Positions 1 to 64,000 of a stretch of DNA of 64,000 nt are shown here, piece after piece; positions within the stretch are counted from its first letter, which is position 1, and each line of letters starts with the position of its first letter. A model generated the notes under the pieces. The model searched no databases. It saw only the letters and a program-made list of their open reading frames with translations, and had not been told where the DNA came from. The translations under genes were made by a program, and so were the position numbers. The stretch is from Candidatus Latescibacterota bacterium (lineage in GTDB: Bacteria; Latescibacterota; UBA2968): positions 5,120,001-5,184,000 of the forward strand of contig OZ242010.1 of the NCBI GenBank assembly GCA_965204745.1, given 5' to 3'.

Positions 1-2433
1 GCAGATGGGTTGATCCACAACCGGGTGTACGACATCGAACCCGATCCCGATGGCGGCGTGTGGATTGCGACCTTGCGCGGGTTGAGCCATTACAAAAATG
101 GCAAGTGGACTTCGCACCTCGTCGATGGGGTGCCGGTTGCGGGCGTGCGAAATGCCAATGTGCATGAAGGCCGCAAGACCTACGACCTGTTCTACGACAA
201 AGACGGCGCGCTTTGGGCCGTGCATGGGGCGGTCATCGGGCGCACCATCACGCGGGCCATGGGGGGGATTTCCCGTTTCGACGGCCGGACCTACACGCAC
301 GACGGCGCCCCGGTTTGGACGCACCACAACGCACATCGGGGATTGCCCATCTTTGCGTTTCGAGACGTGAATCAAACGGCCAACGGGGATTTGTGGTTCG
401 GCACGCATCGAGACGATCACACCCGAGTCGAAGCCCGCGGCTTGGTGCGGTACAGGGACGGCAAGTGGTTGCGCTTCACGCGCAGGCACGGCTTGCACGG
501 GGATTTTGTCTGCGTCTGCGGCATGGTCGAAAAAGGGGATGGATCATTTTACGCGCGTTTTTCCGGCTCTGACGAGGTCTTGTACCGCCCCCCCACGGAC
601 AGCTTGGCCTCTATTTCTGGGCAGGTGATCGGGCAAATCGCGCCGAGCCTGGGAATATGGGTCGCGTACGACGATGGCGAGGTACACGCCGGAACCACGA
701 CAGATGAAGCGGGGAACTACCGCGTCGACGTCACGCCGGGGTCGTACCGCGTGCGAATCGCCTCCATAAATGCCGCTGACCCCGTGCCCGTTGAGGCCAA
801 ACCCGGCGCGCGCATCAACGGCATCGACCTTCGGTTGCAAAAATCGCGTCGCATCTCTGGGCGCGTCCTCGATTCATTCAAAAATCCGATTCCCAATGCG
901 GTGGTGGTGATTTCCGACAACGCAAACGACAAACGCCTCTCGCCCCAAATCGCGGTTACAGATGCCCAGGGGAGATATGGGGGTTGGCGGGGCGAGGGAT
1001 CGCCGGTCTCTTTCACGTATGCTGCAAAAGGGTATGCACAGGCGGGCCGCGAGATAGAAACAGACAGCGTCGAAATGCCGAATGCCACGCGATACACGTT
1101 GCCCCTAAAAAAGGGAAAGACCCTGCGCGGGCGCGTTGTCGATGGAGAAGGCGAGCCGATTCCGTGGGTGCGCGTTGGCCTGGGGCCCGAAGTCGATTCC
1201 GAGGAGAAAGTCATGCCCTTTCAGCGCAACGCGTACACGGACGAGGCGGGTTTGTTCGCGTTGGATGACGTGGATGAAACGGGCGGCCTCCTTTGGATGA
1301 ACCATCCGACTATCGGCGTCGTCAGTCAAAACGCCGTGCCTGCGGATAGCGTGGTTGACCTCCGCGTGATGCGCGTGCGGTATTATTCGGTTTCGGGCGT
1401 GGTGTCGCTACACGGGGGGGCCGCGAAAAACTTTGCCGTTATGGCCTTGCCGCGCAAACGCTCAAGTGAGCCGCTGTCCGTGCGTCCCCAAACGACAGAT
1501 GCGGATGGCGCGTATCGCTTGGACGATCTGAAACCGGGAGACTATCGGATTTCCCTAAGCACGTCTATGAAAATGGAAGTGGATGGACGCAAGCACGAGA
1601 TCTATCACCAAATTCGCTATCGGCATGTGGCGATTGAAGACCGCGACCTAACGCTGAACTTTGAACCCTTGGGCGATGCGCGGCTCACCGGCGTTGCAAC
1701 GCACGACGGACAGCCGGTTCCGGGCGTGCTCGTCCTCGCCAGCGTATTGGATTCCCTCGATGCCGATGCCCCCCAAAATGCTTTGGCGAATGGCACGATG
1801 ACGGACAAAGAGGGCTTTTTTGACTTGCGCGACCTGCCCAATGCGCGCATCCGCATTTCCTTTTCCAAACGCCCACTGCACAGCGCCGGTTCTTCTGGCA
1901 AAAAACGCTATGCCAAGTCCGATACGCTCGACCTAACGGATCAGCGGGCATTGAGTTATTTCGCGGATTTGGCGGCGGAGGAACGCGCATCTTTGCGCGT
2001 GGGGGATATGGCGCCCGATATCGAGGCCAAACGCCTTGACGGCTCGACATTTCGCCTCGCGGATTACCGGGGCAAAAAAGCCGTCCTAATCGACTTTTGG
2101 GCGACGTGGTGCGGCCCGTGCATTGACGAACTCCCCACTATCGAGAAAATCGCCGAGACGTACCGCGATCAGGGGTTGGAAGTCGTAGGCGTCAGTTTTG
2201 ACCGGGATCGGCAGACATTGCAAAATTTCGTGGCAAAGGAACAGTTGCCCTACATCCAAGTGTTCGACAAAGACGAGGAGCAAACCCTCAGAAAATCTTA
2301 TGGCGTGTGGGGGATTCCGTCTGTATTTTTGATCGACAAAGAGGGGGCCATCCACGCGCTCGGCCTCCGCGGCTCTCGCATCGAAACAGCGGTCCAAGCA
2401 TTGCTGAAAGCAACTGAAAGGCAAAAAAGGTGA
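1..2433 (+). CDS. Large modular protein, 5'-partial: beta-propeller (two-component regulator propeller-like) repeats, carboxypeptidase-regulatory-like beta-sandwich repeats and a C-terminal TlpA/AhpC-TSA thioredoxin domain
   Basis: D-x-DG-x-W-x-x-T propeller repeats; I/LSGRV...TD..G.Y repeats; C-terminal 'APDIEAKRLDG...LIDFWATWCGPC' CxxC motif; frame open from the window edge. Confidence 0.75.
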   Translation, partial: ADGLIHNRVYDIEPDPDGGVWIATLRGLSHYKNGKWTSHLVDGVPVAGVRNANVHEGRKTYDLFYDKDGALWAVHGAVIGRTITRAMGGISRFDGRTYTHDGAPVWTHHNAHRGLPIFAFRDVNQTANGDLWFGTHRDDHTRVEARGLVRYRDGKWLRFTRRHGLHGDFVCVCGMVEKGDGSFYARFSGSDEVLYRPPTDSLASISGQVIGQIAPSLGIWVAYDDGEVHAGTTTDEAGNYRVDVTPGSYRVRIASINAADPVPVEAKPGARINGIDLRLQKSRRISGRVLDSFKNPIPNAVVVISDNANDKRLSPQIAVTDAQGRYGGWRGEGSPVSFTYAAKGYAQAGREIETDSVEMPNATRYTLPLKKGKTLRGRVVDGEGEPIPWVRVGLGPEVDSEEKVMPFQRNAYTDEAGLFALDDVDETGGLLWMNHPTIGVVSQNAVPADSVVDLRVMRVRYYSVSGVVSLHGGAAKNFAVMALPRKRSSEPLSVRPQTTDADGAYRLDDLKPGDYRISLSTSMKMEVDGRKHEIYHQIRYRHVAIEDRDLTLNFEPLGDARLTGVATHDGQPVPGVLVLASVLDSLDADAPQNALANGTMTDKEGFFDLRDLPNARIRISFSKRPLHSAGSSGKKRYAKSDTLDLTDQRALSYFADLAAEERASLRVGDMAPDIEAKRLDGSTFRLADYRGKKAVLIDFWATWCGPCIDELPTIEKIAETYRDQGLEVVGVSFDRDRQTLQNFVAKEQLPYIQVFDKDEEQTLRKSYGVWGIPSVFLIDKEGAIHALGLRGSRIETAVQALLKATERQKR

Positions 2434-2459
2434 GACGTGAGAAGGGAGAGGGGAGAGGG
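2428..2459 (+). repeat. Purine-rich heptamer repeat module (RAGASGN)n containing the upstream stop codon
   Basis: AGGTGAGACGTGAGAAGGGAGAGGGGAGAGGG; same family at 25035, 30701, 32004, 34714, 47505, 50845, 54830, 56605. Confidence 0.8.
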
Positions 2460-2479
2460 CAACCGTGTTATCCCGTTCA

Positions 2480-2532
2480 AGTGGTCAGTGGTCAGTGGTC
2501 AGTGGTCAGTGGTCAGTGGTCAGTGGTCAGTC
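2480..2532 (+). repeat. Tandem heptamer (AGTGGTC)x7
   Basis: Perfect 7-bp tandem read directly; same family (CAGTNGT) at 4768-4858, 32051-32082, 47335, 54783, 56556. Confidence 0.95.
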
Positions 2533-2603
2533 CCCACCCTTCCACCCCAAGGCAATGTATGTGCTGATCGCTCGTTTTGCTGATCGCTAAAATACGAGAC
2601 GGG

Positions 2604-2692
2604 AGATGGAAGTTTAGTCACGAGCGGGGTATAGCTGGCGACAGCGCGTTCAAAGGTGAGCAGTGTGTAGGGGCGACGCCCCGTGCTCACCC
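2604..2692 (+). repeat. Dispersed palindromic repeat (degenerate copy) followed by GTAG-type REP-like hairpin
   Basis: GAGATGGAAGTTTAGTCACGAGCGGGGTATAGCTGGCGACAGCGCGTTCAAAGG matches 27474, 30590, 34833, 48620(rc), 53247(rc); followed by GTAGGGGCGACGCCCCGTGCTC. Confidence 0.8.
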
Positions 2693-2705
2693 AAAGAGGC
2701 GAGAT

Positions 2706-2987
2706 ATGCACTGGTCTGAGATATGCAGAAATCATCCGAATAAATGGCTGATTGTCGAGGCATTGGAAGCGCATACAACTCCTGATCATCGGCGTCAACT
2801 CGATCTGATAACGGTTGTTGAGGAATGCGCTGATGGCAAAGCGGCTATGAAACGCTATCGGCTTCTTCACCAGCGATATCCCGAACGGGAATTTTATTTT
2901 TTTCATACGAGTCGTGATTCACTTGATATTCAAGTGCGACACTGGTTGGGGGTTCGCGCTCTACATGAAACTGATACGAAAGTATGA
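2706..2987 (+). CDS. Small hypothetical protein (93 aa)
   Basis: ATG at 2706 after a GAGG-containing SD-like sequence; MHWSEICRNHPNKWLIVEALEAH...; the longer ORF start lies in repeat DNA. Confidence 0.6.
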   Translation: MHWSEICRNHPNKWLIVEALEAHTTPDHRRQLDLITVVEECADGKAAMKRYRLLHQRYPEREFYFFHTSRDSLDIQVRHWLGVRALHETDTKV

Positions 2988-3046
2988 TCTGCCATTTACA
3001 GATTGAGGTTCCGCTATCTGTCTAATTCCCGAGCGTTGTCAACACA

Positions 3047-3235
3047 ATGGACAGTCGAACGGTTTTGAGCATATTGCGTGCAGATGGCTGGGAAATTGTG
3101 CGTATTCGCGGATCGCATCACCAGCTAAAACACGGTGAAAAAGCCGGCACTGTCACAGTGCCGCATCCGAGACGCGATCTCACAACTGGCACATTGAGAA
3201 GGATAGAAAAGCAATCGGGAATACGATTGCGCTGA
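3047..3235 (+). CDS. hicA: HicA family mRNA interferase toxin
   Basis: 62 aa, 'L.ADGW...RIRGSHHQLKH....TVTVPHPRRDL..GTL..I.KQ' HicA signature with catalytic His. Confidence 0.92.
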   Translation: MDSRTVLSILRADGWEIVRIRGSHHQLKHGEKAGTVTVPHPRRDLTTGTLRRIEKQSGIRLR

Positions 3236-3242
3236 GGAGATT

Positions 3243-3536
3243 ATGATGTGGCGAACGTATCTAGGTTTGGTGGAGAAAGAACCCGCTAGCGATTACTGTG
3301 TCCATTTCCCCGATTTGCCCGGTTGCATCACGGCTGGGCGCACGCTCGAAGAGGCCAGGGAAATGGCCGCCGAGGCCCTTGCCCTCCACCTCGAGGGCCT
3401 CGCCGAAGATGGCGATGCGATCCCCTCGCCCAGTTCTGCTGACGCCATCCTCGCCCATCCCGACGCCGGCGATGCGATGGCACTGATCGTTGTCGAACCC
3501 CTGCCAGCGCGCATTGAGGTTCCGCTATTCGTATAG
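3243..3536 (+). CDS. hicB: HicB family antitoxin (short, no obvious C-terminal RHH domain)
   Basis: 'Y.VHFPDLPGCITAGRTLEEA.EMA.EAL.LHLE......IPSPS'; directly downstream of hicA with GAGGAG SD. Confidence 0.92.
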   Translation: MMWRTYLGLVEKEPASDYCVHFPDLPGCITAGRTLEEAREMAAEALALHLEGLAEDGDAIPSPSSADAILAHPDAGDAMALIVVEPLPARIEVPLFV

Positions 3537-3607
3537 GCTCCCGATAGCCTCCGCACGGTTGTCGGGCGGTGTTGGTGTCCATCTTGTCGATTGATAATCC
3601 CTTAGCC

Positions 3608-4816
3608 ATGAATTACGCCATTGTTCTCGCCGCTGGATCCGGGACGCGGATGGGGACAGACATCCCAAAGCAATTTCTCGACCTTGCCGGGCGACCCGTA
3701 TTGGCGTGGACCCTGACCGCATTTGAACGCGCTGACCGCATTGATCGCGTCATACTCGTCGTGGGCCGCGAGCGTGTCGATGCCTGTCGAGAACAATTTG
3801 GCGGGCCGCGATTTCCCAAAGTCGTCGCTGTGGTGCCCGGCGGTGCAAAACGGCAGGATTCCGTGGCGTGCGGGTTGCGGGCCATTCCGGCAACCGCGGG
3901 TGTGGTTGCTGTTCACGATGGCGCACGGGCTTATGTGCGGCCCGAGGATATCAACGCCGCAGTCGTCGCAGCGGCTGACCGCGGCGCCGCGGTCTTGGGC
4001 ACGGCCGTCACGGACACGATCAAGCGCGTGCGCGGGGATCGAGTCGCAGAAACTTTGGATAGATCGACCTTACGCACGGTGCAGACGCCCCAAGCCTTTC
4101 GCCGCGCGATAATCTGCCGCGCCCATCGATCAGCGCGTGAATCGGGCTATGTGGGCACAGACGATGCGGCCTTAGTTGAGCGACTGGGCGAGGAGGTCGT
4201 CATCGTACCCGGACGACGAGACAACATCAAAATCACATCGCCCGGAGACCTCGACTTGGGAGTGCATATCTTGGAACAACGAGGCGACATAACACCCGCA
4301 TTGCGAATCGGCCAGGGCTATGACGCGCATCAACTCGGGGCCGGCCGGCCCCTGATCTTGGGCGGCGTGCATATCCCGCACGAGAAAGGGTTGCTCGGGC
4401 ACTCGGACGCCGATGTGCTCATCCACGTCGTCATAGACGCTGTGCTCGGCGCGCTGGGCGCAGGCGATATCGGACAGGTCTTTCCCGACACAGACCCCGC
4501 GTACAAAGACATTTCGAGTCTCATCCTGCTCGCACGGGTGGGCGACCTCCTCAAAAAATCGCAGGCGCGGCTGATCAACGTAGATGCCACCGTCATCGCG
4601 CAACGCCCAAAACTGGCCCCGCACATTTCACGCATGCGCGAAACCATGGCGCGGGCATTGGACATCTCGATCCAGCGCATCTCAGTCAAAGCGACCACCA
4701 CCGAACACATGGGCTTCATCGGCCGCGAAGAAGGTATGGCAGCGCAGGCAGTGGCTCTGGTGAAAATCAGTAGTCAGTGGTCAGTAGTCAGTAGTCAGTC
4801 CCCGCACCGCCCCTGA
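3608..4816 (+). CDS. ispDF: Bifunctional IspD/IspF (MEP cytidylyltransferase / MEcDP synthase)
   Basis: 'LAAGSGTRMG...PKQF', 'VHDGAR', 'QTPQAF', 'TDD'; then 'RIGQGYDAH', 'GHSDADV', 'KATTTE'; C-terminal tail is repeat-encoded. Confidence 0.95.
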   Translation: MNYAIVLAAGSGTRMGTDIPKQFLDLAGRPVLAWTLTAFERADRIDRVILVVGRERVDACREQFGGPRFPKVVAVVPGGAKRQDSVACGLRAIPATAGVVAVHDGARAYVRPEDINAAVVAAADRGAAVLGTAVTDTIKRVRGDRVAETLDRSTLRTVQTPQAFRRAIICRAHRSARESGYVGTDDAALVERLGEEVVIVPGRRDNIKITSPGDLDLGVHILEQRGDITPALRIGQGYDAHQLGAGRPLILGGVHIPHEKGLLGHSDADVLIHVVIDAVLGALGAGDIGQVFPDTDPAYKDISSLILLARVGDLLKKSQARLINVDATVIAQRPKLAPHISRMRETMARALDISIQRISVKATTTEHMGFIGREEGMAAQAVALVKISSQWSVVSSQSPHRP

Positions 4817-4866
4817 AACCAGTAGTCAGTAGTCAGTGGTCAGTGGGCAGTAGTCAGTCCCCGCAA
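4768..4866 (+). repeat. Two copies of a (CAGTRGT)4-CAGTCCCCGCA unit
   Basis: 4768-4806 and 4820-4865, read directly; the first copy is translated as the IspF tail SSQWSVVSSQSP. Confidence 0.9.
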
Positions 4867-4884
4867 CCGTTAAGGAGGTGTCCC

Positions 4885-6642
4885 TTGGAAAACGGACAAA
4901 AAACGATCAGTGATTTGTTTGATGGCAGAACGATTTTTCATATCCCGCAGTATCAGCGGGCTTACGCTTGGGAAGAACCGCAACTCGAAGACTTTGTCGA
5001 TGATTTAGAAAATCAGAAACTCGACAAGGACTACTTTTTTGGGACCATTCTTTTTCAGAATAGGGGAAGATCGGGTAGTTTTGAGAACATTGACATCGTG
5101 GATGGACAACAGCGCATCACAACGCTTATCATTTTCATGAAACTCCTTCTCGACCGTCTTGAAGATCATGAAGATGTTGTCATTCTAAAAGAGACATATA
5201 TTCAGTATCACGGCAAATACAAACTCCGCGTTTTGCAGGACGATAACGATTTCTTCCAGTCCTACATCTTGCAGGATAACCCAACCTCCAAAGATAGCGT
5301 GCGAACGCCTTCTCAAGAGCGGTTGCTCAACGCGAAGCATTACCTCGAGCAACGGCTCGAAGAATATCCGCCTGAAACGTTGCGGGAGTTCAACGAGAAA
5401 ATTGAGCGCACGAAGGTCTTGACCTATTCGGTTGAAGATGCCGCTGAGGCAACGCTGATTTTTGAGACGACCAATGACCGAGGCAAATCACTGACCAATT
5501 TGGAGAAAACCAAGAGTTTTCTGATGTACAAAACTTACCTCGCTTCCGGCGATGACAATCTCGAGTCCGATCTCAATACTCTCCAAAGTCGATTTGGCGC
5601 AATCTATCGTGAATTTGAGACAATTAAAGATCGGGTAGGAGAAAATGAAAATCCGATTTTGCAGTACCACTTTATCGCTTTTGAAGATTGGGAGAAATCA
5701 CGGGGCAATCGTCAGTATTCACGGTACGTTCAGATGATAAAAAATAAAGTGAACAACCTCGTCATTGACAATGAGTTAGAGGCAAGGAAATTTATCGACA
5801 GGTACAGCCGAGAATTGCGGGAAAGTTTTGAGCAGATGAGGGAGTTGCTCCTGAATAGAGAACCACATCTCCTCGATATTTTTGCCCTCAATCGCCCAGG
5901 GGTGTTTTATCCCTTGCTTCTCAAAACCCATAAACTCGACGATTCGGATGGAAAACAGAATTTCAAACGGGTTGCGCGATTGGTCGAAATTATTTGTTTC
6001 CGCGTCTTCGGTATTCGGAGACGCCGTTCAAATACAGGACGTGAGGATATGTATAGACGTGCTCGGGACTTTAACGGAAATTTCGAGGGACTCATCAATG
6101 GTCTCAGGTGGTTTGTTGATTACCACTGCAATGATGACGAGTTTCGGGGCTATTTATTGTCACCCTACTTTTACAGAGAAGTAGGTCGCGATGATCAGCG
6201 ATATTTCTTTTGGAAATACGAGAATCATCTCAGGACGAACGAGCAACCAAAATTTTCTCCCATGTCCAATGATGAGTTTGTCAGCCGCGATCCGAGGACG
6301 AGATTTTCCATTGAGCATATCATCCCGCAGAACCCTCGAGAAAGCAAGGTTGTTGAGGCTGAATCAATCCGGCCAGAGATGACCGAACAGTTTCAAAAGG
6401 AGTCGCTCCACGCCATCGGGAATTTGACAATCGACCCTCAGTCTGCGAACAGCAGCAAAGGGAACCACCCCTTTGAGTACAAAGACCAAAATTATTTCCG
6501 CAAAGCTCCGCTCAAGACGCAAAACGAGTTGAGTGATTTTCTCAACCCGGAAACAAAGCGATGGGATAACGAGTCAATCTGTCGGAGAGGAGATGAGATT
6601 GTTCGATTCGCGCTGGACTATTGGGATCCTCACAAGGTGTAG
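4885..6642 (+). CDS. GmrSD-like type IV restriction protein (DUF262 + DUF1524/HNH)
   Basis: 'IPQYQRAYAW', 'VDGQQRITT', 'FETTNDRG'; C-terminal 'IEHIIP...IGNL...NSSKGN'; TTG start at 4885 after AAGGAGG. Confidence 0.88.
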   Translation: MENGQKTISDLFDGRTIFHIPQYQRAYAWEEPQLEDFVDDLENQKLDKDYFFGTILFQNRGRSGSFENIDIVDGQQRITTLIIFMKLLLDRLEDHEDVVILKETYIQYHGKYKLRVLQDDNDFFQSYILQDNPTSKDSVRTPSQERLLNAKHYLEQRLEEYPPETLREFNEKIERTKVLTYSVEDAAEATLIFETTNDRGKSLTNLEKTKSFLMYKTYLASGDDNLESDLNTLQSRFGAIYREFETIKDRVGENENPILQYHFIAFEDWEKSRGNRQYSRYVQMIKNKVNNLVIDNELEARKFIDRYSRELRESFEQMRELLLNREPHLLDIFALNRPGVFYPLLLKTHKLDDSDGKQNFKRVARLVEIICFRVFGIRRRRSNTGREDMYRRARDFNGNFEGLINGLRWFVDYHCNDDEFRGYLLSPYFYREVGRDDQRYFFWKYENHLRTNEQPKFSPMSNDEFVSRDPRTRFSIEHIIPQNPRESKVVEAESIRPEMTEQFQKESLHAIGNLTIDPQSANSSKGNHPFEYKDQNYFRKAPLKTQNELSDFLNPETKRWDNESICRRGDEIVRFALDYWDPHKV

Positions 6643-6726
6643 AACAGAACATTAGGACGCCGAACGCCATAAAACATGCACTGATACCAAATTGAATTGC
6701 TGTAGTGAGATTTAGGAGGTGTCACA

Positions 6727-7800
6727 ATGGCCCTAGAATTGGATGAGACGATTGTTGAGGATGTAGAAGACGATTCGGCTGAAGAAATCATACCCGAATA
6801 TTCGATAACGAGTTACGGGGCCGATTTCACAGTTGATAGTCTCGTTAGCCGACTTCAGCGGGATGATATTCTTATTCCGTCTTTCCAACGCGAGTTCGTG
6901 TGGGACGCGAAAATGGCGTCGAAATTTGTGGAGTCTTTGTTGCTCGGCCTGCCGGTGCCGGGTATATTCCTGTCAGAAGAAGAAGACACGAAAAGGTTAA
7001 TGGTTGTCGATGGGCAACAGCGATTGCAGAGTCTTCGTTATTTTTATGAAGAAAAATTTGTCGACGAAAGAAAGTTTGTTCTGACCGGCTTGGATTCCCG
7101 ATTCTCCAAGCAGACTTATGCTTCACTCGAATCCGCAGATCGCCGCACACTCGACAATTCCATCTTGCATGCGACCATCTTCCGCCAAGATAAGCCTTCG
7201 GATGACAATAGCAGCGTTTATCAGATCTTTGAGCGACTAAATACGGGCGGCAGGCAATTGTCTCCACAGGAAATTCGCGCGGCAATGTACTACGGCCCAT
7301 TTAATGATTTGTTGCAAAAGCTCAATGAGAATAGCACATGGCGCGAACTCTTCGGCAATGTTGACAAAAGAATGAAAGACCGTGAACTCATTCTCAGATT
7401 CTTGGCGATGTACTTCAATCGAAAAAATTACAAAAGTCCCTTGAAGCGATTCTTGAACGAGTACATGGGCCATAACAGGCATTTGAAAACACAGTCAGAA
7501 GGAGAAATTAGACGGGTTTTTGAAAACGCGATGGAAACCGCTTATACCCATTTAGGATCTCATGCCTTCAAATCGGATAACAACAGATTTACTGCGGCGG
7601 TTTTCGATTCTGTCGCCGTGGGCATCGCGCACAGATTGGAACGAGGCGATATTCAAAATGGTAAAGTGCTAAAGGCACAATACGAATCCCTAAAGAAAAA
7701 CGAGAATTACCGCGAAGTAATTTCCGGTGGCACGGCACATACAAAGATAGTCAATACGAGGCTCGGCTTAGCAATTGACGCATTTTCCAATGTCCCATGA
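6727..7800 (+). CDS. DUF262 (ParB/GmrS-like) domain protein
   Basis: 'PSFQREFVW', 'SLLLGLPVP', 'VVDGQQRL', 'IFERLNTGG.QLS.QEIR'. Confidence 0.88.
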   Translation: MALELDETIVEDVEDDSAEEIIPEYSITSYGADFTVDSLVSRLQRDDILIPSFQREFVWDAKMASKFVESLLLGLPVPGIFLSEEEDTKRLMVVDGQQRLQSLRYFYEEKFVDERKFVLTGLDSRFSKQTYASLESADRRTLDNSILHATIFRQDKPSDDNSSVYQIFERLNTGGRQLSPQEIRAAMYYGPFNDLLQKLNENSTWRELFGNVDKRMKDRELILRFLAMYFNRKNYKSPLKRFLNEYMGHNRHLKTQSEGEIRRVFENAMETAYTHLGSHAFKSDNNRFTAAVFDSVAVGIAHRLERGDIQNGKVLKAQYESLKKNENYREVISGGTAHTKIVNTRLGLAIDAFSNVP

Positions 7801-8267
7801 AAAATCGAACCGCTGTTCAAGCCAAAGCACGCCTTGATGACTTATTTGATCGGGTCAATGAATTTTCTGGAGACCTCGAACTCCAATCTCACTGGGCGAG
7901 ATATTTATGCGTCAGGGTCTCTGGATTTATTGAAATTTCGGTTCGCGCAATTCTCGTCGAATACGCCAAGAAGCAGGCTGCGCCACCCGTAGCCAACTAC
8001 GTTGAACGCCAGTTGAATCAGTTTCAAAATCCCAACATGAAGAAAATATTACAAGTGTTGGGTTCCTTTCGTTCCACTTGGGCAGACGAACTGAAAACCG
8101 CAACCGAAGGCGAATCAAAGGATGCAATTGACAGCATCATAGCGAACAGAAATCAGATTGCACATGGCGAAAACGCGAATATCACTTATGTCTCGATTCG
8201 CCGATATTATCAAAATGCCCTAACCGTAATTGACCTAATCGAAAAGCAATGCGACTCGGCCGACTGA
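7797..8267 (+). CDS. HEPN-domain RNase (MAE_28990/RiboL-PSP-HEPN-like)
   Basis: RxxxxH motif 'RNQIAHG', upstream 'SGFIE'; ATGA overlap with the DUF262 gene. Confidence 0.82.
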   Translation: MKNRTAVQAKARLDDLFDRVNEFSGDLELQSHWARYLCVRVSGFIEISVRAILVEYAKKQAAPPVANYVERQLNQFQNPNMKKILQVLGSFRSTWADELKTATEGESKDAIDSIIANRNQIAHGENANITYVSIRRYYQNALTVIDLIEKQCDSAD

Positions 8268-8315
8268 CGCCAGCATTGCCACTCCCATCACTTTGCACCT
8301 CAACGAGGAACGTTT

Positions 8316-9068
8316 ATGAGCGATCTCAAGACCATAAAAATCACGGTGTTGCGCTATCGTCCGGAGGAAGAGGACGCGCCGACCGAGCAGACGTACGAGG
8401 TTGAATTTCGGGACGACTGGGTCGTTCTCGACGCGCTCAACCACATCAAAGACCACATCGACGGCACGCTTTCGTTTCGATGGTCTTGCCGAATGGGCGT
8501 GTGCGGGAGTTGCGGCATGATGGTCAATGGCGAACCCAAGCTCACTTGCGCGGCGATGTTGCGCGACTATTATCCCGACGAAATCCGCGTGGAGCCCCTG
8601 GTCAACTTCCCCATCGTCCGCGATCTCGTCATCGACATGACCGACTTTATGGACAAACTCAAAGCGGTCAAGCCGTGGCTCATTCGAGAAGAGGAAAAGC
8701 CCGTGTCTGAGGGCGAATACCGCCAAACGCCGGATCAACTCAAGGATTACAAGCAATTTAGCCAGTGCATCAACTGCATGCTCTGCTATGCGGCATGCCC
8801 GGTGTACGGCCTCGAACACGACTTCATCGGCCCGGCGGCCATCGCGCTCGGCCATCGCTACAATCTCGATTCTCGAGATGAAGGCGCGCAACAGCGGCAC
8901 CACGTCATTGCCAGCAAGGAAGGCATCTGGGAATGTACGTACATCGGCGAATGCTCTGTGGTGTGTCCCAAACACGTCGATCCCGCAGAAGCCATTCAAC
9001 AAACCAAAGTGGCAACCACCACCAACCGCTTCAAATCGCTTCTCATGCCCTGGGGAAACAAACCATGA
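8316..9068 (+). CDS. frdB: Fumarate reductase/succinate dehydrogenase iron-sulfur subunit
   Basis: '[11 protein letters not shown]', '[12 protein letters not shown]', '[13 protein letters not shown]'. Confidence 0.93.
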
Positions 9069-9481
9069 CGCCCAACTCCGAAACCAAAACCCATACGCGC
9101 CCCATGTCCAAGACGTGGTGGTTGCACAACCGCAGGTACTTCATGTTCATGATCCGCGAACTCACGAGCGTGTTCGTCGCCCTGTACGTCGTGCTCTTTA
9201 CTATCGAAATCTACCGCCTGACCCAGGGGCCTGACGCACACGATGCGTTCCGCGAATCCCTCACCTCGGCACCGTGGATCGTCTTTCACGTCATCGCCTT
9301 GCTCTTTGCCCTGTACCACAGTTGGACTTGGCTGGGACTGACCGCCAAAATGCAGGCGGCCGGGCCTGGTATCTTGAAAATTGGCAAAAAGACCCTGCCG
9401 CCCATTTTCATCGCATTGGGGGCTTATGGCGGATGGCTCGTTGCGACGCTTGTCGTCGCCTACCTTTTTTTAACGCTTTAG
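9065..9481 (+). CDS. frdC: Fumarate reductase membrane anchor subunit C
   Basis: 'RPMSKTWW....[11 protein letters not shown]', 'LYHSWTW'; 3 TM helices; ATG 9065 overlaps the frdB stop. Confidence 0.85.
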
Positions 9482-9496
9482 ACCGAGGAGATAGCC

Positions 9497-9859
9497 GTGA
9501 ATTACAAAGAACACAAAAGCGAACCGTTTTGGTGGGGGATGTTCTCGCAAGGCGGGGTGATTGCCGCACTCTTGGTGCCCATCCACATCTTGCTGGGCGG
9601 CGTGTTGATCCCCCTCGGCTGGATAGACCCGGATCTGCTGTCCCATGACCGCCTGACAGCACTGCTCCAAAATCCGCTCGTCAAACTCTACCTCTGCGTC
9701 TTGCTCATCTTCCCCCTCTTCCACGCGGCCCACCGAATCCGATTCACTCTGGTCGAACTCGGCCTCCGCAACCTCGCAGGCGTCCTGCCCTTTCTCTGTT
9801 ATGGCGGCGCCTTGGCAGGCACGGCAATCGTTCTCTACATTCTTTGGGGTCTGTTTTAA
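9497..9859 (+). CDS. frdD: Fumarate reductase membrane anchor subunit D
   Basis: 'SEPFWWGMFSQGG..AA...P', 'FHAAHRIR'. Confidence 0.88.
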   Translation: MNYKEHKSEPFWWGMFSQGGVIAALLVPIHILLGGVLIPLGWIDPDLLSHDRLTALLQNPLVKLYLCVLLIFPLFHAAHRIRFTLVELGLRNLAGVLPFLCYGGALAGTAIVLYILWGLF

Positions 9860-9880
9860 GAATCCTCAGCCATCAACGAC

Positions 9881-9922
9881 AAAAGCCTGACGGACAATCC
9901 ATCCGTCGGGCTTTTTGTTTTT
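9881..9922. terminator. Bidirectional intrinsic terminator
   Basis: AAAAGCCTGACGGA-loop-TCCGTCGGGCTTTTT between convergent genes. Confidence 0.8.
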
Positions 9923-9937
9923 TGCGCGTTCAATTCA

Positions 9938-10678
9938 TCAAGGCGTCGCGCCTGATGATAAAACCAACTTGATCCCAACCCCCAAAATAGCCAACAAAAG
10001 AGAGATGATGATAGGCCCGAAAACGACTTTCAACAACTTCAATTCAGACTTCATCTCTGCCATTTCTTGCTTCATCTCCGCCTTCATTTCCGCCATCTCA
10101 ACTTTCACTTCTGCCATTTCTTGCTTCACTTCTGCCATTTCTTGCTTCACCTCTGCCACTTCTTGCTTCACCTCTGCCACTTCTCGTTTTAACCCTGTGA
10201 CCTCTTGTTGCAATTTTGCGACCTTTTGATTCAATTCTGCGATTTCTCGTTTCATCTCGGCTCTCAATTCTGCGATTTCTTGCTTCATCTCGGCTCTCAA
10301 TTCTGCGATTTCTTGCTTCATCTCAGAGCGCAACACAGCCATATCTCCCCTCAATTCTGCGATTTCTTGTTTGATCTCGGAGCGCAACTCGGCGATTTCT
10401 TGTTTGATCTCGGAGCGCAACTCTGCGATTTCTTGCTTCATCTCGGAGCGCAACTCTGCGATTTCTTGCTTCATCTCGGAGCGCAACTCGGCCACCTCAA
10501 CTTTCACCGCTGCGACCTCTGTCTGCACTTCGGCTCGCAACTCGACCATGTCTTGCTCAGTCGCCAAGTCCTCCAAATCATCCTTGTAGGGAATGACCGA
10601 AGCCGCGGCCGCGGCGATATCTTCATCCACGCCCGCCGCGCGAAATGCCCGATAGACTTCTGCCGTCATCGTACTCAT
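9938..10678 (-). CDS. Membrane-anchored coiled-coil repeat protein (DUF1640/CCDC90-like)
   Basis: N-terminal 'EVYRAFRAAGVDE..A.AAA', 'LATEQD' neck, 11-aa repeats (MKQEIAELRSE) then 7-aa repeats (VKQEMAE), C-terminal TM helix. Confidence 0.75.
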   Translation of the reverse strand: MSTMTAEVYRAFRAAGVDEDIAAAAASVIPYKDDLEDLATEQDMVELRAEVQTEVAAVKVEVAELRSEMKQEIAELRSEMKQEIAELRSEIKQEIAELRSEIKQEIAELRGDMAVLRSEMKQEIAELRAEMKQEIAELRAEMKREIAELNQKVAKLQQEVTGLKREVAEVKQEVAEVKQEMAEVKQEMAEVKVEMAEMKAEMKQEMAEMKSELKLLKVVFGPIIISLLLAILGVGIKLVLSSGATP

Positions 10679-10721
10679 GGTTTATCCTTTCTTTTGAAAA
10701 ACGCCATCCAACCTGCGCGTC

Positions 10722-11732
10722 CTAAGCCAGCAAGAGGCTCAATTTTTTTGCGACGCGCTCTCCCATCTCGATCATGCCGTGATCCCCCGGATGAATCAGA
10801 TCCACGGTCAGCCCGCCGATATTGCTCAGCATCTCCGGCCCTTCGATCAAATGGGCATTCGCGTGCGGGCAACCGGTTACGGCTTCGCGCAATGCCTGCC
10901 TGAAGGACGCGGTCTTGTCGCGCTCGTCCGCATCGCCGCAAAAATCCCGAAAATGCGGATAGATCGTAATGCACCCCACCGGGCGGGCCGCATTCGCGCC
11001 GGCAACCGCCTTGACCATGTACGTCACGCGGTCGGAAAATTCCGCCAAGGAAAATCCCGAACCGACCATATTCACGGACAAAGCCAGCGTCGCCACATCC
11101 CAATCGCCTCGCGCAGCAATATAATCGGCCAACTCGGGTTCGCAATACGCGGACCCGCCCACGCCCAAATTGATCAGATCCGCGCCCAAACGCCAGGCCA
11201 CCTGACTCACATAAGTCAAATGCATGGCCGTGGCAGACGCGCCGTGCGTAATCGACGTGCCATAGCTCAAATACCGCAACTTTGGCAATTCCTCCGCAGT
11301 GGGCGGGCGCACCCCTTCGCCTTGAATACCGTGATAGTGCAAACTCGTATTTCGCAGGGTCAACCGCCACACATCGGTCGAAAAGTGCAAGCCCTGCAAG
11401 GCGTGTGCCTCGATTGCCCGCAACCGCTCGGGATAGGTCAGGGTCAAGGTCCTCGGCTCTTTCCCAATTTGAAATCGCTCGCGGCCTTGAAAGGGGCCAA
11501 AAAACGGAATGACTTCAGCCGATCCCCCCGGACTCGACAGCGTCACATCGACCTCATCGCCCGCGCTCACAAAGCGGATTTCCGCCCCGGCCGGACTCAA
11601 CATCCGATCCTGCGCGCCGGGGTTCAAACACAGCCGCACCGCTTCGGGCACGCGCTGCACCCGCAACCCTGCGCGCCCCTCAACGGCCCGCAATTCGCCC
11701 ACATTGTGAAATTCGACATTGTCGTGAATCAT
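10722..11732 (-). CDS. SGNH/GDSL hydrolase
   Basis: Block I 'YGTSITHG', 'NLGVGGS', 'SVN', block V 'DLIHP'. Confidence 0.85.
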   Translation of the reverse strand: MIHDNVEFHNVGELRAVEGRAGLRVQRVPEAVRLCLNPGAQDRMLSPAGAEIRFVSAGDEVDVTLSSPGGSAEVIPFFGPFQGRERFQIGKEPRTLTLTYPERLRAIEAHALQGLHFSTDVWRLTLRNTSLHYHGIQGEGVRPPTAEELPKLRYLSYGTSITHGASATAMHLTYVSQVAWRLGADLINLGVGGSAYCEPELADYIAARGDWDVATLALSVNMVGSGFSLAEFSDRVTYMVKAVAGANAARPVGCITIYPHFRDFCGDADERDKTASFRQALREAVTGCPHANAHLIEGPEMLSNIGGLTVDLIHPGDHGMIEMGERVAKKLSLLLA

Positions 11733-11747
11733 CAAAAACTCCTCGTA

Positions 11748-13688
11748 TTAATACATCCATGCCTCGCCAGAAGACAAGTCTCGACCGAGGTGTCGCGTTT
11801 TTCCCTTAAAATCAACGGTCAATTCCACGCGGTCATCGCCTGCGCGAAATGCCTCGGGCAATTCGGCTGAAACCTCGGGAACACTCGTCCCGCGATAGGG
11901 CGCGACCACAGTCAAAAACCCGGTGGGCGCGTGATTTTTAAGCGCGAAGCGAAAGGCTTTGCGCGGCACACGCGAGCCATAAGTCCACGCGAACCAACCC
12001 TCTTCTTCGACCACTGACGCCGCGCAATTCCCCGCGGCCTGCACCAGCACATTGGCATCGTCAAATTGCGTCAACGCCCGCTTGCCCGCCGCATCGAGCA
12101 CCACATCCCCCGGCGCGAATTGAAAATGCAAATCCAACTGCCCTTCTGCATCGCCTATCGCCTCATCCAAAAACGCGAAAAACCGCCGGTCGACAAACCA
12201 CACCGAACGCCGGTGGATCAAGTTGGGATACGCCCCATTTTCCACAACCAGCACATCGCCCTCCGCCTCCGAGGCCCACAAGAGATGGCGACCGTCATCA
12301 GCCGTGTCTTTGCCATCCAACGTCAGGGTTTGATGCACGGTCGTCTGCCTGTGCCAAGCGCGACCTTCGGCATCGTGCCCGTACGTGTAAAACCCCGTGT
12401 CCGGCATCAACCAACGTCCGTACGCGTACAACTCAAACGTGCCATTATCGGGCTGATCGTGGCTCGAAATCGCGGGCGGGGAACAGTGCAGTGCCATGTG
12501 AATTTGATCCGGCCCCCAGTCGTCGCGCATCGCGTACAACCCCGCTTCTCGAAAGGCGCGGCTCTTTTGCTCGGGCAACAGGGCGCGGTTCAGGGTGGCA
12601 CGCGCAGCGTATTTGGGGTCGCCCAACAAATCGGTCGCTTCGACAAGCGAATCGTAAAGCGGCCATTTTGACCGATCATCCGTCTCTTTGATCGGACGCG
12701 ACCCATCGCCGAACATCGGCGCGCCCAAATCCGGCGACGCGATCCAAAAAATATAATCGTACATCGAGCGCACGCACGTGCGAAAGGCGTCTGAAATCTC
12801 GATGCCAAAGGCGTCCATGCGACCAAAAATTTCCACCGCATCGCGCAACACGCCTTGGTGATACCCAAAGGACCACTCGCGTTGCACCCCATCGCCCGTC
12901 GTCTGCGCCAGAAAATTTTCCTCCACGCGGGCCAGGGCCAATGCCATCCATTCGTGCGATTCCCGAAATTCCCGGAACGCGTACGCGATATTGATAAACC
13001 CGCGCTGTTCAAACACGGCCTTGTTGTGGATCACCCTCATGGGAATGTGCGCGGTCTTTACCTGATGGTCGTACAGGCTCGCCAGCAACACCCCGAGAAA
13101 CTCAGGCGTAACTGCCTCTGCGTGTACCAAACTGCGAAACGCCGAACAGATATTCGTCGCCCGAATACCCGTTTGGATATCCAGCCACGCAAACCCCTTC
13201 CAATACGTGTAAACCGGATGCGTCGCGGTGTGATTTTCCAACGGGTGTTTTGCAATCCAATCGGTCGTCAACGCGACAAACGCCTCGGCGTATTTCTCAT
13301 CCCGAGTCGCAACATACGCCCGAGCCAGCGGCGCGGCCCAGTAGAACCGGTACACCGCGGCGACCCACTCGATGTCGCCGCGCGGGTCCCATTCCCAATC
13401 GAAATCCTCGCCGTACTTTGCCGCTTCATACGGCCCCCATTGGATAACGCGCTGACAGATATTATCCGCAGTCTCCAAATCAACCGCCCCAGACACCTCC
13501 GCCAGGGGATACTTCGCCCGATAATGATCGCGCAACGCCGCGAGCGCGCCCAGTCGATCATCCGCTTTTGCCGCGGCCAAACCCGTCAGATCCAACTTGT
13601 CCAAAATGCCATCCGGATCGCATGACGCCAGCGGCATCTCCTCGTCAATCCGATCCGCCCATGTGGGATACTCCGTCACTGCACTCAT
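11748..13688 (-). CDS. Heparinase II/III family polysaccharide lyase
   Basis: 'GDGVQREWSFGYH', 'PMFGDG', 'SHDQPDNGTFELYAYG..L.PDTG.YTY', 'HQTLTLDG'; start reassigned to MSAVTEY (13688). Confidence 0.8.
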   Translation of the reverse strand: MSAVTEYPTWADRIDEEMPLASCDPDGILDKLDLTGLAAAKADDRLGALAALRDHYRAKYPLAEVSGAVDLETADNICQRVIQWGPYEAAKYGEDFDWEWDPRGDIEWVAAVYRFYWAAPLARAYVATRDEKYAEAFVALTTDWIAKHPLENHTATHPVYTYWKGFAWLDIQTGIRATNICSAFRSLVHAEAVTPEFLGVLLASLYDHQVKTAHIPMRVIHNKAVFEQRGFINIAYAFREFRESHEWMALALARVEENFLAQTTGDGVQREWSFGYHQGVLRDAVEIFGRMDAFGIEISDAFRTCVRSMYDYIFWIASPDLGAPMFGDGSRPIKETDDRSKWPLYDSLVEATDLLGDPKYAARATLNRALLPEQKSRAFREAGLYAMRDDWGPDQIHMALHCSPPAISSHDQPDNGTFELYAYGRWLMPDTGFYTYGHDAEGRAWHRQTTVHQTLTLDGKDTADDGRHLLWASEAEGDVLVVENGAYPNLIHRRSVWFVDRRFFAFLDEAIGDAEGQLDLHFQFAPGDVVLDAAGKRALTQFDDANVLVQAAGNCAASVVEEEGWFAWTYGSRVPRKAFRFALKNHAPTGFLTVVAPYRGTSVPEVSAELPEAFRAGDDRVELTVDFKGKTRHLGRDLSSGEAWMY

Positions 13689-14733
13689 AACCCGCTCCCG
13701 CGTTATTGTGATAGGCTTTGTACCAGGCGACAAAATTTGCGAGTCCGGTTTCGATAGGCGTTGTGGGATTGTATCCCACATCTCGCACCAAGTCCGACAC
13801 CTCTGCCGCATTGTCCGGCACATCCCCGAGTTGTGGAGGCAAATCCACGCGAATGGCTTTTTTGCCCAATAGATCCTCCAAGATGGAGAGAAAATGAACC
13901 AACTCAACGACCTTGCGATTGCCGATGTTGTAAATGCGATACGGGCTTGAACTCGACCCCGGATCCGGATTTTGCCCACGCCACTCGGGATTTGGCTCTG
14001 CGGGCTTTAACAGGGTGCGAACCACGCCTTCGACAATGTCGCTGATGTAAGTAAAGCTGCGACGATTTTTGCCATAGTTAAAAACTTTGACCGGTTGGTC
14101 TTCCAAAATGGCTTTGGTCCACAAGTACGCAACCGCATCTGGACGCCCCCATGGGCCATACGCGGAAAAAAAGCGCAATCCCGTCGTCGCAATGCCGTGC
14201 AGATGGCTATACGTATGCGCCAGCAGTTCATCTGCTTTTTTCGTCGCGGCGTACAAACTGACCGGATGATCCACATTTTGGTGAACGCCATGGGGCGTGG
14301 TGGTGTTCAAGCCATAAACCGAACTCGACGACGCATAGACCAGGTGTTCCACACCGCAATGCCGGCATCCCTCCAAAATATTGAGAAAACCCAGCACATT
14401 GCTTTTGATAAAGGCCGAGGGATTTTCCAGACTGTAGAACACGCCCGCCTGCGCGGCCAGATTGACGACATGGGAAAAGTTCCCTTTGCGAAAAAGGGTT
14501 GCCATCCCCTCTTCGTCTTCAATGTCCAGGCGAACAAATTTGAACCGCTCCATCTCCCTCAACATCGCCACGCGGTCTTCCTTCAGTTGCGTGCTGTAAT
14601 AATCGTTCACATTGTCCACCCCGACCACCGAATGCCCCATCTCGAGCAATCGCTTGGAAAGATGAAACCCAATAAATCCCGCGGCACCTGTTACGAGAAC
14701 GTGCAAGACTTTCTCCTTTTGAATTTTTGTCAT
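13645..14733 (-). CDS. NAD-dependent epimerase (UDP-glucuronate 4-epimerase-like)
   Basis: 'VTGAAGFIG', 'LAAQAGV', 'YASSSSVYG', 'YAATKKA', 'YGPWGRPD'. Confidence 0.9.
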   Translation of the reverse strand: MTKIQKEKVLHVLVTGAAGFIGFHLSKRLLEMGHSVVGVDNVNDYYSTQLKEDRVAMLREMERFKFVRLDIEDEEGMATLFRKGNFSHVVNLAAQAGVFYSLENPSAFIKSNVLGFLNILEGCRHCGVEHLVYASSSSVYGLNTTTPHGVHQNVDHPVSLYAATKKADELLAHTYSHLHGIATTGLRFFSAYGPWGRPDAVAYLWTKAILEDQPVKVFNYGKNRRSFTYISDIVEGVVRTLLKPAEPNPEWRGQNPDPGSSSSPYRIYNIGNRKVVELVHFLSILEDLLGKKAIRVDLPPQLGDVPDNAAEVSDLVRDVGYNPTTPIETGLANFVAWYKAYHNNAGAGYECSDGVSHMGGSD

Positions 14734-14778
14734 CTACCCCTTGGGCGAGCACGGACACATGGCCTCAATAAACGACTA

Positions 14779-16923
14779 TCACCCGCTTTTGAACAACAAG
14801 TTTATCGCCGCGCTTTGAAGGGGTTGCAACCTCATGGACACGCCGCGCTCCCCGAGCGCGACCCTGATCGGCGCGGCGCGATCTGCTGTAAATCGATACG
14901 TATCGTACACCGGCGCAAGATCGATACGGTCCAACAAAACATCCGGCAAGTGATCTATCGGACAGACGATTTCCCGCGCGGATTGCGGATCCAAATTGTG
15001 CGCCACCAACAGCCCAGAACGCCGCGTATAACGCGCATAAGCGAGCACCCGGTCTTCGGGATCGACATGGCGAAAAAAGTAAATATGCCCGGTTCGCAAC
15101 GCATCCTCTCGCCCGACAAATTCGCGCAACGCCCGGTATGCGGCAAGGGCTTCGGGTTCTCGCTGTGCCCATTCGGGATGCAACAACGTGGGCATCTCAA
15201 AATCCGTGCGTGCCTCTTCGCCCCATTCCGAACCCCATTCCAGCGCGTAGGCCAAATTCACGCACCGCGCCGTGCCCGCAGTCGCATCGATCAGCGAACA
15301 CTGGATATTTCGCAACAGTGCCATCGCGCGGGCCTGCGCTATGCCGCGCTCCTCATGGCGTTCTCGCCAAATTTTCGTCGCGCGCGGGCTGTCGTGATTT
15401 TCAAAATAGGCCATTGCCACCGTGCGCGGGGCGAACGCGCCAAACAGGTGCTCTAAAAACTCGACATACTGGCTGCCGTATTCCGCGTCTCGATGAAGAT
15501 CCACCAGCAAGGCGTAGATCATATCCACGGGCACATCCGCGGCTTCGCCCATCTCGCACAGGGTTTCGCCCACCACAATCGCGTCGGGTTTGACCGCATT
15601 GATGCGGTTTTTGATCTGCTTCAAAAACGGCCGATCCACGGTTTGGCTCGCGTCGATCCGCACCCCGTCCAAATCGCACGTCCGCATCCAAAACGGCGCG
15701 ATGCCCGACAGATAATTTTGCAAGGGCTTGTTGAACCGCAACTTGAGCAATGCCACATCCGAATACTCCAACCAGGCGATCTGATGAATTTTGGGCCGTC
15801 CGCGCTCATCCATCACATACCAATCCGGGCGTTGCGCGATCAGCGGACAATCCCGGCTCGTCTGCATCAGGACCAAATCGAAAATCACCTGCTTGCCCAA
15901 GGCGTGTGCCCGGCGCGTGAGTTGGCGCAATTCCGCACGCCCGACCAACTGCACCAGCGCGTCGCGCCCAGTCCAATCGACCAATTCCTTAAACGTGCGA
16001 AAATGGTTAAAATCATCGACTTTACGCAATCGCAACAACTGCCGCTCGTGCAACGAGGTCTGCAAATCCAGATCGACGATCAATCCCTCGCCCACCAGCG
16101 CGAGCAGATCCACCTCCTCTGGCGGTGTGACCAGCGCGGGATCGATCCGAAAAAAATCCCGCACCGCATACACACTGCCCAGCGCGCCTTTACGCACATC
16201 GCAAGCCGTGTGCAAATCGCCAAACCCCGGTTCAAAAAAGGGCAGCAAATACACCACATCCGTCGTTATATCCTCGAGACGCGCGGTCACATCGCAAAAC
16301 CTGCCGCTCACAAATTGCCCATCCGCGTCGATGCGCGCCCCCACTTTTCGCACGCACACCTCCGTAATCGAAGGGCACTGGCGAATCCGCTCTGGGCTGA
16401 TGGTGATGACGCCATCCCGGTTCAACGCAATATCATCGACCGAAAGCCACGCCTTTGCCGCATCTGACCAGGGCTTCTCATCCGCAGAAAACTCGACCGT
16501 ATAGTGAAACACACCCGTCTGCTCAATCGGAATCACGTCCGATTCAAACGCCAAATTATTCCCGGAAAGCACGGGAACGCCCGCCCGATCCACGACGAGA
16601 TGCATGGGCACATGAAAACCCGCGCCCGTGCAAAACTGACCGCGCTCATCCACAAAGCCGCGCTCATTCGCATCGGTCCACAACCGGACGTCAATATCGC
16701 CAGCGCGACACGCGGACAAATCCATCCCCGCGACAAACAACTCGGCGTGAACCCGCGCTTCAACCGCGCCATCGCGCTGCAAAAACGCCCGCGCCATCGC
16801 CGGCCCGTACCACAGACCATCCAACGCAACCGCCATGTTCCCGGCCCACACATCCGCATTGTCATAAGCCTGAACCGCGTATTGATCGTGCAATTTGTAT
16901 TTCAATTCCAAACGCTTCCCCAC
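14779..16923 (-). CDS. GH13 alpha-amylase family glycosidase with unusual N-terminal domain
   Basis: 'GSVYAVRDF..IDP', 'VIFDLV', catalytic 'DGVRIDA', 'GETL', 'ENHDSPR'. Confidence 0.75.
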   Translation of the reverse strand: MGKRLELKYKLHDQYAVQAYDNADVWAGNMAVALDGLWYGPAMARAFLQRDGAVEARVHAELFVAGMDLSACRAGDIDVRLWTDANERGFVDERGQFCTGAGFHVPMHLVVDRAGVPVLSGNNLAFESDVIPIEQTGVFHYTVEFSADEKPWSDAAKAWLSVDDIALNRDGVITISPERIRQCPSITEVCVRKVGARIDADGQFVSGRFCDVTARLEDITTDVVYLLPFFEPGFGDLHTACDVRKGALGSVYAVRDFFRIDPALVTPPEEVDLLALVGEGLIVDLDLQTSLHERQLLRLRKVDDFNHFRTFKELVDWTGRDALVQLVGRAELRQLTRRAHALGKQVIFDLVLMQTSRDCPLIAQRPDWYVMDERGRPKIHQIAWLEYSDVALLKLRFNKPLQNYLSGIAPFWMRTCDLDGVRIDASQTVDRPFLKQIKNRINAVKPDAIVVGETLCEMGEAADVPVDMIYALLVDLHRDAEYGSQYVEFLEHLFGAFAPRTVAMAYFENHDSPRATKIWRERHEERGIAQARAMALLRNIQCSLIDATAGTARCVNLAYALEWGSEWGEEARTDFEMPTLLHPEWAQREPEALAAYRALREFVGREDALRTGHIYFFRHVDPEDRVLAYARYTRRSGLLVAHNLDPQSAREIVCPIDHLPDVLLDRIDLAPVYDTYRFTADRAAPIRVALGERGVSMRLQPLQSAAINLLFKSG

Positions 16924-17027
16924 ATATCCTCCCGCTGAATCGCGTGTTCACAACGCGAACAATATACGGCAAATCGATGTTTTTAGCCATGAGCTTTCGG
17001 CCTCCAAGTTCGCGCTGACCGCTGATT

Positions 17028-17099
17028 GCTTGGGCGGTGGCGGGGCGGTCTCACCTCTTCCGTCTCCCCTCTCACCGAAGGGGGGTTGGGCGGTGCGGG
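17028..17099 (-). repeat. Composite repeat (CCGCCCAACCCCCCTTCGGT + heptamers)
   Basis: Shares modules with 25012-25068, 32083-32170 and 50825-50886. Confidence 0.7.
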
Positions 17100-17204
17100 A
17101 ACTTAATACGCATTTAATAGCCAAGAAACCGCAAAGAAATATCCACCCGATATATTTCTGCCCGTCAATTTACGCCACCCCAACCATTTTAGGGAGGAGT
17201 TCAG

Positions 17205-17543
17205 ATGAAACTCATCACAGCAGTCATCCAGCCGCACAAGCTGGACGATGTGCGCGCAGCATTGGGCGACATCGGCATCCAAGGCATGACCGTCACCGAG
17301 GCACGGGGCTTTGGACGCCAAAAAGGGCATCGAGAAGTTTATCGCGGTGCCGAATACGTCGTCGATTTTTTGCCCAAAGTCAAGTTGGAGATCGCCATCG
17401 CTGACGACGTGGTCGACCGCGCCATCGATGCGATTGAAAACGCCGCCAAAACCGGCAATGTGGGCGACGGGAAAATTTTCGTCATGGATTTGGGACAGGC
17501 CGTTCGCATTCGCACAGGCGAAACCGGGCCAGACGCGCTGTAA
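17205..17543 (+). CDS. glnK: Nitrogen regulatory protein P-II
   Basis: 'GFGRQKG..EVYRGAEY.VDFLPK', 'GDGKIF', 'RIRTGE'; directly upstream of amtB. Confidence 0.95.
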   Translation: MKLITAVIQPHKLDDVRAALGDIGIQGMTVTEARGFGRQKGHREVYRGAEYVVDFLPKVKLEIAIADDVVDRAIDAIENAAKTGNVGDGKIFVMDLGQAVRIRTGETGPDAL

Positions 17544-17575
17544 GGTACCACCCTTCATCTCAATAGGAGAACACG

Positions 17576-18901
17576 ATGATCAAACGCCATAACATCTTTA
17601 CCCTGCTCGTCGGCGCGGCATTGTTGCTGGCCTTGCCCAACATCGCCTTTGCCGAAGACGAACTCAGTTCGGGCGACACCGCTTGGATGCTGACCTCAAC
17701 CGCCTTGGTGCTGTTTATGACCATCCCCGGCCTCGCGCTCTTCTACGGCGGCTTGGTGCGGACCAAAAACGTCTTGTCCGTGCTCATGCAATGTTTCGCC
17801 CTCACCGCCATTATGACGCTGGTCTGGGTTATCATCGGCTACAGCCTCGCGTTCAACACAGACGGCATGGAGGCCGGCAAAGTGACCCTCCACTCGTTTG
17901 TGGGTGGGTTGGGCACGATGTTCTTATCCGGCGTGACGGCCAGCAGTTTGTCGGGCACCATCCCGGAAACGGTCTTCATTACGTTCCAAATGACCTTTGC
18001 GATTATCACCCCGGCCCTGATCGTGGGCGCGTTTGCAGAACGCATGAAATTCTCGGCCATGATTTTGTTTTCCGTTCTCTGGTCCATCGTCGTCTATGCG
18101 CCGATTTGCCACATGGCGTGGAGTGGTGACGGGTCCTTCTTCGGCGACATGGGCGTGCTCGACTTTGCAGGGGGCACGGTTGTGCATATCAACGCGGGTG
18201 TTGCCGCGCTCGTCGCCTGCATCGTCATCGGCAAACGCCAGGGCTATCCCGATACCCTGATGGCCCCGCACAGCTTGACCATCACCGTGATCGGCGCGTC
18301 GATGTTGTGGGTCGGTTGGTTTGGGTTTAACGCGGGCAGTGCGGTCGCTGCCGATGGCGCGGCCGGCATGGCGATGCTCGTCACCCAAGTTGCCACCGCA
18401 TCTGCAACGCTGGGCTGGATGATCGCCGAATGGATCAAGCATGGCAAACCCAGCATCTTGGGCGCGGTTACAGGCGCGGTCGCCGGCCTCGTCGCGATTA
18501 CCCCGGCTTCGGGCAGCGTCGGGCCGATGGGCGCGATTGTCGTCGGACTCGCCTCGGGCATCCTCTGCTTCTGGGCAGCCACCAGCCTCAAGCGCGCTAT
18601 GGGCTATGACGATTCCCTCGACGCGTTCGGCGTTCACGGCATTGGCGGCATTGTGGGCGCGCTGCTCACCGGCATCTTTGCCTCCGAAAGCCTCGGCGGG
18701 CAGGGGCTTAGTGCCGATTCCATCGGCGGGCAATTTTTTGTCCAACTCGTCGGCGTGGTTTTCACTATCGCCTACTGCGCGGTCCTGTCCTTCGTCTTGC
18801 TCAAAATCGTCGATGCCATCGTCGGCTTGCGCGTCTCACAATCCGAAGAAACCGAAGGCCTCGACATCGCGCTCCACGACGAGCGGGGCTACAATTATTA
18901 G
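17576..18901 (+). CDS. amtB: Ammonium transporter
   Basis: 'GDTAWML.STALVL.MT.PGLA.FYGG', 'DFAGGTVVH', 'WVGWFGFNAGS', 'DDSLDAFGVHG'. Confidence 0.96.
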   Translation: MIKRHNIFTLLVGAALLLALPNIAFAEDELSSGDTAWMLTSTALVLFMTIPGLALFYGGLVRTKNVLSVLMQCFALTAIMTLVWVIIGYSLAFNTDGMEAGKVTLHSFVGGLGTMFLSGVTASSLSGTIPETVFITFQMTFAIITPALIVGAFAERMKFSAMILFSVLWSIVVYAPICHMAWSGDGSFFGDMGVLDFAGGTVVHINAGVAALVACIVIGKRQGYPDTLMAPHSLTITVIGASMLWVGWFGFNAGSAVAADGAAGMAMLVTQVATASATLGWMIAEWIKHGKPSILGAVTGAVAGLVAITPASGSVGPMGAIVVGLASGILCFWAATSLKRAMGYDDSLDAFGVHGIGGIVGALLTGIFASESLGGQGLSADSIGGQFFVQLVGVVFTIAYCAVLSFVLLKIVDAIVGLRVSQSEETEGLDIALHDERGYNY

Positions 18902-18910
18902 ACGAGTCCA

Positions 18911-18957
18911 CAGCAAAACGAAAAAAGCGGGTACACAACAGTGCCCGCTTTTTGCTG
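18911..18957. terminator. Intrinsic terminator after amtB
   Basis: AAAAAGCGGGTAC-loop-GTGCCCGCTTTTT. Confidence 0.75.
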
Positions 18958-18973
18958 TACAAATAACGCCCGT

Positions 18974-19349
18974 TCACATCACTGGTCTATATCGCATTCG
19001 CCATTGCCTGCGCGCTGTGGGAATTGGGGATTGGGGAGTAGCGATCCGTCCACTACTCGACGGCGTCCATAAAATTGCCGGACCAATCGAGAACACATTG
19101 ACAGGATACGGGCTATTTTCTGAGGCGCCGTAAAAGTGCGCCCATTCGTTTTCAAAATTTAGATCGCGATCAAAAAACGCAGAGCGGAGATAACTGTAAT
19201 AATAGACGCTGTCGTTTCCTCTGATCCGCCGTTCGATATTCTCCAGGTACCCCAGATATCCAAAACCGCTGGTCAGCACGAGATAGGCGACGATGAGGAC
19301 GATATAGACGCGATTCCCGTTTGCGCGCCAGCGTATATTCCATCTCATG
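18974..19349 (-). pseudogene. Truncated GT-C/PMT-like membrane glycosyltransferase (N-terminus only)
   Basis: TM helix then 'D..YYYSYLRS.FFD.DLNF.NE', 'FSIGPAILW.P'; recognisable similarity stops near 19060. Confidence 0.5.
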
Positions 19350-19406
19350 ATCGCCTCCGATGTTGGAAAAAACAAAATCCCCAACAACTCGCGCTATTTC
19401 ACGTAT

Positions 19407-19447
19407 AGAAAAGGGCTTGCGATGAAGATCACAAGCCCTTGTTTTTT
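19407..19447 (-). terminator. Hairpin downstream of tRNA-Leu
   Basis: AAGGGCTTG-12nt-CAAGCCCTT. Confidence 0.55.
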
Positions 19448-19533
19448 GGTGCCGAAGAGGGGATTCGAACCCCTACACCCTTTCGAGTACTGCCCCCTCA
19501 AGACAGCGTGTCTACCAATTCCACCACTTCGGC
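19447..19533 (-). tRNA. tRNA-Leu(GAG)
   Basis: rc = GCCGAAGTGGTGGAATTGGTAGACACGCTGTCTT-GAG-GGGGCAG...GGTTCGAATCCCCTCTTCGGCACCA; long variable arm, encoded CCA; usual secG-tRNA-Leu synteny. Confidence 0.97.
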
Positions 19534-19540
19534 ACAAAAC

Positions 19541-19933
19541 TCATGGCGCGGTGCTACTATCGGCGGGTGCTGTTTGCGTTGTGCCCTCTGCGGGCGTGGT
19601 CTCGTTTTGCGGGAAGACCAAAGGCTGAGGGATTTGCTGTGTGGGCACTTGCCCTTGTTCCATCAACCGCTCGGCAGCCGTTGACGGTGCGGAATCCGTC
19701 GTGCGGCCCGCGTACCAAAGCCCAATACAGGTCAGCGCGAAAATGATGCCCACATACGTCGTCACTTTTGCCAGGAAAGGCACGGCGCCACCGCCGCCAA
19801 ACATCGACGTGCCCCCGCCCATGCCGCCAAACGCACCGCCGGACAACCCACCACTTCTGCCGGGCTGCATCAAAATAACCAAAATGAGAACCGCACAAAC
19901 CAGAACGTGAACGACCAAAAGAAAAATTTCCAT
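19541..19933 (-). CDS. secG: Preprotein translocase subunit SecG
   Basis: MEIFLLVVHVLVC..LI.VILMQ.GRSGGL.G.AFGG...FL.K.T; between tpiA and tRNA-Leu. Confidence 0.92.
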   Translation of the reverse strand: MEIFLLVVHVLVCAVLILVILMQPGRSGGLSGGAFGGMGGGTSMFGGGGAVPFLAKVTTYVGIIFALTCIGLWYAGRTTDSAPSTAAERLMEQGQVPTQQIPQPLVFPQNETTPAEGTTQTAPADSSTAP

Positions 19934-19941
19934 ATCATCCT

Positions 19942-20697
19942 CTATCCAGCCGCTTTCACAATGGCGGCAAACGCGGCGGCATCCAATGAAGCCCCGCCGA
20001 TCAGGCCGCCGTCGATATTGTTTTGGGCAAATAACGCCGCCGCATTGTCGGGCTTCACAGACCCGCCGTATTGAATGCGAACCGCTCGTGCGACCTCGCC
20101 GCGATAAAGATCGGTCAACACTTGGCGGAGAAACGCATGCACGGCCTCGGCTTGGTCTGGCGTTGCGGTCAGGCCCGTGCCAATGGCCCACACAGGCTCG
20201 TAAGCCAGCGTGATGCCCCGCACGTCGTCAGCGGAAATTCCACTGAGCGCGCCCCGCAGTTGCGTCTCGACCACTTGCTCGGTTTTGTCGGCCTGACGCT
20301 CATCCAAAGACTCGCCAAGGCACACAATCGGTTTGAGTCCAGCATGCAGGACAGCCTTTAAGCGGCGGTTTACGGTCTCGTCTGTTTCGCCGAAAAACTG
20401 CCGGCGTTCCGAGTGCCCTAATATAACGTATTCACACCCGCAAGTCAACAACATGGGCGCAGACACCTCGCCCGTGAACGCCCCCTCGGCTTCCCAATAC
20501 ACGTTCTGCGCGCCCAATCCGACAGGCGTGCCGCGCACCACTTGGGCGACCCGTTCCAATGCCGTAAAGGGTGGGCAAATCGCCACATCCACGCCGGTTA
20601 TCCCGGCTACGGCATCCACCACGCATCGCGCCAGGGCTTCGGCCTCATCGGCCGTCTTGTTGAGTTTCCAATTGCCCGCCACAAATGGCGTTCGCAT
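19942..20697 (-). CDS. tpiA: Triosephosphate isomerase
   Basis: 'AGNWK', 'GHSERR', 'AYEPVWAIGTG', 'YGGSV', 'LIGGASL'. Confidence 0.97.
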   Translation of the reverse strand: MRTPFVAGNWKLNKTADEAEALARCVVDAVAGITGVDVAICPPFTALERVAQVVRGTPVGLGAQNVYWEAEGAFTGEVSAPMLLTCGCEYVILGHSERRQFFGETDETVNRRLKAVLHAGLKPIVCLGESLDERQADKTEQVVETQLRGALSGISADDVRGITLAYEPVWAIGTGLTATPDQAEAVHAFLRQVLTDLYRGEVARAVRIQYGGSVKPDNAAALFAQNNIDGGLIGGASLDAAAFAAIVKAAG

Positions 20698-20739
20698 CGC
20701 AACATCCTTTCAAAATTTGGGACGCATCCGTCTCCAACG

Positions 20740-21948
20740 CTATGCTTCATCGTCTTCTCTATCCGACAGCGCGACCACGCCGGGCAAGGGCTTGCCTTCT
20801 AAAAACGCCAGCGAAGCCCCGCCCCCGGTCGAAACGTGGCTCAATTTTTTTGCCACGCCAAAATCTGCCATTGCAGCCGCGGTTTCCCCGCCGCCGACAA
20901 TCGTCGTCGCGCCCTGCTCGGTCGCTGTGACCAGTGCCTTGGCAACCGCGCGCGACCCTTTGGAAAATGAGTAAATCTCGCACGCGCCCAACGGCCCGTT
21001 CCACACCACTGTTTTGGCATTTAGGACCACATCGGAAAATCGCTGTCGCGTTTCAGGCCCGATGTCAAACCCCTCCATGTCTGCGGGAATGCGATCTCGG
21101 GGCACGACCTGGACGGGTACGCCCTCGGCCATCTCGGATGCCACGACCGTATCGGTGGGCAAGATCAGAGTCACGCCTTCGGCCTCTGCGCGTTTGTGCA
21201 AGTCGGCGGCGACCGCAATCCGATCTTCCTCCAACAAGGACTTGCCGATTTCCAAGCCCATTGCCCTAAAAAACGTAAATGCCATGCCCCCGCCGATGAG
21301 CAGGGTATCGACTTTTGAAAACAAATTTTCAATCACGTCAATTTTTCCGGAAATTTTTGCCCCGCCCATAACCGCGACATAAGGCCGCGCCGGCTCGGTC
21401 AAGGCCGCGCCGAGATAGTCCAACTCCTTTTGCATCAACAAACCCGCGGCGCAGTGAAAAAAATAATGCGTGACGCCCTCGGTGGAGGCATGGGCGCGAT
21501 GGGCCGTGCCAAACGCATCGTTGACATACACATCGCCCAATTCGGACAACTGCGTGGCAAAGCCCGGCGCATTGGCCTCTTCGTCGGCGTGAAAGCGCAA
21601 ATTTTCGAGCAACACAACCGACCCCTCGGGCGCGCGTTTCACCGCATCAATCGTTGCCTCGCCCACGCAGTCGGGCGCTAGCACCACTTCGCGTCCGAGC
21701 AGGAGTTGCAGGGATTCGGCGATGGGTTTGAGCGACAACTCGGGGACGACCGCGCCCTCGGGCCTGCCCAAATGCGACATCAACACGGGTTTTCCCCCCG
21801 CGTCTAAAATATGCCGAATGGTGGGCAACGCCGCTCGGAGGCGCGTATCATCCGCGACCTGTCCATCTTCGAGCGGCACATTAAAATCCACGCGCACCAA
21901 AACGCGCTTGCCCGCCAACGCCAACTCCACAATCGACACCTTCGCCAC
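20740..21948 (-). CDS. pgk: Phosphoglycerate kinase
   Basis: 'RVDFNVP', 'SHLGRP', 'LLENLRF', '[12 protein letters not shown]', 'STGGGASL'. Confidence 0.97.
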
Positions 21949-21962
21949 GTTATTCTCCTCTC

Positions 21963-22097
21963 ACCGCTACTGCGCGTTTCGAGTTCAAACCCCGAGCGGT
22001 TTCCACTCAGACACGCCTAAACTCGCTACAAATGCAGACTCTGGTTGATCGCCGCGTTCAAATCGCGATCCGCTTCAAAACCGCAGTCGCAAGGGCA
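21963..22097 (-). mobile_element. TnpB (IS200/IS605 or IS607) C-terminal remnant with downstream right-end-like sequence
   Basis: rc of 22026-22097 translates CPCDCGFEADRDLNAAINQSLHL*, the TnpB Zn-finger/RuvC-III 'CG...DRD.NAA.N' motif; no upstream ORF. Confidence 0.65.
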
Positions 22098-22322
22098 GGG
22101 GCTTTACGGCCTGTTTGGTAATTGGACAATTCGATAGCCCTATATTACGCTTCAGCCTGCCCCTTGTCAATCTTTCTGATAGAGGCGGGACACGCAACAA
22201 CGATGGAACCGCAAATCATTGACAACAGAACAAAATCTGTTACACTACCAAAACACATGCTCGGAAAACCCGACCTATCAACCTCGCGATTGCCCGCAGT
22301 GCATGGGGCGAAAGGAGTCACG

Positions 22323-23501
22323 ATGAACAAGGTTCAAGCACCTATGTCTGAGTCTTACCGCGCCACCGCCTTTGCAGACGCCAAGCCGGAACTCGCGGCA
22401 CCTGGGGCCACGCCAGAGCGGTTGACTCACTTGAAGGAACACGGGTTTGTCATCATCACCGACTTTGTCGATAACCCGTGGATCCCGGTTTTGCGCGAAG
22501 CGGGTCGCCGCGTGATCGAGGCGTGCGCGCCCGAGAATGGCTATGACAAAATTGACTGTTCGAAGGGTTATGTGCATCGCACGGGCAATGACGAGCCGTG
22601 GGCGATTCGGGGCCTCATCCATCCCGCTTTTGGAGAGCCTTGTTTTGCCGAGTTCCACGGGTCGCCGGATTTTCTCGACTTCGTCTCCTCGTGGTGTCAC
22701 GGGCTTCAGCCAGAAGACATGACCTTGGGTGGCCTGTTGCTGTGGTGCAACCCCCGGCAACGCGAGAACAAACTCAGTTGGCACAGAGACGTGACGTGGT
22801 GGGGCACCGGGAAACCCTACTTTGCACAGCGGGAAGTGCGTGGGGAAGGCCCGGAGGCGTATTCCGAAGAGGTCGAAAAACGTCGCTGGAAAGAAATCCG
22901 CGCAAACAACGCAAAATCCCTCACACAGCGGAACGGCGTGAGCATGTTCTTGGCATTGGCCGACGACGAATGTCACGAGCTCATCCCCGGTAGCCACAAC
23001 CGATGGCGCACCCGGTTTGAGCACGACGTGCTCTTGCCAAAAGCGATGAAGGAACAAGGCGTCCCGCACACCCCGAGTTGGAACGGCGAAGACCCGTTGC
23101 CAAACCAAGTCGCCATTCGCCTCAAAGCAGGAGAAGCCCTCATCCGCAACGGGACGACCATCCACACGGGACACACAGTCCCCGACCGCGAGCGCAACAC
23201 CTTGTCTATCGGCTGGTCAAAGTGGTCAGGCCCGTTCACGGGAGAACCCTCCGTGTCAGACGTGCGCCATGCGTGGCAACTCAACCCTACCGTGCGCGAA
23301 GCCTTGCCACACGAATGGATGAAAACCGCGTGGGACCGCTGGGCCGAAACGAAAAAACTGGGCGATACGCTCGAGGACCGTTACCCGGCGTTTGACATCC
23401 AGCACATTAAAGCCGGAACCGTCATTGGCTGGCGCAGCGAATTGGAACGCCAAGCCGCCGCCACAGGCGAATCGTGGAAGCCCTACCAAACTGTGGGGTA
23501 A
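22323..23501 (+). CDS. Phytanoyl-CoA dioxygenase (PhyH) family Fe(II)/2OG dioxygenase
   Basis: 'L.E.GFVII', 'WHRD', 'LIPGSH', 'LKAGE', distal His 'IHTGH'; ATG 22323 after AAGGAG. Confidence 0.75.
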   Translation: MNKVQAPMSESYRATAFADAKPELAAPGATPERLTHLKEHGFVIITDFVDNPWIPVLREAGRRVIEACAPENGYDKIDCSKGYVHRTGNDEPWAIRGLIHPAFGEPCFAEFHGSPDFLDFVSSWCHGLQPEDMTLGGLLLWCNPRQRENKLSWHRDVTWWGTGKPYFAQREVRGEGPEAYSEEVEKRRWKEIRANNAKSLTQRNGVSMFLALADDECHELIPGSHNRWRTRFEHDVLLPKAMKEQGVPHTPSWNGEDPLPNQVAIRLKAGEALIRNGTTIHTGHTVPDRERNTLSIGWSKWSGPFTGEPSVSDVRHAWQLNPTVREALPHEWMKTAWDRWAETKKLGDTLEDRYPAFDIQHIKAGTVIGWRSELERQAAATGESWKPYQTVG

Positions 23502-23574
23502 AACCATCAGTGGTTAGCCACCCTTTCGTCATTGCATCGCTGTTGGCCTAACGCAGGCTATTCGCTCGCTTTGA

Positions 23575-23894
23575 GAAACTGGACACCTCTACGGCGATAA
23601 AATCTACGCCGATCAGCCCTTAAAAGACACACTTGGCAAGGAGCAGAACCTGATCTTCGAGACGCCGGTGAAGCGAAAGAAGGGGCAAGAAAGCCTGACC
23701 GAGGCCGAAAAAGACTTTTCTCGGGCGGTTTCGAGCATGCGACAGCCGATAGCGGCCTTGTTCAGTTGGATTGAACAAGAGACAAACCTCTCGATGGCGT
23801 CTCGGGTACGATCAGAGGATGGCTTACTCGTTCATGTCTTTGGGCGATTGACCGCGGCTTGCTTCTTACTCGCTTTCTACTCTTAATTCGCATT
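23575..23894 (+). mobile_element. IS982-family transposase 3' fragment with right terminal repeat
   Basis: In frame 'LYGDKIY...TPVK.KKGQ...FSRAVS..RQPI..LFSWI...ASRVRS..GLLVHVFGRL.AA'; ends CTTAATTCGCATT; N-terminus absent. Confidence 0.7.
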
Positions 23895-24170
23895 GTAGAT
23901 GGTGACTTCGCCCGCGCCGCCACGTCCACACACGAGCGTGGCTTCTGTGCCGAGAACGATCCACTTGTACGGCAGTGCGTAATGGGAAATATCGGCCTTG
24001 GCCGAGCGTGCGCGCACCCCATTGTCAAAGACCATGACGATATCGAACAAGTCGATCACTTGCTCGCCCCAGTGCGGCCCAAAATCCAGCAAAGTGCCTC
24101 CGCCCGCGCCCGCGGTCACGCGCCATTGTCGGTCGTAGTCCGCGATGCCGAACCCCACGGCCGGGCGTGC
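23895..24170 (-). pseudogene. Internal fragment of a Gfo/Idh/MocA oxidoreductase
   Basis: 'WR....GGGTLLDFGPHW..Q..DL' motif, no start; abuts the IS982 end. Confidence 0.5.
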
Positions 24171-24220
24171 GCTAGGTCGCGCTGTCCCTGCCGAAACCAA
24201 TCTGCGTGCCGACTTGCCAT
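24160..24220 (-). pseudogene. N-terminal stub of a HEPN-domain protein
   Basis: MASRHADWFRQGQRDLAHAR resembles the HEPN first helix (W..QA..DL..A); starts 2 bp after the nucleotidyltransferase stop. Confidence 0.45.
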
Positions 24221-24222
24221 GC

Positions 24223-24744
24223 TTATACCAGTTTTGAGAGAATTTCCGCGGGAACTTGCGATTGGAGAAAGGGGTGGGTTTCGATGAGGCGTGCGATGTC
24301 GGCGAGGTCTTTTTGCCGTTTGCTGCTTCGGCGATCCGCATCCAGTGCGGCCCATATCTTGCCTTGCAAGGTGTCTTCAAGGCAGGCGACCGGCAGTTCG
24401 AGACCGAGAATTTCGCACGGTTCAGCGCGGTCTGGAAAATCAAAATATCGCGCATCGGTTTGAATTTGCACGCGCAAATCCGATCCCTCTTGGTACACGT
24501 TGAGGCTATGGGGAAATTTTTTGAGTGCGAAATTCCCTTTTAGCAGGGTCACGGCCCGGTCGAGATGTGCTATGGCGACGACCAGATCGAGATCGAGGCT
24601 GACCACTGGCTCGGCATAGGCATTGACAGCTTGCCCACCGATCACGCAATACGCAATCTCGTGCGCGGTCAGCAAATCGATCAACTGATCTAAAAAATGA
24701 CTCTGGTCCATCGTCACGGTTTTCCAAAAATCGAGCGCGTGCAT
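24223..24744 (-). CDS. Nucleotidyltransferase (AbiEii/MNT-like toxin-antitoxin component)
   Basis: 'YCVIGGQAVNAY..P..SLDLDLVV' (GG + DxD), C-terminal 'K......R...K...D..DI..L'. Confidence 0.75.
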   Translation of the reverse strand: MHALDFWKTVTMDQSHFLDQLIDLLTAHEIAYCVIGGQAVNAYAEPVVSLDLDLVVAIAHLDRAVTLLKGNFALKKFPHSLNVYQEGSDLRVQIQTDARYFDFPDRAEPCEILGLELPVACLEDTLQGKIWAALDADRRSSKRQKDLADIARLIETHPFLQSQVPAEILSKLV

Positions 24745-25011
24745 TATGGGCTACCCAATGAAAAAAATGGTCGCTTTGCGTCCATCCACCGGCTGATCGC
24801 GACCTTTTGCCGGGTGAAAAACGAAAGCCCATCGATCAATGGCTTAACGGTTTCGGACACGGCGATCTCCTGTTGGGGTGGCACTTACTCGGCGCCGTGT
24901 TGCCGAAGCTTGGGGGCTTCTCCGGGTACGGGCGAGTTGTCAAATGCCCCGCGTTGAATTACGGCTCCTTTGCTACCCAAGGCGTCTATGGTGGCTTTTT
25001 GCGCGGCTTTG

Positions 25012-25068
25012 GCTTGGGCAGTGGCGGAGCGGTCTCCCCTCTCCCTTCTTACCTCTTACGTCTCCCGC
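25012..25068 (-). repeat. Heptamer repeat module supplying the transketolase stop codon
   Basis: rc GGGAGACGTAAGAGGTAAGAAGGGAGAGGGGAGACCGC. Confidence 0.8.
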
Positions 25069-27299
25069 CTTATCACCTCAATCAACGCCTCTGCGGTAAT
25101 GCCGAAGTGTGCCCATGTTTTTTCGAGTCCTTCTGATGGCGCGATGCGCGGGTCCGTGATGCCCACATGCGCGTGGGCAATGCCATTGCAAGCCGTGCTC
25201 ACCAACCCGGCGAATCCGCGCAGGCCCGTTTCCGGGGTGCCGATTTTGCCATCTTCAATGGTCGCTATGCCCGCGTAATTTTTCAGCAGGGCGTCCAACG
25301 CGCCATCCGGCAGGGGCAACCCGTTGACGACATACACATCGGTTGGAATGCCGGACGCCGCGAGGGTCTCGGCAGCCTCTGCGGCCAAAAAGGCCGGCGC
25401 GCCAAAGGCCAAGATCGCGTGCTTTGCCCCCGCGTACTTGCGATAGGCGGTTATCGCCTCCCATGCCTGACTCGGATGCCACAGGGGACCTGATCCATCT
25501 TGTGCTTGCAAAACGGGCAAACCCGAATCGCGCGGTATGCCTATCACATGCCCGCCGTAGTGCGCGGCCATGTCTTTCACGGCCAAGAAGGCCACGCGCG
25601 CATCGGCCGGGGCGTAAAACCTGTGCAAATAGGGCAAGTACGTCAGGCCCACGTTGATCCAATCGAGGCCCCAGCCCGAGAAGTGATCGCGCCCGGTACA
25701 CGCGCCCACATGCGAGAGGTGAAACACCACATTGAGCCCCTCGTTGATCCCATTCAGATTGCGCTGATACTGCCACATGTCGAAGCCCTCGCGGGCGATG
25801 CCCTCAAAAAACGCGGCAAAGGTCGAGACCACATTGAGTTGCGGTTCATCCGTGCTCATCGCCAAGCCATTTGCCATGAGCGCGGCGGCTTGCTCTTCGA
25901 TGCTCATCTCGAACTGGTGATCGCCCGATAGATGCGCCCGCGCCCCCGAGAGTTTTGTCGAGGGATCGAGATCGCAACTCACCACAAACACGCGGTCGGG
26001 ATGCGTCTCTGCCAGCGAGGTGTACGCCGCGGCCGCGCCATCGCGGGGGCTCGCTTTCTCGGTCGGCAATTCGACCGCCGAGGCTTTGTCTTCAGATAGT
26101 GCCAGATTCGCGCTTCCGGGCGCGGGTCTGGCTTTTGTGATGACAGTGCGCGTGCCCCTGTTTCGCAGGGTTGCGAGCGCGTGGGCTTGTTCTGCTGTGG
26201 GTTGAAACATCGCGCCGTCGAGCACGTCTGCGGGGTCGCGGCCCTGCATGCTCCCGTCGTGGTGATTCGCGCCGCCGGGCAGGTCGTTGACCAAGAACAG
26301 GCATTCTAGCATTGGCTCTGGATCGCGGAAACTCATCAGAGAACCCGGGATCCACACGGGTTTGTCTATCGGCACATCGTGGCGCGCGGCAAATGCCTCG
26401 ACAGCGTCTGTGATGCCATAGCGTTCCCCAAAGGTCTTCAGGGTCACATCTTCGCCCGAAAATCCGATGGGATAGATCAAACTCGGCTTGCCCTGTTGCG
26501 CGAGATGATAGCCTTCCCGATACGCCGCATAGAGCGCGGCATTGTCGTGGAGCGATGCGATTTCCAACACCTCCACCCCGAGCGCGGAAATGACGCTTCG
26601 GGGGTCTATGTCCATAATGCTCGCCGTGCTACCGGACAACTGAATGCCGTTGCGGTGCATCACAAACGTGATGGGGGCACCGTGGACACTCGCGGCATTA
26701 AACCCGTTGAGTGCCTGCCCGGAAATCCAGCCCGCATCCCCGCAATGGGCAATGACCCAGGCGCGGTCGCGCCGTGCTTTTTTGCCTAATGCCATGCCCA
26801 CTGCGGCCGGGATCATGACGCCCAACCGCCCGCCGTTGAGTTGCGTTCCCCCGGGCAACCACGCCACATGCCCGGGAAAATCCAGCCCGCGCCGAAAGTT
26901 CTGTACGACCCGCTCCGCCTCGACAAAGCCAAACCCGGCCAGAGCCGAGTAATACCCGATGCTCGTGTGCGCGTGTTCGATGGTATAAGCGCGTCGCTCG
27001 TAATCCACAACCGCCAGGGTCATCAACAACCCGGGGGTGAGTTCCAACCCGCCGCCCAAGTGGTCCAATTCCCCGATTTCGGCCAACGATGCCAGCGCCC
27101 GAATCGCCGTGTGCGCGCTTTCGATTTGCAACGCGGTCAATGCGCGGTCTTCCATCTCGCCCAGAACCCCGGTCGTCTCAATATCAATATGCAGTGCCAA
27201 CACATCGGACGCGATTTCCCGCCCGAGAAAATGCGTCTCATTCAACAGCGCGTCATTGCGCCGCCCCTGCTTTTCGGTCATCGCCTTCACGTTTGCCAT
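25056..27299 (-). CDS. Divergent transketolase-like ThDP-dependent enzyme
   Basis: 'DHLGGG', 'FPGH', ThDP motif 'GDAG...N', 'DLDPST', 'SIEEQ', 'STFAAF', C-terminal 'TIEDG'; start reassigned to MANVK (27299). Confidence 0.75.
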   Translation of the reverse strand: MANVKAMTEKQGRRNDALLNETHFLGREIASDVLALHIDIETTGVLGEMEDRALTALQIESAHTAIRALASLAEIGELDHLGGGLELTPGLLMTLAVVDYERRAYTIEHAHTSIGYYSALAGFGFVEAERVVQNFRRGLDFPGHVAWLPGGTQLNGGRLGVMIPAAVGMALGKKARRDRAWVIAHCGDAGWISGQALNGFNAASVHGAPITFVMHRNGIQLSGSTASIMDIDPRSVISALGVEVLEIASLHDNAALYAAYREGYHLAQQGKPSLIYPIGFSGEDVTLKTFGERYGITDAVEAFAARHDVPIDKPVWIPGSLMSFRDPEPMLECLFLVNDLPGGANHHDGSMQGRDPADVLDGAMFQPTAEQAHALATLRNRGTRTVITKARPAPGSANLALSEDKASAVELPTEKASPRDGAAAAYTSLAETHPDRVFVVSCDLDPSTKLSGARAHLSGDHQFEMSIEEQAAALMANGLAMSTDEPQLNVVSTFAAFFEGIAREGFDMWQYQRNLNGINEGLNVVFHLSHVGACTGRDHFSGWGLDWINVGLTYLPYLHRFYAPADARVAFLAVKDMAAHYGGHVIGIPRDSGLPVLQAQDGSGPLWHPSQAWEAITAYRKYAGAKHAILAFGAPAFLAAEAAETLAASGIPTDVYVVNGLPLPDGALDALLKNYAGIATIEDGKIGTPETGLRGFAGLVSTACNGIAHAHVGITDPRIAPSEGLEKTWAHFGITAEALIEVIRRET

Positions 27300-27473
27300 A
27301 AGTGCTCCAAAGAGTGATGAACAACTCGCCGCAACCCTCCCATTGCCGCAGGAGGGGACAGGCCCCGACAAATCAAAATGCCCCTAAAATAAACGTTCCC
27401 CGCGCAACAAGCCAGAAAAAAGCCCAGATACAAAGTTCTGGCATCAGGGCCGGGTCTATATTATGTTTAAGGC

Positions 27474-27567
27474 GAGATGGAAGTTTAGCCACAAAAGGCA
27501 CGAGCGGGGTACAACTGGCGATAGCCAGTTCAAAGGCACAAAAGGGGTACAACTGACCACTGACCAC
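27474..27567 (+). repeat. Composite repeat: TTTAGCCAC + CACAAAAGG 9-mer + AACTGGC-GATA-GCCAGTT palindrome + heptamer
   Basis: Near-identical to 30590-30694 and to rc of 48652-48727 and 53247-53300. Confidence 0.88.
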
Positions 27568-27586
27568 TTTCTCACAGGAGGCCACC

Positions 27587-28360
27587 ATGCCCAAAACCAT
27601 GATCGCCGCGCAAATGTACACGGTGCGCGATTTTACGAACACCCCAGCAGACATTGCCGAATCCATCCGAAAAGTCAAAGCCATTGGATATGACGCCATG
27701 CAAGTGTCGGCTTTTGGCGCGATTTCACCGGCAGAACTCAAGCAGATCGCCGATGACCATGGGGTCGAAATTTGCGCCACGCACACGGGCTTTGACCGCA
27801 TGCGCGACGACACGCAAGCCGTGATCGACGAACATCTCCTTTGGGGATGCAACTATCCCGCGATTGGCAGCCTGCCCGCGTCCTATCGGGAAGATGGCGA
27901 AGCCGGGTATGTCCGCTTTGCCAAAGACGCGTCGGAAGTGGGACGCAAACTCGCGGACGCGGGCCTGACGTTCGCGTATCACAATCACAACTTTGAATTT
28001 CAAAAATTCGGCAATCGCACGGCCCTCGAGATCATCTTGCGGGAATCGGACCCCAAAGCAGTACAACTCGAGATCGACGTCTATTGGGTGCAGGCAGGGG
28101 GCGGGGATCCCGCCGAGTGGATCCGCAAAGCCAAGAGCCGCATCGACCTCGTCCACGTCAAAGACATGGCGATTGAAGGCCGGGAAACGCGCTTTGCCGA
28201 AGTCGGCGAAGGCAATCTCAATTGGCCCGCCATTTTTGAAGCGGGCCGCGAAGCAGGCACGCGCTGGTACATCGTAGAACAAGATCGCTGTTACGACCGC
28301 GATCCCTTCGACAGCCTCAAAATCAGCTACGACAACCTGATTGCAATGGGCCTTTCCTGA
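27587..28360 (+). CDS. Sugar phosphate isomerase/epimerase (xylose isomerase-like TIM barrel)
   Basis: 'QMYTVRD', 'YHNHNFEF', 'EIDVYW', 'HVKD', 'EVGEG', 'IVEQD'. Confidence 0.88.
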   Translation: MPKTMIAAQMYTVRDFTNTPADIAESIRKVKAIGYDAMQVSAFGAISPAELKQIADDHGVEICATHTGFDRMRDDTQAVIDEHLLWGCNYPAIGSLPASYREDGEAGYVRFAKDASEVGRKLADAGLTFAYHNHNFEFQKFGNRTALEIILRESDPKAVQLEIDVYWVQAGGGDPAEWIRKAKSRIDLVHVKDMAIEGRETRFAEVGEGNLNWPAIFEAGREAGTRWYIVEQDRCYDRDPFDSLKISYDNLIAMGLS

Positions 28361-28370
28361 GAAACGCGAC

Positions 28371-30035
28371 ATGAACATCAACGCCAGCATTATCGATCAA
28401 AGGGTCTCGGGGATCGTGGCAGAGCATCCCCAGTGGCTACCGCCAGGACGCGACATCCCGGAAAAGAAGTCCGCGGCATTTGTCCTGCTGTGCATGTCAA
28501 CTCGCCTTGACGCCACGCTTGACGACTGCGCGGATTGGCTTACCGAGGGCGGGAATGATGCTGGCGTTGATGGCCTTCACATCGGCGAGGTCGAAGATGG
28601 CGAATTTCTCGTCACGATTTTTCAGGGCAAGTACAAAATTGACGACCTAAGTGGCAAAGCAAATTTCCCGGAAAACGGCTTGCAAAAATCTGCCAGTACC
28701 GTTCGGGTCTTGTTCGATCCCTATCGCACGGTCGGGCTGAACCCAAGAATCGCCCCCAAAATTGAAGAGATTCGCTCATTGATCCGCGATGGGTATATCC
28801 CCCATGTGCGGGTTATTCTTTGCAACAACGGCGCACGATGGACGCGCAGTGCAGACCACTGGATCGAGGATTTCGGCGACGAGGTGGAGTTCATCCACTT
28901 CAATCACGATTCCATCGTCGGCATCTTGCAGCGTAGCAAAAGAGTAGATACCACCTTGGCACTCAGCGGGCAAGCCATCGTAGAGGATATGAATTATATG
29001 CGCGTTTTGGTGGGGCGCGTTTCCGTTCAAGAAATCCAACGCTTGTTCGACGATCACGGCGACAACTTGCTAGAGCGCAATATCCGCCGCTACCTCGGCC
29101 TGCACACCAATCGCGTCAACACCGCCATTCACGCCACGCTTTGCGATCCCGATAAATCCGACAAATTCTACTTTTACAACAATGGCATTACGGCGGTTTG
29201 CGACAAGTTTGATTACAACGCCCTTCAAAAATCGGACTACATGGTGCAACTACGGAACATGCAGGTGATCAACGGAGGGCAGACCTGTAAGACGATTCAA
29301 GAAACGCTCAATAAAACTTTGCCCCACATGGTCGGCGAGGCGGCCTCTGTCATGATACGCATTTATCAGCTAACCGAAACGCAACGAGAATTGGTCCACG
29401 ACATCACCTTTGCCACCAACAGCCAGAATCCCGTGGATCTGAGGGATTTGCGGTCCAACGATGAGAGGCAAAAACAGTTGGAATTGGGTCTGTCTGAACT
29501 GGGCTATACCTATAAACGCCAGCGGGAGGAAAGCGGGAGTGGTTCGGCGGTCATCGCCAGTTCCATCGTGGCAGAAGCCGCGCTCGCGATCTGGCGGGAA
29601 AAGCCACACCAAGCCAAATTTCGCCGCAAAGACCACTTTGGCAAATTGTACGCGGACATATTCGATTCTCTCAATGCGGCCCAAGCACTGCTCGCGGTGA
29701 TGATCTTCAGAGCAGTTGAGAACGAGAGAAAGCGCCCAACAACAGCACAGCCTTCTGCCTTTCTGCCGTATGCGTCTCACTACATCGCCATGTTGATCGG
29801 CCGTGCGTTGTTATCCGATCGGGCTATCGCGCTCAGCCGGGTTTCCCATCGAAATGTTCACGCCCTCTTGCGGGCGTTTGAAGACGGGCAAGCGCGATAC
29901 CACGCAGCTGCCATAGCGGCCATTGAACGGGCGTTGAAGGCATGCTATGGCGACCGGGATGTATCGCTTCAGCAGCTATCGGCGACCTTCAGGCGCAGCG
30001 ACCTGTTGGAGATGCTCGGCAATGATCTGAGGTAG
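28371..30035 (+). CDS. AIPR family protein (abortive infection phage resistance-like)
   Basis: 'D.GVDG', 'QGKY', 'LLERNIRRYLG', 'FYFYNNGIT', 'QVINGGQT', 'TNSQN'. Confidence 0.88.
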   Translation: MNINASIIDQRVSGIVAEHPQWLPPGRDIPEKKSAAFVLLCMSTRLDATLDDCADWLTEGGNDAGVDGLHIGEVEDGEFLVTIFQGKYKIDDLSGKANFPENGLQKSASTVRVLFDPYRTVGLNPRIAPKIEEIRSLIRDGYIPHVRVILCNNGARWTRSADHWIEDFGDEVEFIHFNHDSIVGILQRSKRVDTTLALSGQAIVEDMNYMRVLVGRVSVQEIQRLFDDHGDNLLERNIRRYLGLHTNRVNTAIHATLCDPDKSDKFYFYNNGITAVCDKFDYNALQKSDYMVQLRNMQVINGGQTCKTIQETLNKTLPHMVGEAASVMIRIYQLTETQRELVHDITFATNSQNPVDLRDLRSNDERQKQLELGLSELGYTYKRQREESGSGSAVIASSIVAEAALAIWREKPHQAKFRRKDHFGKLYADIFDSLNAAQALLAVMIFRAVENERKRPTTAQPSAFLPYASHYIAMLIGRALLSDRAIALSRVSHRNVHALLRAFEDGQARYHAAAIAAIERALKACYGDRDVSLQQLSATFRRSDLLEMLGNDLR

Positions 30036-30081
30036 GATATCGCGTCCAATTTCGATAGCCCCTTCACCCCGAGGAATTTTC

Positions 30082-30591
30082 ATGCCTTATGCAGACCACA
30101 TTGAGCAGGCCAAAGACCCCGTCACCTGTGCGGTGCTCACCATCAGCGATACGCGCACCAAAGCCGATGACAAAAGCGGTCAGATCATCCGCGAATCGGT
30201 CGAAGCCGCAGGTCACAACATCGCGTTTTATCGCGTGGTAAAAGACGATGCCGCGCAGATTCGCACCCTGATCGAACAAATCGCCGTAGCGGGCGAATGC
30301 CACGTCATTCTCACCAATGGGGGCACGGGCATTGCCGCGCGCGACACCACTTATGAAGCCGTCACGAGCCTGCTCGAAAAACGCCTCGACGGATTTGGCG
30401 AAGTCTTTCGCTTTCTCTCATGGGAAGACATCGGCTCGGGGGCCATGCTCTCGCGCGCTGTTGCAGGCGTGTACAAAGACACGATGATTTTCTGCATGCC
30501 CGGCTCATCCGGCGCGGTGCGACTGGCAATGGAAAAACTCATCGTTCCCGAACTCTCACACCTCGTCTGGGAAATCTGGCGGCAAAAGTGA
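30082..30591 (+). CDS. moaB: MoaB/MogA molybdenum cofactor biosynthesis protein
   Basis: 'VLTISDTRT...DKSG', 'V.DD', 'TNGGTG...RD.T.EA', 'GFGE.FR', 'AMLSRA', 'PGS'. Confidence 0.92.
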   Translation: MPYADHIEQAKDPVTCAVLTISDTRTKADDKSGQIIRESVEAAGHNIAFYRVVKDDAAQIRTLIEQIAVAGECHVILTNGGTGIAARDTTYEAVTSLLEKRLDGFGEVFRFLSWEDIGSGAMLSRAVAGVYKDTMIFCMPGSSGAVRLAMEKLIVPELSHLVWEIWRQK

Positions 30592-30715
30592 GATGGGATT
30601 TTAGCCACGAGCGGGGTACAACTGGCGACAGCCAGTTCAAAGGCACAAAAGGCACAAAAGGGGTACAACTGGCGATAGCCAGTTCAAAGGCACAATCGGT
30701 GAGACGCAAGACGGG
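30589..30715 (+). repeat. Composite repeat (two palindromes, 9-mers, heptamers); left flank of IS110
   Basis: GTACAACTGGCGAYAGCCAGTTCAAAGGCAC x2, then GAGACGC-AAGACGG. Confidence 0.88.
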
Positions 30716-30733
30716 AGATACTCTCTTAAAAGG

Positions 30734-31741
30734 TCAAGGGGTTTTCGGGGTGATTCGATAGAATTTTTCGCCCTCAAAATCTTGGTCATGGCGCAACATG
30801 CCCCAGATCGAATGGAGCAACTTTCGCATCACCGCAACGATAGCCTGCAAAGGTTTCTTGCCGCGGGCGATGAGTTGGTCATAGAAGGCTTTGACATGGC
30901 CTTCGTGTCTGATGGCCACCCAGGCAGGCATATAGAGGGCATGGCGGAGGTACTTATTCCCGGTTTTCGAGATGCGTCTTTGTGGATTGGCGGTTCCGGA
31001 TTGTTTGGGTTTGGGATCCAGGCCTGCATGTGCGACCCACTGGGGCGGTTGCATCTCCTCTGGCAAAAGGGTCAACTCGGCCAAGAGCCGCAAGGCACTC
31101 GTTTGCGCGATGCCAGGCGTCGAGCAGAGGCGTTGGTAGGCACGCTTGAGGGGCTCATCGTGCAAAACGAGATCGAGGGCTTGGCTTTCCAAGTATGCAA
31201 TCCGGCGTTTGAAGTGTCGAATATTCACCTGAATATCGCGTGCGATGAGACGTGTGCTGCGGATGTGGTAGCTCTGCGCGTGGTTGCGGCTCTGTTCGCG
31301 GATGATCTCCTGCTTGAGTTGGTCAATGCGTCTGGTGAGGGCTTGCAGTTGAAGCCGTTGCTCGCTCGGCGCTTGCCAAGGCACAAAAGGCATGCGCTCG
31401 GCATAGTCGAGGATCAACAACGCATCCTTCGCATCCGTCTTCGCCCGTTGCATGCAGGCTTGGGCGTACTTGCTCATCGCTTTGGGATTGACGACCATGA
31501 CCTTTGTGTGGCGATGCCGATGCAAGGCCAAGGCCACCCCCAAACTGTAAAGCCCGGTCGCTTCGAGGCACACAGAGACCATGTGCCCGCCCTTCGTGAG
31601 CCACTTCAGCAACCGCTTATGCGCTTGGGGATCATTGGCAAAGGTCGCTTGCATGACAGCTTGTCCGGGTCTGGACAGGGCAACGGACAACGTGCGGGCA
31701 CTGACATCAATGCCGGCAAAAGCGGGGTGAGATTTCGACAT
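30734..31741 (-). CDS. IS110 family DEDD recombinase (bridge recombinase)
   Basis: 'GIDVS', 'CLEATG.YS', 'AKTDAKDA' (DEDD), 'L.STPGI', 'AGL.P...QSGT' (catalytic Ser), 'GNKYLR.ALY', 'A.MRKL'; GGAGG SD. Confidence 0.96.
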   Translation of the reverse strand: MSKSHPAFAGIDVSARTLSVALSRPGQAVMQATFANDPQAHKRLLKWLTKGGHMVSVCLEATGLYSLGVALALHRHRHTKVMVVNPKAMSKYAQACMQRAKTDAKDALLILDYAERMPFVPWQAPSEQRLQLQALTRRIDQLKQEIIREQSRNHAQSYHIRSTRLIARDIQVNIRHFKRRIAYLESQALDLVLHDEPLKRAYQRLCSTPGIAQTSALRLLAELTLLPEEMQPPQWVAHAGLDPKPKQSGTANPQRRISKTGNKYLRHALYMPAWVAIRHEGHVKAFYDQLIARGKKPLQAIVAVMRKLLHSIWGMLRHDQDFEGEKFYRITPKTP

Positions 31742-31784
31742 GGGGGCCTCCTGTGATGAGGGGGTTGTAAGGGATCTGGTGCGC

Positions 31785-31990
31785 GCTCGGGGTCCCGACC
31801 ATTGACGCCAAGTCTACCGGTCTTGTATATGCAGCCTCAAGGGGCTTAGATACTCTTCGGCATAGACCCGGCGGTCGGGGGGCCTATCTTACCTACAAGG
31901 TCATCGCCTTCAAGAGGGGCCGGCCTTCCCCGAGCCGGGCATCAAGATGGCTTATCTCGATACGAGGGCGCAACTCCTAATTAACCCTTA
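31785..31990 (-). ncRNA. Predicted bridge RNA (5' hairpin, target-binding loop, donor-binding loop)
   Basis: Nested stems GCTCGGGG/CCCCGAGC, CCCGACC/GGTCGGG, GTCTA/TAGAC, GGCC/GGCC; internal loops contain exact copies of donor halves (31848-31856, 31822-31828) and a target left-half match (31913-31919). Confidence 0.85.
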
Positions 31991-32003
31991 CTTCCAAGAT
32001 ACA

Positions 32004-32262
32004 AGAGGGGAGACGGGAGAGGGAAGACGGGAGAGGGGAGACGGGAGAGGCAGTAGTCAGTTGCCAGTAGTCAGTGGTCAGTCCGCCCCGCCCAACTCCC
32101 TTCGGTAAGAGGGAAGACGAGAAATACAAGAGGGAAGACGCAAGAGGGAAGACGCAAGAGGGGAGAGGGGTGGCCTTCTTGCCTCTTGCCTCTTGCCTCT
32201 CACCTCTTGCCTCTCACCTTTTTGGGCGATGCTCCCGTGCGCCCGAAGATACAAGAGGTGAG
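32004..32262 (+). repeat. Composite repeat block: (RAGASGN)n, (CAGTNGT)n, CCGCCCAACTCCCTTCGG, inverted heptamer arms
   Basis: Direct reading; 32107-32170 and 32178-32219 are opposite-strand heptamer tracts able to form a hairpin. Confidence 0.88.
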
Positions 32263-32344
32263 GCAACACCGCCCAACCGCATACCCATCCCAACACCGCC
32301 GTGTGCATTGGCGATCAGTAGTCCCTCTCTCCAAGGAAAAAATT

Positions 32345-34729
32345 ATGCACCTCTATGTGAAAATGCTCGCTCTGAGTTTCTGCTTGGTTCAAGCGGCAGA
32401 TGCGGAAACAAATTGGTCGAATTGGGGCGGGCCCAATCGAAATTTTCGGATTGACGACGCAGGCGTTTTTCCAGCCGATCAGCCCTACGCACTGCGGGTC
32501 GTTTGGAAAAAGCCGCTCGGTGCGGGATATTCGCCCGTTTCCGTGCGCGGGGATCTGGCAGTGACGATGTTTTCCGACGAAATTTTTGATTACGTCATCG
32601 CCTTCAACGCAAGAGACGGATCGGAGCGATGGAAACACGACATCGGCGCCGCGTATTTGGGGCATTACGGCTCGCAAAGCGGCCCCTTGTCAACGCCGGT
32701 TTTGACCGAGGATAAAGTCATCGCCCTAGGCCCTCGGGGCAACCTGTTCGCGCTCGATGCAAAGACGGGCGAAAAACTCTGGGCGGTCGATCTCGTTGCG
32801 GACTATGGGGCCAAAGCGCCGTTTTGGGGCTTTACCTCATCGCCGATTTTATACGACAATCGCCTGATCGTGCAAACGGGGGGTACGCACGCGATTTCGG
32901 CGTTTGACCCCGAATCCGGCGGTTTGATCTGGTCGGCCCTTGCCGATGCGGTCAATTACCAATCCCCGGGCTTGTTCGCGGTTGGCAATCGCAACCACTT
33001 GGTCTTTTTGGGCAACACCTATCTCGCGGGGCTATGGCCCGAAACCGGTGACGTACTCTGGCAATTTGCCCATCGCGGGCATACCGGCGCGGTCAACGCG
33101 AGCGGGCATCCGGTCGCGGTTGGCGAAGGCCGGTATTTTGTGAAGAACGGCGGGATGCTGGTGGGCGTGCGCGCAGATGGCGACATGTTTGCAGTTGGGG
33201 AAATTTGGCGCACGCGCCACATCCGAGGAACGTACATCGACGCGGTTTTTAATAAGGGCCTGCTGTTTGGCTACAACCGCCGCATTCTCACTTGCATCAG
33301 CGCGGACACGGGAGAACGCTTGTGGCAATCGCGCGAACCGGGCGATGGGTTGCCCATTGTCGTGGACGATCATCTCGTCATCATAACAAAAGACGGCAAA
33401 TTGGCGGTGGCACGGGCTTCGGGCGAGGGGTATCGGGAAACCGCTCGGTTGGCACTCTTTGACGATATCGCCTGGTCACACGCCAGCTTTGCCCATGGCG
33501 GGTTTTACGCGCGCAGCATGTCGGAAATCGCCCGCGTTGAGGTCATACCCGGAATCGCAACGGCAAGGGGCAAACCGGATGGGATGATGGCGAACTCGCG
33601 GTTTGCGCGCTTTGTCACAGAGGTCAATCGAGCCACCCATAAGAAAGCGCGGATCGACTCGTTTATGGCGCGGCAAAAGACCTTTCCGATTTTGGAAGGC
33701 GATCAACTCGCGCATTTTGTGTATCGCGGCGACGCGGACGAGGTAAGCGTAACGGGCGATCACACCGGGCGGCGATTCGATCAGCCCATGCGCCGCATTG
33801 AGGGAACAGATTTGTTTTATCACACGGCCCGCCTCGACGCGGACGCCCGCATCACCTATCACTATACGCTCAACTTACAGCGCGTCGTTCCGGACCCGCA
33901 CAATCCGCGACAACTTCGCTCGCTCTTTTTTGGGCGCGCCTCCTGGTTTGGGATGCCGCGCTGGCGGTTTCCCGATCATCTGAAAAAGCGGCGAGATGGG
34001 GTTCGCGGCCAAATCGATTCCCTCGGCTTTGAGAGCGCGGCGATTCCGGACTATCGCAAATTGGAGGTCTATCTGCCTGCGGGGTACGCGGAAGGCGATG
34101 ATCGCCATCCCGTTGTGTACGTCCACGCGGCGCGCCGACAGTGGTCATTGGGGAAAGTGGACGTTTCGCTGGACAATATCCTCGGCGCGAGCGTGCGACC
34201 CGTCATCGTGGTTTTTGTTCCGTCTCTTTTTGGCGGCGGATATTCCGAGTACGTGGGGGAAAAGCGCGATGCTTACCTGCGGGTTTTCACCGATGAGGTC
34301 GTGCCTTATATCGATCAGACGTATCGCACGCTCAAGCACCGCGAAGGCCGGGCAAATATGGGAACCATCTACGGCGGGTTTATGGCTTTTTACGCGACCT
34401 TTAAGCATCCGAAATTGTTTGGCAACCTCGCCATCCAATCCATGTCATGGGATCAGACCGCCGAGGCCAACGACGCCGCGCTGGTCTTTGAGGCGTCATC
34501 CCAATGGCCGATGAAAATTTATTTGGACTGGGGAAAGTACGATTTGCGAAGCCCAATGGAGGGCAATGACTTGGGCGAGAGCACGGCGTCCTTTGCGCGC
34601 CTGCTGCACGCCAAGGGATACGCGTTCACAGGCGGCGAAGTCAACGACGGCGCGGGTTGGGCGAGTTGGCGAAACCGCACAGACGAGGTGTTTGAGGCAC
34701 TCTTTCCTTCGGTGAGACGTAAGAGGTGA
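32345..34729 (+). CDS. Secreted PQQ-like beta-propeller protein fused to an enterochelin-esterase-like alpha/beta hydrolase domain
   Basis: Signal peptide, 'W..W.GP.RN', repeated 'A.DA.TG..LW'; then 'D.R..Y.Y', 'DP.NP', 'VYLPAGY', 'EVVPYID..YR'. Confidence 0.78.
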   Translation: MHLYVKMLALSFCLVQAADAETNWSNWGGPNRNFRIDDAGVFPADQPYALRVVWKKPLGAGYSPVSVRGDLAVTMFSDEIFDYVIAFNARDGSERWKHDIGAAYLGHYGSQSGPLSTPVLTEDKVIALGPRGNLFALDAKTGEKLWAVDLVADYGAKAPFWGFTSSPILYDNRLIVQTGGTHAISAFDPESGGLIWSALADAVNYQSPGLFAVGNRNHLVFLGNTYLAGLWPETGDVLWQFAHRGHTGAVNASGHPVAVGEGRYFVKNGGMLVGVRADGDMFAVGEIWRTRHIRGTYIDAVFNKGLLFGYNRRILTCISADTGERLWQSREPGDGLPIVVDDHLVIITKDGKLAVARASGEGYRETARLALFDDIAWSHASFAHGGFYARSMSEIARVEVIPGIATARGKPDGMMANSRFARFVTEVNRATHKKARIDSFMARQKTFPILEGDQLAHFVYRGDADEVSVTGDHTGRRFDQPMRRIEGTDLFYHTARLDADARITYHYTLNLQRVVPDPHNPRQLRSLFFGRASWFGMPRWRFPDHLKKRRDGVRGQIDSLGFESAAIPDYRKLEVYLPAGYAEGDDRHPVVYVHAARRQWSLGKVDVSLDNILGASVRPVIVVFVPSLFGGGYSEYVGEKRDAYLRVFTDEVVPYIDQTYRTLKHREGRANMGTIYGGFMAFYATFKHPKLFGNLAIQSMSWDQTAEANDAALVFEASSQWPMKIYLDWGKYDLRSPMEGNDLGESTASFARLLHAKGYAFTGGEVNDGAGWASWRNRTDEVFEALFPSVRRKR

Positions 34730-34893
34730 GACGTGAGAGGGGAGAGGCAAGAGGTGAGACGTAAGAGGTGAGACGTAAGAGGTGAGACGTAAGAGGTGAG
34801 ACGTGAGACGTGAGACGTGAGACGTAAGAGGTGAGTTTAGCCACGACTGGCGACAGCCTGTTCAAAGGCGAGCAGTTCGCCCAAAGATACAAG
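34714..34893 (+). repeat. 17 tandem heptamers (RAGASGN) followed by the palindrome module
   Basis: GAGACGT/AAGAGGT alternation 34714-34832, then TTTAGCCACGACTGGCGACAGCCTGTTCAAAGGCGAG. Confidence 0.93.
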
Positions 34894-34931
34894 GTCAGTC
34901 ACCACCTATCTGCCCCGAAGATCGAAAAAAC

Positions 34932-34976
34932 AAAAAAGCGGAGAAATCTACGATTAGATTTCTCCGCTCTCTTTTT
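34932..34976. terminator. Bidirectional intrinsic terminator
   Basis: AGCGGAGAAATCTA-CGAT-TAGATTTCTCCGCT flanked by A and T runs. Confidence 0.85.
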
Positions 34977-34989
34977 GTGTATTTGGTCG

Positions 34990-35307
34990 TTATTGCAAGT
35001 AGTGGCTCACCGGGATGCCGAGCCAGCCGCGGCTGACGTAATCGGCCATCGCAAAGGCAAAGAGAATCAGCAAAAACAAGATGCCCGCGCCTGCGAGCAA
35101 CCAAGTCAAGCGGCTGGCGTATTTGACGTGCATAAAAAACAGAATCACAATCGTGGCTTTGGTGCAGGCAATGCCCAGCGCGACCACGTCGTTGAACAGC
35201 CCCAAATCTCTGAAAGCCACCCAAACGGTCAAGCCCGTCAAAAACATCAGGGCAACGAACACCGCGAGATAAACGCGAACCGTGGGCCCGTGGTGATGAT
35301 CAGCCAT
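34990..35307 (-). CDS. coxD: Cytochrome c oxidase subunit IV
   Basis: 'YLAVF.ALM.LT.LTV', 'IA..KA..V.LFFMHVKY'. Confidence 0.88.
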   Translation of the reverse strand: MADHHHGPTVRVYLAVFVALMFLTGLTVWVAFRDLGLFNDVVALGIACTKATIVILFFMHVKYASRLTWLLAGAGILFLLILFAFAMADYVSRGWLGIPVSHYLQ

Positions 35308-35978
35308 CAGTGTCCTCCCTGTGTGCCCAGAAGGTAGAGCAGTGGAAACAGGAAAATCCAGACGATATCGACAAAGTGCCAATACAGGCCAAAAATTTCT
35401 ATGGGGGCATTGTACTCGGCTGTGTACGTCCCCTGTGCGGTTTTGACAAATACCCAAATCAGCAGACCGATGCCCACGACCATGTGCAGCGCGTGCATGC
35501 CGGTCATCCCGAAATACAGGGAAAAGAAAAGCGCGAGTTGCGGCGAATAGTCGCCGTGCGGATGCCAGACCAAGCCGGGCACCAAGCCGTGCTCGACCTT
35601 TGAGGCATACTCGAAATATTTGATCACCAAAAACGTCAGCCCCAAAATCCCGGTCAAAGTCAGATAGAACAGAATCCGATTTTTACGCCCCTGGTGCGAT
35701 TCGTGAACGGCCATCGCCATCGTCAAGCTGCTGATGATCAACACCGCCGTATTGATCCCCCCGAGCAAAATATCGAGATGGCTACTGCCTTCAAAAAACG
35801 CATAGGGATAGTGCGAGCGATAGATCAAATACGTGGCAAAAAAGCCGCCGAAAAACAGAATTTCCGTAATCAGAAAACTCCACATGCCGATCACAGCGGA
35901 TTCCTTTTGTTGCGGCATGTCTTCAAACTGGTGCGCCAGCCCGTGTGGGTGATCGCGATGTGTTGCGTGCTCGGCCAT
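35307..35978 (-). CDS. coxC: Cytochrome c oxidase subunit III
   Basis: 'GMW.FL.TE.LFFGG.F', 'NTAVLI.SS', 'TG.HALH', '[10 protein letters not shown]'. Confidence 0.93.
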
Positions 35979-37618
35979 TAGTGCTCCTCAATTGGTCCGT
36001 ACTGATAGGCTTCTTCGGTCACGACGGGCGTTTCGTCAAAATTAAACGTGGGCGGCGGCGAAGTCGTTTCCCATTCCAAGCCCTTGGCGCCCCAGGGATT
36101 ATCGGGTGCTTGTGGCCCCTTGAAGATCGACCACGTCAAATACGCGCCGGGAATCAAATACCCCAGGGCCAAAATCGAAGCCCCCAGCGACGATGCCACA
36201 TTCAGAACCTGAAATTCGTCGGGATAGACGTGATAGCGCCTAGGCATGCCCAGGTACCCCAAAATAAACTGCGGGAAAAACGTCAGGTTAAACCCGAGGA
36301 ACACCAGCAGGGCCGACACGCGGCCCCAAATATCGGGATACATCTTGCCCGTAATTTTCGGCCACCAAAAATGCATGCCTCCCAAATACCCCATCACCTG
36401 CCCGCCGACCATGATATAGTGGAAGTGCGCCACCACAAAATACGTATCGTGCAAGTGGATATCCAAGCCCATGCTCGACAAAAACAGCCCGGTCAAGCCG
36501 CCCACCAAAAACAGGCCCAGATACCCGTACACGTAAAACATCGGCGTGTCATAGACAATAGACCCCTTGTATAGGGTCGCGGTCCAGTTGAACGTTTTGA
36601 TCGCAGAAGGCACGGCCACCAAAAATGTAATGACGGAAAACACCATCCCAGCGTACGTGGATTGGCTGCTCACAAACATGTGGTGGCCCCACACCAGAAA
36701 GCCCAAAATGGCGATTGCCACGCTCGAAAACGCGACGAACTCGTAGCCAAAAACGCGCTTGCGCGCAACGCACGCCACCATCTCGCTCATCACGCCCATC
36801 GAGGGCAAAATCATGATGTACACGGCCGGATGCGAATAGAACCAGAACAAATGCTGGAACAACACCGGATCCCCGCCCAGGTTGGGATCGAAAAACCCAA
36901 AGCCAAACCCGCGCTCGAGCATCAGCAACACCAGCGTAATCGCGATCACCGGCGTGCCCAACAGCATGATCAAACTGGTGGCATAATGCGACCACACGAA
37001 CAGGGGCAAGCGGAACCACGTCATCCCGGGCGCGCGCATGGTGTGGATCGTCACCACAAAATTAAGCCCGGTCAGGATGGACGAGAAACCCGCGAGAAAT
37101 GCCGCCATCGCGGCCAGGATCACATTGGAGTTGGAATAGGTGCTACTATACGGGGTGTAAAACGTCCAACCCGTGTCCACGCCCCCGCCGACCACGGCTA
37201 TCGTGCCCAAAATACCGGCGCCGACATAGACGTACCAACTCAAGAGATTGACGCGCGGAAACGCGAGGTCTTTCGCGCCGACCATAATGGGCACCAAAAA
37301 GTTGCCGAGGGTCGCGGGAATGGAGGGCACCAAAAAGAAAAAGACCATGATGATGCCGTGCATGGAAAACACCTTGTTGTACGTATCCGAAGACATCAAA
37401 TCGCCTTCGGGGGTCATCAGTTCAAAGCGCACCAAACTGGCAAACAACCCGCCGAGGGCGAAAAAGATGGAAATGGAAATGATGTACAACACCGCGATGC
37501 GCTTGTGATCCTTGGTCAGCAACCACGACGTCAGCCCATAGCCGTTGTTCAGATAATTGACGCGCGGCGCGCCTGGCGCGTCTTCTGAGGTGCGAATGTC
37601 TCGTTCCAAAATTGCCAT
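35978..37618 (-). CDS. coxA: Heme-copper oxidase subunit I, type A2
   Basis: 'DHKRI', 'HG.IM.FF', 'GWTFY.P', '[10 protein letters not shown]' (YS motif of A2), 'VWGHHM', '[12 protein letters not shown]'. Confidence 0.96.
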
Positions 37619-37624
37619 AGCGCA

Positions 37625-38575
37625 TTACTCCAGATTCGTGAGTTCAGGGGCTTTCAGGGATTTGATATAGGCGATCAACTGGATGATGCCCTCTTCGCTG
37701 ATCTGACCCTTAAACGTCGGCATAATGGGTTTGTAGCCGGCCATCACTTTGTCCGCGGGGTTCAAAATGGATTCTCGGATATAGGCTTCGTCCACCAAAG
37801 CCGTGCCGCCGCCTTCCAATGCCACGGTTTTGCCAAACAGCCCGGCCAGCGATGGCCCGCGACCGGACCCGTCCGTCTTGTGGCAGGTGTGGCACGCGTA
37901 CTGTTCAAACAATCTTTCCCCGGCCACTTCCATCGGTTCGTTTGCCGTTCCCCCGGTCAACCAGGCTTCGTAATCCTGCGGTTCCAAAACGTGAACCGTG
38001 CCGATCATCCGCGAATGCTCTGTGCCGCAAAACTCCGCGCAGAACAGATGGTACGACCCGACCTGCGTGGGCTTAAACCACAAATTGGTATATCGCCCGG
38101 GCACCACGTCTTTCTTCACGCGAAACGCGGGGATGTAAAAACTGTGCAACACGTCTTCCGAGGTCATCGTCAAGCGCACGGATTCGCCGAGTGGCACATG
38201 CAACTCGTTGATCTCCTTTTTGCCTTCCGGGTGCTGCAATTTCCACATCCACTGCTTGCCCACCACGTACATTTCCAGCGCGTTTGCCGGGGGCGTAATC
38301 AGGTGGAAGTACACGACCGTGGCCCACGCGAACACCCCGAGCGCGAGCACGAGCGGAATCGCGGTCCAAAAGATCTCCAAGCCGAGATGCCCGGCGATTT
38401 GCCGCGGCACTTCGTCGTCGGATTTGCGCTGGTACTTGATCGCAAAGACGACCACCAAGATAACGACCAAGAGCGCGAAAAACACGCACAGGGCCAGAAT
38501 GCCAAAATAAAGCGCGTCAACGTGAAAGGCAAAACTCGATGCGCTATCTGGAAAGAGGGGAAAATCGGTCTGCAT
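37625..38575 (-). CDS. coxB: Cytochrome c oxidase subunit II with fused cytochrome c (caa3 type)
   Basis: 'DVLHS', CuA 'CAEFCGTEHSRM', heme c 'CHTCH'. Confidence 0.94.
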   Translation of the reverse strand: MQTDFPLFPDSASSFAFHVDALYFGILALCVFFALLVVILVVVFAIKYQRKSDDEVPRQIAGHLGLEIFWTAIPLVLALGVFAWATVVYFHLITPPANALEMYVVGKQWMWKLQHPEGKKEINELHVPLGESVRLTMTSEDVLHSFYIPAFRVKKDVVPGRYTNLWFKPTQVGSYHLFCAEFCGTEHSRMIGTVHVLEPQDYEAWLTGGTANEPMEVAGERLFEQYACHTCHKTDGSGRGPSLAGLFGKTVALEGGGTALVDEAYIRESILNPADKVMAGYKPIMPTFKGQISEEGIIQLIAYIKSLKAPELTNLE

Positions 38576-38616
38576 GCGCCAACCCAAGCGGTTAGAGGTC
38601 TGGTGGATGGATCAAA

Positions 38617-39411
38617 TCAACGCGCTTGCAACGGCGACCGCTCGCGGCGCACCATCGCAAAAACAAACGCCAAAATACAAATCACAGTGATCGCGCCGGC
38701 AATGCGAACCAGCCGATAAATCGCCAGCGTGTATTTTCCAGTTAGGGGATTGTACTGAAAACAATAGAGCAAAACCGCATCTATCGGGGAACTGATCTCG
38801 TCTCGCGTGGCTTCCAGAAGCCCCAGTTGCAAATCGCGCGGTGCAAATTCGACCCCAAACAAGTAGCGCGCAATTTTTCCACGGGGCGTCAAAATCGCGA
38901 TGGTGCTGGCGTGGATGTATTCATCGGTTTCGGGATCGTACAAATAGCGATACCCCATCGCGTGCGTCAAGGCGTGGATAGATGCGCGGTCGCCGGTGAG
39001 AAAATGCCAGCCTTCAGCTCCGCCTTCTCGGCCATAGCCCTCGACATAAGTCACCTTCTTCGCCGCTGCCAATGCCGGTGATTCCTCGGGGTCGATGCTG
39101 ACGATTACCACCAAAAAATCCGATCCCGCAGCGAGAGACAAGGGCCGCAACCCGGACAACAAGCCATTCAAGATCTGGGTACACAACATCGGGCATTCGT
39201 AATACGCGGGGACCAAAATAACCGGTTTATCGCGCAAGTACCGCGCCAGCGCGACCTCGCTGCCCTGCTCGTTGCGAAACGCCAAATTGACCGGCACAGC
39301 CGCGCCCAACTTTTGATCGACGCCAACCGAATCGAGCACCGTGGGCTTGGGCGTGAGGTCTTGCCCGTGGGCGACGGCGATCAACGTCATCCATGCCAAT
39401 AAAACGCGCAT
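38617..39411 (-). CDS. SCO family copper chaperone
   Basis: 'YYECPMLC', 'W.FLTG', 'Y.H'. Confidence 0.9.
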   Translation of the reverse strand: MRVLLAWMTLIAVAHGQDLTPKPTVLDSVGVDQKLGAAVPVNLAFRNEQGSEVALARYLRDKPVILVPAYYECPMLCTQILNGLLSGLRPLSLAAGSDFLVVIVSIDPEESPALAAAKKVTYVEGYGREGGAEGWHFLTGDRASIHALTHAMGYRYLYDPETDEYIHASTIAILTPRGKIARYLFGVEFAPRDLQLGLLEATRDEISSPIDAVLLYCFQYNPLTGKYTLAIYRLVRIAGAITVICILAFVFAMVRRERSPLQAR

Positions 39412-39414
39412 GCC

Positions 39415-39792
39415 TTACTCCCGCGCGGGCAACCCGCGCTCGAGCGTGAGATCCATCGCCCTCTCGATGGGAATGTGCACCACGCCCGCGTCTCTATCTA
39501 CCCAACCGTATTCGGATAGGGTGCGCTGTGTTTCGGCGCGCACCTGCGCCAACTCGGCAGGCGGTACGGTTTGAATCAACGGGCCGCGATGGGGTTCTTG
39601 GTGGGCAGCCATCGGCGGCGGGTCGTCCGACAGATAAATCGAAGCCTGTTCCAGGGCGTGAAACATCGCCCACATCGCGATAAAAGACAGGATGGCGACC
39701 GCGACAATCGCCGCTGTGGCGATGAGCACCGGCCCAATTTTGAGGTGATAGTCTTCGTAGCCCTTTTCCCGGGCATCGTGAATTTCCGCCAT
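39415..39792 (-). CDS. actG: Alternative complex III subunit G-like
   Basis: 'GYE..', single TM helix, 'L.EYGWVD...GVV.IPIERAM'; position after actF. Confidence 0.7.
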   Translation of the reverse strand: MAEIHDAREKGYEDYHLKIGPVLIATAAIVAVAILSFIAMWAMFHALEQASIYLSDDPPPMAAHQEPHRGPLIQTVPPAELAQVRAETQRTLSEYGWVDRDAGVVHIPIERAMDLTLERGLPARE

Positions 39793-39793
39793 A

Positions 39794-40984
39794 TCAGTGA
39801 CCTTCTCCGGCAAAGGTTTCCGCCATGCGCGGGTCGTGCAAGGGCATGAGGGGCACGCCCCTCAGTTGCATGGAGAAAAACGCCAACCACAGCCCGCCGA
39901 TTCCAACGAGGGCCGACAAGTCCAACCAATGGGGATGCAATCCGCCAGAACCGCCGTGCCCAAAAGCGGGGGCGATGAAATAGTACAGATCGACATAGCG
40001 CATCAGCAGCATAAAAACCGCGATCAGTAGCATCAGCGCGGCGCGGCGTTTGATCGCCCGCTGCAACAGCAAGAAGAAGGGCACAAAAAAGTGGAAGAGA
40101 ATCAACGCCGTGCCCACGTATTGCCATCCGCCGTGCGACCGCCGAATGTACCATGGCGCTTCTTCGGCCAAGTTGCCGGACCACGTAATCAAAAATTGCG
40201 AGAAGCTGACATACGCCCACAAGCACGTAAACGCAAACATCAACGTGCCCAAGTCGCTCAAATACTTAAAGGCGTCGACGTTTCGATAGACCTCGACATC
40301 CCGCAATTTAATCACCCACAAGATGCACAATGCCAACGCGCCCAACGCGCCGCCCACCACAAAAATCAAGCCGTAAATCGTGGAAAACCAGTGCGGCTCC
40401 AAAGACATGACCCAATCGGTCGACGCAAAGGTCACCGTTAAAATAAACATGGGAATGCCCGGCCCGCTCATGTTGATCATCCGGCTTTTCAGCCCTGGAT
40501 CCCCGGTTTCATCTTGCTGGCGCGACCACTTCGTCAGCAAAAACATCCACAGCAGCCAGAGGGCGAAATAAACCACTGCGCGCACGTAAAACCCGGCCTC
40601 GTTCAAATACGGCGCCTTAAAGGTCAAAATGGGATCTTTGGCGACGACCTCGGCGTGCGTCCATTCGTACAAATGGTGCATGCCAAAGAACGCGATGGGA
40701 ATGAACAAAACCGCCATGAGCCACAGGGTGCGCGCGCCCGACTCCAACAGCCGCCGGATCACGAACCCCCACCGCCCGCTGACCAAGTGGTGCAACATCA
40801 ACAAGCCCAAACAGCCCAGGGAAATGACCAACCAGTACATATAGCCCACGAGATACGATTGGAAAAACTGTTGCGGATTGGCAAACGCGCCGATGCCAGA
40901 CAAAACCGCGGCGGCCGCGCCGATCAACAGGCCCCGTTGTTGAATGTGATTGACAAATGGATGGTCAAAGGATTGGGTAGCCAT
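39794..40984 (-). CDS. actF: Alternative complex III subunit F
   Basis: Polytopic; 'DW.MSL.PHWFSTIYG', 'WAY..FSQFL..W..NL.EE..WY'. Confidence 0.9.
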   Translation of the reverse strand: MATQSFDHPFVNHIQQRGLLIGAAAAVLSGIGAFANPQQFFQSYLVGYMYWLVISLGCLGLLMLHHLVSGRWGFVIRRLLESGARTLWLMAVLFIPIAFFGMHHLYEWTHAEVVAKDPILTFKAPYLNEAGFYVRAVVYFALWLLWMFLLTKWSRQQDETGDPGLKSRMINMSGPGIPMFILTVTFASTDWVMSLEPHWFSTIYGLIFVVGGALGALALCILWVIKLRDVEVYRNVDAFKYLSDLGTLMFAFTCLWAYVSFSQFLITWSGNLAEEAPWYIRRSHGGWQYVGTALILFHFFVPFFLLLQRAIKRRAALMLLIAVFMLLMRYVDLYYFIAPAFGHGGSGGLHPHWLDLSALVGIGGLWLAFFSMQLRGVPLMPLHDPRMAETFAGEGH

Positions 40985-40990
40985 AATTTT

Positions 40991-41605
40991 CTACTCGTTT
41001 TCGAGGCGGTCGCGCACATCCGCGGGAACATCGTCTAGCGTGGCGTTTTGACTCAGTTGCAAGGCCCGGATATAGGCCGCAATGGCCCAGCGGTCGCGCG
41101 CTTTGACGCGAGACGCATAGCTATACATCGCGCCGAAGCCATTGGTCATCACGTCAAAAAAGTACCCCGGCGTCTCGTTTTGCAGGCGTTCGATGTGGTA
41201 GGACGGGGGTTGTTTCATGCCGCGCCGCACCACCATCCCGCGCCCATCCCCCTGTTGCCCGTGGCAAGGCGTGCAGTAAATAGTGTAGCGTTCTCGGCCG
41301 CGCTGGAGCACCTCGCGCGTAATGGGAAACGGAAAGGTCTCGGCCGGTTGGCCGTTCACCATGCCCGTGTAGAGATGCGCGTCTGTACGCAACTGCCCGC
41401 GTGCGACCGTGCCCTTGATCCAGGGGCGAGAGGACCGCTGATCCGCGAAAAAGGCGTTCTTCTCTAGGGGTTCAAACCGCGACTGGTTGTACATTTCCTG
41501 CCGCAGACGCTCGATATCTGTCGTGCCTTCGCAGCCGAGCAGCAGGCATAGCGCCAGTGTTGCGAGTGTGGATCGACCGATGTGAATTTTACGGTTCGAC
41601 ATCAT
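40991..41605 (-). CDS. actE: Alternative complex III subunit E (monoheme c lipoprotein)
   Basis: Lipobox 'LLGC', 'CTPCHG', 'G.G.M.SYA', 'DRWAI.AYIR.LQ'. Confidence 0.9.
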   Translation of the reverse strand: MMSNRKIHIGRSTLATLALCLLLGCEGTTDIERLRQEMYNQSRFEPLEKNAFFADQRSSRPWIKGTVARGQLRTDAHLYTGMVNGQPAETFPFPITREVLQRGRERYTIYCTPCHGQQGDGRGMVVRRGMKQPPSYHIERLQNETPGYFFDVMTNGFGAMYSYASRVKARDRWAIAAYIRALQLSQNATLDDVPADVRDRLENE

Positions 41606-42119
41606 CTACCTTTTTTGCGTTGAGCCCTTCGAGAAATTCGCGGGTCTTGGAAACGTCAAATTGCGGGTCTTCGGCTTCGATGCACAAAAAGAACCCATCG
41701 CCAGAAGCGCGTTCAAAATTGGGCACATTGAAAACCGGATGGTAGGGCCGCGGCAAGCCATTGAGGATGAGCATGCCGATCAACGCGCCAAAAGCGGAAA
41801 ACAACACGCCGAGTTCAAAGGTCACGGGAATAAAAGACGGCCAACTCAACAGGGGCCGCCCGCCCACGTTGAGCGGATAGTCAATCGCGGAAACCCAGTA
41901 CTGAAGCCCAAACCCGGAACACGCGCCGATCAACGCGCAAATCAACACAATCGCGGGCACGCGATGCTTGTCATAGCCCAGGGATTCCGACAAGTCGTGG
42001 ATGGGCATCGGGGAATACGCATCCATCTTGCGATACCCGGCGCGATACGCGCCTTTCGCGGCTTTGAGCAAGTCGTCAGGCCCATCAAATTCGGCCAACA
42101 GACCGTATAAATCAGCCAT
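41589..42119 (-). CDS. actD: Alternative complex III subunit D (DUF3341)
   Basis: 'AEF.....L..AA', 'DAYSP.P', 'YPLNVGGRP..SWPSFIPVTFE'. Confidence 0.9.
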   Translation of the reverse strand: MADLYGLLAEFDGPDDLLKAAKGAYRAGYRKMDAYSPMPIHDLSESLGYDKHRVPAIVLICALIGACSGFGLQYWVSAIDYPLNVGGRPLLSWPSFIPVTFELGVLFSAFGALIGMLILNGLPRPYHPVFNVPNFERASGDGFFLCIEAEDPQFDVSKTREFLEGLNAKKVDDVEP

Positions 42120-42131
42120 AATCACACCCGA

Positions 42132-43529
42132 TTAGTCATCGGCAGACGCCGCTCCGCGTTCTGCGTGGCTTTGATTGGACACCAGTTGCCGAATTTCAAA
42201 AATGTTGATCACGGGCATCACCCGGATAAACAGGATCATCATAAAGAGGAAAAACCCAATCGTGCCCGCGTACAGGCCCCAGTCCCAAGGCGTGGAGTGG
42301 TACAGGTCCCAAGACGAAGGCAGGAAATCTCGGTGCAAACTCGTCACCACGATGATGAACCGCTCGAGCCACATGCCCACATTGATAAACATCGAAATCA
42401 CAAACAGGCCGAGTGGGCTGAGGCGCACCCGTTTGATCCACAGCAGTTGCGGCACGGCCACATTGCACAAGATCAACGACCAATACGTCGAAGCATAAGG
42501 GCCGTGCATGCGATTTTGCATCATGTAGCCCTCGTAGGGGCTCGCGCTGTACCACGCGAAAAATTGCTCCATCGCATAGCCGTACGCCACGATTAGCCCG
42601 GTGGCGAGCATGACCTTGCCCATGTTGTTCAAATGCCGATCCGTGATGTAATCGTGCAAGCCGTAAAAATAGCGGATGGGCAACCCCAAGGTCAGCACCA
42701 TCGCAAAGCCCGCGTACACCGCGCCCGCCACAAAATAGGGCGGGAAAATGGTCGCGTGCCAGCCGGGAATCAGCCCCACGGAAAAGTCAAAACTCACGAT
42801 GGAATGCACGGACAGCACCAGCGGCGTGGAGACGCCCGCCAAGAGCAGGGACGCCATTTCGTAGTTAAACCAGTGCTTGGCGGAGCCGCGCCATCCCATC
42901 GACAACACCCCGTAGATCAGTTGTGAAATTTTGTGCTTGGCCTTGTCGCGCAAGGTGGCAAAATCCGGAATCAACCCCAGATACCAGAAGATCAGGGACA
43001 CGGTAAAATACGTGCCCACGGCGAACACGTCCCAAATTAGAGGACTGCGAAACTGCGGCCACACGGACATCGTATTGGGATAGGGCAACAGCCAATACGC
43101 CGCCAACCACGGGCGGCCCGTGTGCAACAGCGGAAACATCCCCGCGCACATCACGGCAAAAATGGTCATGGCTTCGGCAAACCGGTTGATGGAATTGCGC
43201 CACTGCTGGCGCATCAGCAACAAGATCGCCGAAATCAACGTGCCCGCGTGCCCGATGCCGATCCACCACACGAAATTGATAATCGCCCAGCCCCAGCCGA
43301 CTGGGACATTCAACCCCCAGATGCCCGTGCCTTTGATCAGCAACCACGTTGCCGACAACATCAACAACTGCAAGATGCCGCCCGCGATCAACATCGCGGC
43401 AATCCACCCCAAGGGCGTGCGACTGGTGATGATCGCGCTGAGTTTTTGCGTCACCGTCGTATAGGTCTGCCCCGGGCCGAGCACGGGGGCCGGCATGGTC
43501 GGGTCTTTGAGAGGCGCGGAACTACCCAT
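42132..43529 (-). CDS. actC: Alternative complex III subunit C (NrfD/PsrC family)
   Basis: 'NFVWWIGIGHAGTLISAIL', 'R.AEAMT.FAV', 'HTGRPW', 'SPL.WDVFA'. Confidence 0.94.
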   Translation of the reverse strand: MGSSAPLKDPTMPAPVLGPGQTYTTVTQKLSAIITSRTPLGWIAAMLIAGGILQLLMLSATWLLIKGTGIWGLNVPVGWGWAIINFVWWIGIGHAGTLISAILLLMRQQWRNSINRFAEAMTIFAVMCAGMFPLLHTGRPWLAAYWLLPYPNTMSVWPQFRSPLIWDVFAVGTYFTVSLIFWYLGLIPDFATLRDKAKHKISQLIYGVLSMGWRGSAKHWFNYEMASLLLAGVSTPLVLSVHSIVSFDFSVGLIPGWHATIFPPYFVAGAVYAGFAMVLTLGLPIRYFYGLHDYITDRHLNNMGKVMLATGLIVAYGYAMEQFFAWYSASPYEGYMMQNRMHGPYASTYWSLILCNVAVPQLLWIKRVRLSPLGLFVISMFINVGMWLERFIIVVTSLHRDFLPSSWDLYHSTPWDWGLYAGTIGFFLFMMILFIRVMPVINIFEIRQLVSNQSHAERGAASADD

Positions 43530-46527
43530 GCTGTGCGATCTCCGGATTGGGGTTGGTCAACCGCGCCAAGTACGTGGTGCGCGGCTCGGTGTTCAACTCG
43601 GTCAAAATGCCGTAATTTCTCTGTTGGGCCTTGAGCTTGGCAACGCGGCTATTGGGGTCTTTGATATCGCCAAACGCGATGGCGTCTGTGGGGCACGCGC
43701 CTTGGCAAGCGGTGGTGATGTCCCCGTCTTTCAAGTCTCGGTCGTCGACCTTGGCCTCGATGCGCGCCGCGCTGATGCGCTGGACGCAATACGTGCATTT
43801 CTCCATCACCCCGCGACCCCGCACGGTCACATTGGGGTTGCGCTGCAACTTGAAACTGTGGGTTTTCTCATCCGCGTAGTGCAAGAAATTGAACCGCCGC
43901 ACCTTGTACGGGCAGTTGTTGGAGCAATACCGCGTGCCCACGCACCGGTTGTACGCCATGTCGTTGAGGCCCTCCGCGCTGTGGACGGTCGCGCCGACCG
44001 GACAAACCAGTTCGCACGGCGCGTTCTCGCACTGCATGCAGGGCACGGGTTGGTTGACGAGTTCGGGATTGTCCAAATCGCCCTTGTAGTATCGGTCGAT
44101 GCGGATCCAGTGCATTTCCCGGCCGTTGAGCACTTGATCTTTGCCCACCACCGGGATGTTGTTTTCCGACTGGCAGGCCACGGTGCAGGCATTGCATCCA
44201 TTGCACGCATTCAGGTCAATCGCCATGCCCCAAGCCTTGCCATCGTTGTCGTGAACCCCGTCAAAAAAGTTGGCATCCGGGCCGGGCGCGTGCCCCATTT
44301 CATGCACAAAGTGCGGGTTGCTTTCGTATTCGCCAACTGTGCCCGAGCGCACCAAAGCGCGGCCTTCCATGCTGTGGTGATCCTGCGTGCAGGCAAGGGG
44401 ATGCGTCTGCCCGGTCTTGGTCATTGACGCGCCCGCAGCGAGCCACGGCGCGTTTGACGTTTGGAGCGCGTACGCATTGAACCCCACGCCATTGCCCACG
44501 CGCCCGGCAACCGTGCGCCCAAACCCGAGATGCACTGTCACCGCGTCTGCGGGATGGCCCGGCGCGATCCACACCGGGGCTTGCACCGAGCGGTCATCGA
44601 CGCGCAACGCGACCACGTCGCCATTTTGAAGCCCCATGCCCTCGGCTGTTGCCGGCGCGATGAGTGCCGCATTGTCCCAGGTTAAGCGCGTGTGGGGCTT
44701 GGGCAATTCCTGCAACCAGCCATTGTTGGCGTATCGCCCGTCGCCAATTGTGGGATCTAGCCGAAAACTCACTTCGAGGCCCTCGCCCGCAGATGAGGGC
44801 GCGCCGTAATTTCCGGTCAAACGCACAGAACGCACGGGCAAAGCCGTATCCGCGACAATGCCATCGTGTAACCACGTCTGCCACGCGGTTTCAAAATCCC
44901 GGCCTTTGTATTGCGCCTGCCAGTATTCCTTGACCCTGTCGTAAGCCGCACGCCCATCCCCGAGCATCATCGCCACCAATTCCGCACTTGACTTGCCCCC
45001 GTAGAGCGGCTCGATCAACGGCTGTACTATCGACACCGTGCCATCAAAAGCGCGCACATCGCCCCACGCTTCCAGGGCGTGGGCTTCGGGCAAATGCCAA
45101 TGGGACAATCGCGCGGTTTCATTTTGGGATTGGCCCAGGTGAACGCGCATGGCGACCTTTTGATACGCATCCGCAAAATCGAGATCCGCAGGCGCGTTGT
45201 AAACCGGATTCCCGCCCAAAACGATGAGCGTAGAAACTCGGCCCTCGACCATATCCACGGCCAAATCTTTGAGGGAAGCGTATTGATTGGTCGGTTCGGC
45301 TTCAACGGGATCCGTGTACGTCACGGTCTTGCCCACATTGCCCAGCGCGCTGTTGATCGCATGGGCGAGCGCGTGAACCGCGGGCGGTTGGTGATCCCCG
45401 GCAATGACCAATGACGCGCCCAGACGCGCCTGCAAGTCTTTGACCAGCGCGTTGAGCCACGCATCATGGCCGGCAGCATTGCCCCCGGGCACCTCGATGC
45501 CCAGCGCAACCGCGATAGCCCGCGCAAAGCCCTCGATCCGACTCGCCTTCAATGGCAAGCGGTGATCCGCCACGGCGCCGGTATTGGAGGGCGTGGATTC
45601 CACGACATAGAGCCGATTCATCTCGGCTTTTTGCCCGTCGACAACTCGCCGACCGAGCGCGAAGTGCCGCGCATGCCGCACACTCGCCGCGCCGGATTCC
45701 GTAAAATCCGCGTCCAATGACAAGACGCGCTTGGCTTTGTCGAAGTGATACTGCGTCTCGACCACCTCGCCAAACGCCATCCTCGCGCCTTCGCGCACAT
45801 TGTCGCGCGTACCCGGTTCAAATTGATGCCATCTGGCATTGGGATATTTGTCCAAGAGCAATTGGATCTGGGCGGTCAAAACGGGCGAGGTCACGGTTTC
45901 CGTCAACAAGCGCAATCCCGCCCCCCGATCCAAATCGAATTTTGCCACCTCGGTCGCGAGCGCGGCGGAAAACCGCGCCCAGGTGCTCGCGCGTCCATTT
46001 GCCACCGGCACCTGCGTGCGGTCCGGATCGTAGAGATCGAGGATTTGGGCCTGCGTGATCGCATCCACAGGTCCAAAAGTCGCATCGCCTTCTCGGGGGG
46101 TCGCCGGATGAATCGGGTTGCCCTCAATTTTCGTGGGCCGCCCCGCATGGCTTTCGACCAACACGCCGCGGGCGAATCCGCCTTGCGACAGCGCAGACGC
46201 AAAAAACAGGGGTTTTCCGGGGATCAACTGCTCGGGCGCACGCACGTAAGGGACGATTTTTTCTGGAGGCTGGCGCGTGCAAGAGGTCAACCCGGCAAAA
46301 GCCAGAGACGCGCCCATCACCTGCAAAAATTTGCGCCGACCGACTTTGTCGCCCCATTCGGAAGCGCCTTCGGGAAACTCGCGGTGCAAGTAGTTGCGAA
46401 ATTCGTCCGTATCGGCCAACTCGTTCAGGCTACGCCAATAATCCCGACCCTTATTTTGGGCCAGGCGTTCCCGAATCGCAGAGAGGTCCAAACCGTTTTT
46501 GTGCGCTTTGCGCGTCATCGATGACAT
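43522..46527 (-). CDS. actB: Alternative complex III subunit B (TAT-exported molybdopterin-oxidoreductase-like + 4Fe-4S)
   Basis: 'YWRSL.EL', TAT 'RRKFLQ', 'GRPTKIEGNP.HP', 'CNGCNACTVAC', 'CMQCENAPC', 'CVGTRYCSNNCPY', 'EKCTYC'; exact start uncertain. Confidence 0.93.
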   Translation of the reverse strand: MSSMTRKAHKNGLDLSAIRERLAQNKGRDYWRSLNELADTDEFRNYLHREFPEGASEWGDKVGRRKFLQVMGASLAFAGLTSCTRQPPEKIVPYVRAPEQLIPGKPLFFASALSQGGFARGVLVESHAGRPTKIEGNPIHPATPREGDATFGPVDAITQAQILDLYDPDRTQVPVANGRASTWARFSAALATEVAKFDLDRGAGLRLLTETVTSPVLTAQIQLLLDKYPNARWHQFEPGTRDNVREGARMAFGEVVETQYHFDKAKRVLSLDADFTESGAASVRHARHFALGRRVVDGQKAEMNRLYVVESTPSNTGAVADHRLPLKASRIEGFARAIAVALGIEVPGGNAAGHDAWLNALVKDLQARLGASLVIAGDHQPPAVHALAHAINSALGNVGKTVTYTDPVEAEPTNQYASLKDLAVDMVEGRVSTLIVLGGNPVYNAPADLDFADAYQKVAMRVHLGQSQNETARLSHWHLPEAHALEAWGDVRAFDGTVSIVQPLIEPLYGGKSSAELVAMMLGDGRAAYDRVKEYWQAQYKGRDFETAWQTWLHDGIVADTALPVRSVRLTGNYGAPSSAGEGLEVSFRLDPTIGDGRYANNGWLQELPKPHTRLTWDNAALIAPATAEGMGLQNGDVVALRVDDRSVQAPVWIAPGHPADAVTVHLGFGRTVAGRVGNGVGFNAYALQTSNAPWLAAGASMTKTGQTHPLACTQDHHSMEGRALVRSGTVGEYESNPHFVHEMGHAPGPDANFFDGVHDNDGKAWGMAIDLNACNGCNACTVACQSENNIPVVGKDQVLNGREMHWIRIDRYYKGDLDNPELVNQPVPCMQCENAPCELVCPVGATVHSAEGLNDMAYNRCVGTRYCSNNCPYKVRRFNFLHYADEKTHSFKLQRNPNVTVRGRGVMEKCTYCVQRISAARIEAKVDDRDLKDGDITTACQGACPTDAIAFGDIKDPNSRVAKLKAQQRNYGILTELNTEPRTTYLARLTNPNPEIAQHG

Positions 46528-47183
46528 GTCGAGCAATCCGTAGAGGGGTTGATGTCGTATGCTTTGACCAGTTGCGCGCCCAGCGCGACTTGAGAGACCA
46601 CATGCCCGTGTTCGTCAGTGGGTTGCCACGTCATGTTGAAAACCTCTTCGCGGGGCCGCACAAATTTCTCGGGCGCTCGGTGACAGTCCAAGCACCATTC
46701 CATGTTGAGGGTGTTCACCTTCCACATCAGCGGCATCTGATCGACCTGCCCGTGACAGGTCTGGCAACCAATGCCTTTGTGAACGTGAATGCTGTGGTTG
46801 AAATAGACGAAATCGGGAAGATCGTGGACGCGCACCCATTCGATGGGGTTGCCCGTGCGATAACTCTCGCGGATGGGTTCGAGCAGTGGGCTTTCCGTCC
46901 AGATTTGGGAGTGGCAGGTCATGCAGGTTTCAACAGGAGGGATATTGGCAAAAGAGGATTCTTCTACCGAGGTGTGACAATACCGACAATCGATGCCCAC
47001 GCCCGTCACATGGTGCTTGTGACTGAAGGGAACCGGCTGTTTTTTCGCAACCTGAACATCGGTTGTGTAGTGCAATCGGTTGGTGTTGAGCAAAATGGAG
47101 AGGCCCGTTCCAACGACAACCAGAACCGCGACAATGCTGACTCTGGCAAATGCGTTGCTACCACGCGGAAAAAGCTGCGCCAT
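46515..47183 (-). CDS. actA: Alternative complex III subunit A (pentaheme cytochrome c)
   Basis: Five CxxCH motifs (CRYCH, CMTCH, CQTCH, CLDCH, CSTCH), 'QPVPFSH.HH'. Confidence 0.94.
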   Translation of the reverse strand: MAQLFPRGSNAFARVSIVAVLVVVGTGLSILLNTNRLHYTTDVQVAKKQPVPFSHKHHVTGVGIDCRYCHTSVEESSFANIPPVETCMTCHSQIWTESPLLEPIRESYRTGNPIEWVRVHDLPDFVYFNHSIHVHKGIGCQTCHGQVDQMPLMWKVNTLNMEWCLDCHRAPEKFVRPREEVFNMTWQPTDEHGHVVSQVALGAQLVKAYDINPSTDCSTCHR

Positions 47184-47350
47184 TGATGGAGACCTTGTAA
47201 AATGAAGATGAAAACATTAAGAATAAATCAGCTCGAGCATACGCAAAGTCTAATATACAGGAATGCCTTTACGAGTCAAGCAATAAGTTTTGCTCTAAAA
47301 AAGCTGTTCGCTGTCACCAGTTTTGTTTGGTGAATCAGTTGTCAGTTGTC

Positions 47351-47417
47351 AATGCGAATTAAGAGTAGAAAGCGAGTAAGAAGCAAGCCGCGGTCAATCG
47401 TCCAAAGACAAGAACGA
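47351..47417 (-). mobile_element. Second, shorter IS982 right-end remnant
   Basis: Reverse complement of about 23828-23894 with two mismatches seen. Confidence 0.8.
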
Positions 47418-47504
47418 CTCATCCATTATAGGATCGCACTTTAGAACTCGTCAAAAAAACGATGTCCCCTCCTCCGGCTCTTCCCCGCAACGGAGAGATG
47501 TTAT

Positions 47505-47540
47505 TCCCCCTTGTATCTCCCCTCTTGCCTCTCCCGCCTC
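47505..47540 (-). repeat. Heptamer module immediately after a stop codon
   Basis: rc GAGGCGGGAGAGGCAAGAGGGGAGATACAAGGGG. Confidence 0.75.
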
Positions 47541-48538
47541 TATTCCTCAAACGCCGCGTCGAACGCCACATCCGAGGGTTCAAAGTCGATCTCATTGACA
47601 AAGGCGCAGGCTTCGGTCGCGCCGTGTTCGCGGTCCATCCCGGAATCCTCCCACTCGACCGAGAGCGGGCCGTCGTAGCCAATGTCGTTGAGCGCGCGGA
47701 TGATCTCTTCAAACGCCACGCTGCCGCGTCCGAGGGAGCGAAAATCCCAACTGCGGTCTGGATCCCCAAAATTGGTGTGCCCGCCAAAAATGCCCGCGCG
47801 CTTGGGATAGGGCGACAAGTACGCGTCTTTCATGTGGACGTGGTAAATCCGATCCCTGAACGTGTGGATAAATCCCACGTAATCCACATTTTGATAGACC
47901 AGATGGCTCGGATCGTAATTGAACCCGAACTCGGGGCGATTGTCCAATGCGGTCAATGCCCGTGCAGAAGACGAAATATCAAACGCGATTTCCGTTGGAT
48001 GCACCTCCAGGCCAAAACGCACGTCGCAGGCTTGAAACACATCCAGGATCGGATTCCAGCGATCCGCAAAATCCCGAAAGCCGGCGTCGATCTGATCGGG
48101 TGACACCGGGGGAAACGAATACAACAAATGCCAAATCGACGACCCGGTGAACCCGTTGACCACCTCGAGGCCCATCGCTTTTGCGGCTTCGGCGGTCGTC
48201 TTCATCTCTTCCGCAGCGCGTTGGCGCACGCCTTCTGGATCCCCATCATCCCACACATGGGGCGGCAAAATGGCCTGATGCCGCGCGTCGATATTGTCGC
48301 ACACGGCTTGCCCGGCAAGGTGATTGCTGATGGCAAAGCACTGCATGCCGTATTGCTCGAGCAACTCCTTTTTCTCGCGCACGTACCCATCATTAGACGC
48401 GGCTTCGCGCACGTCCATGTGATCGCCCCAACACGCGAGTTCCACGCCGTCATAGCCAAAATCCCTGGCCTTTTGCAACATCTCGTCCAGCGGCAAATCC
48501 GCCCACTGTCCTGTGAACAACGTCACTGGTCTTGCCAT
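47540..48538 (-). CDS. Sugar phosphate isomerase/epimerase family protein
   Basis: '[15 protein letters not shown]', '[11 protein letters not shown]', 'NYDPSH', 'HVHMKD', 'SVEWED'. Confidence 0.88.
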
Positions 48539-48595
48539 TTCTCACTCCTTGTTGAAAGCAAATCAAAGTGCGTCGGGTCTTGAGAAGCGGGGAAG

Positions 48596-48745
48596 CTCTC
48601 CCTTCTTGTATCTTTGACCGAGCACGGGGCATCGCCCCTACACACCGCTCGCCTTTGAACTGGCTGTCTGCCAGTTGTACCCCTTTTGTGCCTTTTGTGC
48701 CTTTTGTGCCTTTTGTGGCTAAAATCCCTTCTCACCTCTCCCCTG
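48596..48745 (-). repeat. Composite repeat: heptamers + (CACAAAAGG)x4 + palindrome + GTAG REP-like hairpin
   Basis: rc order: GGGAGAGGTGAGAAGGGATTTTAGCCAC(AAAAGGCAC)n GGGGTACAACTGGCAGACAGCCAGTTCAAAGGCGAG...GTAGGGGCGATGCCCCGTGCTC..AAAGATACAAG. Confidence 0.88.
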
Positions 48746-48748
48746 TCG

Positions 48749-49906
48749 TTACACCCGCGGCACATCCATCCACCTGCCGGACTTCGCCGAATCCACGACC
48801 GCTTCCAAAACAGCCTGAACCTTTGTGCCCTCGGCAAAGTCGGGCGAGAATGTCTCGTCCTTTGCAATGGCCTCAAAGAAATCCCGAAATTCGTGCGTGA
48901 ACGTGTGTTCCCAACCGATGATGTGCCCCGGCGGCCACCACGCGGACATAAAGGGTTGGCTGCCCTCGCCCACGATAATCTCGCGGAACCCCTGAATGTG
49001 ATCCTCGTCTTCGCGCGAATAGAATTGCAACTCGTTCATCTTTTCCAAATTGAACGCAATGCTCCCCTTGCTGCCGTTGATTTCAAACCGGTTGTGATTG
49101 CGCCGCCCGGCTGCAAATCGCGTGGCTTCAAACGAGCCGAGCGCGCCATTGGCAAATCGCGCCAAAAACAAGGTGGCATCATCCACAGTCACGCGGCCCA
49201 TTGTGTCGCCGGCCTTCGCGCCCAATCCCGCGTCGACCGCTTCGAGGGTGGGACGTTCTTTGATAAACGTGGTATCCGCGCCGACCACGCTGTCGATATC
49301 CCCTACGAGGTGTAGCGCGAGGTCGATGATATGCGCGTTCAAATCCCCGTGCGGCCCGGACCCGGCCTTGTCTTTTTCCAACCGCCAGACCAGCGGGAAA
49401 TCCGGATCGATGATCCAGTCTTGCAAATACACGGCGCGCCAGTGGTAAATTTTTCCAATCCGCCCTTCGGCGATCAACTGTTGCGCCAAAGCCACCGCGG
49501 GCACGCGCCGATAGTTGAACGCCACCATCGTCTTTTTCGACGCGTTCGCGGCCACGGCCAGCAATTCTCGGGCTTCTTCAAGGGTGTTTGCCAGCGGCTT
49601 TTCGCAAATCACATGCTTGCCCGCTTGCAACGCGGCCAGTGCCATGGGCAAGTGCAGGTTGCCGGGCGTGCAAATGTCGACGATGTCGATGTCGTCTCGG
49701 GCGATGACCTTTTCCCAGTCGGTCTCCCATTCCGCCCAACCGTACGTTTGGGCCGCGTCTTGCACCGCGTCTCGGTTGCGCCCGCAGATCACTTTCAACA
49801 CGGGTTTCACGTCGAGTTCGGGAAAAAACGCGGGCACTTGTCGAAACCCATTGCTGTGCGCCTTGCCCATAAACGAATACCCGATCATGCCGATATTGAG
49901 TTCCAT
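48749..49906 (-). CDS. Gfo/Idh/MocA oxidoreductase (levoglucosan dehydrogenase-like)
   Basis: 'IGMIGYSFMGKAHS', 'CEKP', 'FNYRR.PA', 'YLQDW', 'GD..AHIID', 'GH..GWEH'. Confidence 0.88.
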   Translation of the reverse strand: MELNIGMIGYSFMGKAHSNGFRQVPAFFPELDVKPVLKVICGRNRDAVQDAAQTYGWAEWETDWEKVIARDDIDIVDICTPGNLHLPMALAALQAGKHVICEKPLANTLEEARELLAVAANASKKTMVAFNYRRVPAVALAQQLIAEGRIGKIYHWRAVYLQDWIIDPDFPLVWRLEKDKAGSGPHGDLNAHIIDLALHLVGDIDSVVGADTTFIKERPTLEAVDAGLGAKAGDTMGRVTVDDATLFLARFANGALGSFEATRFAAGRRNHNRFEINGSKGSIAFNLEKMNELQFYSREDEDHIQGFREIIVGEGSQPFMSAWWPPGHIIGWEHTFTHEFRDFFEAIAKDETFSPDFAEGTKVQAVLEAVVDSAKSGRWMDVPRV

Positions 49907-50024
49907 AACACCTCCTCGTTTGAAATCCAAAATGGTTGTCGATATTCCCGAAAAAATTCAGCGATGGTCACGTCTGCGATAGCCTGTTTCAGTTCATCAT
50001 TGGCGCGTACGCATTGGGCATCCC

Positions 50025-50798
50025 CTATCCCGATTGCGATGCCGCGTGGGAAAGATCTGGGGGTTGGGGTTGGGAGTGGAAGCCGTAGATGCGTTTCATC
50101 TCTGGCGTGGCGCGGGCGATCACTTCGGGCTTGAGGTAGTGGACAAAATCGAACATCGGCTTGAGAAAGGACCGGCAACAAAAGCAGATCAAACACATCC
50201 GCGGTTCACCTGTGCGGTTGGCTCCTGTGGCGTGCCAAATCGCGCCGTTGAACAAAAACACCGATCCCTTGGGCGCGGAGAGGCGAACCTCATCTAAATG
50301 AGACGAGGGATCGTCCTTGGATGGCGGCTTTTTCAAAAACCGATGGCTACCCGGCACAAACCGCGTGCCTCCGTTTTCGGGTGTAAAATCATTCAAAAGC
50401 CACAGGCTGTTGACGAACATCGGAAATTCGGGCAGGGGTTCTGGCATCTGGCTCAAGGCATTATCCACATGAAACGCATTGTCCTCTGCACCTGGGTAAA
50501 TCACGTTTGACGTCAGCGTACTGAGCGTGTAATCCTCGCCGAGCATATATTCAAAATAGGGCACGACTTTGGGATGTGCCACCAGCTTTTCAAATCCCTC
50601 GCCCTTGTTCACCAACCACCGCACATGTTGGCCCCTGCCCTGCGTATGCACGCGGCCCGACCCATCTGCCCGCTCTTGTTCGGCAAGGCGCGACAGCGTT
50701 GCTCGGTAGTCCGCGATCTCGGCTTCAGAGAGCACATCGGGAATGATCACATACCCTTGCTCGTCCAATTGTCGTCGGTGTTTAGGTGGGATTTTCAT
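50025..50798 (-). CDS. PhyH family Fe(II)/2OG dioxygenase
   Basis: 'L.EQGYVII', 'FHVD', 'DFT.ENGGT..VPGSH', 'WH....N'. Confidence 0.88.
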   Translation of the reverse strand: MKIPPKHRRQLDEQGYVIIPDVLSEAEIADYRATLSRLAEQERADGSGRVHTQGRGQHVRWLVNKGEGFEKLVAHPKVVPYFEYMLGEDYTLSTLTSNVIYPGAEDNAFHVDNALSQMPEPLPEFPMFVNSLWLLNDFTPENGGTRFVPGSHRFLKKPPSKDDPSSHLDEVRLSAPKGSVFLFNGAIWHATGANRTGEPRMCLICFCCRSFLKPMFDFVHYLKPEVIARATPEMKRIYGFHSQPQPPDLSHAASQSG

Positions 50799-50824
50799 CG
50801 TGAGGCTCCAAGCAGGTTGCCATC

Positions 50825-50886
50825 CCGCCTAACCCCCTTCGGGAAGAGGGAAGACGGGAGAGGTGAGAGGCAAGAGGGGTAGGTCC
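50825..50886 (+). repeat. Composite repeat (CCGCCTAACCCCCTTCGG + heptamers + GGTAGGTCC)
   Basis: Matches 32089-32119 and the REPIN end at 62085-62094. Confidence 0.75.
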
Positions 50887-50911
50887 CAATGGATTCAATG
50901 CTTAATTCGCA

Positions 50912-52174
50912 TTACAACCCGTAATACTCGTTGATCTCTTTTTGATACCCTTCTACCTCGCCGGTCAACATCTCGTCTAAGGTCACGGCGCGGTGGAGCA
51001 AGCCGGATTCGAGGATCGCGTAACTCAATGCCAGATCAATCGCGCCTTCCTCGCCGCTCATCTGCGCGGCCTTGCCTTCTGCTATGGCTTGGAGCCAGTT
51101 CAGATTCTCGAGGGCAAACGCATCGGCAATCCCCCGCGGCATCACCTGATCGACGCGAGATGGATCGGCCTCCCGTTGAAAGCGATCCTCCACATTTTCC
51201 GATGCGCCATCTTCCCCAAACAACTGCCCGTCTGAAATCGCCCCCTTACTGCCCCAGATATTCGTCCCGCCCGGCACGCCTATCTGCGTTCCGCGCGCGC
51301 TTCTCGACACCGCGAGATGCCCAATGCCGCCCGCTTCAAATTCAAAATTGGCAAAAAACGCATCATCCACCTGATTTTTAACATGGGCAACCACAGCGCG
51401 GTCGTCGTCAGACATCAACACGCGCACGGGCTCCAGCGTTCGCCACACGGCTTGCACGGACTCGACCGGCCCGCAAATCGCGCGAACCCCATTGAACAGA
51501 TGCACCCCCAAATCGATGGCAACGCCCCCACCCGCGCCCAATTTGCTCTGCCGCCAAGGCGTGCGCGCAGCGACGAGATCGGGCCGCGCATTGCGAAATC
51601 CGATCACCCCGCGATACAGCATTTGCACATCCCCGATCAGCCCGGTTTGCACGGCCCATTGGCTCGCCCAGGTGCCGGGGTTGAAATTCACATTCTCGGC
51701 AACGGACAAAACGCGCCCGGTCTCGTCCGCGACCTCGCACATCCGCTGCGCGGCTTTGACCGAAATCGCCATCGGCTTTTCCACCGAGACGTGCTTGCCC
51801 GCCCGCATCGCGTCTATGGCAATGCCGTGGTGGTTGTCGTGCCCGGTCAAAACGATCACCGCGTCGATCCCGGCCTGTGCGAGCATCGCGTTGTAATCCG
51901 TATAAACCCCTGCATCGCGCTCTGGGTGCAAATCGCTGATATACGCATGGGGCGCGTTGAGCGGATCCCCGGGCGCGTCAACCGGCGCGGGACGAGGCCC
52001 CGGCCCTTGCCCCCGTCTGCGAAACCGATGGGCGTCTTCTTCCTTGCGCGCACACAACGCGGCAATCTCAAACAGGTCGCCAAACCCGTTTGCCTGCAAA
52101 ATTTTGTACCCGCGCAAATGGGCGTTCAAAATCCGCGCACACCCGATAATGCCAATCTGCACTTTGGAAGACAT
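50912..52174 (-). CDS. Gfo/Idh/MocA oxidoreductase
   Basis: 'IGIIGC', 'KHV.VEKPMA', 'VAEN', 'GGG..ID.GVH'. Confidence 0.85.
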   Translation of the reverse strand: MSSKVQIGIIGCARILNAHLRGYKILQANGFGDLFEIAALCARKEEDAHRFRRRGQGPGPRPAPVDAPGDPLNAPHAYISDLHPERDAGVYTDYNAMLAQAGIDAVIVLTGHDNHHGIAIDAMRAGKHVSVEKPMAISVKAAQRMCEVADETGRVLSVAENVNFNPGTWASQWAVQTGLIGDVQMLYRGVIGFRNARPDLVAARTPWRQSKLGAGGGVAIDLGVHLFNGVRAICGPVESVQAVWRTLEPVRVLMSDDDRAVVAHVKNQVDDAFFANFEFEAGGIGHLAVSRSARGTQIGVPGGTNIWGSKGAISDGQLFGEDGASENVEDRFQREADPSRVDQVMPRGIADAFALENLNWLQAIAEGKAAQMSGEEGAIDLALSYAILESGLLHRAVTLDEMLTGEVEGYQKEINEYYGL

Positions 52175-52194
52175 GTAAAATTCCTTCTTCAGAG

Positions 52195-52260
52195 GGCCTA
52201 CCCCCGGCCCGGTTATTCGCTTCGTTGTAGGCTACGCCCGTGCGTACGAAAAATGGGGGA
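52195..52260 (+). repeat. Solo REP-like arm carrying the GTTATTCGC...GTAGGCTACGCC insert
   Basis: Matches 60074-60140 and rc of 62326-62398. Confidence 0.7.
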
Positions 52261-52277
52261 AGAATGTCTCCCCCGTT

Positions 52278-53072
52278 TCAAAGCCGCCAGACCAGCAACA
52301 ACTGCACGGCATTCTCGTCGACCGTCGTGCCCAACTTGTTCTGCCAGTACTGGTACTCGATGCCGACGAAAAACGCATTGCCCGTGCCACTTATGGCCTT
52401 GCTAAAATCCCACATGAGTTGCGGCTGTGCGAGAATCCACGCCTCTACGTCTTGGGGGGGTAAGAGCTCGTTGGTCGTGCTGCTACTGTATTCCGCATGG
52501 CCTGTGAACGTGAAGGACTGACTGCCGAGCATGAAGGCCGCGCCCCAACTGATGTCGAACAGGAAATTGTCTTCTGTCTTGGGCGCGCCGCCGCGTCTAA
52601 GCCCACTGCTGGCGTCGAGCACTGCGGTAAAGTCCGTATTCAAAAAGTAAAAGCCCGGGATAGTCCATGACGCCCGGATGCCGGGCAGGTACTTCAGGAC
52701 ATTGGCATCGCCATCGACATTGACCCCGCCGATGATGGCAATGTCCCGAATCGGCCCCAGACTGATTTCCTTGTTCACCAATTTGCCAATGCTCAAGGTC
52801 GGATACCATTCGCCGTAAAAGTTCTTGTCATTAAAACCATCTGAGCCGCCGTCGTCCGAAAAGTCGATAAAAAAGAAACTGTCGCCAAACCGCCACTGCG
52901 CGGCATGTTGCAAGGTGAGGATGGACGTAAATTCTTTGTTATCGGTGAACGGGTTTGTGAGGTTGCCATACTGAAATTGAAATTCAAACTGCGCGTGTGC
53001 TGCGCCCGGTTGCAGGGCCATAAAAGCGATCAATGCGAACGCGCAAAAGCCAAAGCGTTGGTATTTTTGCAT
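52278..53072 (-). CDS. Tsx-like nucleoside-specific outer-membrane channel
   Basis: Signal peptide, 'TLQHA..W.FGD.FFF.D', 'YGEWYP.LS', 'G.EYQYW.NK.G'; beta-barrel pattern. Confidence 0.75.
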   Translation of the reverse strand: MQKYQRFGFCAFALIAFMALQPGAAHAQFEFQFQYGNLTNPFTDNKEFTSILTLQHAAQWRFGDSFFFIDFSDDGGSDGFNDKNFYGEWYPTLSIGKLVNKEISLGPIRDIAIIGGVNVDGDANVLKYLPGIRASWTIPGFYFLNTDFTAVLDASSGLRRGGAPKTEDNFLFDISWGAAFMLGSQSFTFTGHAEYSSSTTNELLPPQDVEAWILAQPQLMWDFSKAISGTGNAFFVGIEYQYWQNKLGTTVDENAVQLLLVWRL

Positions 53073-53246
53073 CGTTACGACTCCTTTGCAAATGGGGTGA
53101 TGAGGTAACTACATGGACAAATGATCGGGTCAACAGGTCATCTACATTCCTCAGCCTCCTTTCAGATAGGGAGACAAATGGGCGCGACGGAACTCGCGCT
53201 CTGCGTGATGGATTTGGATGGGCATCGGGGGAATGTCCTTACATTG

Positions 53247-53530
53247 CTTTTGTGCCTTTGAACTGGCTGTCGCCAGTTGTACCCCTTCTGTGCCTTCTGT
53301 GGCTCGCCTTTCACCAATTCGTAGCCTTTTGTGCCTTTTGTGCCTTTTGTGGCTCGCCTTTCACCAATTCGTAGCCTTTTGTGCCTTTTGTGCCTTTTGT
53401 GCCTTCTGTGGCTCGCCTCACCAATTCGTAGCCTTTTGTGCCTTTTGTGCCTTTTGTGGCTCGCCTTTCACCAATTCGTAGCCTTTTGTGCCTTTTGTGC
53501 CTTTTGTGGCTCGCCTTTCACCAATTCGTA
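53247..53530 (-). repeat. Five-unit ~50-bp tandem array of gene-end 23-mer + (GCCTTTTGT)3-4, followed by palindrome module
   Basis: GGCTCGCCTTTCACCAATTCGTA at 53301, 53351, 53410 (2-nt deletion), 53458, 53508. Confidence 0.95.
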
Positions 53531-54657
53531 TAAGACCCATCCGCACGGCGAAATCCCGCGCCTGTACTCGGTTCGGGCGGAGCCACATCTGCGAGCGCGT
53601 CTTCGTTAAATTCAATGCCCAACCCCGGCCCGGCTGGAACGAGCAGATGGCCGCTGTCGTAAGGCACTTGCTTGGGAAATACATCGGTCAACGCGCTCAT
53701 CGGCGGCCGGGGCAATTCTTGCACGCCCACGAGCGAAGACGACAAACACAAGTGCAAGCACGCCGCAGTTGACACGGGCCCCAAGGGATTGTGGGGGGCC
53801 AAGTGAATATAATGCGTTTCGCACCAACCCGCGATCTTTTTGGCCTCGGTCAATCCCCCCGCAATGCAGAGATCCACGCGGCAATAGTCCATCAAATCCT
53901 CTTCGATCACCTGCTGAAACTTCCACTTGCTGTCGAACTGCTCGCCTATCGCCAGCGGCACATGCGTGTTCTGCCGCACGAGGCGCAAACTCTGCGTGTT
54001 CTCGCTCCGCAACGGGTCTTCGATGAAAAACGGGCGATACGCCTCCACGCCCTTGCAATACGGGATCACCCATGCGGGGTCCAAGCGCGTGTGAACATCC
54101 ACGCAGATTTCCAACTCGTCGCCACATGCCTCGCGCACGGCTTTCACCTGTTCGATGCCATAACGCACAGCGCGCGCCGGCTCAAAGACCTGTGCATCCG
54201 CGGGATCGCTCATGCCCCAACGCACGAACTTCCAACCCTCTTTTTGGCGTTGCAAACAATTTGCCACCAACCGGTCGATATTATCCCGCTCCCCAATATG
54301 CGGATAACACGCCACCTTGTCGCGGGTTCTGCCGCCGAGCAACTCGTACACGGGCACGCCTAGGGCCTTGCCCTTGATGTCCCACAGCGCGATGTCAACC
54401 GCGCTGACCGCCGAGGATTGCACCACGCCGCCGGGGAAAAACCCCCCGCGAAACATCACCTGCCACAAATGCTCGATCCGAAACGGATCCTGCCCGATCA
54501 CGTCCGGCGAAAACGAGCGGATCACCTCGGCGATAGCCGCGCCTCGGCGTTTCAAACCCGCCTCGCCCATGCCGTAAATCCCCTCGTCCGTTTCCACCTT
54601 GACGAAAAAGTTCCCGGTTGGGGGAACGACGAATGTTTTGAGTGCCGTAATTTTCAT
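53518..54657 (-). CDS. Mandelate racemase/enolase-superfamily acid-sugar dehydratase (DgoD-like)
   Basis: 'FVKVETDEGI.G.GE', 'SAVDIALWDIKGK.LGVPVY.LLGG', 'DVH', 'FIEDP', 'GE', 'APHNP.GP'. Confidence 0.88.
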   Translation of the reverse strand: MKITALKTFVVPPTGNFFVKVETDEGIYGMGEAGLKRRGAAIAEVIRSFSPDVIGQDPFRIEHLWQVMFRGGFFPGGVVQSSAVSAVDIALWDIKGKALGVPVYELLGGRTRDKVACYPHIGERDNIDRLVANCLQRQKEGWKFVRWGMSDPADAQVFEPARAVRYGIEQVKAVREACGDELEICVDVHTRLDPAWVIPYCKGVEAYRPFFIEDPLRSENTQSLRLVRQNTHVPLAIGEQFDSKWKFQQVIEEDLMDYCRVDLCIAGGLTEAKKIAGWCETHYIHLAPHNPLGPVSTAACLHLCLSSSLVGVQELPRPPMSALTDVFPKQVPYDSGHLLVPAGPGLGIEFNEDALADVAPPEPSTGAGFRRADGSYTNW

Positions 54658-54780
54658 AACCATCCTCCATAAGTGAATCGACGAATCGATCTGTCGGTGA
54701 ACTGCTAAATTGTCGTACTTCGTTCCGCACATTCGGCTGAGCACGGAGGCATCGCCCCTACGACGGGGAGTGGGCGGGGC

Positions 54781-54896
54781 GGACTGACAACTGACGACTG
54801 ACAACTGACAACTTGAGAGGAACAGCGCGGTGGCCTTCTTGCCTCTTGCCTCTCACCTCTTGCCTGGCGGTTGGGCGAACGGGTGGAAACTGACCT
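54781..54896. repeat. Direct repeat copy 1 flanking AAA ATPase gene
   Basis: 54801-54896 matches 56574-56669 at 94 of 96 positions by eye; extends 20 bp further with 3 mismatches. Confidence 0.92.
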
Positions 54897-56490
54897 ACAT
54901 GCCCCATACAGTGATTTTCGTATCCCCCATGCCTTTCTCGCGGCAAAATACCTTCTCGTCCCACGACATCCCCGCTGTGCGGTTGAAGACTACGAGATGG
55001 CCTTCTTTGGCGGCGCAACGATCCATGTACGCACGGGTTTGCGCGAGGCCCTCGCGCACGGTTTGTTCCAGACTTTTGTAAAGCAATTTGCATTCGATCA
55101 CCGCCTTTTGAACCGCTTGATCGGATCGGGCGTCGCTGGGTGCCGGCCATAGAATCAGCAGATCGGTACGCATCCGCCCTAGGCCATACTCGCGCTCAAT
55201 GCGCCCGCCGCTGTTGACGATGCGTTGGAGAAACGCTTGGAGCAACAACTGCGGCCCGGCCTCCTTATACTGAAAGCGTTCGACCCAGTGCTCGGAGTGC
55301 TCGCGGAAAAAGGTCTGGAACGCGGTCAGCAAATCGGCGAGGCGCAAATTGCCATTCGCATCCACGTACCAGGCCGGATCTTGCGCGAGATATGCCTGTG
55401 TGGTGTAGATGAGGGCGCGGGGGATGACCTCCCGATAGATCGGATTGGCGATAGCGATGGGGTTGTGCTGGCGCAAGAGACCCAAATCGCGGACATAGTC
55501 CACATCGTCTTCGAGAATTGCATCGGTGGGTTCGATGCCGCTCAATAGGGGTTCGACCACGCGCTGAACGCGCTTCTCTTGGAGTTTGTCCGCAAGTTGG
55601 TCGAGGTGCGTCTCGCGGCGCAGAATGAGTTGCTCACGGGCATCGCATATCGCGTTGGCCGCGATGGCCCGGTTGCGGTCTCGGCCCGCCTTGTTTTTAA
55701 AGCAGGCTTCGTACGCCAAGGCATTTACGAGCCACGGCTGGCCCTGCGTCTGTTCCCAAATTTCGTTCTGAGCGTCCTCGTGGAACACCTGACCTGTCGC
55801 TTCGGTGTGTTGCGATAGCAGGGTTTGCACTTCATCCGCGGTGAAATTGCCCAGGCGCAGGGACTCGGCGCGAATGTTAAACGCGCTACCGCCTGCGATG
55901 ATCGCGTTCTCTGCGGTGGATCGGATGCGGTAGTCGCGCACATCGCGCACCCCGCACAGGATGACGGTTTGCGGGTATTGGCGCGGCCGGTCTGGATAGC
56001 CTGCGCGGAGTTGCCGCAACACGGATAAGAGGGTGTCGCCGATCAGCGCGTCGATCTCGTCGATCATCAGCACCAGCGGCTTGGCGTCGGCCGCGGCCCA
56101 ACGGGTCAGCACCTCTTGCAATGCGCTGTGAGGGCCGCCCTCCTCAAACGCTTCACGCCAGACCTCTTTCACGATCCGATCACCGAGAAAGCGTTCTGCC
56201 CGCGAAGCCAACTGACTCAGTATGGCCCGCATGGCCTCACCCACATCCTCGCGGGCGGCCTGACCGATCTCCACATTGACGTACAAGCAACGATACCGCC
56301 CACTGCTGTTCAATTCGTCCATCAGAGCCAGCAGTGCAGATGTCTTGCCCGTTTGCCGAGGCGCGTGCATGACGAAGTATTTTTTTTGCTGAATCAACAT
56401 CAAGACCTCGTCGAGATCAATCCGTTCCAGCGGCGGGACATAGTAGTGAATATCCGTCATGATGGGGCCGGCCGTGTTGAAGAAACGCAT
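54895..56490 (-). CDS. AAA-type ATPase with C-terminal PD-(D/E)XK nuclease-like domain (paralogue 1)
   Basis: 'MRFFNTAGP', Walker A 'APRQTGKT', Walker B 'LMIDEID', 'TQGQPWLVN', 'REYGLG..RTDL...VIECK'. Confidence 0.82.
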   Translation of the reverse strand: MRFFNTAGPIMTDIHYYVPPLERIDLDEVLMLIQQKKYFVMHAPRQTGKTSALLALMDELNSSGRYRCLYVNVEIGQAAREDVGEAMRAILSQLASRAERFLGDRIVKEVWREAFEEGGPHSALQEVLTRWAAADAKPLVLMIDEIDALIGDTLLSVLRQLRAGYPDRPRQYPQTVILCGVRDVRDYRIRSTAENAIIAGGSAFNIRAESLRLGNFTADEVQTLLSQHTEATGQVFHEDAQNEIWEQTQGQPWLVNALAYEACFKNKAGRDRNRAIAANAICDAREQLILRRETHLDQLADKLQEKRVQRVVEPLLSGIEPTDAILEDDVDYVRDLGLLRQHNPIAIANPIYREVIPRALIYTTQAYLAQDPAWYVDANGNLRLADLLTAFQTFFREHSEHWVERFQYKEAGPQLLLQAFLQRIVNSGGRIEREYGLGRMRTDLLILWPAPSDARSDQAVQKAVIECKLLYKSLEQTVREGLAQTRAYMDRCAAKEGHLVVFNRTAGMSWDEKVFCREKGMGDTKITVWGM

Positions 56491-56553
56491 GGGTTATCCC
56501 TCAATTCATCTACAAATCCTCAAAGTGCGTCGGATGTTGGGGTTGTTGGGAGA

Positions 56554-56669
56554 GGACCGACAACTGACGACCAACAACTGACAACTTGAGAGGAACAGCG
56601 CGGTGGCCTTCTTGCCTCTTGCCTCTCACCTCTTGCCTGGCGGTTGGGCGGCCGGGTGGAAACTGACCT
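56554..56669. repeat. Direct repeat copy 2, includes the last codons and stop of the 521-aa gene
   Basis: See copy 1; encodes QVSFHPAAQPPGKR*. Confidence 0.92.
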
Positions 56670-58191
56670 GACGTGCTTCCACCGTCGCATCCCGCCAGTC
56701 CGCGTTCTCAAATCGCCATGAAAACGCGACATCCGCATCGCTCCCATTGTAAAACTTCGCGCCATCCACCTCTGTGCCCGAATGCGTCATCAGCGGGAGA
56801 ATTGAGTCGGGAACACCGCGCCTGCCATCGACCTGCTTGATCTCGATTGTCGGCGTCACCTCGCCCTTGAGTTCTCGCGTGCCCAAAAGCAACGGGCCAT
56901 AACACCCGGTCACGGCGCCGATGCCCCAGTTGCGCCCGTGCCCGGCGGCTGTCGAACAAATCGCGCCGCCCATATCCGCGTGTTCGCGCCCCCCGCGCAA
57001 CACCCGGCGCGCCATCGCCAGCTTATTCGCGGCCTGCTTGAGTGCGCGTGTGACATAGCCCTCATCGCCCGTCACCTGATAGGCCAGGGCCAACGCCGCG
57101 GTGCTCGGTTCAGTCGTGGGCGTTACAGAGCCATCGCCATTCCAAATTCCCCAATAGGTCATGTCATTGCGCTTGCCCACGCCGGGCCAATCGCGGCGGC
57201 GCGCCTGCGGAAAGACCATGGCCAGTTCGCCTTCTCGTTCGGTTGGAAACTGCGCGAGTTGCGCTCGGATTGCCGAATCGAGCGAGGCATCGGCAAATTG
57301 CCGGCGAAAATGCGAAATCGCGGCGGCGCCCGGATCGGAATACGGATCGCGCAATTGATCGACCATCGGTTCTGCAATCCGCTGTGCCGCGCGGTGAAAG
57401 ACCGCATCGCCCGACGCCTGAAACAGATCGCCCAGCGCGTATATCACGCCCGACGCCAGCAGGACTTCCACGCCCACGAGCGGATCGCCCGGAACGTGGT
57501 GCCCGGCCTGCGCCGCCCGTTTTTGTCGGTGCGTGGCCCGCTTTGCAAACATCGGTTTGCCATCCACATCCCAAGAGAGAGGCAATGGGCCATCGGGCAC
57601 GGCGACGATCATCTCGGCTCTGCGCCTGCCGTATTGCAAGGCCCAGTCCAAATACCGATCATCGCCCGTCATGCGGTGCGCGGCCAAGGCAATGTGGACA
57701 AAGCGGAAGTGCTCGGCAATTTCGCCGTCATAACCATCGTTTCGCCCCACCGTGCGCGTGCCGATATAGTAGCCGTAAAACCGGTTGCGCGCCCAGTCAA
57801 ACCATTCGGGAATGCCCGCGACCCAGTTGCCGATGTGTTCGGCGGCGTCTTCCAACAGGGCGGCGGCTTTTTCATCGCTGGGAAACAAGCCCAAATAGCG
57901 CGGCAAAAACAGGAGAAACGGCTCGGTGCCATGATGGGCTTCGGCTTCGGGTTCATAACCGTGCAGGCAATCCCGTTCCACCCACCCGGCCAGCATATCG
58001 CGCAGATGTTCAAAATGCTCGCGCACGCCCTCATTCCCGGTGATGAGATAGTGCGGGAACCACGCCAGCGAATAATTCGCCTCGTCCTCGCCCCCGCCAT
58101 GCTTGCTCGGCGGATCCATGCGCCTGCTTTGATCCAACCACGCATCCATCTCTTTTCGCAACGCCCGATAATATTCAAAACACGATTTCAT
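56626..58191 (-). CDS. Hypothetical protein, probable (alpha/alpha) toroid carbohydrate-active fold
   Basis: Recurrent 'A/Y..TGD..Y...A' helical-hairpin motifs; GGAG SD; no family recognised. Confidence 0.55.
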   Translation of the reverse strand: MKSCFEYYRALRKEMDAWLDQSRRMDPPSKHGGGEDEANYSLAWFPHYLITGNEGVREHFEHLRDMLAGWVERDCLHGYEPEAEAHHGTEPFLLFLPRYLGLFPSDEKAAALLEDAAEHIGNWVAGIPEWFDWARNRFYGYYIGTRTVGRNDGYDGEIAEHFRFVHIALAAHRMTGDDRYLDWALQYGRRRAEMIVAVPDGPLPLSWDVDGKPMFAKRATHRQKRAAQAGHHVPGDPLVGVEVLLASGVIYALGDLFQASGDAVFHRAAQRIAEPMVDQLRDPYSDPGAAAISHFRRQFADASLDSAIRAQLAQFPTEREGELAMVFPQARRRDWPGVGKRNDMTYWGIWNGDGSVTPTTEPSTAALALAYQVTGDEGYVTRALKQAANKLAMARRVLRGGREHADMGGAICSTAAGHGRNWGIGAVTGCYGPLLLGTRELKGEVTPTIEIKQVDGRRGVPDSILPLMTHSGTEVDGAKFYNGSDADVAFSWRFENADWRDATVEARQVSFHPAAQPPGKR

Positions 58192-58381
58192 GGTGATCTC
58201 CAGTTGTTAGTCTGTGTGTCCTCACCTCGCCACCCATCCGCCCATGCGGCCTCACCTTTCTACTCATCCGGCCCGCCGCCCGTGCGTGCCCCCGGCCTCA
58301 TGCCCCAAGGGGTCAGCGATCAGCGTGGTGTCCGTCTTACGTCTCACCTCTAGGCCGGGTGGAAGGGTGGGGAACTCTTCC

Positions 58382-59956
58382 TCACATCCCCCAAACGCCG
58401 ATCTCAACCCCGCTGCTCGACATCCGGCGGCAGTGGAAAATTTTGTCCTTCCAACGCTTCCCCTCGCGCCGATCAAAAATCACCAAATGACCCGCCTCTG
58501 CATCGCAACGATCCATATACTCGGCGGTCTTTTCCAAGCCCTCGGCGATAGTGCGCTTCAAACTCTTGTGCAGAATTTTGCACTCGACCACGAACTTGCG
58601 CGGGCGCTCGCCCTGCGGCCAAATAATGTGCAAATCCGTACGCATGTGACCCAAACCATACTCGCGCTCGATATGTCCCCCACTGTTCACGATCCGTTGC
58701 AAAAACGCCTGCAACAACAACTGCGGTCCGGCCTCTCTGTATTGAAATCGCCCGACCCAGTGCTCGGAGTGCTCGCGGAAAAACACCTGAAACTCGACCA
58801 TCAACTTTTCCACATCCAAGCTGCCATCGGCATTCACATACCAAGCGGGGTCTTGGACGAGGCCCGTCTGCGTGGCGTACGTCAGTTCGCGCGGCACGAC
58901 CTCCGCGTAGATGGGATTGGCAATGCGGAGTGGGGTGTCTTGGGCGACCAAACCCAAGTCGCGGACGTACTCGAGGTCTCGGGTCGAAAACGCGCTCTGT
59001 TCGGTCCCGCTCAACAGCGGCTCAACAACGCGCCGCACGCGCTCCTCTTGGAGTTTGTCCGTCAGTTGATCGAGGTGCGTTTCCCGGCGCAGGATGAGTT
59101 GCTCGCGTGCGTGGAGGATGTCCGCATCGGTGATCTCGCGCCTCCGGTCTTCTGTAGCTTCGCCATAAAAGCAGGTCTCATCCGCCAGTGCGTTGACCAG
59201 CCACGGTTGCCCCTGCGTCTGCGTCCAAATCGTTTCCCGTGCGTCGGACGTGAACACCTGACCCGTCTCTTCGGTGTGCTGCGCGAGCAGGGCGAGCACT
59301 TGGTCCCGCGAAAAATCGCCCAAGCGCAAAGACCGCGCCTTAATGTTAAACGCACTCCCCCCAGTGATAATCGCATTGGACGAACGAGAGCGAATGCGGT
59401 AATCGCGCACGTCGCGTACTCCGCACAAAATCACACTTTGCGGAAAACGCTGCGGACGACGGTCATAGCCTGCGCGCAACTGTCGCAGCACGGACAGCAG
59501 GGCGTCTCCGAGCAGCGCGTCAATTTCGTCGATGAGCAACACGAGGGGCTTTGGGGCCGCCTCGGCCCAGCGCGTCAATGCCTCCTGTAAAGCAGCACCC
59601 GGTCCAAATTCAGCGAGGATATCGGACCATGCCTGGGACAAATATTCGTCGCCTATTGCGCGCGCCCGAGACGCCAACCCGGCCAAAATGGTGCGCGTCA
59701 CTTGTTCCACATCTTCGCGCATGGCCTGCCCGCCTTCGACATTGACATACACGCAACGGTAGTCGGCCTCGGCATTGAGCAAATCGCGCAGGGCGAGCAG
59801 GCCGGAGGTCTTGCCCGTCTGCCGGGGCGCGTGCATGACGAAATAGCGTTTGTCGCGGATGAGCCGGCGAATCTCATTGAGATTCAACCGTTCCAATGGC
59901 GGAATGCAGTAGTGATCCGCAACCACCACCGGCCCACTCGTATTAAAAAAGCGCAT
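58382..59956 (-). CDS. AAA-type ATPase with C-terminal PD-(D/E)XK nuclease-like domain (paralogue 2)
   Basis: 'MRFFNTSGP', 'APRQTGKT', 'LLIDEID', 'REYGLG..RTDL...VVECK', ends 'VWGM' like paralogue 1. Confidence 0.82.
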   Translation of the reverse strand: MRFFNTSGPVVVADHYCIPPLERLNLNEIRRLIRDKRYFVMHAPRQTGKTSGLLALRDLLNAEADYRCVYVNVEGGQAMREDVEQVTRTILAGLASRARAIGDEYLSQAWSDILAEFGPGAALQEALTRWAEAAPKPLVLLIDEIDALLGDALLSVLRQLRAGYDRRPQRFPQSVILCGVRDVRDYRIRSRSSNAIITGGSAFNIKARSLRLGDFSRDQVLALLAQHTEETGQVFTSDARETIWTQTQGQPWLVNALADETCFYGEATEDRRREITDADILHAREQLILRRETHLDQLTDKLQEERVRRVVEPLLSGTEQSAFSTRDLEYVRDLGLVAQDTPLRIANPIYAEVVPRELTYATQTGLVQDPAWYVNADGSLDVEKLMVEFQVFFREHSEHWVGRFQYREAGPQLLLQAFLQRIVNSGGHIEREYGLGHMRTDLHIIWPQGERPRKFVVECKILHKSLKRTIAEGLEKTAEYMDRCDAEAGHLVIFDRREGKRWKDKIFHCRRMSSSGVEIGVWGM

Positions 59957-59969
59957 AGCGATATTTCCT

Positions 59970-60073
59970 TCCGTGCGTGTTCTCATCCTCTCCGCCTCGC
60001 CACCCGTGCGTGCCCAACCTCTCCGCCTATCCGGCCGTGCCCCGCTCATCCACCCTGCCACCCGTGCGTGCCC
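59970..60073. repeat. CCCGTGCGTGCCC motif cluster (also at 58279)
   Basis: Copies at about 60003, 60061 and 58279 bracket ATPase paralogue 2. Confidence 0.6.
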
Positions 60074-60252
60074 ATCCCCCCGGCCCCGTTATTCGCTTCG
60101 CTCATTGTAGGCTACGCCTGTGCCTACAAGGAAAGGGGAGCATAGCTTGCTTGATGGATGAGAACAAGGGCTGTTTTTATGGCTTTGAGCCAGCGCATCC
60201 TGCGATTAAAAACCCGTCACACCACCCCTCGCAAAACCCATCTTCATTCCCC
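60074..60252 (+). repeat. REPIN/MITE-like element copy A (right arm truncated)
   Basis: ~120-bp core nearly identical to 61931-62050 and 62202-62320. Confidence 0.88.
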
Positions 60253-60253
60253 G

Positions 60254-60877
60254 TTAGCGGGGTATATTGGCACGCTGAATCTTATCCGTGCCCCGGTCTG
60301 TCCAGTACATCTTTCCGCGTTCCACATCCAGCGCGATGCCAACTGGATTGCTCGATGTTCTGATGATGAGGTCTTCGACATTCGAGCCATCGAGGTTGGC
60401 ACGCTGAATCTTAGCCGTGCCAACTATTTCCTTTATGTCCATCCAGTACATCATTCCGCGTTCCACATCCAGCGCGATGCCAACTGGATTGCTCGATGTT
60501 CTGGTGATGAGGTCTTCGACAATTGAGCCATCGAGGTTGGCACTGAGCCGTTGATCTTCTTCGATAATCAAGCCATCAAGGTTGGCACGCTGAATCTTCC
60601 TCGTGCCATAGTCCGTCCAGTACACCTTTTCACATCCCACATCCAGCGCGATGCCAACTGGCCTACTCAATCCTGTGGTGATGAGGTCTTCGACATTCGA
60701 GCCATCGAGGTTGGCACGCTGAATCTTAGCCGTGCCAACTATTTCCCCTATGTCTGTCCAGTACATCATTCCGCGTTCCACATCCAGTGCGATGTCCAAT
60801 GGATCCTCCAATCCTGTGGTGGTGAGGTCTTCAATTGATTGTTGTTTCTCGACGTAAGTATAAATTGCAAGGACCAA
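60254..60877 (-). pseudogene. YWTD (LDL-receptor class B) repeat domain; frameshifted C-terminal part of the kinase gene
   Basis: Four 'P.GIALDV....MYWTD....KIQRANLDGSNVED'-type repeats; overlaps the kinase ORF 3' end in another frame. Confidence 0.75.
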
Positions 60878-61907
60878 TCATGAGCACAACCACGCCCACG
60901 ACGATCCACACCATGCGACCTTCCTTACGATCCTTAACCGATTCTTGATCATGTGCAGGCTCAGGACGCTCAACATCGGGCGGTGGCGAGATTTCCGGCG
61001 CAGGAACCGGCGACGGATCATCAACAGGCGTGTCGTTCAACTCGGCGCGCCATTCGGACACACTTTGCGGACGGGCAGTCTCATCCACTTGTAGCGCGTG
61101 ATCGATAGCGGCGAGAAATTGGTGGCTCGCACGGCCCTTGCACCGATCCGAAACCGGAATCAGCGGATCGCGGCGCACCCTATCCATTGCCGGAATCGGC
61201 ACATCGTCGGTCAAGGCGCGATAGCACACGCACCCCAACGCATAAATATCTGTCCAAGGCCCTTGATTGCCCCGGCTTTCATATTGTTCGATAGGCGCGT
61301 AACCCGGCGTCACAATGGCTGTCACCGAACGGCTCATCGCACCCACAGCTTGACGCGCCGCGCCAAAGTCGATCAACACGGGCGAGCGATCCTCGGCGCG
61401 AATGACGATGTTGCCCGGCTTGATGTCCCGATGCAAAAAATCCGCACGATGCACCGCCGCCAAGCCATCGAGAATCGGATTCAGAATCGCCTTGAGTTCC
61501 GATTCGGTCAGCACCCCTTTGCGGTTGAGATACTCGGACAAAGTCTCGCCCTCGGCGTATTCCATCACGATATACGCCGTGTTGTGTTCTTCAAAAAAGC
61601 GATGCACCTTGACGAGATGGCGATGGTCAAATCGGGCTAAGGTGCGCGCTTCGTCCAAAAAGCGTTCCAGACCCCACTCAAAGTCGCCTTGAAACTCGCT
61701 CGCCTGCGGCACGACGCTGTTGTCGCTTGTGCGGATGGCGATATCCGAAGGCAGATATTCCTTGATCGCCACGGGTTTGTCCAAGTTGTGATCATACCCC
61801 AAATACGTCATGCCAAATCCTCCAAACCCGAGCACGCGCACCAGTTCGTATTCCTGGAGCCGATACCCATTGGGCAGGGCATTGATGGGTTGTTGTGCGT
61901 CGTTCAT
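60831..61907 (-). CDS. Hanks-type Ser/Thr protein kinase with TM helix (frameshifted before the YWTD domain)
   Basis: 'LG.GGFG.TY', 'VAIKEY', 'HRDIKPGNI', 'DFG', 'GYAP.EQ', 'D.YALG'. Confidence 0.9.
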   Translation of the reverse strand: MNDAQQPINALPNGYRLQEYELVRVLGFGGFGMTYLGYDHNLDKPVAIKEYLPSDIAIRTSDNSVVPQASEFQGDFEWGLERFLDEARTLARFDHRHLVKVHRFFEEHNTAYIVMEYAEGETLSEYLNRKGVLTESELKAILNPILDGLAAVHRADFLHRDIKPGNIVIRAEDRSPVLIDFGAARQAVGAMSRSVTAIVTPGYAPIEQYESRGNQGPWTDIYALGCVCYRALTDDVPIPAMDRVRRDPLIPVSDRCKGRASHQFLAAIDHALQVDETARPQSVSEWRAELNDTPVDDPSPVPAPEISPPPDVERPEPAHDQESVKDRKEGRMVWIVVGVVVLMIGPCNLYLRRETTIN

Positions 61908-62094
61908 GGGATCTATCCCCCGGCCCCTTTCCTACAAGGAAAGGGGAGCATAGCTTGCTTGATGAATGAGAACAAGGGCTGTTTTTATGGCTTTGAGCCA
62001 GCGCATCATGCGATTAAAAACCCGTCACACCACCCCTCGCAAAACCCATCCTAGTTCCCCCTTCCTCGTAGGAAGGGGGTTAGGGGGTAGGTCC
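61908..62094 (+). repeat. REPIN/MITE-like element copy B
   Basis: Inverted palindromic arms GGATCTATCCCCCGGCCCCTTTCCTACAAGGAAAGGGG ... CCCCCTTCCTCGTAGGAAGGGGGTTAGGGGGTAGGTCC. Confidence 0.88.
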
Positions 62095-62176
62095 TCATAA
62101 GGAAAGGGGAGAAGTGCTTCTTTGATGGCTTATATCAATAGCAGTTCCGATGGCTTTGTGCAAGGGCATGTGGCAT

Positions 62177-62398
62177 GGGACCTATCCCCCCGGCCCCCTT
62201 TCCTACGAGGAAAGGGGGAGCATAGCTTGCTTGATGAATGAGAACAAGGGCTGTTTTTATGGCTTTGAGCCAGCGCATCATGCGATTAAAAACCCGTCAA
62301 TCCCCTCTCGCAAAACCCATCCGCGTTCCCCCTTCCTCGCAGGCACAGGCGTAGCCTACAACGAAGCGTAGCGAGTAACGGGGTTAGGGGGTAGGTCC
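62177..62398 (+). repeat. REPIN/MITE-like element copy C (insert in right arm)
   Basis: Tandem with copy B; both preceded by CAT and followed by TCATAAGGAAAGGG. Confidence 0.88.
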
Positions 62399-62488
62399 TC
62401 ATAAGGAAAGGGAGAGTAGGGCTTTTTTGCTTAGGCTGTTTTTCATCGTCTTGCGCGAGTGAATAATGCCATGAAAAACCAAACCCTC

Positions 62489-63550
62489 TCATTCCCCGCT
62501 TGCAGAGGAGTCTGGGGTCGCTGGTTTCACGGCTTGCGAATCCGGAGGGGACATTTCCTCGCTGGGGGCCGGTGCATCCCGGTTGCTGGATTCTGCCGGC
62601 TGTGTGGAGTCGGCTTTTGCGGTTGGCGTTTCAACAGCAGGGGGCGTTTCAACAGCGGTTGGCGTTTCAACGGGCGTGGATTGCCAGAATTTGTATCCGA
62701 TCAGCGCGGCCAAAAAGACGGCGCTGATCGCGAGTCCGATCAGCCCTCGTTTGCGTTTTGCGGGTGGCTTGCCCGAGGCCGCGCCCCAGTCGGCTTCTGG
62801 GGTGTACAGCAAAACCGTCGCGTTGTCCTGATGGGGGTGTTCAACCGCTACCACGGCTTCGATGAGGGCGCGGGCGCTGTCTTCTAGTGTCGCGTTTCGC
62901 GTGTGCTGTAAAATGCGTGCGATCTCCTCATCGTCAAGCGTCATCAAGCCATCGCTTGCCAGCAACAGGCGGTCGCCTTTTTTGATTGCAACCGGTTGCG
63001 ACGAGACATCGATCAGGCGGATCTCATCGCCCATCACGGCCGAGCGCAGGGCGTGGCGTTTGGGATCGGTCGCCGCTTCTTCTGCGGTCATGCGCCCGGC
63101 CGCGACCAAATCCTCAAACACGGACGCCATAGAGTGATCCGCATTCAACCGGCGCAACCGACCTTCGCGGAACAACCACATCGGGGAATCGCCCACGCTG
63201 ATCCACTCGATGCCGCGCTGTGAAATGACCGCGGCCACCAATGTTGACCCCATGCCCATGAGGTGGGGATTTTCGGCTATGGCATCGGCAAGGGCGGCAT
63301 TGGCCTCGTCGAGGCAATCGCGCAGCCGATCCGCAATGGGCCCTGAAGCGCGTTGGTAGGACTCGACAAAGGTTTTGCACAACAGACTACTCGCTGTCGC
63401 GCCGCCGACGTGCCCGCCCATGCCATCGGCGACCACCACCATGCCATCGATGCCCAAGTCGCGCCCATCCAACAAGCCGTAATCGTCCTCTTGATACGGC
63501 CGGTTGCCGGGAATTTGCAATGCGGCGAAGCGCCCGTCTAATCGTTTCAT
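62489..63550 (-). CDS. PP2C family Ser/Thr phosphatase with C-terminal TM helix and low-complexity tail
   Basis: 'R..QED', 'VADGMGGH.GG..AS', 'GMGST', 'VGDS', 'LASDGL', 'DNAT'. Confidence 0.92.
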   Translation of the reverse strand: MKRLDGRFAALQIPGNRPYQEDDYGLLDGRDLGIDGMVVVADGMGGHVGGATASSLLCKTFVESYQRASGPIADRLRDCLDEANAALADAIAENPHLMGMGSTLVAAVISQRGIEWISVGDSPMWLFREGRLRRLNADHSMASVFEDLVAAGRMTAEEAATDPKRHALRSAVMGDEIRLIDVSSQPVAIKKGDRLLLASDGLMTLDDEEIARILQHTRNATLEDSARALIEAVVAVEHPHQDNATVLLYTPEADWGAASGKPPAKRKRGLIGLAISAVFLAALIGYKFWQSTPVETPTAVETPPAVETPTAKADSTQPAESSNRDAPAPSEEMSPPDSQAVKPATPDSSASGE

Positions 63551-64000
63551 TTTGTCGCGCTCTCTTTGAGGTCTTGCCAATCAAACCCGTCGCCGCACAG
63601 GGGCACAAAGCGCAACACGGTGTTGCCGATGGCGATGTGGCTCAGTGCGGGCAATTCGACCGGCGTCAGCACGGGGACATCGCCCAGATAGGTCAAATTA
63701 GTGCCGCCGCCGTGTTGCACGTAAAATTTTCTGCCGCGCGGATCGTACGTGACAACGGCGTGTTCGTTGCGCGAAATTTGATCATCGCCAAAATCGAGCT
63801 TGACGCGGTCCGTTGCCCCGCGCCCAATGGCATTCATGCCATAGCCGAGTTGCATCGCCCGCCCCTTTCCCGGCCCTTCAACGACGACCAGCCACCCCAC
63901 GACCGGGTCGGACATGGCATCGGATTTCTCGGCGCGTTCTCGCATGCGCGCCCTGTCTTCCCGCCGGTCGCGCCCTCCGACGATCTGCGTCTTTTCCTGA
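63547..64000 (-). CDS. FHA domain protein (5'-partial)
   Basis: 'VGWLVVVEGPG.G', 'IGR', 'ISR.EH', 'GTN.TY'; frame stays open to the window end. Confidence 0.85.
   Translation of the reverse strand, partial: QEKTQIVGGRDRREDRARMRERAEKSDAMSDPVVGWLVVVEGPGKGRAMQLGYGMNAIGRGATDRVKLDFGDDQISRNEHAVVTYDPRGRKFYVQHGGGTNLTYLGDVPVLTPVELPALSHIAIGNTVLRFVPLCGDGFDWQDLKESATK

What the first reader, a model, noticed from the sequence alone, without database searches (positions are those of the whole stretch)
2428..62415. Combinatorial lexicon of short repeat modules at gene boundaries
Seen: at least 14 intergenic loci are built from the same few modules in recurring order: (CAGTNGT)n; (RAGASGN)n; TTTAGCCAC-(AAAAGGCAC)n; palindrome GTACAACTGGC-GAYA-GCCAGTTCAAAGG; GTAGGGGCGAYGCCCCGTGCTC; CCGCCYAACYCCCTTCGG; and CCCCTTCCT..AGGAAGGGG arms. 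Loci are at 2428-2692, 4768, 17028, 25012, 27474, 30589, 32004, 34714, 47505, 48596, 50825, 53247, 54781 and 56554. The purine-rich strand is usually the sense strand of the gene just ended (50845 is an exception). They cluster beside accessory genes (TA, defence, ATPases) and are absent inside the act/cox, frd and pgk-tpi operons. No cognate mobiliser (e.g. RAYT) is in the window. Inference: an undescribed repeat-writing or repeat-directed gene-cassette system rather than independent microsatellites.
Basis: partly seen in the sequence, partly recalled or inferred. Interest (0 to 1): 0.75.

Follow-up and report, generated by a model that had tools for sequence, protein, structure and literature searches.

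The report
Gene-end-docked heptamer repeat mosaic
One fifth of the gaps between genes in this uncultured marine bacterium hold short 7-base and 9-base tandem repeats mixed with small hairpins, an extreme case of a known but unexplained kind of bacterial repeat that starts right at the ends of genes.

Summary
The modules are real and far from chance. Genome-wide there are about 825 heptamer arrays of two families, in 661 of 3,228 gene spacers. They are not independent microsatellites. Neighbouring arrays of the two families share orientation 93:12, and conserved linkers join them in a fixed order. The arrays are also polar. Their 5' end lies within 10 nt of a gene in 246 of 713 loci, against 36 for the 3' end and about 61 expected per side. 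Often the stop codon is the first three bases of the first unit.

I found no RAYT in the genome, no terminal inverted repeats or target duplications at two empty sites, and no bias towards foreign-looking genes. The families are species-specific blooms. Array lengths differ between natural strains by 7 or 14 nt.

An IS110-family element in the window has 52 near-identical copies, all at one site inside the purine-rich arrays.

The same polar docking is published for heptamer repeats of Xanthomonas and Anabaena.

My best reading (0.4) is selfish or neutral repeats spread by slippage plus template switching, filtered by selection at coding boundaries, and used as landing pads by insertion sequences. 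Earlier notes of this scan already recorded insertion sequences in these arrays, and a similar mosaic in another genome.

The parts
2428..2692 (+). Composite locus: B array (2428-2459), linker H, A array (2480-2531), C-rich linker, then a degenerate E/P and hairpin F (2667-2688). It is docked: the TGA stop of the upstream thioredoxin-fusion gene (ends 2433) lies inside the first B unit.
4767..4865 (+). Two A arrays, each followed by a C-rich linker. The first begins inside the last 50 nt of ispDF (3569-4816). This docking point is shared by four species.
17028..17095 (-). A short B array of about 4 units, flanked on both sides by C-rich linkers, in a divergent spacer upstream of glnB/amt.
25025..25075 (-). 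B array overlapping the stop codon of the gene 25056-27371 (minus strand), in sense orientation.
27472..27568 (+). E, C, P, C, then two A units on the minus strand. The locus ends about 20 nt before the ATG of 27587-28360, next to its ribosome-binding site. G016 has no repeats here, and G018 and G001 hold other modules.
30589..30713 (+). Starts at the TGA stop of the MogA-like gene (30082-30591): E, P, C x2, P and B units, then interrupted by the IS110 element.
30714..32003 (-). IS110-family insertion sequence (transposase 30734-31741). It is one of 52 near-full-length copies, all at the same site inside B arrays.
32004..32300 (+). B, A, K (32079-32106) and B; then a head-to-head B/b inverted pair (32127-32219) that folds into a long hairpin; then a reverse F-like hairpin, B and a C-rich linker. 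G016 has only about 45 nt (mini B-A-K) across the whole 30593-32336 interval.
34711..34900 (+). A 125-nt B array that begins 6 nt before the ancestral stop of the gene 32186-34729, followed by E, a degenerate P and an F-like tail.
47335..47540 (.). A dispersed repeat of about 190-200 nt that begins with A units (8 or more further copies in the genome at 87-95% identity), plus B units on the minus strand (47505-47535) next to the stop of the gene 47540-48538.
48560..48748 (-). B, E, C x4, P, F, B and a further linker, starting a few nt after the stop of the gene 48749-49930. G018 has 14 nt here. G016 has a short E/B remnant.
50826..50900 (+). K followed by B (50841-50878), antisense to both flanking genes. 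It abuts the end of an element with terminal inverted repeats.
53247..53530 (-). P plus a 50-nt higher-order repeat (about 5 copies) made of C units and a 24-nt piece. That piece copies the stop codon and last four codons of the enolase-family gene 53518-54804. G016 has one copy.
54740..54893 (-). C-rich linker, B, H, A, C-rich linker and F-like hairpin, starting at the stop of the AAA_35 ATPase gene 54895-56490.
56505..56665 (-). A 161-nt insertion relative to G016 (empty site). Its right 125 nt are a near-identical copy of the 54.8-kb block. The open reading frame 56626-58191 reads through the linker and stops in the B array. There is no target duplication; a 5-nt microhomology lies at one junction.
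61905..62420 (.). One copy has a nested insert of about 40 nt at 62338-62378.

Best explanation
This is a lineage-specific bloom of polar heptamer microsatellites (families A and B), interleaved with 9-mer arrays and small REP/BIME-like hairpins (P, F) and joined by C-rich linkers.

Shown:
- The arrays change length in whole units.
- They are joined in a fixed order and orientation.
- Their 5' end sits at coding boundaries.
- Module content turns over between sister species.
- An IS110-family element inserts site-specifically into B arrays.

Inferred:
- No dedicated transposase moves the modules.
- New copies arise when a 3' DNA end on the gene side of a break or stalled fork anneals to any of the hundreds of identical units elsewhere. 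It copies array, then linker, then the next module, and returns by microhomology.
- Slipped-strand mispairing then expands or shrinks each array.
- Selection removes events inside genes and tolerates those at the stop codon, because the sense strand of the arrays carries stop codons in all three frames.
- The arrays act as shared joints, so modules reassort into a 'lexicon'.
- Their main consequences are spacer inflation and safe landing pads for insertion sequences.
For: - Unit-sized change between natural strains: +7 nt at 48596 in run X6, and a 14-nt gap in an X12 contig across 56056-56643.
- In-place growth from small ancestral versions: 2-3 units at the ispDF end in G016, G018 and G001; a mini B-A-K in G016 where G000 has 1.7 kb; one copy of the 50-nt unit in G016 against 5 in G000.
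- New copies without target duplication: a 161-nt block at 56.5 kb absent from G016, with a 5-nt microhomology at one junction, 125 nt of it copied from a locus 1.7 kb away. At 34.7 kb the array starts 6 nt before the ancestral stop, where the coding sequence resembles a linker tail.
- Free reassortment at arrays: the unit type of A arrays is independent of the linker variant (p=0.30). Upstream and downstream flank classes of A arrays are independent (p=0.35). Orientation is nevertheless kept 93:12.
- Sharp array edges and 94.9% internal identity.
- Polar docking: 246 of 713 loci on the 5' side against 36 on the 3' side, with 60.7 expected per side.
- No Y1/RAYT transposase in the complete genome and only one reverse transcriptase domain.
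- Blooms: A pattern 1,036 matches in G000 against at most 58 in the 40 relatives searched. B pattern 1,833 in G000 and 1,911 in G018, against at most 59 in the rest of the genus.
- Arrays occur in G001 and G009, which have no IS110 domain match. So IS110 is not needed to make them.
Against: - Template switching is inferred from only four junction comparisons. No event was caught in progress.
- When the array starts 1-30 nt after the stop, stop-codon type is not associated with array family (p=0.54). So the stop codon is not shown to be the microhomology used.
- The model does not by itself explain why the C-rich linker is almost always kept at the 3' end of A arrays.
- It also does not explain why closely related G016 escaped the bloom.
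- B arrays show some left-right coupling (p=2.6e-6).
- Docking at gene starts rests on my crude start-codon calls and may be partly an artefact of open-reading-frame calling.
- Counts of the linker in relatives could not be made.
Confidence: 0.4

Rival explanations
1. The composites are non-autonomous mobile elements moved in trans by an encoded recombinase. Candidates are the IS110-family bridge-type recombinase, another insertion-sequence transposase, or a RAYT that has since been lost.
For: - The blooms are species-specific and look like transposon bursts.
- Hairpin F carries a GTAG tag like RAYT-mobilised REPs (PMC3733652 passages).
- IS110 domain matches number 57, 18, 7, 0 and 0 in G000, G018, G016, G001 and G009. 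This loosely tracks B abundance.
- The F-to-B junction resembles the IS110 end next to its target.
Against: - No terminal inverted repeats and no target duplication at two filled/empty comparisons.
- Endpoints vary, and left and right neighbours are independent.
- No Y1 transposase in a complete genome.
- The composite's other end does not match the IS110 end.
- Arrays exist in G001 and G009 without IS110.
- G018 has as many B matches as G000 with a third of the IS110 copies, and almost no A.
Confidence: 0.2
2. The arrays are selected cis-elements of gene ends. Possible roles are a three-frame stop pad, a spacer followed by a C-rich Rho-loading site in the 3' untranslated region, or a binding site for a translational regulator, as proposed for start-proximal heptamers in Beggiatoaceae.
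For: - In sense orientation the arrays begin at or within a few nt of the stop codon (129:33 for B, 78:17 for A).
- Sense B units and one A unit type contain stop codons, which a 7-nt period presents in all frames.
- A C-rich, G-poor linker follows the arrays.
- The docking point at ispDF is conserved in four species.
- PMC4679880 (abstract) proposes a translational role for a related heptamer.
Against: - About half of the loci face a gene start rather than a stop (350 against 363).
- Orthologous genes in G016 or G018 lack the arrays or carry other modules.
- Two of the three A unit types have no stop codon in the sense strand.
- There is no link to gene function.
- Copy number is unconstrained: median 4-5 units, up to 335 nt.
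Confidence: 0.15
3. Each array is an independent microsatellite born by slippage at its own locus, for example from stop-codon plus ribosome-binding-site-like sequence. The shared lexicon would be convergence.
For: - Whole-unit length variation between strains.
- In-place expansion from 2-3 units.
- Stop codon followed by the B-like tetramer is 3.5 times enriched at array-free genes (30 of 2,156).
- The published slippage idea for heptamers (PMC4692102 passages).
Against: - Conserved non-repetitive linkers of 17-30 nt recur at tens to hundreds of loci in fixed order and orientation.
- A 125-nt block has been copied between loci.
- Only two unit families account for 825 arrays.
- Seed sites are too rare, at 1.4% of genes.
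Confidence: 0.1

Closest known systems
Heptameric intergenic simple-sequence repeats of Xanthomonas and Nostoc/Anabaena (Rehm et al. 2015, PMC4692102; passages and section 13 read)
   Same: - One 7-nt motif in tandem at a hundred or more intergenic loci.
- About equal numbers on both strands, with no leading/lagging preference.
- The same polar docking: close to the 5' neighbouring gene whatever its orientation, on the coding strand after stop codons (including overlaps with the stop) and on the non-coding strand before starts.
- Length and sequence variation between close relatives.
- No link to gene function.
   Different: - Their units are G-rich and form quadruplexes; these are not runs of G.
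- Here there are two co-oriented families plus 9-mer arrays and hairpins joined by conserved linkers.
- The density is several times higher (661 spacers).
- They report no association with insertion sequences; here IS110 and other insertion sequences sit in the arrays.
- They found repeats at conserved locations; here module content turns over between species at about 90% identity.
Start-proximal heptamer direct repeats of marine Beggiatoaceae, Cyanobacteria and Bacteroidetes (MacGregor 2015, PMC4679880; abstract and outline read)
   Same: - Tandem heptamers that contain stop codons, at 169 intergenic sites.
- Patchy phylogenetic spread with no known mechanism.
- The published unit differs by one base from one A unit type read on the minus strand (comparison by eye).
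   Different: - There most sets lie just upstream of start codons, with 2-6 copies, and a translational role is proposed.
- Here the robust docking is at stop codons. Docking at starts is uncertain.
REP sequences and BIMEs, the bacterial interspersed mosaic elements (Di Nocera et al. 2013, PMC3733652, passages read)
   Same: - Short GC-rich hairpins, one with a GTAG tag.
- Mostly downstream of genes.
- Clustered in mosaics with other motifs.
- Abundance differs between related species.
- Used as insertion-sequence targets.
   Different: - No RAYT in the genome.
- The bulk of the DNA is tandem heptamers, which BIMEs lack.
- The hairpins here usually occur singly rather than as inverted pairs.
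IS110-family elements that target repeats (Durrant et al. 2024, PMC11208160, passages read; ISPpu9, PMC12288879, abstract in a search listing)
   Same: - The window element has both IS110 domains and no terminal inverted repeats.
- All printed copies sit at one sequence-defined site in a high-copy intergenic repeat.
- The paper says IS110 elements often target repetitive elements such as REPs.
   Different: - The target here is a tandem heptamer array, not a palindrome.
- The bridge RNA was not looked for.
- This explains what uses the arrays, not what makes them.
Cyanobacterial STRR heptamers and the small dispersed repeats of Nostoc
   Same: As I recall them: tandem heptamers in spacers of heterocystous cyanobacteria, and tiny elements nested in heptamer arrays and in MITEs.
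   Different: Not checked here. Only later papers that use the term STRR appeared in search listings.

Membership tests
Polar heptameric intergenic SSRs (as in PMC4692102) | The same 7-nt unit in tandem at many intergenic loci | tested here: met
   383 A and 442 B arrays. 240 of 254 and 457 of 538 regex arrays are intergenic.
Polar heptameric intergenic SSRs (as in PMC4692102) | Closer to the 5' neighbouring gene; on the coding strand after stops, including overlaps with the stop | tested here: met
   246 of 713 loci docked on the 5' side against 36 on the 3' side, with 60.7 expected. B 129:33 and A 78:17 sense:antisense within 30 nt of stops.
Polar heptameric intergenic SSRs (as in PMC4692102) | On the non-coding strand just upstream of start codons | tested here: inconclusive
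   86 of 206 A arrays lie within 30 nt of a predicted start. However, starts are longest-frame guesses bounded by stop codons in the array. One clear case is at 27548-27568.
Polar heptameric intergenic SSRs (as in PMC4692102) | G-rich unit able to form quadruplexes | not tested
   No quadruplex prediction was run. By eye the A units lack G runs.
REP / BIME | Imperfect palindrome of 20-40 nt at high copy outside genes | tested here: met
   P folds as a 7-bp stem and F as a compound hairpin. The P core has 134 copies. F has 82 copies, 69 of them intergenic.
REP / BIME | A cognate RAYT (Y1 transposase) in the genome | tested here: not met
   PF01797: 0 matches in the single-contig genome, while the control genomes gave matches. 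The paper notes that REPtrons can be missing in some species.
REP / BIME | Mosaic clusters with other conserved motifs | tested here: met
   168 of 797 loci hold two or more arrays. Recurrent linkers.
MITE (for the array composites) | Terminal inverted repeats and target-site duplication | tested here: not met
   Neither feature at the empty-site comparisons with G016 and G018. Endpoints vary. The separate element at 61.9-62.4 kb does have inverted ends.
Integron cassettes / attC | One array of co-oriented cassettes next to an integrase | tested here: not met
   Loci are spread evenly at 69-128 per 500 kb, with near-equal array counts on the two strands. The integrase itself was not searched for.
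IS110 family (element 30714-32003 only) | DEDD and Transposase_20 domains; site-specific insertion without inverted ends | tested here: met
   PF01548 at 1.2e-24 and PF02371 at 4.8e-20. 52 near-full copies; the 45 printed junction pairs share one target context.
IS110 family (element 30714-32003 only) | Bridge RNA in the non-coding end that pairs with target and donor | not tested
   Rfam at gathering threshold found only a tRNA in the window. No fold of 31742-32003 was made.

The most novel reading that the evidence does not exclude
The C-rich linker is the recognition site of an unidentified activity, either a protein or an RNA-templated polymerase. This activity writes heptamers directionally from the linker towards the nearest coding boundary. 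The arrays would then be actively generated gene-end modules, and the published polar heptamers of Xanthomonas, cyanobacteria and Beggiatoaceae would be products of the same kind of machinery.
Probability: 0.08. Interest if true: 0.9.

Novelty: new variant of a known kind. Interest (0 to 1): 0.5.

Why it matters
Tandem heptamers that pile up next to genes have been noted in cyanobacteria, Xanthomonas and sulfur bacteria for decades (the early date is from recall), without a mechanism. This clade offers a natural experiment. It has complete genomes at about 90% identity in which one species has both families in bloom, a second has only one, and a third has almost none. Filled and empty sites are still alignable, and natural populations show unit-sized variation. 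That makes the origin of the repeats and the cause of their polarity testable by comparison.

The case also shows a bridge-type IS110 element specialised on a microsatellite. It goes with unusually fragmented gene order, so it bears on how small repeats shape genome architecture in uncultured symbionts.

If the repeats are only selfish or neutral, the practical value is for annotation. Stop codons and starts next to these arrays are easily miscalled.

Tried and rejected
- RAYT as mobiliser: no Y1 transposase in the genome.
- Retro-mobilisation: only one RVT_1 match.
- Known RNA families: only a tRNA at 19450-19533.
- Replication-strand bias: the cumulative GC skew gave no clean origin or terminus, and orientations are about 50:50.
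- Accessory-gene association: the proxies point the other way.
- Arrays as markers of rearrangement: 31 of 72 break ends against 21 of 38 colinear gaps, so no difference.
- Local homogenisation: nearby A arrays share a unit type only slightly more often than random pairs (0.36-0.44 against 0.33).
- Stop-codon type as the entry microhomology: p=0.54.
- The linker after some A arrays as an outward promoter: only 14 exact copies, 4 of them within 100 nt of a start.
- My first orientation count related each array to both neighbours and hid the polarity. Distance-resolved counts replaced it.
- Technical dead ends:
  - A fuzzy-regex scan timed out.
  - Ungapped matching was too strict for two linkers.
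  - A 12-mer repeat mask covered 48% of the genome and was replaced by 14-mers.
  - One search used wrong G016 coordinates for two rows and was redone.
- Counting the C-rich linker in relatives was not done, so it remains open whether arrays nucleate at linkers that were already there.
- No RNA holder was listed among the public runs.
- Supplementary tables of the cited papers were not opened.
- The phylum name (Latescibacterota) comes from earlier notes of this scan and was not verified. The runs that hold the stretch are labelled sponge or marine metagenomes.

Full report
**What is there.** The window is bases 5,120,001-5,184,000 of a single-contig genome of 5,482,115 bp with 56.5% GC. I name modules by window coordinates:
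- B: the purine-rich heptamer (34711-34835).
- C: the 9-mer (48682-48717, minus strand).
- E: its 17-nt head (30592-30608).
- P: the palindrome (30616-30643).
- F: the GC hairpin (2667-2688).
- K: the C-rich linker (32079-32106).
- H: the B-to-A linker (2460-2479).

All 14 loci hold these modules.

**Not chance.**
- Tandem Repeats Finder gives 4,547 rows for the genome. Of these, 1,195 have period 7, and 788 of those have three or more copies, built from only 62 distinct units.
- After merging there are 383 A, 442 B and 114 C arrays, plus 79 arrays of a fourth family (a 9-mer not in the finding). Together they cover 45.6 kb in 797 loci.
- Reversed-pattern controls give 0 matches against 1,036 for A, 5 against 1,833 for B, and 0 against 134 for the P core.
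- By my own crude gene model (3,820 genes, 83% coding), 661 of 3,228 spacers hold an array.

**Not independent microsatellites.**
- Adjacent A and B arrays are co-oriented 93 times and opposed 12 times. B followed by C is co-oriented 23 times against 1.
- Flank clustering shows a grammar. A is nearly always followed by a C-rich linker. That linker leads into B. B leads either through a linker back to A, or through E into C, P, F and back to B.
- Twenty-four B arrays run head-to-head into a reversed B array across a conserved centre. The example at 32120-32225 folds with z = -5.2.
- The arrays still behave as free joints. The unit type of an A array (163, 115 and 95 arrays of three types, 94.9% internal identity) is independent of the linker variant that follows (p=0.30). 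Upstream and downstream flank classes of A arrays are independent (p=0.35). B shows some coupling (p=2.6e-6).

**The main new point: polar docking.** My first count related every array to both neighbours and showed little orientation bias. Resolving by distance changed that.
- Within 30 nt of a stop codon, B arrays are sense 129 times and antisense 33 times. A arrays are sense 78 times and antisense 17 times.
- Per locus, the 5' end lies within 10 nt of a gene in 246 of 713 cases and the 3' end in 36. If each locus were placed at random in its own spacer, 60.7 would be expected per side (binomial 1e-39).
- The asymmetry survives when loci are extended through any repeated 14-mers: 237 of 363 on the 5' side, against 88 of 352 and 51 of 361 on the 3' side.
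- In many cases the stop codon is the first three bases of the first unit.
- Ortholog alignments confirm that these are real gene ends. At ispDF all four species carry 2-3 or more A units at the same point. At 2431 the stop position is conserved and the composite begins there. At 34.7 kb the array starts 6 nt before the ancestral stop.
- In an 80-kb sample of G018, 4 of 14 purine-rich arrays lie within 30 nt of a stop codon in sense orientation and none in antisense.
- Docking at gene starts (about half of the loci face a start) is less certain, because my start calls are bounded by stop codons inside the arrays. One clear case ends about 20 nt before the ATG at 27587.

**Claims that do not hold.**
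- Genes flanking arrays have higher GC and codon scores than genes flanking controls. In the window they mix housekeeping and defence genes.
- Absence from operons follows spacer length.
- Arrays are as common at variable colinear gaps (21 of 38) as at synteny break ends (31 of 72).
- There is no replichore pattern.

**Turnover between species.**
- Among 41 genomes, the A pattern has 1,036 matches in G000 and at most 58 elsewhere, with 23 in G016 and 1 in G018, the two closest relatives (about 90-92% identity).
- B has 1,833 matches in G000 and 1,911 in G018, at most 59 in the rest of the genus, and 15-159 in a genus of the sister family.
- The P core has 134 matches in G000, 34 in G018, at most 3 in four other genomes, and none in 35.
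- Orthologous spacers carry different modules in each species. Some sites are empty: 6 bp in G016 against 161 nt at 56.5 kb, and 14 bp in G018 against about 200 nt at 48.6 kb. Others hold small ancestral versions.
- Contigs of public runs labelled sponge or marine metagenome differ from the window by +7 nt at 48596 and by 14 nt across 56056-56643.

**Enzymes.**
- No Y1/RAYT transposase and one reverse transcriptase domain.
- The gene at 30734-31741 is an IS110-family transposase.
- The element has 52 near-full-length copies, most at 99% identity. Every printed junction lies at the same site inside an antisense B array.
- Its relatives in G018 also sit in arrays. In G016, which lacks arrays, they sit in short pyrimidine motifs.
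- Domain matches number 57, 18, 7, 0 and 0 in G000, G018, G016, G001 and G009. G001 and G009 have arrays without IS110, so the element exploits the arrays rather than making them.
- This matches the published habit of IS110 elements of targeting repeats (PMC11208160, passages).
- About 24 A arrays abut the end of another element, in line with earlier notes of this scan on IS5-type and IS982-type elements.

**Mechanism.** The following are shown: whole-unit length change, in-place growth, copying of a 125-nt block between loci 1.7 kb apart without target duplication and with a 5-nt microhomology, sharp array edges, reassortment at arrays, and polar docking.

I infer a transposase-free cycle.
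1. A 3' end on the gene side of a break or stalled fork anneals to one of hundreds of identical units elsewhere.
2. It copies array, then linker, then the next module, and returns by microhomology.
3. Slippage then resizes the arrays.

Synthesis runs away from the gene. That would put the array-to-linker direction on the coding strand at gene ends and on the non-coding strand at gene starts, which is the geometry seen. Copying in the other direction would run into the donor's own gene. Selection tolerates events at the stop because the sense strand supplies stop codons in all frames. I put this at 0.4. The rivals are trans-mobilisation (0.2), a selected gene-end function (0.15) and independent microsatellites (0.1).

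**Comparison with what is known.**
- The same polar docking, including overlap with stop codons and indifference to gene orientation, is described for heptameric repeats of Xanthomonas and Anabaena (PMC4692102, section 13).
- A near-identical heptamer occurs at start-proximal sites in Beggiatoaceae (PMC4679880, abstract).
- The hairpin mosaics resemble REP/BIME (PMC3733652, passages).
- Searches for such repeats in this phylum or in sponge symbionts found nothing relevant.

I therefore file this as a new variant of a known, mechanistically unexplained kind. It is unusual for its density, its two-family grammar, its species-level blooms and its IS110 specialisation.

Noticed in passing
window 30714-32003; 52 copies genome-wide: An IS110-family element in a very recent burst (most copies 99% identical). 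It always sits at one site in antisense purine-heptamer arrays. One place has two copies separated by a single heptamer unit.
   Followed up: yes
G000 against G016 and G018 (80-kb samples L011-L018): Gene order is extremely fragmented. 80 kb of either relative maps to about 20 separate places in G000, in blocks of 0.4-5 kb at 84-94% identity. The window itself maps to many places in the relatives.
   Followed up: partly
window 47336-47540: A dispersed repeat of about 190-200 nt that starts with A units. There are 8 or more further copies in G000 at 87-95% identity, and shorter matches in G002, G006, G011, G014 and G018. In G011 these often lie at contig ends.
   Followed up: no
window 60060-60260 and 61905-62420: An element of about 270 nt with terminal inverted repeats; its k-mers occur 150-190 times in the genome. 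The copy at 62203-62420 carries a nested insert of about 40 nt (62338-62378) inside a hairpin. The insert is itself part of a family of about 200 copies.
   Followed up: partly
genome-wide (79 arrays); also G016 spacers in L017/L018: A fourth tandem family, a 9-mer not listed in the finding, with conserved flanks on both sides. It looks like a dispersed element with an internal variable repeat.
   Followed up: no
window 53284-53530: A 50-nt higher-order tandem repeat (about 5 copies). Its unit includes the stop codon and last four codons of the upstream enolase-family gene. G016 has a single copy.
   Followed up: partly
window 10070-10555, inside the ORF 9938-10678 (minus strand): Nested 21-, 33-, 66- and 120-nt tandem repeats inside a 246-aa open reading frame, suggesting a repetitive, perhaps coiled-coil, protein.
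   Followed up: no
genome-wide k-mer consensus; position not looked up: A 39-nt sequence present about 195 times that looks like a CRISPR repeat.
   Followed up: no
genome-wide, genes without arrays: The commonest context after a stop codon is one particular TGA-plus-four-base word (50 of 2,156 genes). This suggests another conserved gene-end motif.
   Followed up: no
window 3243-6642, 24223-24744, 28341-30035, 54895-60061: Defence-type genes: a HicB antitoxin, a GmrSD nuclease, an AbiEii fragment, an AIPR protein and three tandem AAA_35-type ATPase paralogs. The composite after one paralog has been copied to the next.
   Followed up: partly
G018 locus L014, orthologous to window 50813-50914: G018 has five copies of a heptamer that differs from the A unit by one base, followed by a similar C-rich linker. 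This hints at species-specific 'dialects' of the unit.
   Followed up: partly

Follow-up and report, generated by a model that had tools for sequence, protein, structure and literature searches.

The IS110-group element in the window

The window, by which we mean the whole 64,000-nucleotide stretch of DNA that was analyzed, carries on its minus strand an IS110-group insertion sequence of 1,286 bp (30718..32003), with boundaries placed where the copies of the element cease to be alike. Its recombinase gene (30734..31741, minus strand) encodes 335 amino acids, comprising a DEDD RuvC-like domain and a Tnp domain. The layout is that of the IS110 group, with a non-coding left end of 262 nt (31742..32003, minus strand) and a right end that runs 16 nt past the stop codon. 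The terminal sequences that we compared, TGTATCTTGG... and ...AGAGAGTAT, are not inverted repeats, and target duplication is limited to a shared core dinucleotide: removal of the element together with one CT restores the heptamer register of the surrounding repeat.

Two Pfam families match the recombinase above their curated cut-offs, PF01548 (DEDD_Tnp_IS110; E 1.2e-24, residues 9-154) and PF02371 (Transposase_20; E 4.8e-20, residues 203-287). Using phmmer, we found matches to the recombinases of IS621 (8wt6, E 5.8e-36) and ISCro4 (9t56, E 7.6e-40). In the alignment with 8wt6, where the chain index is the residue number plus 2, D12, E60, D103, D106, and S248-G249 of the recombinase align with D11, E60, D102, D105, and S241-G242 of IS621; the roles of IS621 residues D11, E60, D102, D105, and S241 are those described in PMC11208158. 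With all five catalytic residues aligned, the protein sequence points clearly to homology with the solved IS621 and ISCro4 recombinases.

A -35-like hexamer, TTGACC, lies in the right end (30732..30737, minus strand), overlapping the recombinase stop codon. Joining the ends in a circle would place this hexamer 18 nt upstream of the left-end sequence TATCTT (window 31996-32001). PMC11208158 describes a promoter rebuilt across the joined ends of IS621, and by analogy a circular intermediate of the present element may likewise rebuild a promoter.

A blastn search of the element's own genome (G000) returned 52 matches longer than 1250 bp, with 88-100% identity. Both junction anchors are present in 50 of these 52, giving 50 full copies, which make up 1.2% of the genome. 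The window copy is 5 nt shorter than the 1291-bp majority form. Contigs of four public runs (X14, X16, X18, and X1) all have GTCGC behind window position 31791, which marks the 5-nt gap as a feature of the window copy alone. Among the public runs listed, which are labelled sponge metagenomes, 19 of 20 contain at least part of the stretch. The contigs of the four runs break inside repeats, no listed piece spans the stretch, and the sides of the joints are 21-39 letters long and lie within repeats.

Insertion site, target sequence, and predicted guides

Excising the element and one AG from the forward strand gives GAGACGC AAGACGG GAGAGGG GAGACGG GAGAGGG AAGACGG GAGAGGG GAGACGG GAGAGGC, a perfect 7-bp register identical to the one that an earlier, sequence-only reading of this DNA had reconstructed. 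The core dinucleotide CT, which reads AG on the forward strand, is found at the left junction (32004..32005, minus strand) and at the right junction (30716..30717, minus strand). The overlap common to target and donor is TCTT; because of this shared overlap, we set the exchange point by analogy with IS621, taking the definition of the core from PMC11208160. On the left-target side, a heptamer tract (32006..32052) forms 7 strict units together with the core copy (32004-32052). The right-target side retains a tract remnant (30701..30715; GAGACGC AAGACGG G), whose first unit after the core, CCCGTCT, is mismatched to the right target guide described below. Some heptamer tracts form a long hairpin, for example at window 32129-32214.

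The left non-coding end encodes a predicted bridge RNA with a 5' hairpin, a target-binding stem-loop, and a donor-binding stem-loop, in which we identified four candidate guides, all on the minus strand. The left target guide, CCCCTCT (31913..31919), has the top-strand sequence of the left target and core, and the right target guide, AGGTAAG (31888..31894), is the complement of core plus right target (CT-TACCT). The left donor guide, GAGTATCT (31848..31855), repeats the final 6 nt of the right end followed by the core, and the right donor guide, ATACAAG (31822..31828), is complementary to the core and the 5 nt with which the left end begins (CT-TGTAT). According to the rule given for IS621 in PMC11208160, left guides equal the top strand, right guides equal the complement, and each contains the core; the strand logic of the four guides here agrees with this rule exactly.

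In both a single-sequence fold and a consensus fold of 12 variants from three genomes, the four guides lie along the opposite sides of two internal loops. The stems are conserved in the consensus and the target-loop positions are variable. Compensatory changes occur at only 2 pairs, so the predicted structure draws mainly on conservation and on analogy with IS621. The single-sequence fold of the left end is no better than folds of shuffled sequences (z = -1.35), and an Rfam scan of window 30000-33000, taken to an E-value of 1, matched nothing in the left end and no bridge-RNA family; all it returned was microRNA models, below threshold, on the heptamer hairpin at 32120-32224. A bridge RNA is probably produced from the left end.

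All 50 full copies have the form LT-CT-TGTAT...GAGAGTAT-CT-RT, where LT and RT are the left and right targets: the left end begins TGTAT in 50/50, and the right end finishes ...GAGAGTAT followed by CT in 50/50. In transposase orientation, the flanks read CCCCT-CT-[IS]-CT-T(A/G)CCT, with position counts over the 50 sites of C44 C41 C50 C50 T50 - C50 T50 - T47 A31/G17 C50 C43 T49. The guide pair of the window copy occurs in 44 copies; the left flank is CCCCT-CT in 40 of them, and the right flank is TACCT or TGCCT in 40. On the left, 4/44 have 2 mismatches, and on the right, 4/44 (including the window copy) have 1 to 3. The target that the sequence-only reading had derived from the guides, CCCCT-CT-TACCT or, by G:U wobble, TGCCT, thus agrees both with the guide positions and with the flanks of the copies.

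Copies that differ in their guides also differ in their flanks. In G000, the 44 copies with the main guide pair have the flanks CCCCT-CT / TRCCT. A sub-family of 5 copies at 88% identity carries the guides CGCCTCT (4) or TGCCTCT (1), each with AAGTAAG; the left flanks are CGCCT (3), CACCT (1), and TACCT (1, the copy with TGCCTCT), and the right flank is TACTT in 4/5. For this sub-family, 37 C(G/A)CCTCTTACTT sites are free. The copy at 1297034 has the guides TCCCTCT and AGGTGAG and lies between flanks that match them perfectly (TCCCT-CT-CACCT), so three guide variants coexist in one genome. A related genome, G018, holds 18 copies at 79% identity with the guides CGCCTCT and GGGAG and with flanks of YRCCT-CT in 18/18 and CT-CCC in 16/18, mostly heptamer units. 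Another, G016, holds 7 copies at 84% identity with left guides TCCTCCT or TCCCCCT and right guide AGAAAAG in 6/7 (AGGAAAG in one). Its flanks read ...C-CT-TTTCT in 6/7, and the left flanks match the guide only loosely. G016 is without four-unit AGAGGNR tracts, and its variant inserts at non-tract sequence. The left donor guide is the same in all three genomes, and one position of the right donor guide is changed in G016 and G018. Across G000, G016, and G018, five guide states covary with the flanks; because the copies share descent and the three genomes are kin, we count these as about five independent guide states rather than 75 observations. At the level of sequence, then, guide and flank change together.

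These comparisons bear on whether the recombinase protein by itself recognizes the heptamer junction, with the complementarity in the left end being coincidental or serving some other role. All public runs found to contain the stretch are DNA or unspecified in type, and the fold has a weak z-score, both of which leave room for recognition by protein. We nevertheless consider this very improbable. The five guide states covary with the flanks on both arms, whereas the left donor guide stays fixed and the donor ends vary hardly at all; in addition, the strand logic is exactly that of IS621, and the protein is clearly homologous to the IS621 recombinase, whose catalytic residues it shares. By analogy with that homologue, the recombinase would use its bridge RNA in the IS621 manner.

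Heptamer tracts, site occupancy, and genomic context

Tracts were counted from 3 strict units of the heptamer repeat upward. The genome contains 627 tracts, very variable in length (3 to 49 units), and 58 of the 70 free 12-mer sites lie wholly within them. A reversed-genome control gave 0 12-mer matches compared with 70 in the real genome and 14 tracts compared with 627; the abundance of both is far beyond chance. The sequence-only reading had proposed that the target loop is aimed at the host's heptamer family and had suggested looking for enrichment in tracts and for insertions outside them or off CCCCTCT. Tracts cover only 0.44% of the genome, and in-register units are present on both sides in 46 of the 50 rebuilt empty sites. 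Together with the 40/44 agreement on each arm and the guide-flank covariation, this upholds the proposal. That reading had also called the target non-palindromic, which is true of most tracts: an inverted partner lies within 40 bp in only 28/627 under the strict unit definition, a count that degenerate partners would escape, but some tracts do form long hairpins.

The window contains only two free matches to the target, both reading CCCCTCTTGCCT, and the sequence-only reading had placed both inside the repeat family. At the wobble-type site at 47519..47530 (plus strand), two strict units follow a TGTATCT unit, and the site at 50868..50879 (minus strand) lies at the edge of a 5-unit tract (50845-50879). 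Both are followed by in-register heptamer units, but only 50868-50879 belongs to a strict tract of at least 3 units. Over the whole genome, the element occupies 20 of the 25 Watson-Crick sites CCCCTCTTACCT (80%; 5 free) and 16 of the 81 wobble sites CCCCTCTTGCCT (20%; 65 free). The full Watson-Crick site is preferred over the wobble site, and the difference in occupancy provides an in-genome measure of the cost of the G:U wobble.

A different account of the association is that the element makes or carries heptamer units, or spreads between tracts by homologous recombination, without choosing tracts at all. Its ends, AGTATCT and TGTATCT, are heptamer-like, and in a sample of 31 genomes, tract-rich genomes co-occur with tract-targeting IS variants (G000 and G018): G000 has 527 four-unit AGAGGNR tracts and G018 has 219; G001 and G017 have one apiece, and the remaining 27 relatives, G016 among them, have none. 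On this account, however, it is hard to see why most tracts are unoccupied (627 tracts to about 50 IS copies), why flanking tracts vary in length and unit order at every copy, or why the junction falls at the same dinucleotide in 50/50 copies. The end unit GTATCT also differs from the tract unit and is the same in G016, where the target is no heptamer tract, and TGTATCT is not over-represented in the genome (507 occurrences versus a median of 401.5 for permutations). We give this account scarcely any credence and retain target choice at unit junctions as our reading, which the same tract counts also support: from genome to genome, host repeats follow the guides.

We considered TGTATCT units as possible scars of excision and rejected this reading; as noted, the 7-mer does not exceed its permutations markedly. 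IS left ends account for 53 of the 507 occurrences. The commonest other context (about 30) is tract-TGTATCT-T(T/C)GGGCG, which comes from another host repeat and has no right-target unit after it.

At the window insertion, the poor fit of the right half noted in the sequence-only reading is real, CT-CCCGT being off guide at 3/5 positions, and two accounts of it can be compared. In the first, which we judge to have an even chance of being right, the element inserted off target through a one-arm ('half-match') event in which only the left arm and core gave guidance. The copy at 1928662 shares the right half CCCGT and has a perfect left half; in four mirror copies the left half, TACCT, has 2 mismatches and the right half is perfect. 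Each of these six copies with strong mismatches keeps one arm perfect, and the remaining two mismatched copies have one right-arm mismatch each. Since the four mirror copies show that single-half matches occur, one-arm insertion is at least as good an explanation of the poor right half as the second account. According to a preprint (10.64898/2026.08.31.748434), IS621 needs no more than a match of one arm across the core to recombine in vitro, and such matches account for many off-target insertions, although IS621 is described in PMC11208160 as tolerating mismatches poorly in pooled screens. The same bases, CTTGC, follow both CCCGT cases, which could instead mean a shared later event. The one-arm site sequences are CCCCTCTCCCGT and TACCTCTTACCT.

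In the second account, a variant of the slippage idea in the sequence-only reading that we think less likely than not, the insertion was on target and one TRCCTCT unit beside the right end was later lost by replication slippage. The great variation in length of the tandem-repeat tracts (3 to 49 units) fits this history, and the element end GTATCT has TCT in common with every unit, providing microhomology for an in-phase 7-bp loss. Changes of 7 bp at element ends do occur, because a solo left end at 2459534 has a duplicated TGTATCT. Against this account, no allele carrying the additional unit turned up, the contigs of the four public runs breaking within the repeats.

Gene orientation was counted on rough gene calls, obtained by scoring ORFs for codon usage (3698 genes, 83% coding). 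Every one of the 50 copies lies between genes, which bears out the expectation that tracts offer harmless landing sites. Location after stop codons, which the sequence-only reading had put forward, is not specific to the sites: 10/50 copies lie between divergent genes, and both tracts and IS copies are distributed near baseline proportions. We left out 104 of the 627 tracts that are more than half inside a called ORF and kept 523 for the orientation count, which gave ++ 181, -- 170, +- 91, and -+ 81 by rough gene calls, relative to an intergenic baseline of ++ 1175, -- 1015, +- 433, and -+ 454. Over these 523 tracts and rough calls, no 3'-end enrichment relative to the intergenic baseline was found. 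The IS copies divide as ++ 19, -- 14, -+ 10, and +- 7. By the same rough calls, the nearest 3'-facing gene has the purine strand as its sense strand in 290/442 tracts and runs antisense to the recombinase gene in 28/40 IS copies.

The sequence-only reading had also suggested comparing empty alleles downstream of moaB, and 0/8 relatives examined hold the IS there. The moaB gene adjoins the PQQ/esterase gene in G004, G006, G008, G013, G015, G016, and G017, with about 35-140 bp of intergenic DNA, and in G010, with about 240 bp. In G001, the two genes are about 114 kb apart.

Interpretation and comparison with known systems

Taken together, the anatomy, junctions, complementarity, guide-flank covariation, and catalytic residues observed here make it very probable that the element is one of about 50 IS110-group copies that insert by bridge-RNA-guided recombination at junctions of heptamer units. 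In this mechanism, the left non-coding end would encode the bridge RNA, the target-binding loop would pair with the junction of two units of the host (YNCNTCT)n / (AGANGNR)n repeats, and the donor-binding loop would pair with the joined element ends, GAGTAT-CT-TGTAT. Nearly every landing site is in a tract, in register, and intergenic because the 12-bp target is in effect two adjacent units.

More tentatively, and without favoring it, we propose that the IS lineage and the fast-changing microsatellite form a tracking system, in which the best junctions saturate and sub-lineages escape through changes of one or two guide bases. Saturation may be reflected in the occupancy of CCCCTCTTACCT (20/25) versus wobble sites (16/81). 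A guide change would open other unit junctions in the same repeat family, and the lineage may have been retuned to another junction in G018 or, where tracts are absent, to a non-tract repeat in G016. If so, tandem repeats would offer RNA-guided elements a safe harbour of a distinct class that renews itself, with slippage continually making and destroying target sites, and competition for sites would drive diversification of guides within one genome.

The mechanism is already known, and the target class, a non-palindromic tandem microsatellite, appears to be unreported; loose keyword searches listed no paper on IS110 insertion into tandem microsatellites, and among the papers listed only a meningococcus review mentioned both IS110 and microsatellites. 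The finding leaves understanding of the mechanism unchanged. It adds such a microsatellite to the natural targets known for IS110 elements, which are palindromic REP elements, attC sites, and transposon ends, and it offers a clean natural demonstration of bridge-RNA programmability, with three guide variants in one closed genome and two more states in sister genomes. In addition, the element marks a very recent IS expansion in the genome of a bacterium from an uncultured group.

The closest comparison is with IS621 of Escherichia coli, also of the IS110 group, as described in PMC11208160 and PMC11208158. In both elements, the recombinase joins a DEDD RuvC-like domain to a Tnp domain and the five catalytic residues are shared; the left end is long and the right end short. 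Both also have a left-end bridge RNA with two internal loops (here predicted) and the same guide strand logic with the CT core in every guide. Each recognizes one position of its natural target by a wobble-like mismatch, and each inserts into an intergenic repeat family of its host. They differ in that the described target of IS621 is a repetitive extragenic palindrome, whereas here it is the junction of two 7-bp tandem units, and in the division of the target, 7 + 2 + 2 for the natural 11-bp IS621 target compared with 5 + 2 + 5 nt here. The copy number is much higher here (50 full copies, 1.2% of the genome), three guide variants occur together in one genome, and the protein match is distant (phmmer E 5.8e-36).

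Two other groups of elements share the preference for repeats. In the accounts consulted, copies of ISPpu9 and ISPpu10 (Pseudomonas putida, IS110 family) all lie within one repeated intergenic sequence, as nearly all copies do here, but their targets are REP/palindromic or conserved stem-loop sequences, and for ISPpu10 the stem-loop itself is reported as a determinant of specificity; the target here is a linear tandem repeat, with an inverted partner in 28/627 tracts. Elements of the IS1111 group belong to the same family and, as described in PMC11208160, insert site-specifically into a repeated element (integron attC, Tn21 inverted repeats). Their bridge RNA is in the right end and they have long subterminal inverted repeats, whereas the predicted RNA of the present element is in the left end.

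The element and its predicted bridge RNA

The IS110-group insertion sequence, delimited by its boundaries and ORF content, occupies window positions 30718-32003 (-). By domain annotation, a gene for a MoaB-type molybdopterin-binding protein lies upstream (30082-30591, +) and a gene for a PQQ beta-propeller/esterase fusion lies downstream (32186-34729). The sole ORF of the element (31741 to 30734, -) encodes a recombinase of 335 aa with both IS110 recombinase domains in Pfam (PF01548, E 1.2e-24; PF02371, E 4.8e-20) and, by phmmer, homology to the solved structures of IS621 (8wt6, E 5.8e-36) and ISCro4 (9t56, E 7.6e-40). Its residues D12, E60, D103, D106, and S248-G249 align to D11, E60, D102, D105, and S241-G242 of IS621, which are reported to be essential (PMC11208158). 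The window copy has a 5-nt gap at 31791, in the stretch that separates the donor loop from the start of the recombinase gene. The missing 5-mer (GCGAC by alignment, GTCGC on the plus strand) is kept in 49 of 50 copies and in the contigs of four public runs, and the gap also costs the window copy an upstream in-frame ATG; with this ATG, 33 copies have a longer ORF of 357 aa.

Based on its guides and fold, the 262-nt left non-coding end (32003 down to 31742, -) is predicted to encode a bridge RNA. Four guides lie on the minus strand: the left target guide CCCCTCT (31913-31919) is identical to the top strand across left target and core, the right target guide AGGTAAG (31888-31894) is the complement of core plus right target (CT-TACCT), the left donor guide GAGTATCT (31848-31855) equals the element end plus core, and the right donor guide ATACAAG (31822-31828) is the complement of core plus element start (CT-TGTAT). 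This is the strand rule described for IS621, in which left guides pair with the bottom strand and right guides with the top, with the core in each (PMC11208160). In the minimum-energy fold, a 5' hairpin is followed by an internal loop flanked by the target guides and then by one flanked by the donor guides; both closing stems and both distal hairpins are kept when 12 variants, drawn from three genomes, are folded to a consensus. The fold z-score was -1.35, compensatory changes occurred in 2 of 42 pairs of the consensus fold, and Rfam contained no matching family for the left end. Taken alone, the predicted structure is modest evidence for a bridge RNA.

Insertion sites and heptamer tracts in the source genome

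We searched the element against the whole source genome (G000), a single 5.48-Mb contig on which the window is C1:5120001-5184000, using blastn, which returned 52 matches >1250 bp at 88-100% identity, plus fragments. Pairing full copies by exact anchors at both ends gave 50 full copies; the solo ends numbered 8 left and 5 right, and 2 of the latter belong to full-length copies with small left-end changes. The 50 copies total 64.5 kb (1.2% of the genome), and the ORF of at least 335 aa is intact in 49. Read in recombinase orientation, all 50 share one junction layout: left flank, CT, TGTATCTTGG..., ...TTAAGAGAGTAT, CT, right flank. Base counts at the twelve target positions were C44 C41 C50 C50 T50 (left arm), C50 T50 (core), and T47 A31/G17 C50 C43 T49 (right arm). 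A 7-bp periodicity persists outside them (for example, T48 at -6, C45 at -7, C46 at +6, T48 at +7); because the guide has no complementarity there, this periodicity reflects tract context rather than recognition.

The sequence-only reading held that the target loop is aimed at a heptamer microsatellite family of the host. In the window, removing the element and one AG (present at 30716-30717 and 32004-32005) does restore the in-register heptamer series given in that reading, and we rebuilt the other empty sites in the same way, defining a strict unit as YNCNTCT in register. At least one strict unit flanks each side in 46 of 50 rebuilt sites, and 42 have at least three units in all; the other 8 are mostly degenerate tract edges. 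By the same definition, the genome contains 627 tracts of 3-49 units, amounting to 0.44% of the sequence, compared to 14 in the reversed genome. The target is also mostly non-palindromic, in line with the proposal, with an inverted partner for only 28 of the 627 tracts. Tandem Repeats Finder reported 1738 arrays (533 of period 7, 228 of period 14, and 133 of period 21), the period-7 arrays being dominated by a CAGTNGT-type (~303) and a RAGAGGN-type (~210) family. The element uses only the latter and never the CAGTNGT type. At G000:C1:1121591-1124187, two copies lie in tandem with one heptamer unit (TACCTCT) between them, the second having used the unit beside the first copy's right end.

Many sites are free. 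The fully Watson-Crick 12-mer CCCCTCTTACCT has 20 occupied and 5 free sites, compared to 16 occupied and 65 free for the wobble 12-mer CCCCTCTTGCCT. Of these 70 free sites, 58 are fully inside tracts and 64 touch one, with none in the reversed genome; 37 sites of the type expected for the 88%-identity sub-family, C(G/A)CCTCTTACTT, are unoccupied. The window holds only two unoccupied matches, at 47519-47530 (+) and 50868-50879 (-), both reading CCCCTCTTGCCT. Both had been placed in the repeat family, and in-register heptamer units follow each, but only 50868-50879 lies in a strict tract of at least three units.

The right half of the window copy's own site fits poorly, as had been noticed: its flank, CT-CCCGT, is off guide at 3 of 5 positions and recurs at the copy at 1928662. 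This flank fits a one-arm insertion that needed no later change. IS621 is reported to recombine with one arm and the core matching, and this to explain many of its off-target insertions (preprint 10.64898/2026.08.31.748434, 2026), and four copies here present the mirror case, with the left half mismatched and the right half perfect. Loss of one unit by slippage beside the element is another possible origin. A duplicated TGTATCT precedes the solo left end at G000:C1:2459534, so 7-bp changes do occur at element ends; at the window copy's junction, contigs of public runs break in repeats.

Using rough gene calls made for this analysis, we found all 50 copies to be intergenic, with tracts and copies distributed over four intergenic classes at about baseline proportions. 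Location after stop codons, the other part of the earlier proposal, is true of the window locus and of many more without being a rule, given that 10 of 50 copies lie between divergent genes. By the same rough calls, 28 of 40 recombinase genes are antisense to the nearest 3'-facing gene, and the purine strand of 290 of 442 tracts is on the sense strand of the nearest such gene; the antisense bias looks like a by-product of tract orientation.

Guide variants, related genomes, and the moaB locus

Joint change of guides and flanks is the strongest evidence for guided targeting. In G000, 44 copies carry guides CCCCTCT/AGGTAAG, with left flanks CCCCT-CT (40) or TACCT-CT (4) and right flanks TACCT (24), TGCCT (16), CCCGT (2), TGCCC (1), or TACTT (1). 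A sub-family of five copies at 88% identity has guides CGCCTCT (4) or TGCCTCT (1) with AAGTAAG; its left flanks are CGCCT (3), CACCT (1), and TACCT (1, the TGCCTCT copy), and its right flanks TACTT (4) and TACCT (1). The copy at 1297034, with guides TCCCTCT/AGGTGAG, has flanks TCCCT-CT and CT-CACCT, both arms perfect. In the related genome G018, the 18 copies examined (79% identity; guides CGCCTCT/GGGAG) have YRCCT-CT on the left in 18 of 18 and CT-CCC on the right in 16 of 18 (CCCGT in 14), mostly heptamer units. In G016, another relative, the seven copies examined (84% identity) have guides TCCTCCT or TCCCCCT with AGAAAAG (AGGAAAG in one); the left flanks, ...C-CT, fit loosely, the right flank is CT-TTTCT in 6 of 7, and the sites are not heptamer tracts. 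On the donor side, all three genomes share the same left guide and nearly the same element ends; the right guide has one position that differs in G016 and G018. Because copies and genomes are related, the independent guide states number about five, and the data should not be counted as 75 separate observations. Among the G016 loci (L002, L012, L014, L016, L018, L020, and L022), 3-4 of 7 share a different repeated context, left ...GAGATGTTCT(G/T)CC and right TTTCTCG.(A/C)GGGAGG...GATTCCCC, which looks like a REP-type palindrome.

Among the 31 genomes, the IS lineage was seen at the DNA level only in G000, G016, and G018. Occurrences of a four-unit AGAGGNR pattern numbered 527 in G000, 219 in G018, and 1 in each of G001 and G017; the 27 remaining relatives searched, including G016, had none. 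From these counts and the guide states, both tract-rich genomes have tract-directed guides, and tract-poor G016 has a differently directed guide. Our reading is that the element follows the host's repeats and does not make them, since tracts are mostly unoccupied and the tract unit differs from the units at the element's ends; the direction of cause is our inference.

We compared the moaB locus among eight relatives, none of which has the IS between moaB and the PQQ/esterase gene. These genes are neighbors, with ~35-140 bp between matches, in seven of the eight (G004, G006, G008, G013, G015, G016, and G017); the gap in G010 is ~240 bp. In G001, which is not among these eight, the genes are ~114 kb apart. 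The closest relatives by MoaB identity are G016 and G018 (95% each). In G016, the moaB stop codon leads directly into two AGAGG-type units, CAGTNGT-like units, and then the GC-rich motif of G000, so the short tract 3' of moaB is older than the insertion. In G000, the region after moaB has been enlarged by expansion of the tract, by another small repeat, and by the IS.

Several other repeats surround the window copy. The small repeat, at 30593-30700, separates the tract from the stop codon of moaB. It comprises two copies of GGGGTACAACTGGCGA(C/T)AGCCAGTTCAAAGGCACAA, together with AAAGGCAC repeats, and is also present in flanks of other IS copies; summed contig depth in the four public runs was highest, by a wide margin, in bins 30584-30725, which contain it. 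A (CAGTNGT)n array, from the more numerous heptamer family, lies at 32053-32085; such arrays are often directly 3' of an AGAGG-type tract and followed by a GC-rich motif (CAGTCCGCCCCGCC). At 32129-32230, an AGAGG-type tract and its inverted copy, with loop GGTGGCCTTC and a T-run, form a long hairpin that resembles an intrinsic terminator and gave sub-threshold microRNA matches in Rfam. A host motif, tract-TGTATCT-T(T/C)GGGCG...CGCCCAAAAAGG, occurs at 32225-32262 and ~30 other places in G000. About 14 of its bases equal the IS left junction (CCCCTCT TGTATCT T), the continuation differing; the resemblance may mark a donor-like pseudo-site or be coincidental.

Comparison with IS621

Overall, the sequence-only observation was confirmed and its interpretation supported in the main point: bridge-RNA-guided insertion into heptamer tracts is very probably the mechanism of this element. 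Our literature searches, which were non-exhaustive, turned up no IS110 element described as targeting a microsatellite, although supplementary tables of large IS110 surveys may list some. This is a known kind of element with an unusual target. By analogy, the element would work like IS621, and it shares every family feature tested. It differs from IS621 in targeting a junction of tandem heptamers and not a palindromic repeat, in its arm lengths (5 + 2 + 5), in copy number, and in the coexistence of guide variants within one genome.

What the first reader, a model, noticed from the sequence alone, without database searches (positions are those of the whole stretch)
30716..32005. Intact IS110 element whose bridge RNA guides can be read directly from the sequence
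Seen: the ~260-bp non-coding end upstream of the DEDD recombinase folds into nested stems with two internal loops. In transposase orientation the distal loop carries AGAGUAUCU and AUACAAG. These match exactly the predicted circle junction AGAGTAT-CT-TGTAT formed from the two element ends (30716-30724 and 31999-32005). The proximal loop carries GGCCCCUCU and AGGUAAG; the first matches the left flank CTCCCCT-CT at its 7 core-proximal bases. Circularisation would also join TTGACC (30732-30737, overlapping the stop codon) to TATCTT (31996-32001) with an 18-bp spacer, a junction promoter. Established: IS110/IS621 bridge RNAs use this loop layout and a CT core; from memory, this donor differs from the IS621 donor at about one position. 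Inference: a likely active, reprogrammable bridge-recombinase orthologue with a different target specificity.
Basis: partly seen in the sequence, partly recalled or inferred. Interest (0 to 1): 0.9.

Follow-up and report, generated by a model that had tools for sequence, protein, structure and literature searches.

The report
Bridge-RNA IS110 element in heptamer repeats
This is one of 52 copies of an IS110-type jumping gene whose own small RNA carries readable guides for its ends and its insertion site; it is a clear new example of a mechanism described in 2024, not a new kind of system.

Summary
Window 30716-32005 (minus strand) is a 1290-bp IS110-family element. It has a 335-aa DEDD/Ser recombinase gene and a 264-nt non-coding left end that folds into two stem-loops with internal loops.

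The second loop (AGAGUAUCU / AUACAAG) matches the element's two ends. The first loop (GGCCCCUCU / AGGUAAG) matches the insertion site.

The genome holds 52 full-length copies, 30 of them identical, and these fix both ends exactly. The flanks give the target CCCCT-CT-TACCT, inside heptamer repeat arrays. Eight guide classes across three genomes change together with their flanks. Of the perfect-match sites, 20 of 25 are occupied.

Three corrections:
- This copy's own right flank (CCCGT) does not match its right target guide.
- This copy carries a private 5-nt deletion in a variable RNA junction.
- No RNA or circle evidence could be obtained.

Verdict: a genuine, recently active bridge-RNA insertion sequence, and a new member of a known kind. 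A side observation may be newer: a 7-nt unit (the first five bases of the left end plus CT) sits at the exact insertion point in other repeats, possibly as a scar left by lost copies.

The parts
30716..32005 (-). Whole IS110-family element, 1290 bp, counting the CT core at both ends
   Evidence: blastn of the genome finds 52 full-length copies with identical termini
32004..32005 (-). Left core CT
   Evidence: Shared by all 52 left junctions. From sequence alone the crossover can only be placed within TCT.
31996..32001 (-). TATCTT, the -10 half of the junction promoter
   Evidence: Conserved in the G016, G018 and G036 relatives. No complete sigma-70-like site lies upstream of the RNA in the integrated copy.
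31939..31963 (-). 5' stem-loop (10-bp stem)
   Evidence: Minimum-energy fold only. Not part of the consensus across relatives.
31928..31935 (-). 5' arm of the closing stem around both guide loops (GCUCGGGG)
   Evidence: Helix 1; 2 pairs with compensatory change
31913..31921 (-). Left target guide GGCCCCUCU (target-binding loop, 5' side)
   Evidence: Its last 7 nt equal the left flank plus core in 41 of 45 copies with these guides
31897..31911 (-). Inner stem-loop of the target-binding loop (AAGG/CCUU stem)
   Evidence: Helix 3; invariant in 21 distinct sequences
31888..31894 (-). Right target guide AGGUAAG, complementary to CT-TACCT
   Evidence: Exact for 24 of 45 copies. One G.U pair (TGCCT) in 17 of 45. 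This copy's flank CCCGT mismatches at 3 of 5.
31886..31887 (-). AU, candidate handshake guide of the target loop
   Evidence: Complementary to AT at donor positions 6-7. Same letters as IS621 A81/U82 (passages). Inference.
31848..31856 (-). Left donor guide AGAGUAUCU (donor-binding loop, 5' side)
   Evidence: Identical to the right end 30716-30724
31822..31828 (-). Right donor guide AUACAAG, complementary to CT-TGTAT
   Evidence: Matches the left end in 51 of 52 copies; c5198949 has a 1-nt insertion in its end
31820..31821 (-). AC, candidate handshake guide of the donor loop
   Evidence: A can pair with T at target position 7. G016 has G there and C in its target. Inference.
31785..31792 (-). 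3' arm of the closing stem (CCCCGAGC). The private 5-nt deletion lies just 5' of it.
   Evidence: Alignment. All four laid runs carry the 5 extra letters behind 31791.
30734..31741 (-). Recombinase gene, 335 aa. GGAGG ribosome-binding site at 31747-31751.
   Evidence: Protein identical in 34 copies.
30732..30737 (-). TTGACC, the -35 half of the junction promoter; overlaps the stop codon
   Evidence: TTGAC(C/A) at 17-18 nt spacing in all four lineages.
30716..30724 (-). Right end AGAGTAT plus core CT
32006..32050 (.). Heptamer array holding the left target half (CTCCCCT next to the core)
   Evidence: Tandem Repeats Finder: period 7/14 over 32004-32050
30709..30715 (-). Right flank CCCGTCT, off the consensus for this copy's own guide
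   Evidence: It is a perfect match for guide ACGGG-AG, carried by two truncated copies elsewhere.

Best explanation
The window holds one copy of an IS110-family insertion sequence that moves by bridge-RNA-guided recombination.

Its 335-aa DEDD/Ser recombinase binds an RNA of about 200 nt encoded in the left end. The RNA has two internal loops.

- **Donor loop.** AGAGUAUCU / AUACAAG pairs with the two strands of the joined element ends, AGAGTAT-CT-TGTAT.
- **Target loop.** GGCCCCUCU / AGGUAAG pairs with CCCCT-CT-TACCT, a junction between two units of the genome's heptamer repeat arrays.

Exchange at the CT core inserts the circular form without a target duplication. Joining the ends also builds a TTGACC-18 nt-TATCTT promoter in front of the RNA and the gene.

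**Shown here:** the anatomy, the termini, the target consensus, guide-flank covariation, and recent copy-number expansion.

**Inferred from IS621 and its relatives:** RNA expression, circle formation, and the chemistry.
For: **Protein.**
- Pfam PF01548 (E 1.2e-24) and PF02371 (E 4.8e-20).
- NF033542 at 213.8 bits against a cut-off of 140.
- ISCro4 and IS621 structures at E 7.6e-40 and 5.8e-36. D12, E60, D103, D106 and S248 align with IS621 D11, E60, D102, D105 and S241.

**Copies.**
- 52 full-length copies, 30 of them identical.
- 51 of 52 have an intact ORF.

**Target, among the 45 copies with the main guides.**

| Feature | Count |
|---|---|
| Left half CCCCT | 41 |
| Right half TACCT | 24 |
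| Right half TGCCT (one G.U pair) | 17 |

**Occupancy falls with mismatches.**

| Site | Occupied | Empty |
|---|---|---|
| CCCCTCTTACCT (perfect) | 20 | 5 |
| CCCCTCTTGCCT | 17 | 65 |
| TACCTCTTACCT | 4 | 83 |

**Covariation.**
- Copy c1297034 has guides UCCCU-CU / AGGUG-AG and flanks TCCCT-CT-CACCT (10 of 10).
- Four copies of the ~88% subfamily have CGCCU-CU / AAGUA-AG and score 10, 9, 9 and 10 of 10.
- G016 has AGAAA-AG with a CT-TTTCT flank. G018 has CUCGCCU-CU with CTCGCCT-CT.
- Over 8 guide classes, only 4 of 40320 permutations of class labels match the flanks as well.

**Structure.** 37 pairs are 97.4% paired, and 7 are compensatory against 1.5 in shuffles.

**Promoter.** The two halves are conserved at 17-18 nt spacing in four lineages.

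**IS621 donor.** It differs at 1 of 14 bases.
Against: - No RNA run is on record, and no circle-junction contig was seen.
- This copy's own right flank mismatches its guide at 3 of 5 positions, as does one other copy.
- Copy c602780 carries guides that fit its flanks at only 7 of 10.
- Left flanks in G016 and right flanks in G018 fit only partly (6-9 of 10).
- Kin are not independent, so the permutation figure overstates the support.
- The single-sequence fold is only modestly better than shuffles (z -2.78).
- Target and donor both have T before the core. The first handshake base would therefore pair with its cognate DNA too. In IS621 such cognate pairing inhibits exchange (passages).
- The left donor guide reads AGCGUAUCU in c1297034 and in truncated copies c845255 and c1433016. 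c1297034's own right end is unchanged.
- The 5-nt deletion in this copy may be real or an assembly error. Its effect is unknown.
Confidence: 0.88

Rival explanations
1. The element family is real, but this particular copy is crippled. Its bridge RNA carries a private 5-nt deletion and it sits at a site its own guide does not specify. On this reading it is a passenger that can move only with RNA supplied by sister copies, or not at all.
For: - The deletion is seen in 1 of 52 copies.
- All four laid runs show the undeleted form at 31791.
- The right flank mismatches at 3 of 5.
Against: - The deleted stretch lies in a junction where G016 and G018 RNAs also lack 6 columns.
- All helices and all four guides are unchanged.
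- The ORF equals the majority protein.
- Contigs collapse 52 copies, so a rare variant would be dropped from them.
Confidence: 0.2
2. Site choice is set by the protein or by DNA structure, such as the heptamer arrays and their hairpin context. The match between loops and flanks is then a by-product of low-complexity C/T-rich sequence.
For: - Flank positions -6 to -8 (T, C, T) are conserved in 40-43 of 45 copies although the guide reads GG at -6 and -7 and no guide base reaches -8.
- About a dozen of the 45 copies with the main guides sit just after a GGTGGCC palindrome centre (by eye).
- A 2026 preprint reports a structure requirement for ISPpu10 (abstract start only).
Against: - Guide variants differing by single bases sit at sites differing at the same positions.
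- Occupancy is 20 of 25 for the perfect 12-mer, against 4 of 87 for a sister heptamer junction.
- The same holds in G016, whose target is not a heptamer array.
Confidence: 0.07
3. The true left boundary lies 7 nt further in, at the second CT of CT-TGTAT-CT-TGG. On this reading the target is a pre-existing CTTGTAT-CT site.
For: The 9-mer CTTGTATCT occurs 178 times outside the main-type and c602780-type left ends. Such sites therefore exist.
Against: - None of the listed solo sites is followed by the TACCT or TGCCT that flanks the elements.
- The first loop covaries with the bases just 5' of the first CT.
- AUACAAG sits in the conserved second loop, as the IS621 right donor guide does.
Confidence: 0.03

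Closest known systems
IS621 of Escherichia coli (Durrant et al. 2024, PMC11208160; Hiraizumi et al. 2024, PMC11208158)
   Same: - DEDD/Ser recombinase (E 5.8e-36).
- Left-end RNA with a target loop followed by a donor loop.
- CT core read by all four guides.
- Donor 13 of 14 bases identical.
- AU handshake in the target loop.
- 27 nt from the start of the left target guide to the start of the right one in both. IS621 numbering comes; ours.
- Promoter rebuilt at the circle junction.
   Different: - Target is CCCCT-CT-TACCT in heptamer arrays; the IS621 target was not seen in print here.
- The right target guide pairs over 7 nt rather than 4.
- The right donor guide can pair contiguously.
- An extra closing stem encloses both loops.
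- The 5' region is longer.
- No nucleotide similarity to any E. coli genome.
ISCro4 recombinase (PDB 9t56). I recall, from no call, that it is the IS622 system used for human genome rearrangement.
   Same: Best solved-structure match: E 7.6e-40 over residues 7-326.
   Different: Distant in sequence. Its RNA and target were not compared here.
ISPpu9 / ISPpu10 of Pseudomonas putida (PMC12288879, passages; 10.64898/2026.03.19.712850, listing only)
   Same: IS110-family elements that insert into one conserved position of abundant intergenic repeats and reach several copies per genome.
   Different: - Those targets are REP palindromes, and the ends carry AG.
- ISPpu9 circles make no hybrid promoter.
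- Here the target is a junction of heptamer units, and a junction promoter is present.

Membership tests
IS110-family bridge-RNA insertion sequences (IS110 group) | Recombinase with an N-terminal DEDD RuvC-like domain and a C-terminal Tnp domain carrying the catalytic serine | tested here: met
   PF01548 and PF02371. NF033542 above its cut-off. D12, E60, D103, D106 and S248 align with the IS621 catalytic residues.
IS110-family bridge-RNA insertion sequences (IS110 group) | Long non-coding left end upstream of the gene and a very short right end | tested here: met
   264 nt before the ATG and 18 nt after the stop
IS110-family bridge-RNA insertion sequences (IS110 group) | Left-end RNA with two stem-loops, each holding a large internal loop | tested here: met
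   Consensus fold of 23 sequences. 97.4% of cells paired and 7 compensatory pairs, 0 of 500 shuffles as high.
IS110-family bridge-RNA insertion sequences (IS110 group) | First loop matches the target: the 5' side has the sense of the left flank plus core, and the 3' side is complementary to core plus right flank. It covaries with the target. | tested here: met
   Exceptions: the window copy, c1927368 and c602780.
IS110-family bridge-RNA insertion sequences (IS110 group) | Second loop matches the joined element ends in the same strand pattern | tested here: met
   9 of 9 and 7 of 7 in this copy. The loop is nearly invariant across four lineages.
IS110-family bridge-RNA insertion sequences (IS110 group) | CT core at both junctions and no target-site duplication | tested here: met
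   All 52 copies. Sequence alone limits the crossover to TCT. No orthologous empty site could be aligned.
IS110-family bridge-RNA insertion sequences (IS110 group) | Sigma-70-type promoter rebuilt across the circle junction | tested here: inconclusive
   TTGACC-18-TATCTT by arithmetic, with both halves conserved in relatives. No expression data.
IS110-family bridge-RNA insertion sequences (IS110 group) | Handshake guides pair with the non-cognate DNA and not with the cognate DNA | tested here: inconclusive
   AU pairs with donor AT, and the donor-loop A pairs with target T7. Because target and donor share T7, the cognate pair forms too.
IS110-family bridge-RNA insertion sequences (IS110 group) | RNA is made, binds the recombinase, and is needed for recombination; a circular intermediate exists | not testable with these tools
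   All runs are kept as contigs and none is on record as RNA
IS110-family bridge-RNA insertion sequences (IS110 group) | Match to a curated bridge-RNA covariance model | not testable with these tools
   None of the 4227 Rfam families matches the left end at E up to 1. The published model lies in supplements that are closed.

The most novel reading that the evidence does not exclude
Loss of these elements is not always clean.

The integrated element carries GTATCT at both ends: ..CT-T[GTATCT]TGG at the left and ..AGA[GTATCT] at the right. Recombination in a register shifted by 7 nt would delete the element. This could be guided by the left-donor half alone, or it could be simple slippage. Either way it would leave LT-CT-TGTAT-CT-RT behind.

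Such 7-nt units are found exactly at the insertion point of an older subfamily. About 100 of 120 'REP2' units read ..CCCC-CT-T|CCTCG and 15 read ..CCCC-CT-TGTATCT-T|CCTCG.

The same unit also heads most of a REP-like hairpin family. That arrangement is abundant only in the two genomes of the genus (G000 and G016) that are also rich in these elements.

If this is right, a bridge recombinase writes heptamer-sized scars and helps to build the short repeat arrays it later targets. Co-resident guide variants, including orphan RNAs, could then steer each other's circles.
Probability: 0.3. Interest if true: 0.6.

Novelty: new member of a known kind. Interest (0 to 1): 0.4.

Why it matters
As an element it adds one well-defined orthologue to a class now being mined for genome editing.

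- Its donor is almost the same as that of IS621.
- It has a 12-nt natural target and a longer right target guide.
- Single-base guide variants occur naturally, each found at the matching site.

One closed genome gives 52 insertions, graded site occupancy (80%, 21%, 5%) and several guide classes. That is a natural specificity data set of a kind usually obtained from library screens.

It also shows a bridge-RNA element living in heptamer tandem repeats rather than in REP palindromes.

The candidate 7-nt scars, if confirmed, would bear on the open question of how these elements leave a site.

Tried and rejected
**Rfam.** Nothing matches the left end. The 12 weak hits are all microRNA models on the heptamer palindrome at 32120-32224, and all lie far below their gathering scores.

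**E. coli genomes.** blastn of the left end against E. coli genomes found no match. IS621 could therefore not be fetched for a direct RNA alignment or a model.

**Sequencing runs.**
- No RNA holder is listed.
- 20 rows from 8 studies hold the stretch or a part of it, all as contigs.
- In the four runs laid, no contig joins the right end to the left end. The cover says nothing about circles or expression.

**Orthologous empty site for a scar locus.** Only the neighbouring gene aligned in G016, G018 and G001. The intergenic part did not, so the scar idea rests on paralogous comparison only.

**Idea that the REP-like units are miniature elements with both ends.** Rejected: of 58 AGAGAGTATCT ends, 55 belong to the element family and only 3 lie elsewhere.

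**Idea that the REP hairpin itself depends on the element.** Rejected: hairpin variants occur in 17 of 21 genomes of the genus. The TGTATCTT-plus-hairpin form occurs at 1-3 copies in 7 of the 18 genomes of the genus where one search found no copy at E<=1e-40, none of them in G019.

**Boundary shifted by 7 nt.** Rejected; see the rival explanations.

**The 612-aa ORF beside REP2.** No Pfam family. Not pursued.

**Papers: what I saw.**

| Paper | What was read |
|---|---|
| PMC11208160 | passages, plus sections 6 and 7 in full |
| PMC11208158 | passages |
| 10.64898/2026.08.31.748434 | abstract, plus one passage of section 15 |
| PMC13626964 | abstract only |
| 10.1101/2025.10.25.684509 | passages |
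| PMC12288879 | passages |
| 10.64898/2026.08.14.744561 | passages, plus section 9 |
| 10.1101/2025.05.14.653916 | search listing only |
| 10.64898/2026.03.19.712850 | search listing only |

Supplements are closed. The orthologue tables of Durrant et al. and of the later screens may already list this element.

**Literature search for scars.** The terms IS110 + footprint + excision + bridge RNA gave 4 papers. I checked the one 'footprint' passage of the IS110 preprint, which does not mean a scar. The other three I saw only as titles and abstract starts; by these, none is about IS110 excision.
Full report
**What is there.** Window 30716-32005 is, on the minus strand, a 1290-bp element.
- A 264-nt non-coding left end.
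- A GGAGG ribosome-binding site.
- A 335-aa ORF (30734-31741).
- 18 nt after the stop codon.

The protein matches Pfam DEDD_Tnp_IS110 and Transposase_20. It matches NCBIfam NF033542, 'IS110 family RNA-guided transposase', at 213.8 bits against a cut-off of 140. Among solved structures it matches the ISCro4 and IS621 recombinases (E 7.6e-40 and 5.8e-36). D12, E60, D103, D106 and S248 align with the IS621 catalytic residues named in PMC11208158.

**Ends and copy number.** The window's genome is one contig of 5.48 Mb. It holds 52 full-length copies in 15 distinct sequences:
- 30 identical copies of 1295 bp;
- 8 identical copies of 1292 bp (96% to this copy);
- five copies near 88%;
- single variants.

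51 of the 52 have an intact 335-aa ORF, and 34 encode the same protein as the window copy. About 20 truncated copies also exist.

**The RNA.** The minimum-energy fold of this copy gives 5' hairpins and then a closing stem. The closing stem holds two stem-loops, each with a large internal loop. The z-score is only -2.78.

I aligned 23 left ends: this copy, ten variants from the same genome, six from G016, five from G018 and one from G036. On that alignment the consensus fold keeps the same helices.
- For 37 pairs, 97.4% of cells pair, against 21-47% when the partners are slid.
- 7 pairs carry compensatory changes, against 1.5 in shuffles (0 of 500 shuffles reach that).
- The stems are conserved, the second loop is nearly invariant, and the first loop varies. 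PMC11208160 (section 6) describes the same pattern.

**Donor loop.** AGAGUAUCU equals the right end plus core. AUACAAG is complementary to core plus TGTAT. IS621's donor is printed as ACAGTAT.CT.TGTAT, one base different.

**Target loop.** 45 copies carry GGCCCCUCU / AGGUAAG. Their flanks rebuild these 12-mers:

| 12-mer | Copies |
|---|---|
| CCCCTCTTACCT | 20 |
| CCCCTCTTGCCT (a G.U pair) | 17 |
| TACCTCTTACCT | 4 |
| CCCCTCTCCCGT (including the window copy) | 2 |
| CCCCTCTTACTT | 1 |
| CCCCTCTTGCCC | 1 |

Counting unoccupied copies of the same 12-mers gives occupancy of 20 of 25, 17 of 82 and 4 of 87 for the first three. The sites lie in heptamer arrays.

**Covariation.** Seven copies carry other guides. 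Their fit to their own flanks is 10, 7 and 9 of 10, and 10, 9, 9 and 10 of 10. The poor one, c602780, looks like a chimera of two subfamilies.

At E up to 1e-40, relatives occur in 4 of 41 genomes searched, counting G000 itself.
- G016 guides AGAAA-AG sit beside CT-TTTCT.
- G018 guide CUCGCCU-CU sits beside CTCGCCT-CT.
- G036 guide ACGUU-AG sits beside CT-AACGT.

Over eight guide classes, cognate guides fit best, and 4 of 40320 permutations do as well. Kin are not independent, so this is a rough control.

**Promoter.** TTGACC (30732-30737) and TATCTT (31996-32001) would lie 18 nt apart in a circle. The spacing is 17 nt in the 96% subfamily, G016, G018 and G036. No complete sigma-70-like site precedes the RNA in the integrated copy.

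**This copy.**
- It has the majority protein and the majority guides.
- It lacks 5 nt between the donor stem and the closing stem. G016 and G018 also lack those columns, so the loss is probably harmless.
- Contigs of four runs show only the undeleted form, which neither confirms nor denies the variant.
- Its right flank, CCCGT, does not fit its own guide. That flank is a perfect site for ACGGG-AG, carried by two truncated copies. Off-target insertion, guiding in trans, and later conversion of the loop cannot be told apart.

**Differences from IS621.**
- The right target guide pairs over 7 nt.
- A closing stem encloses both loops.
- The 5' region is longer.
- Target and donor share TCT(T), so the first handshake base pairs with both DNAs.

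**Side trail.** The 10-mer CTTGTATCTT occurs 217 times, and 162 of these do not continue as the main-type, ~88%-subfamily or c602780-type left end.
- Most head a REP-like hairpin: 66 of 150 hairpins are preceded by it.
- The hairpin family is genus-wide, in 17 of 21 genomes.
- The combination is common only in G000 (67) and G016 (126). G018, which also carries the element, has 3, and the other 18 genomes 0-3.

A second repeat, 'REP2', has 120 units. About 100 read ..CCCC-CT-T|CCTCG and 15 carry an extra TGTATCT at that CT. Old truncated copies sit at that very point, and their guides fit it.

This suggests 7-nt scars formed through the GTATCT repeat at both element ends. A 2026 preprint reports partial circles bounded by one donor half only. 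Spread of one scarred repeat could inflate the count, and no orthologous comparison succeeded.

**Verdict.** This is a real, recently expanded bridge-RNA insertion sequence and a new member of a known kind. No RNA or circle data exist.

Noticed in passing
Genome-wide; in the window at 32247-32262 (minus strand CTCACCT-CTTGTATCT): The first 10 nt of the element (CT core + TGTATCTT) occur 217 times, 162 of them without one of the three listed left-end continuations. Most head a REP-like hairpin, GGGCGAGCACGGGGGCATCGCCC. The combination is abundant only in G000 (67) and G016 (126) among 21 genomes of the genus.
   Followed up: partly
G000 contig positions such as 415938, 1079906 and 3668573 (loci L071-L073): 15 of 120 'REP2' units carry an extra TGTATCT exactly at the CT where an older subfamily inserted. 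These are candidate 7-nt scars. REP2 ends a multi-copy region of at least 700 bp (18 or more copies), next to a 612-aa ORF with no Pfam family.
   Followed up: partly
G000 845255-845540 and 2972659-2972844: Two truncated copies keep all or most of the bridge RNA. They carry right target guide ACGGG-AG, whose perfect site CCCCT-CT-CCCGT is where the window copy sits. They may act as orphan guide RNAs.
   Followed up: partly
L034, L038, L042 (G036; 54% protein identity): Two of three copies lack CT at the left junction (..GCGCAT|TGTAT). The left target guide ends in AU next to the inner stem, and the left donor guide has CC where the others have CU. This may be a lineage using an AT core.
   Followed up: partly
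G000 1121591-1124182: Two elements of different subfamilies lie head to tail, separated by only TACCT. The second inserted into the target half left beside the first.
   Followed up: no
G000 602780-604074: A chimeric copy. Its left-end part resembles the 88% subfamily and the rest resembles the 96% one. Its guides fit its flanks at only 7 of 10, while the flanks fit another copy's guides at 10 of 10.
   Followed up: partly
window 30614-30696: Two copies of another palindromic repeat (GGTACAACTGGCGAYAGCCAGTT...AAAGGCACA). There are 130-220 copies in the genome by motif count, and very high contig depth in the laid runs.
   Followed up: no
window 32127-32214: AG-rich and CT-rich heptamer arrays face each other around GGGGTGGCC, forming a long hairpin that draws spurious microRNA hits from Rfam. 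About a dozen of the 45 copies with the main guides sit in the first units after such a centre.
   Followed up: no
G000 3890249-3891544: The only full-length copy with a broken ORF: a frameshift gives 262 aa.
   Followed up: no
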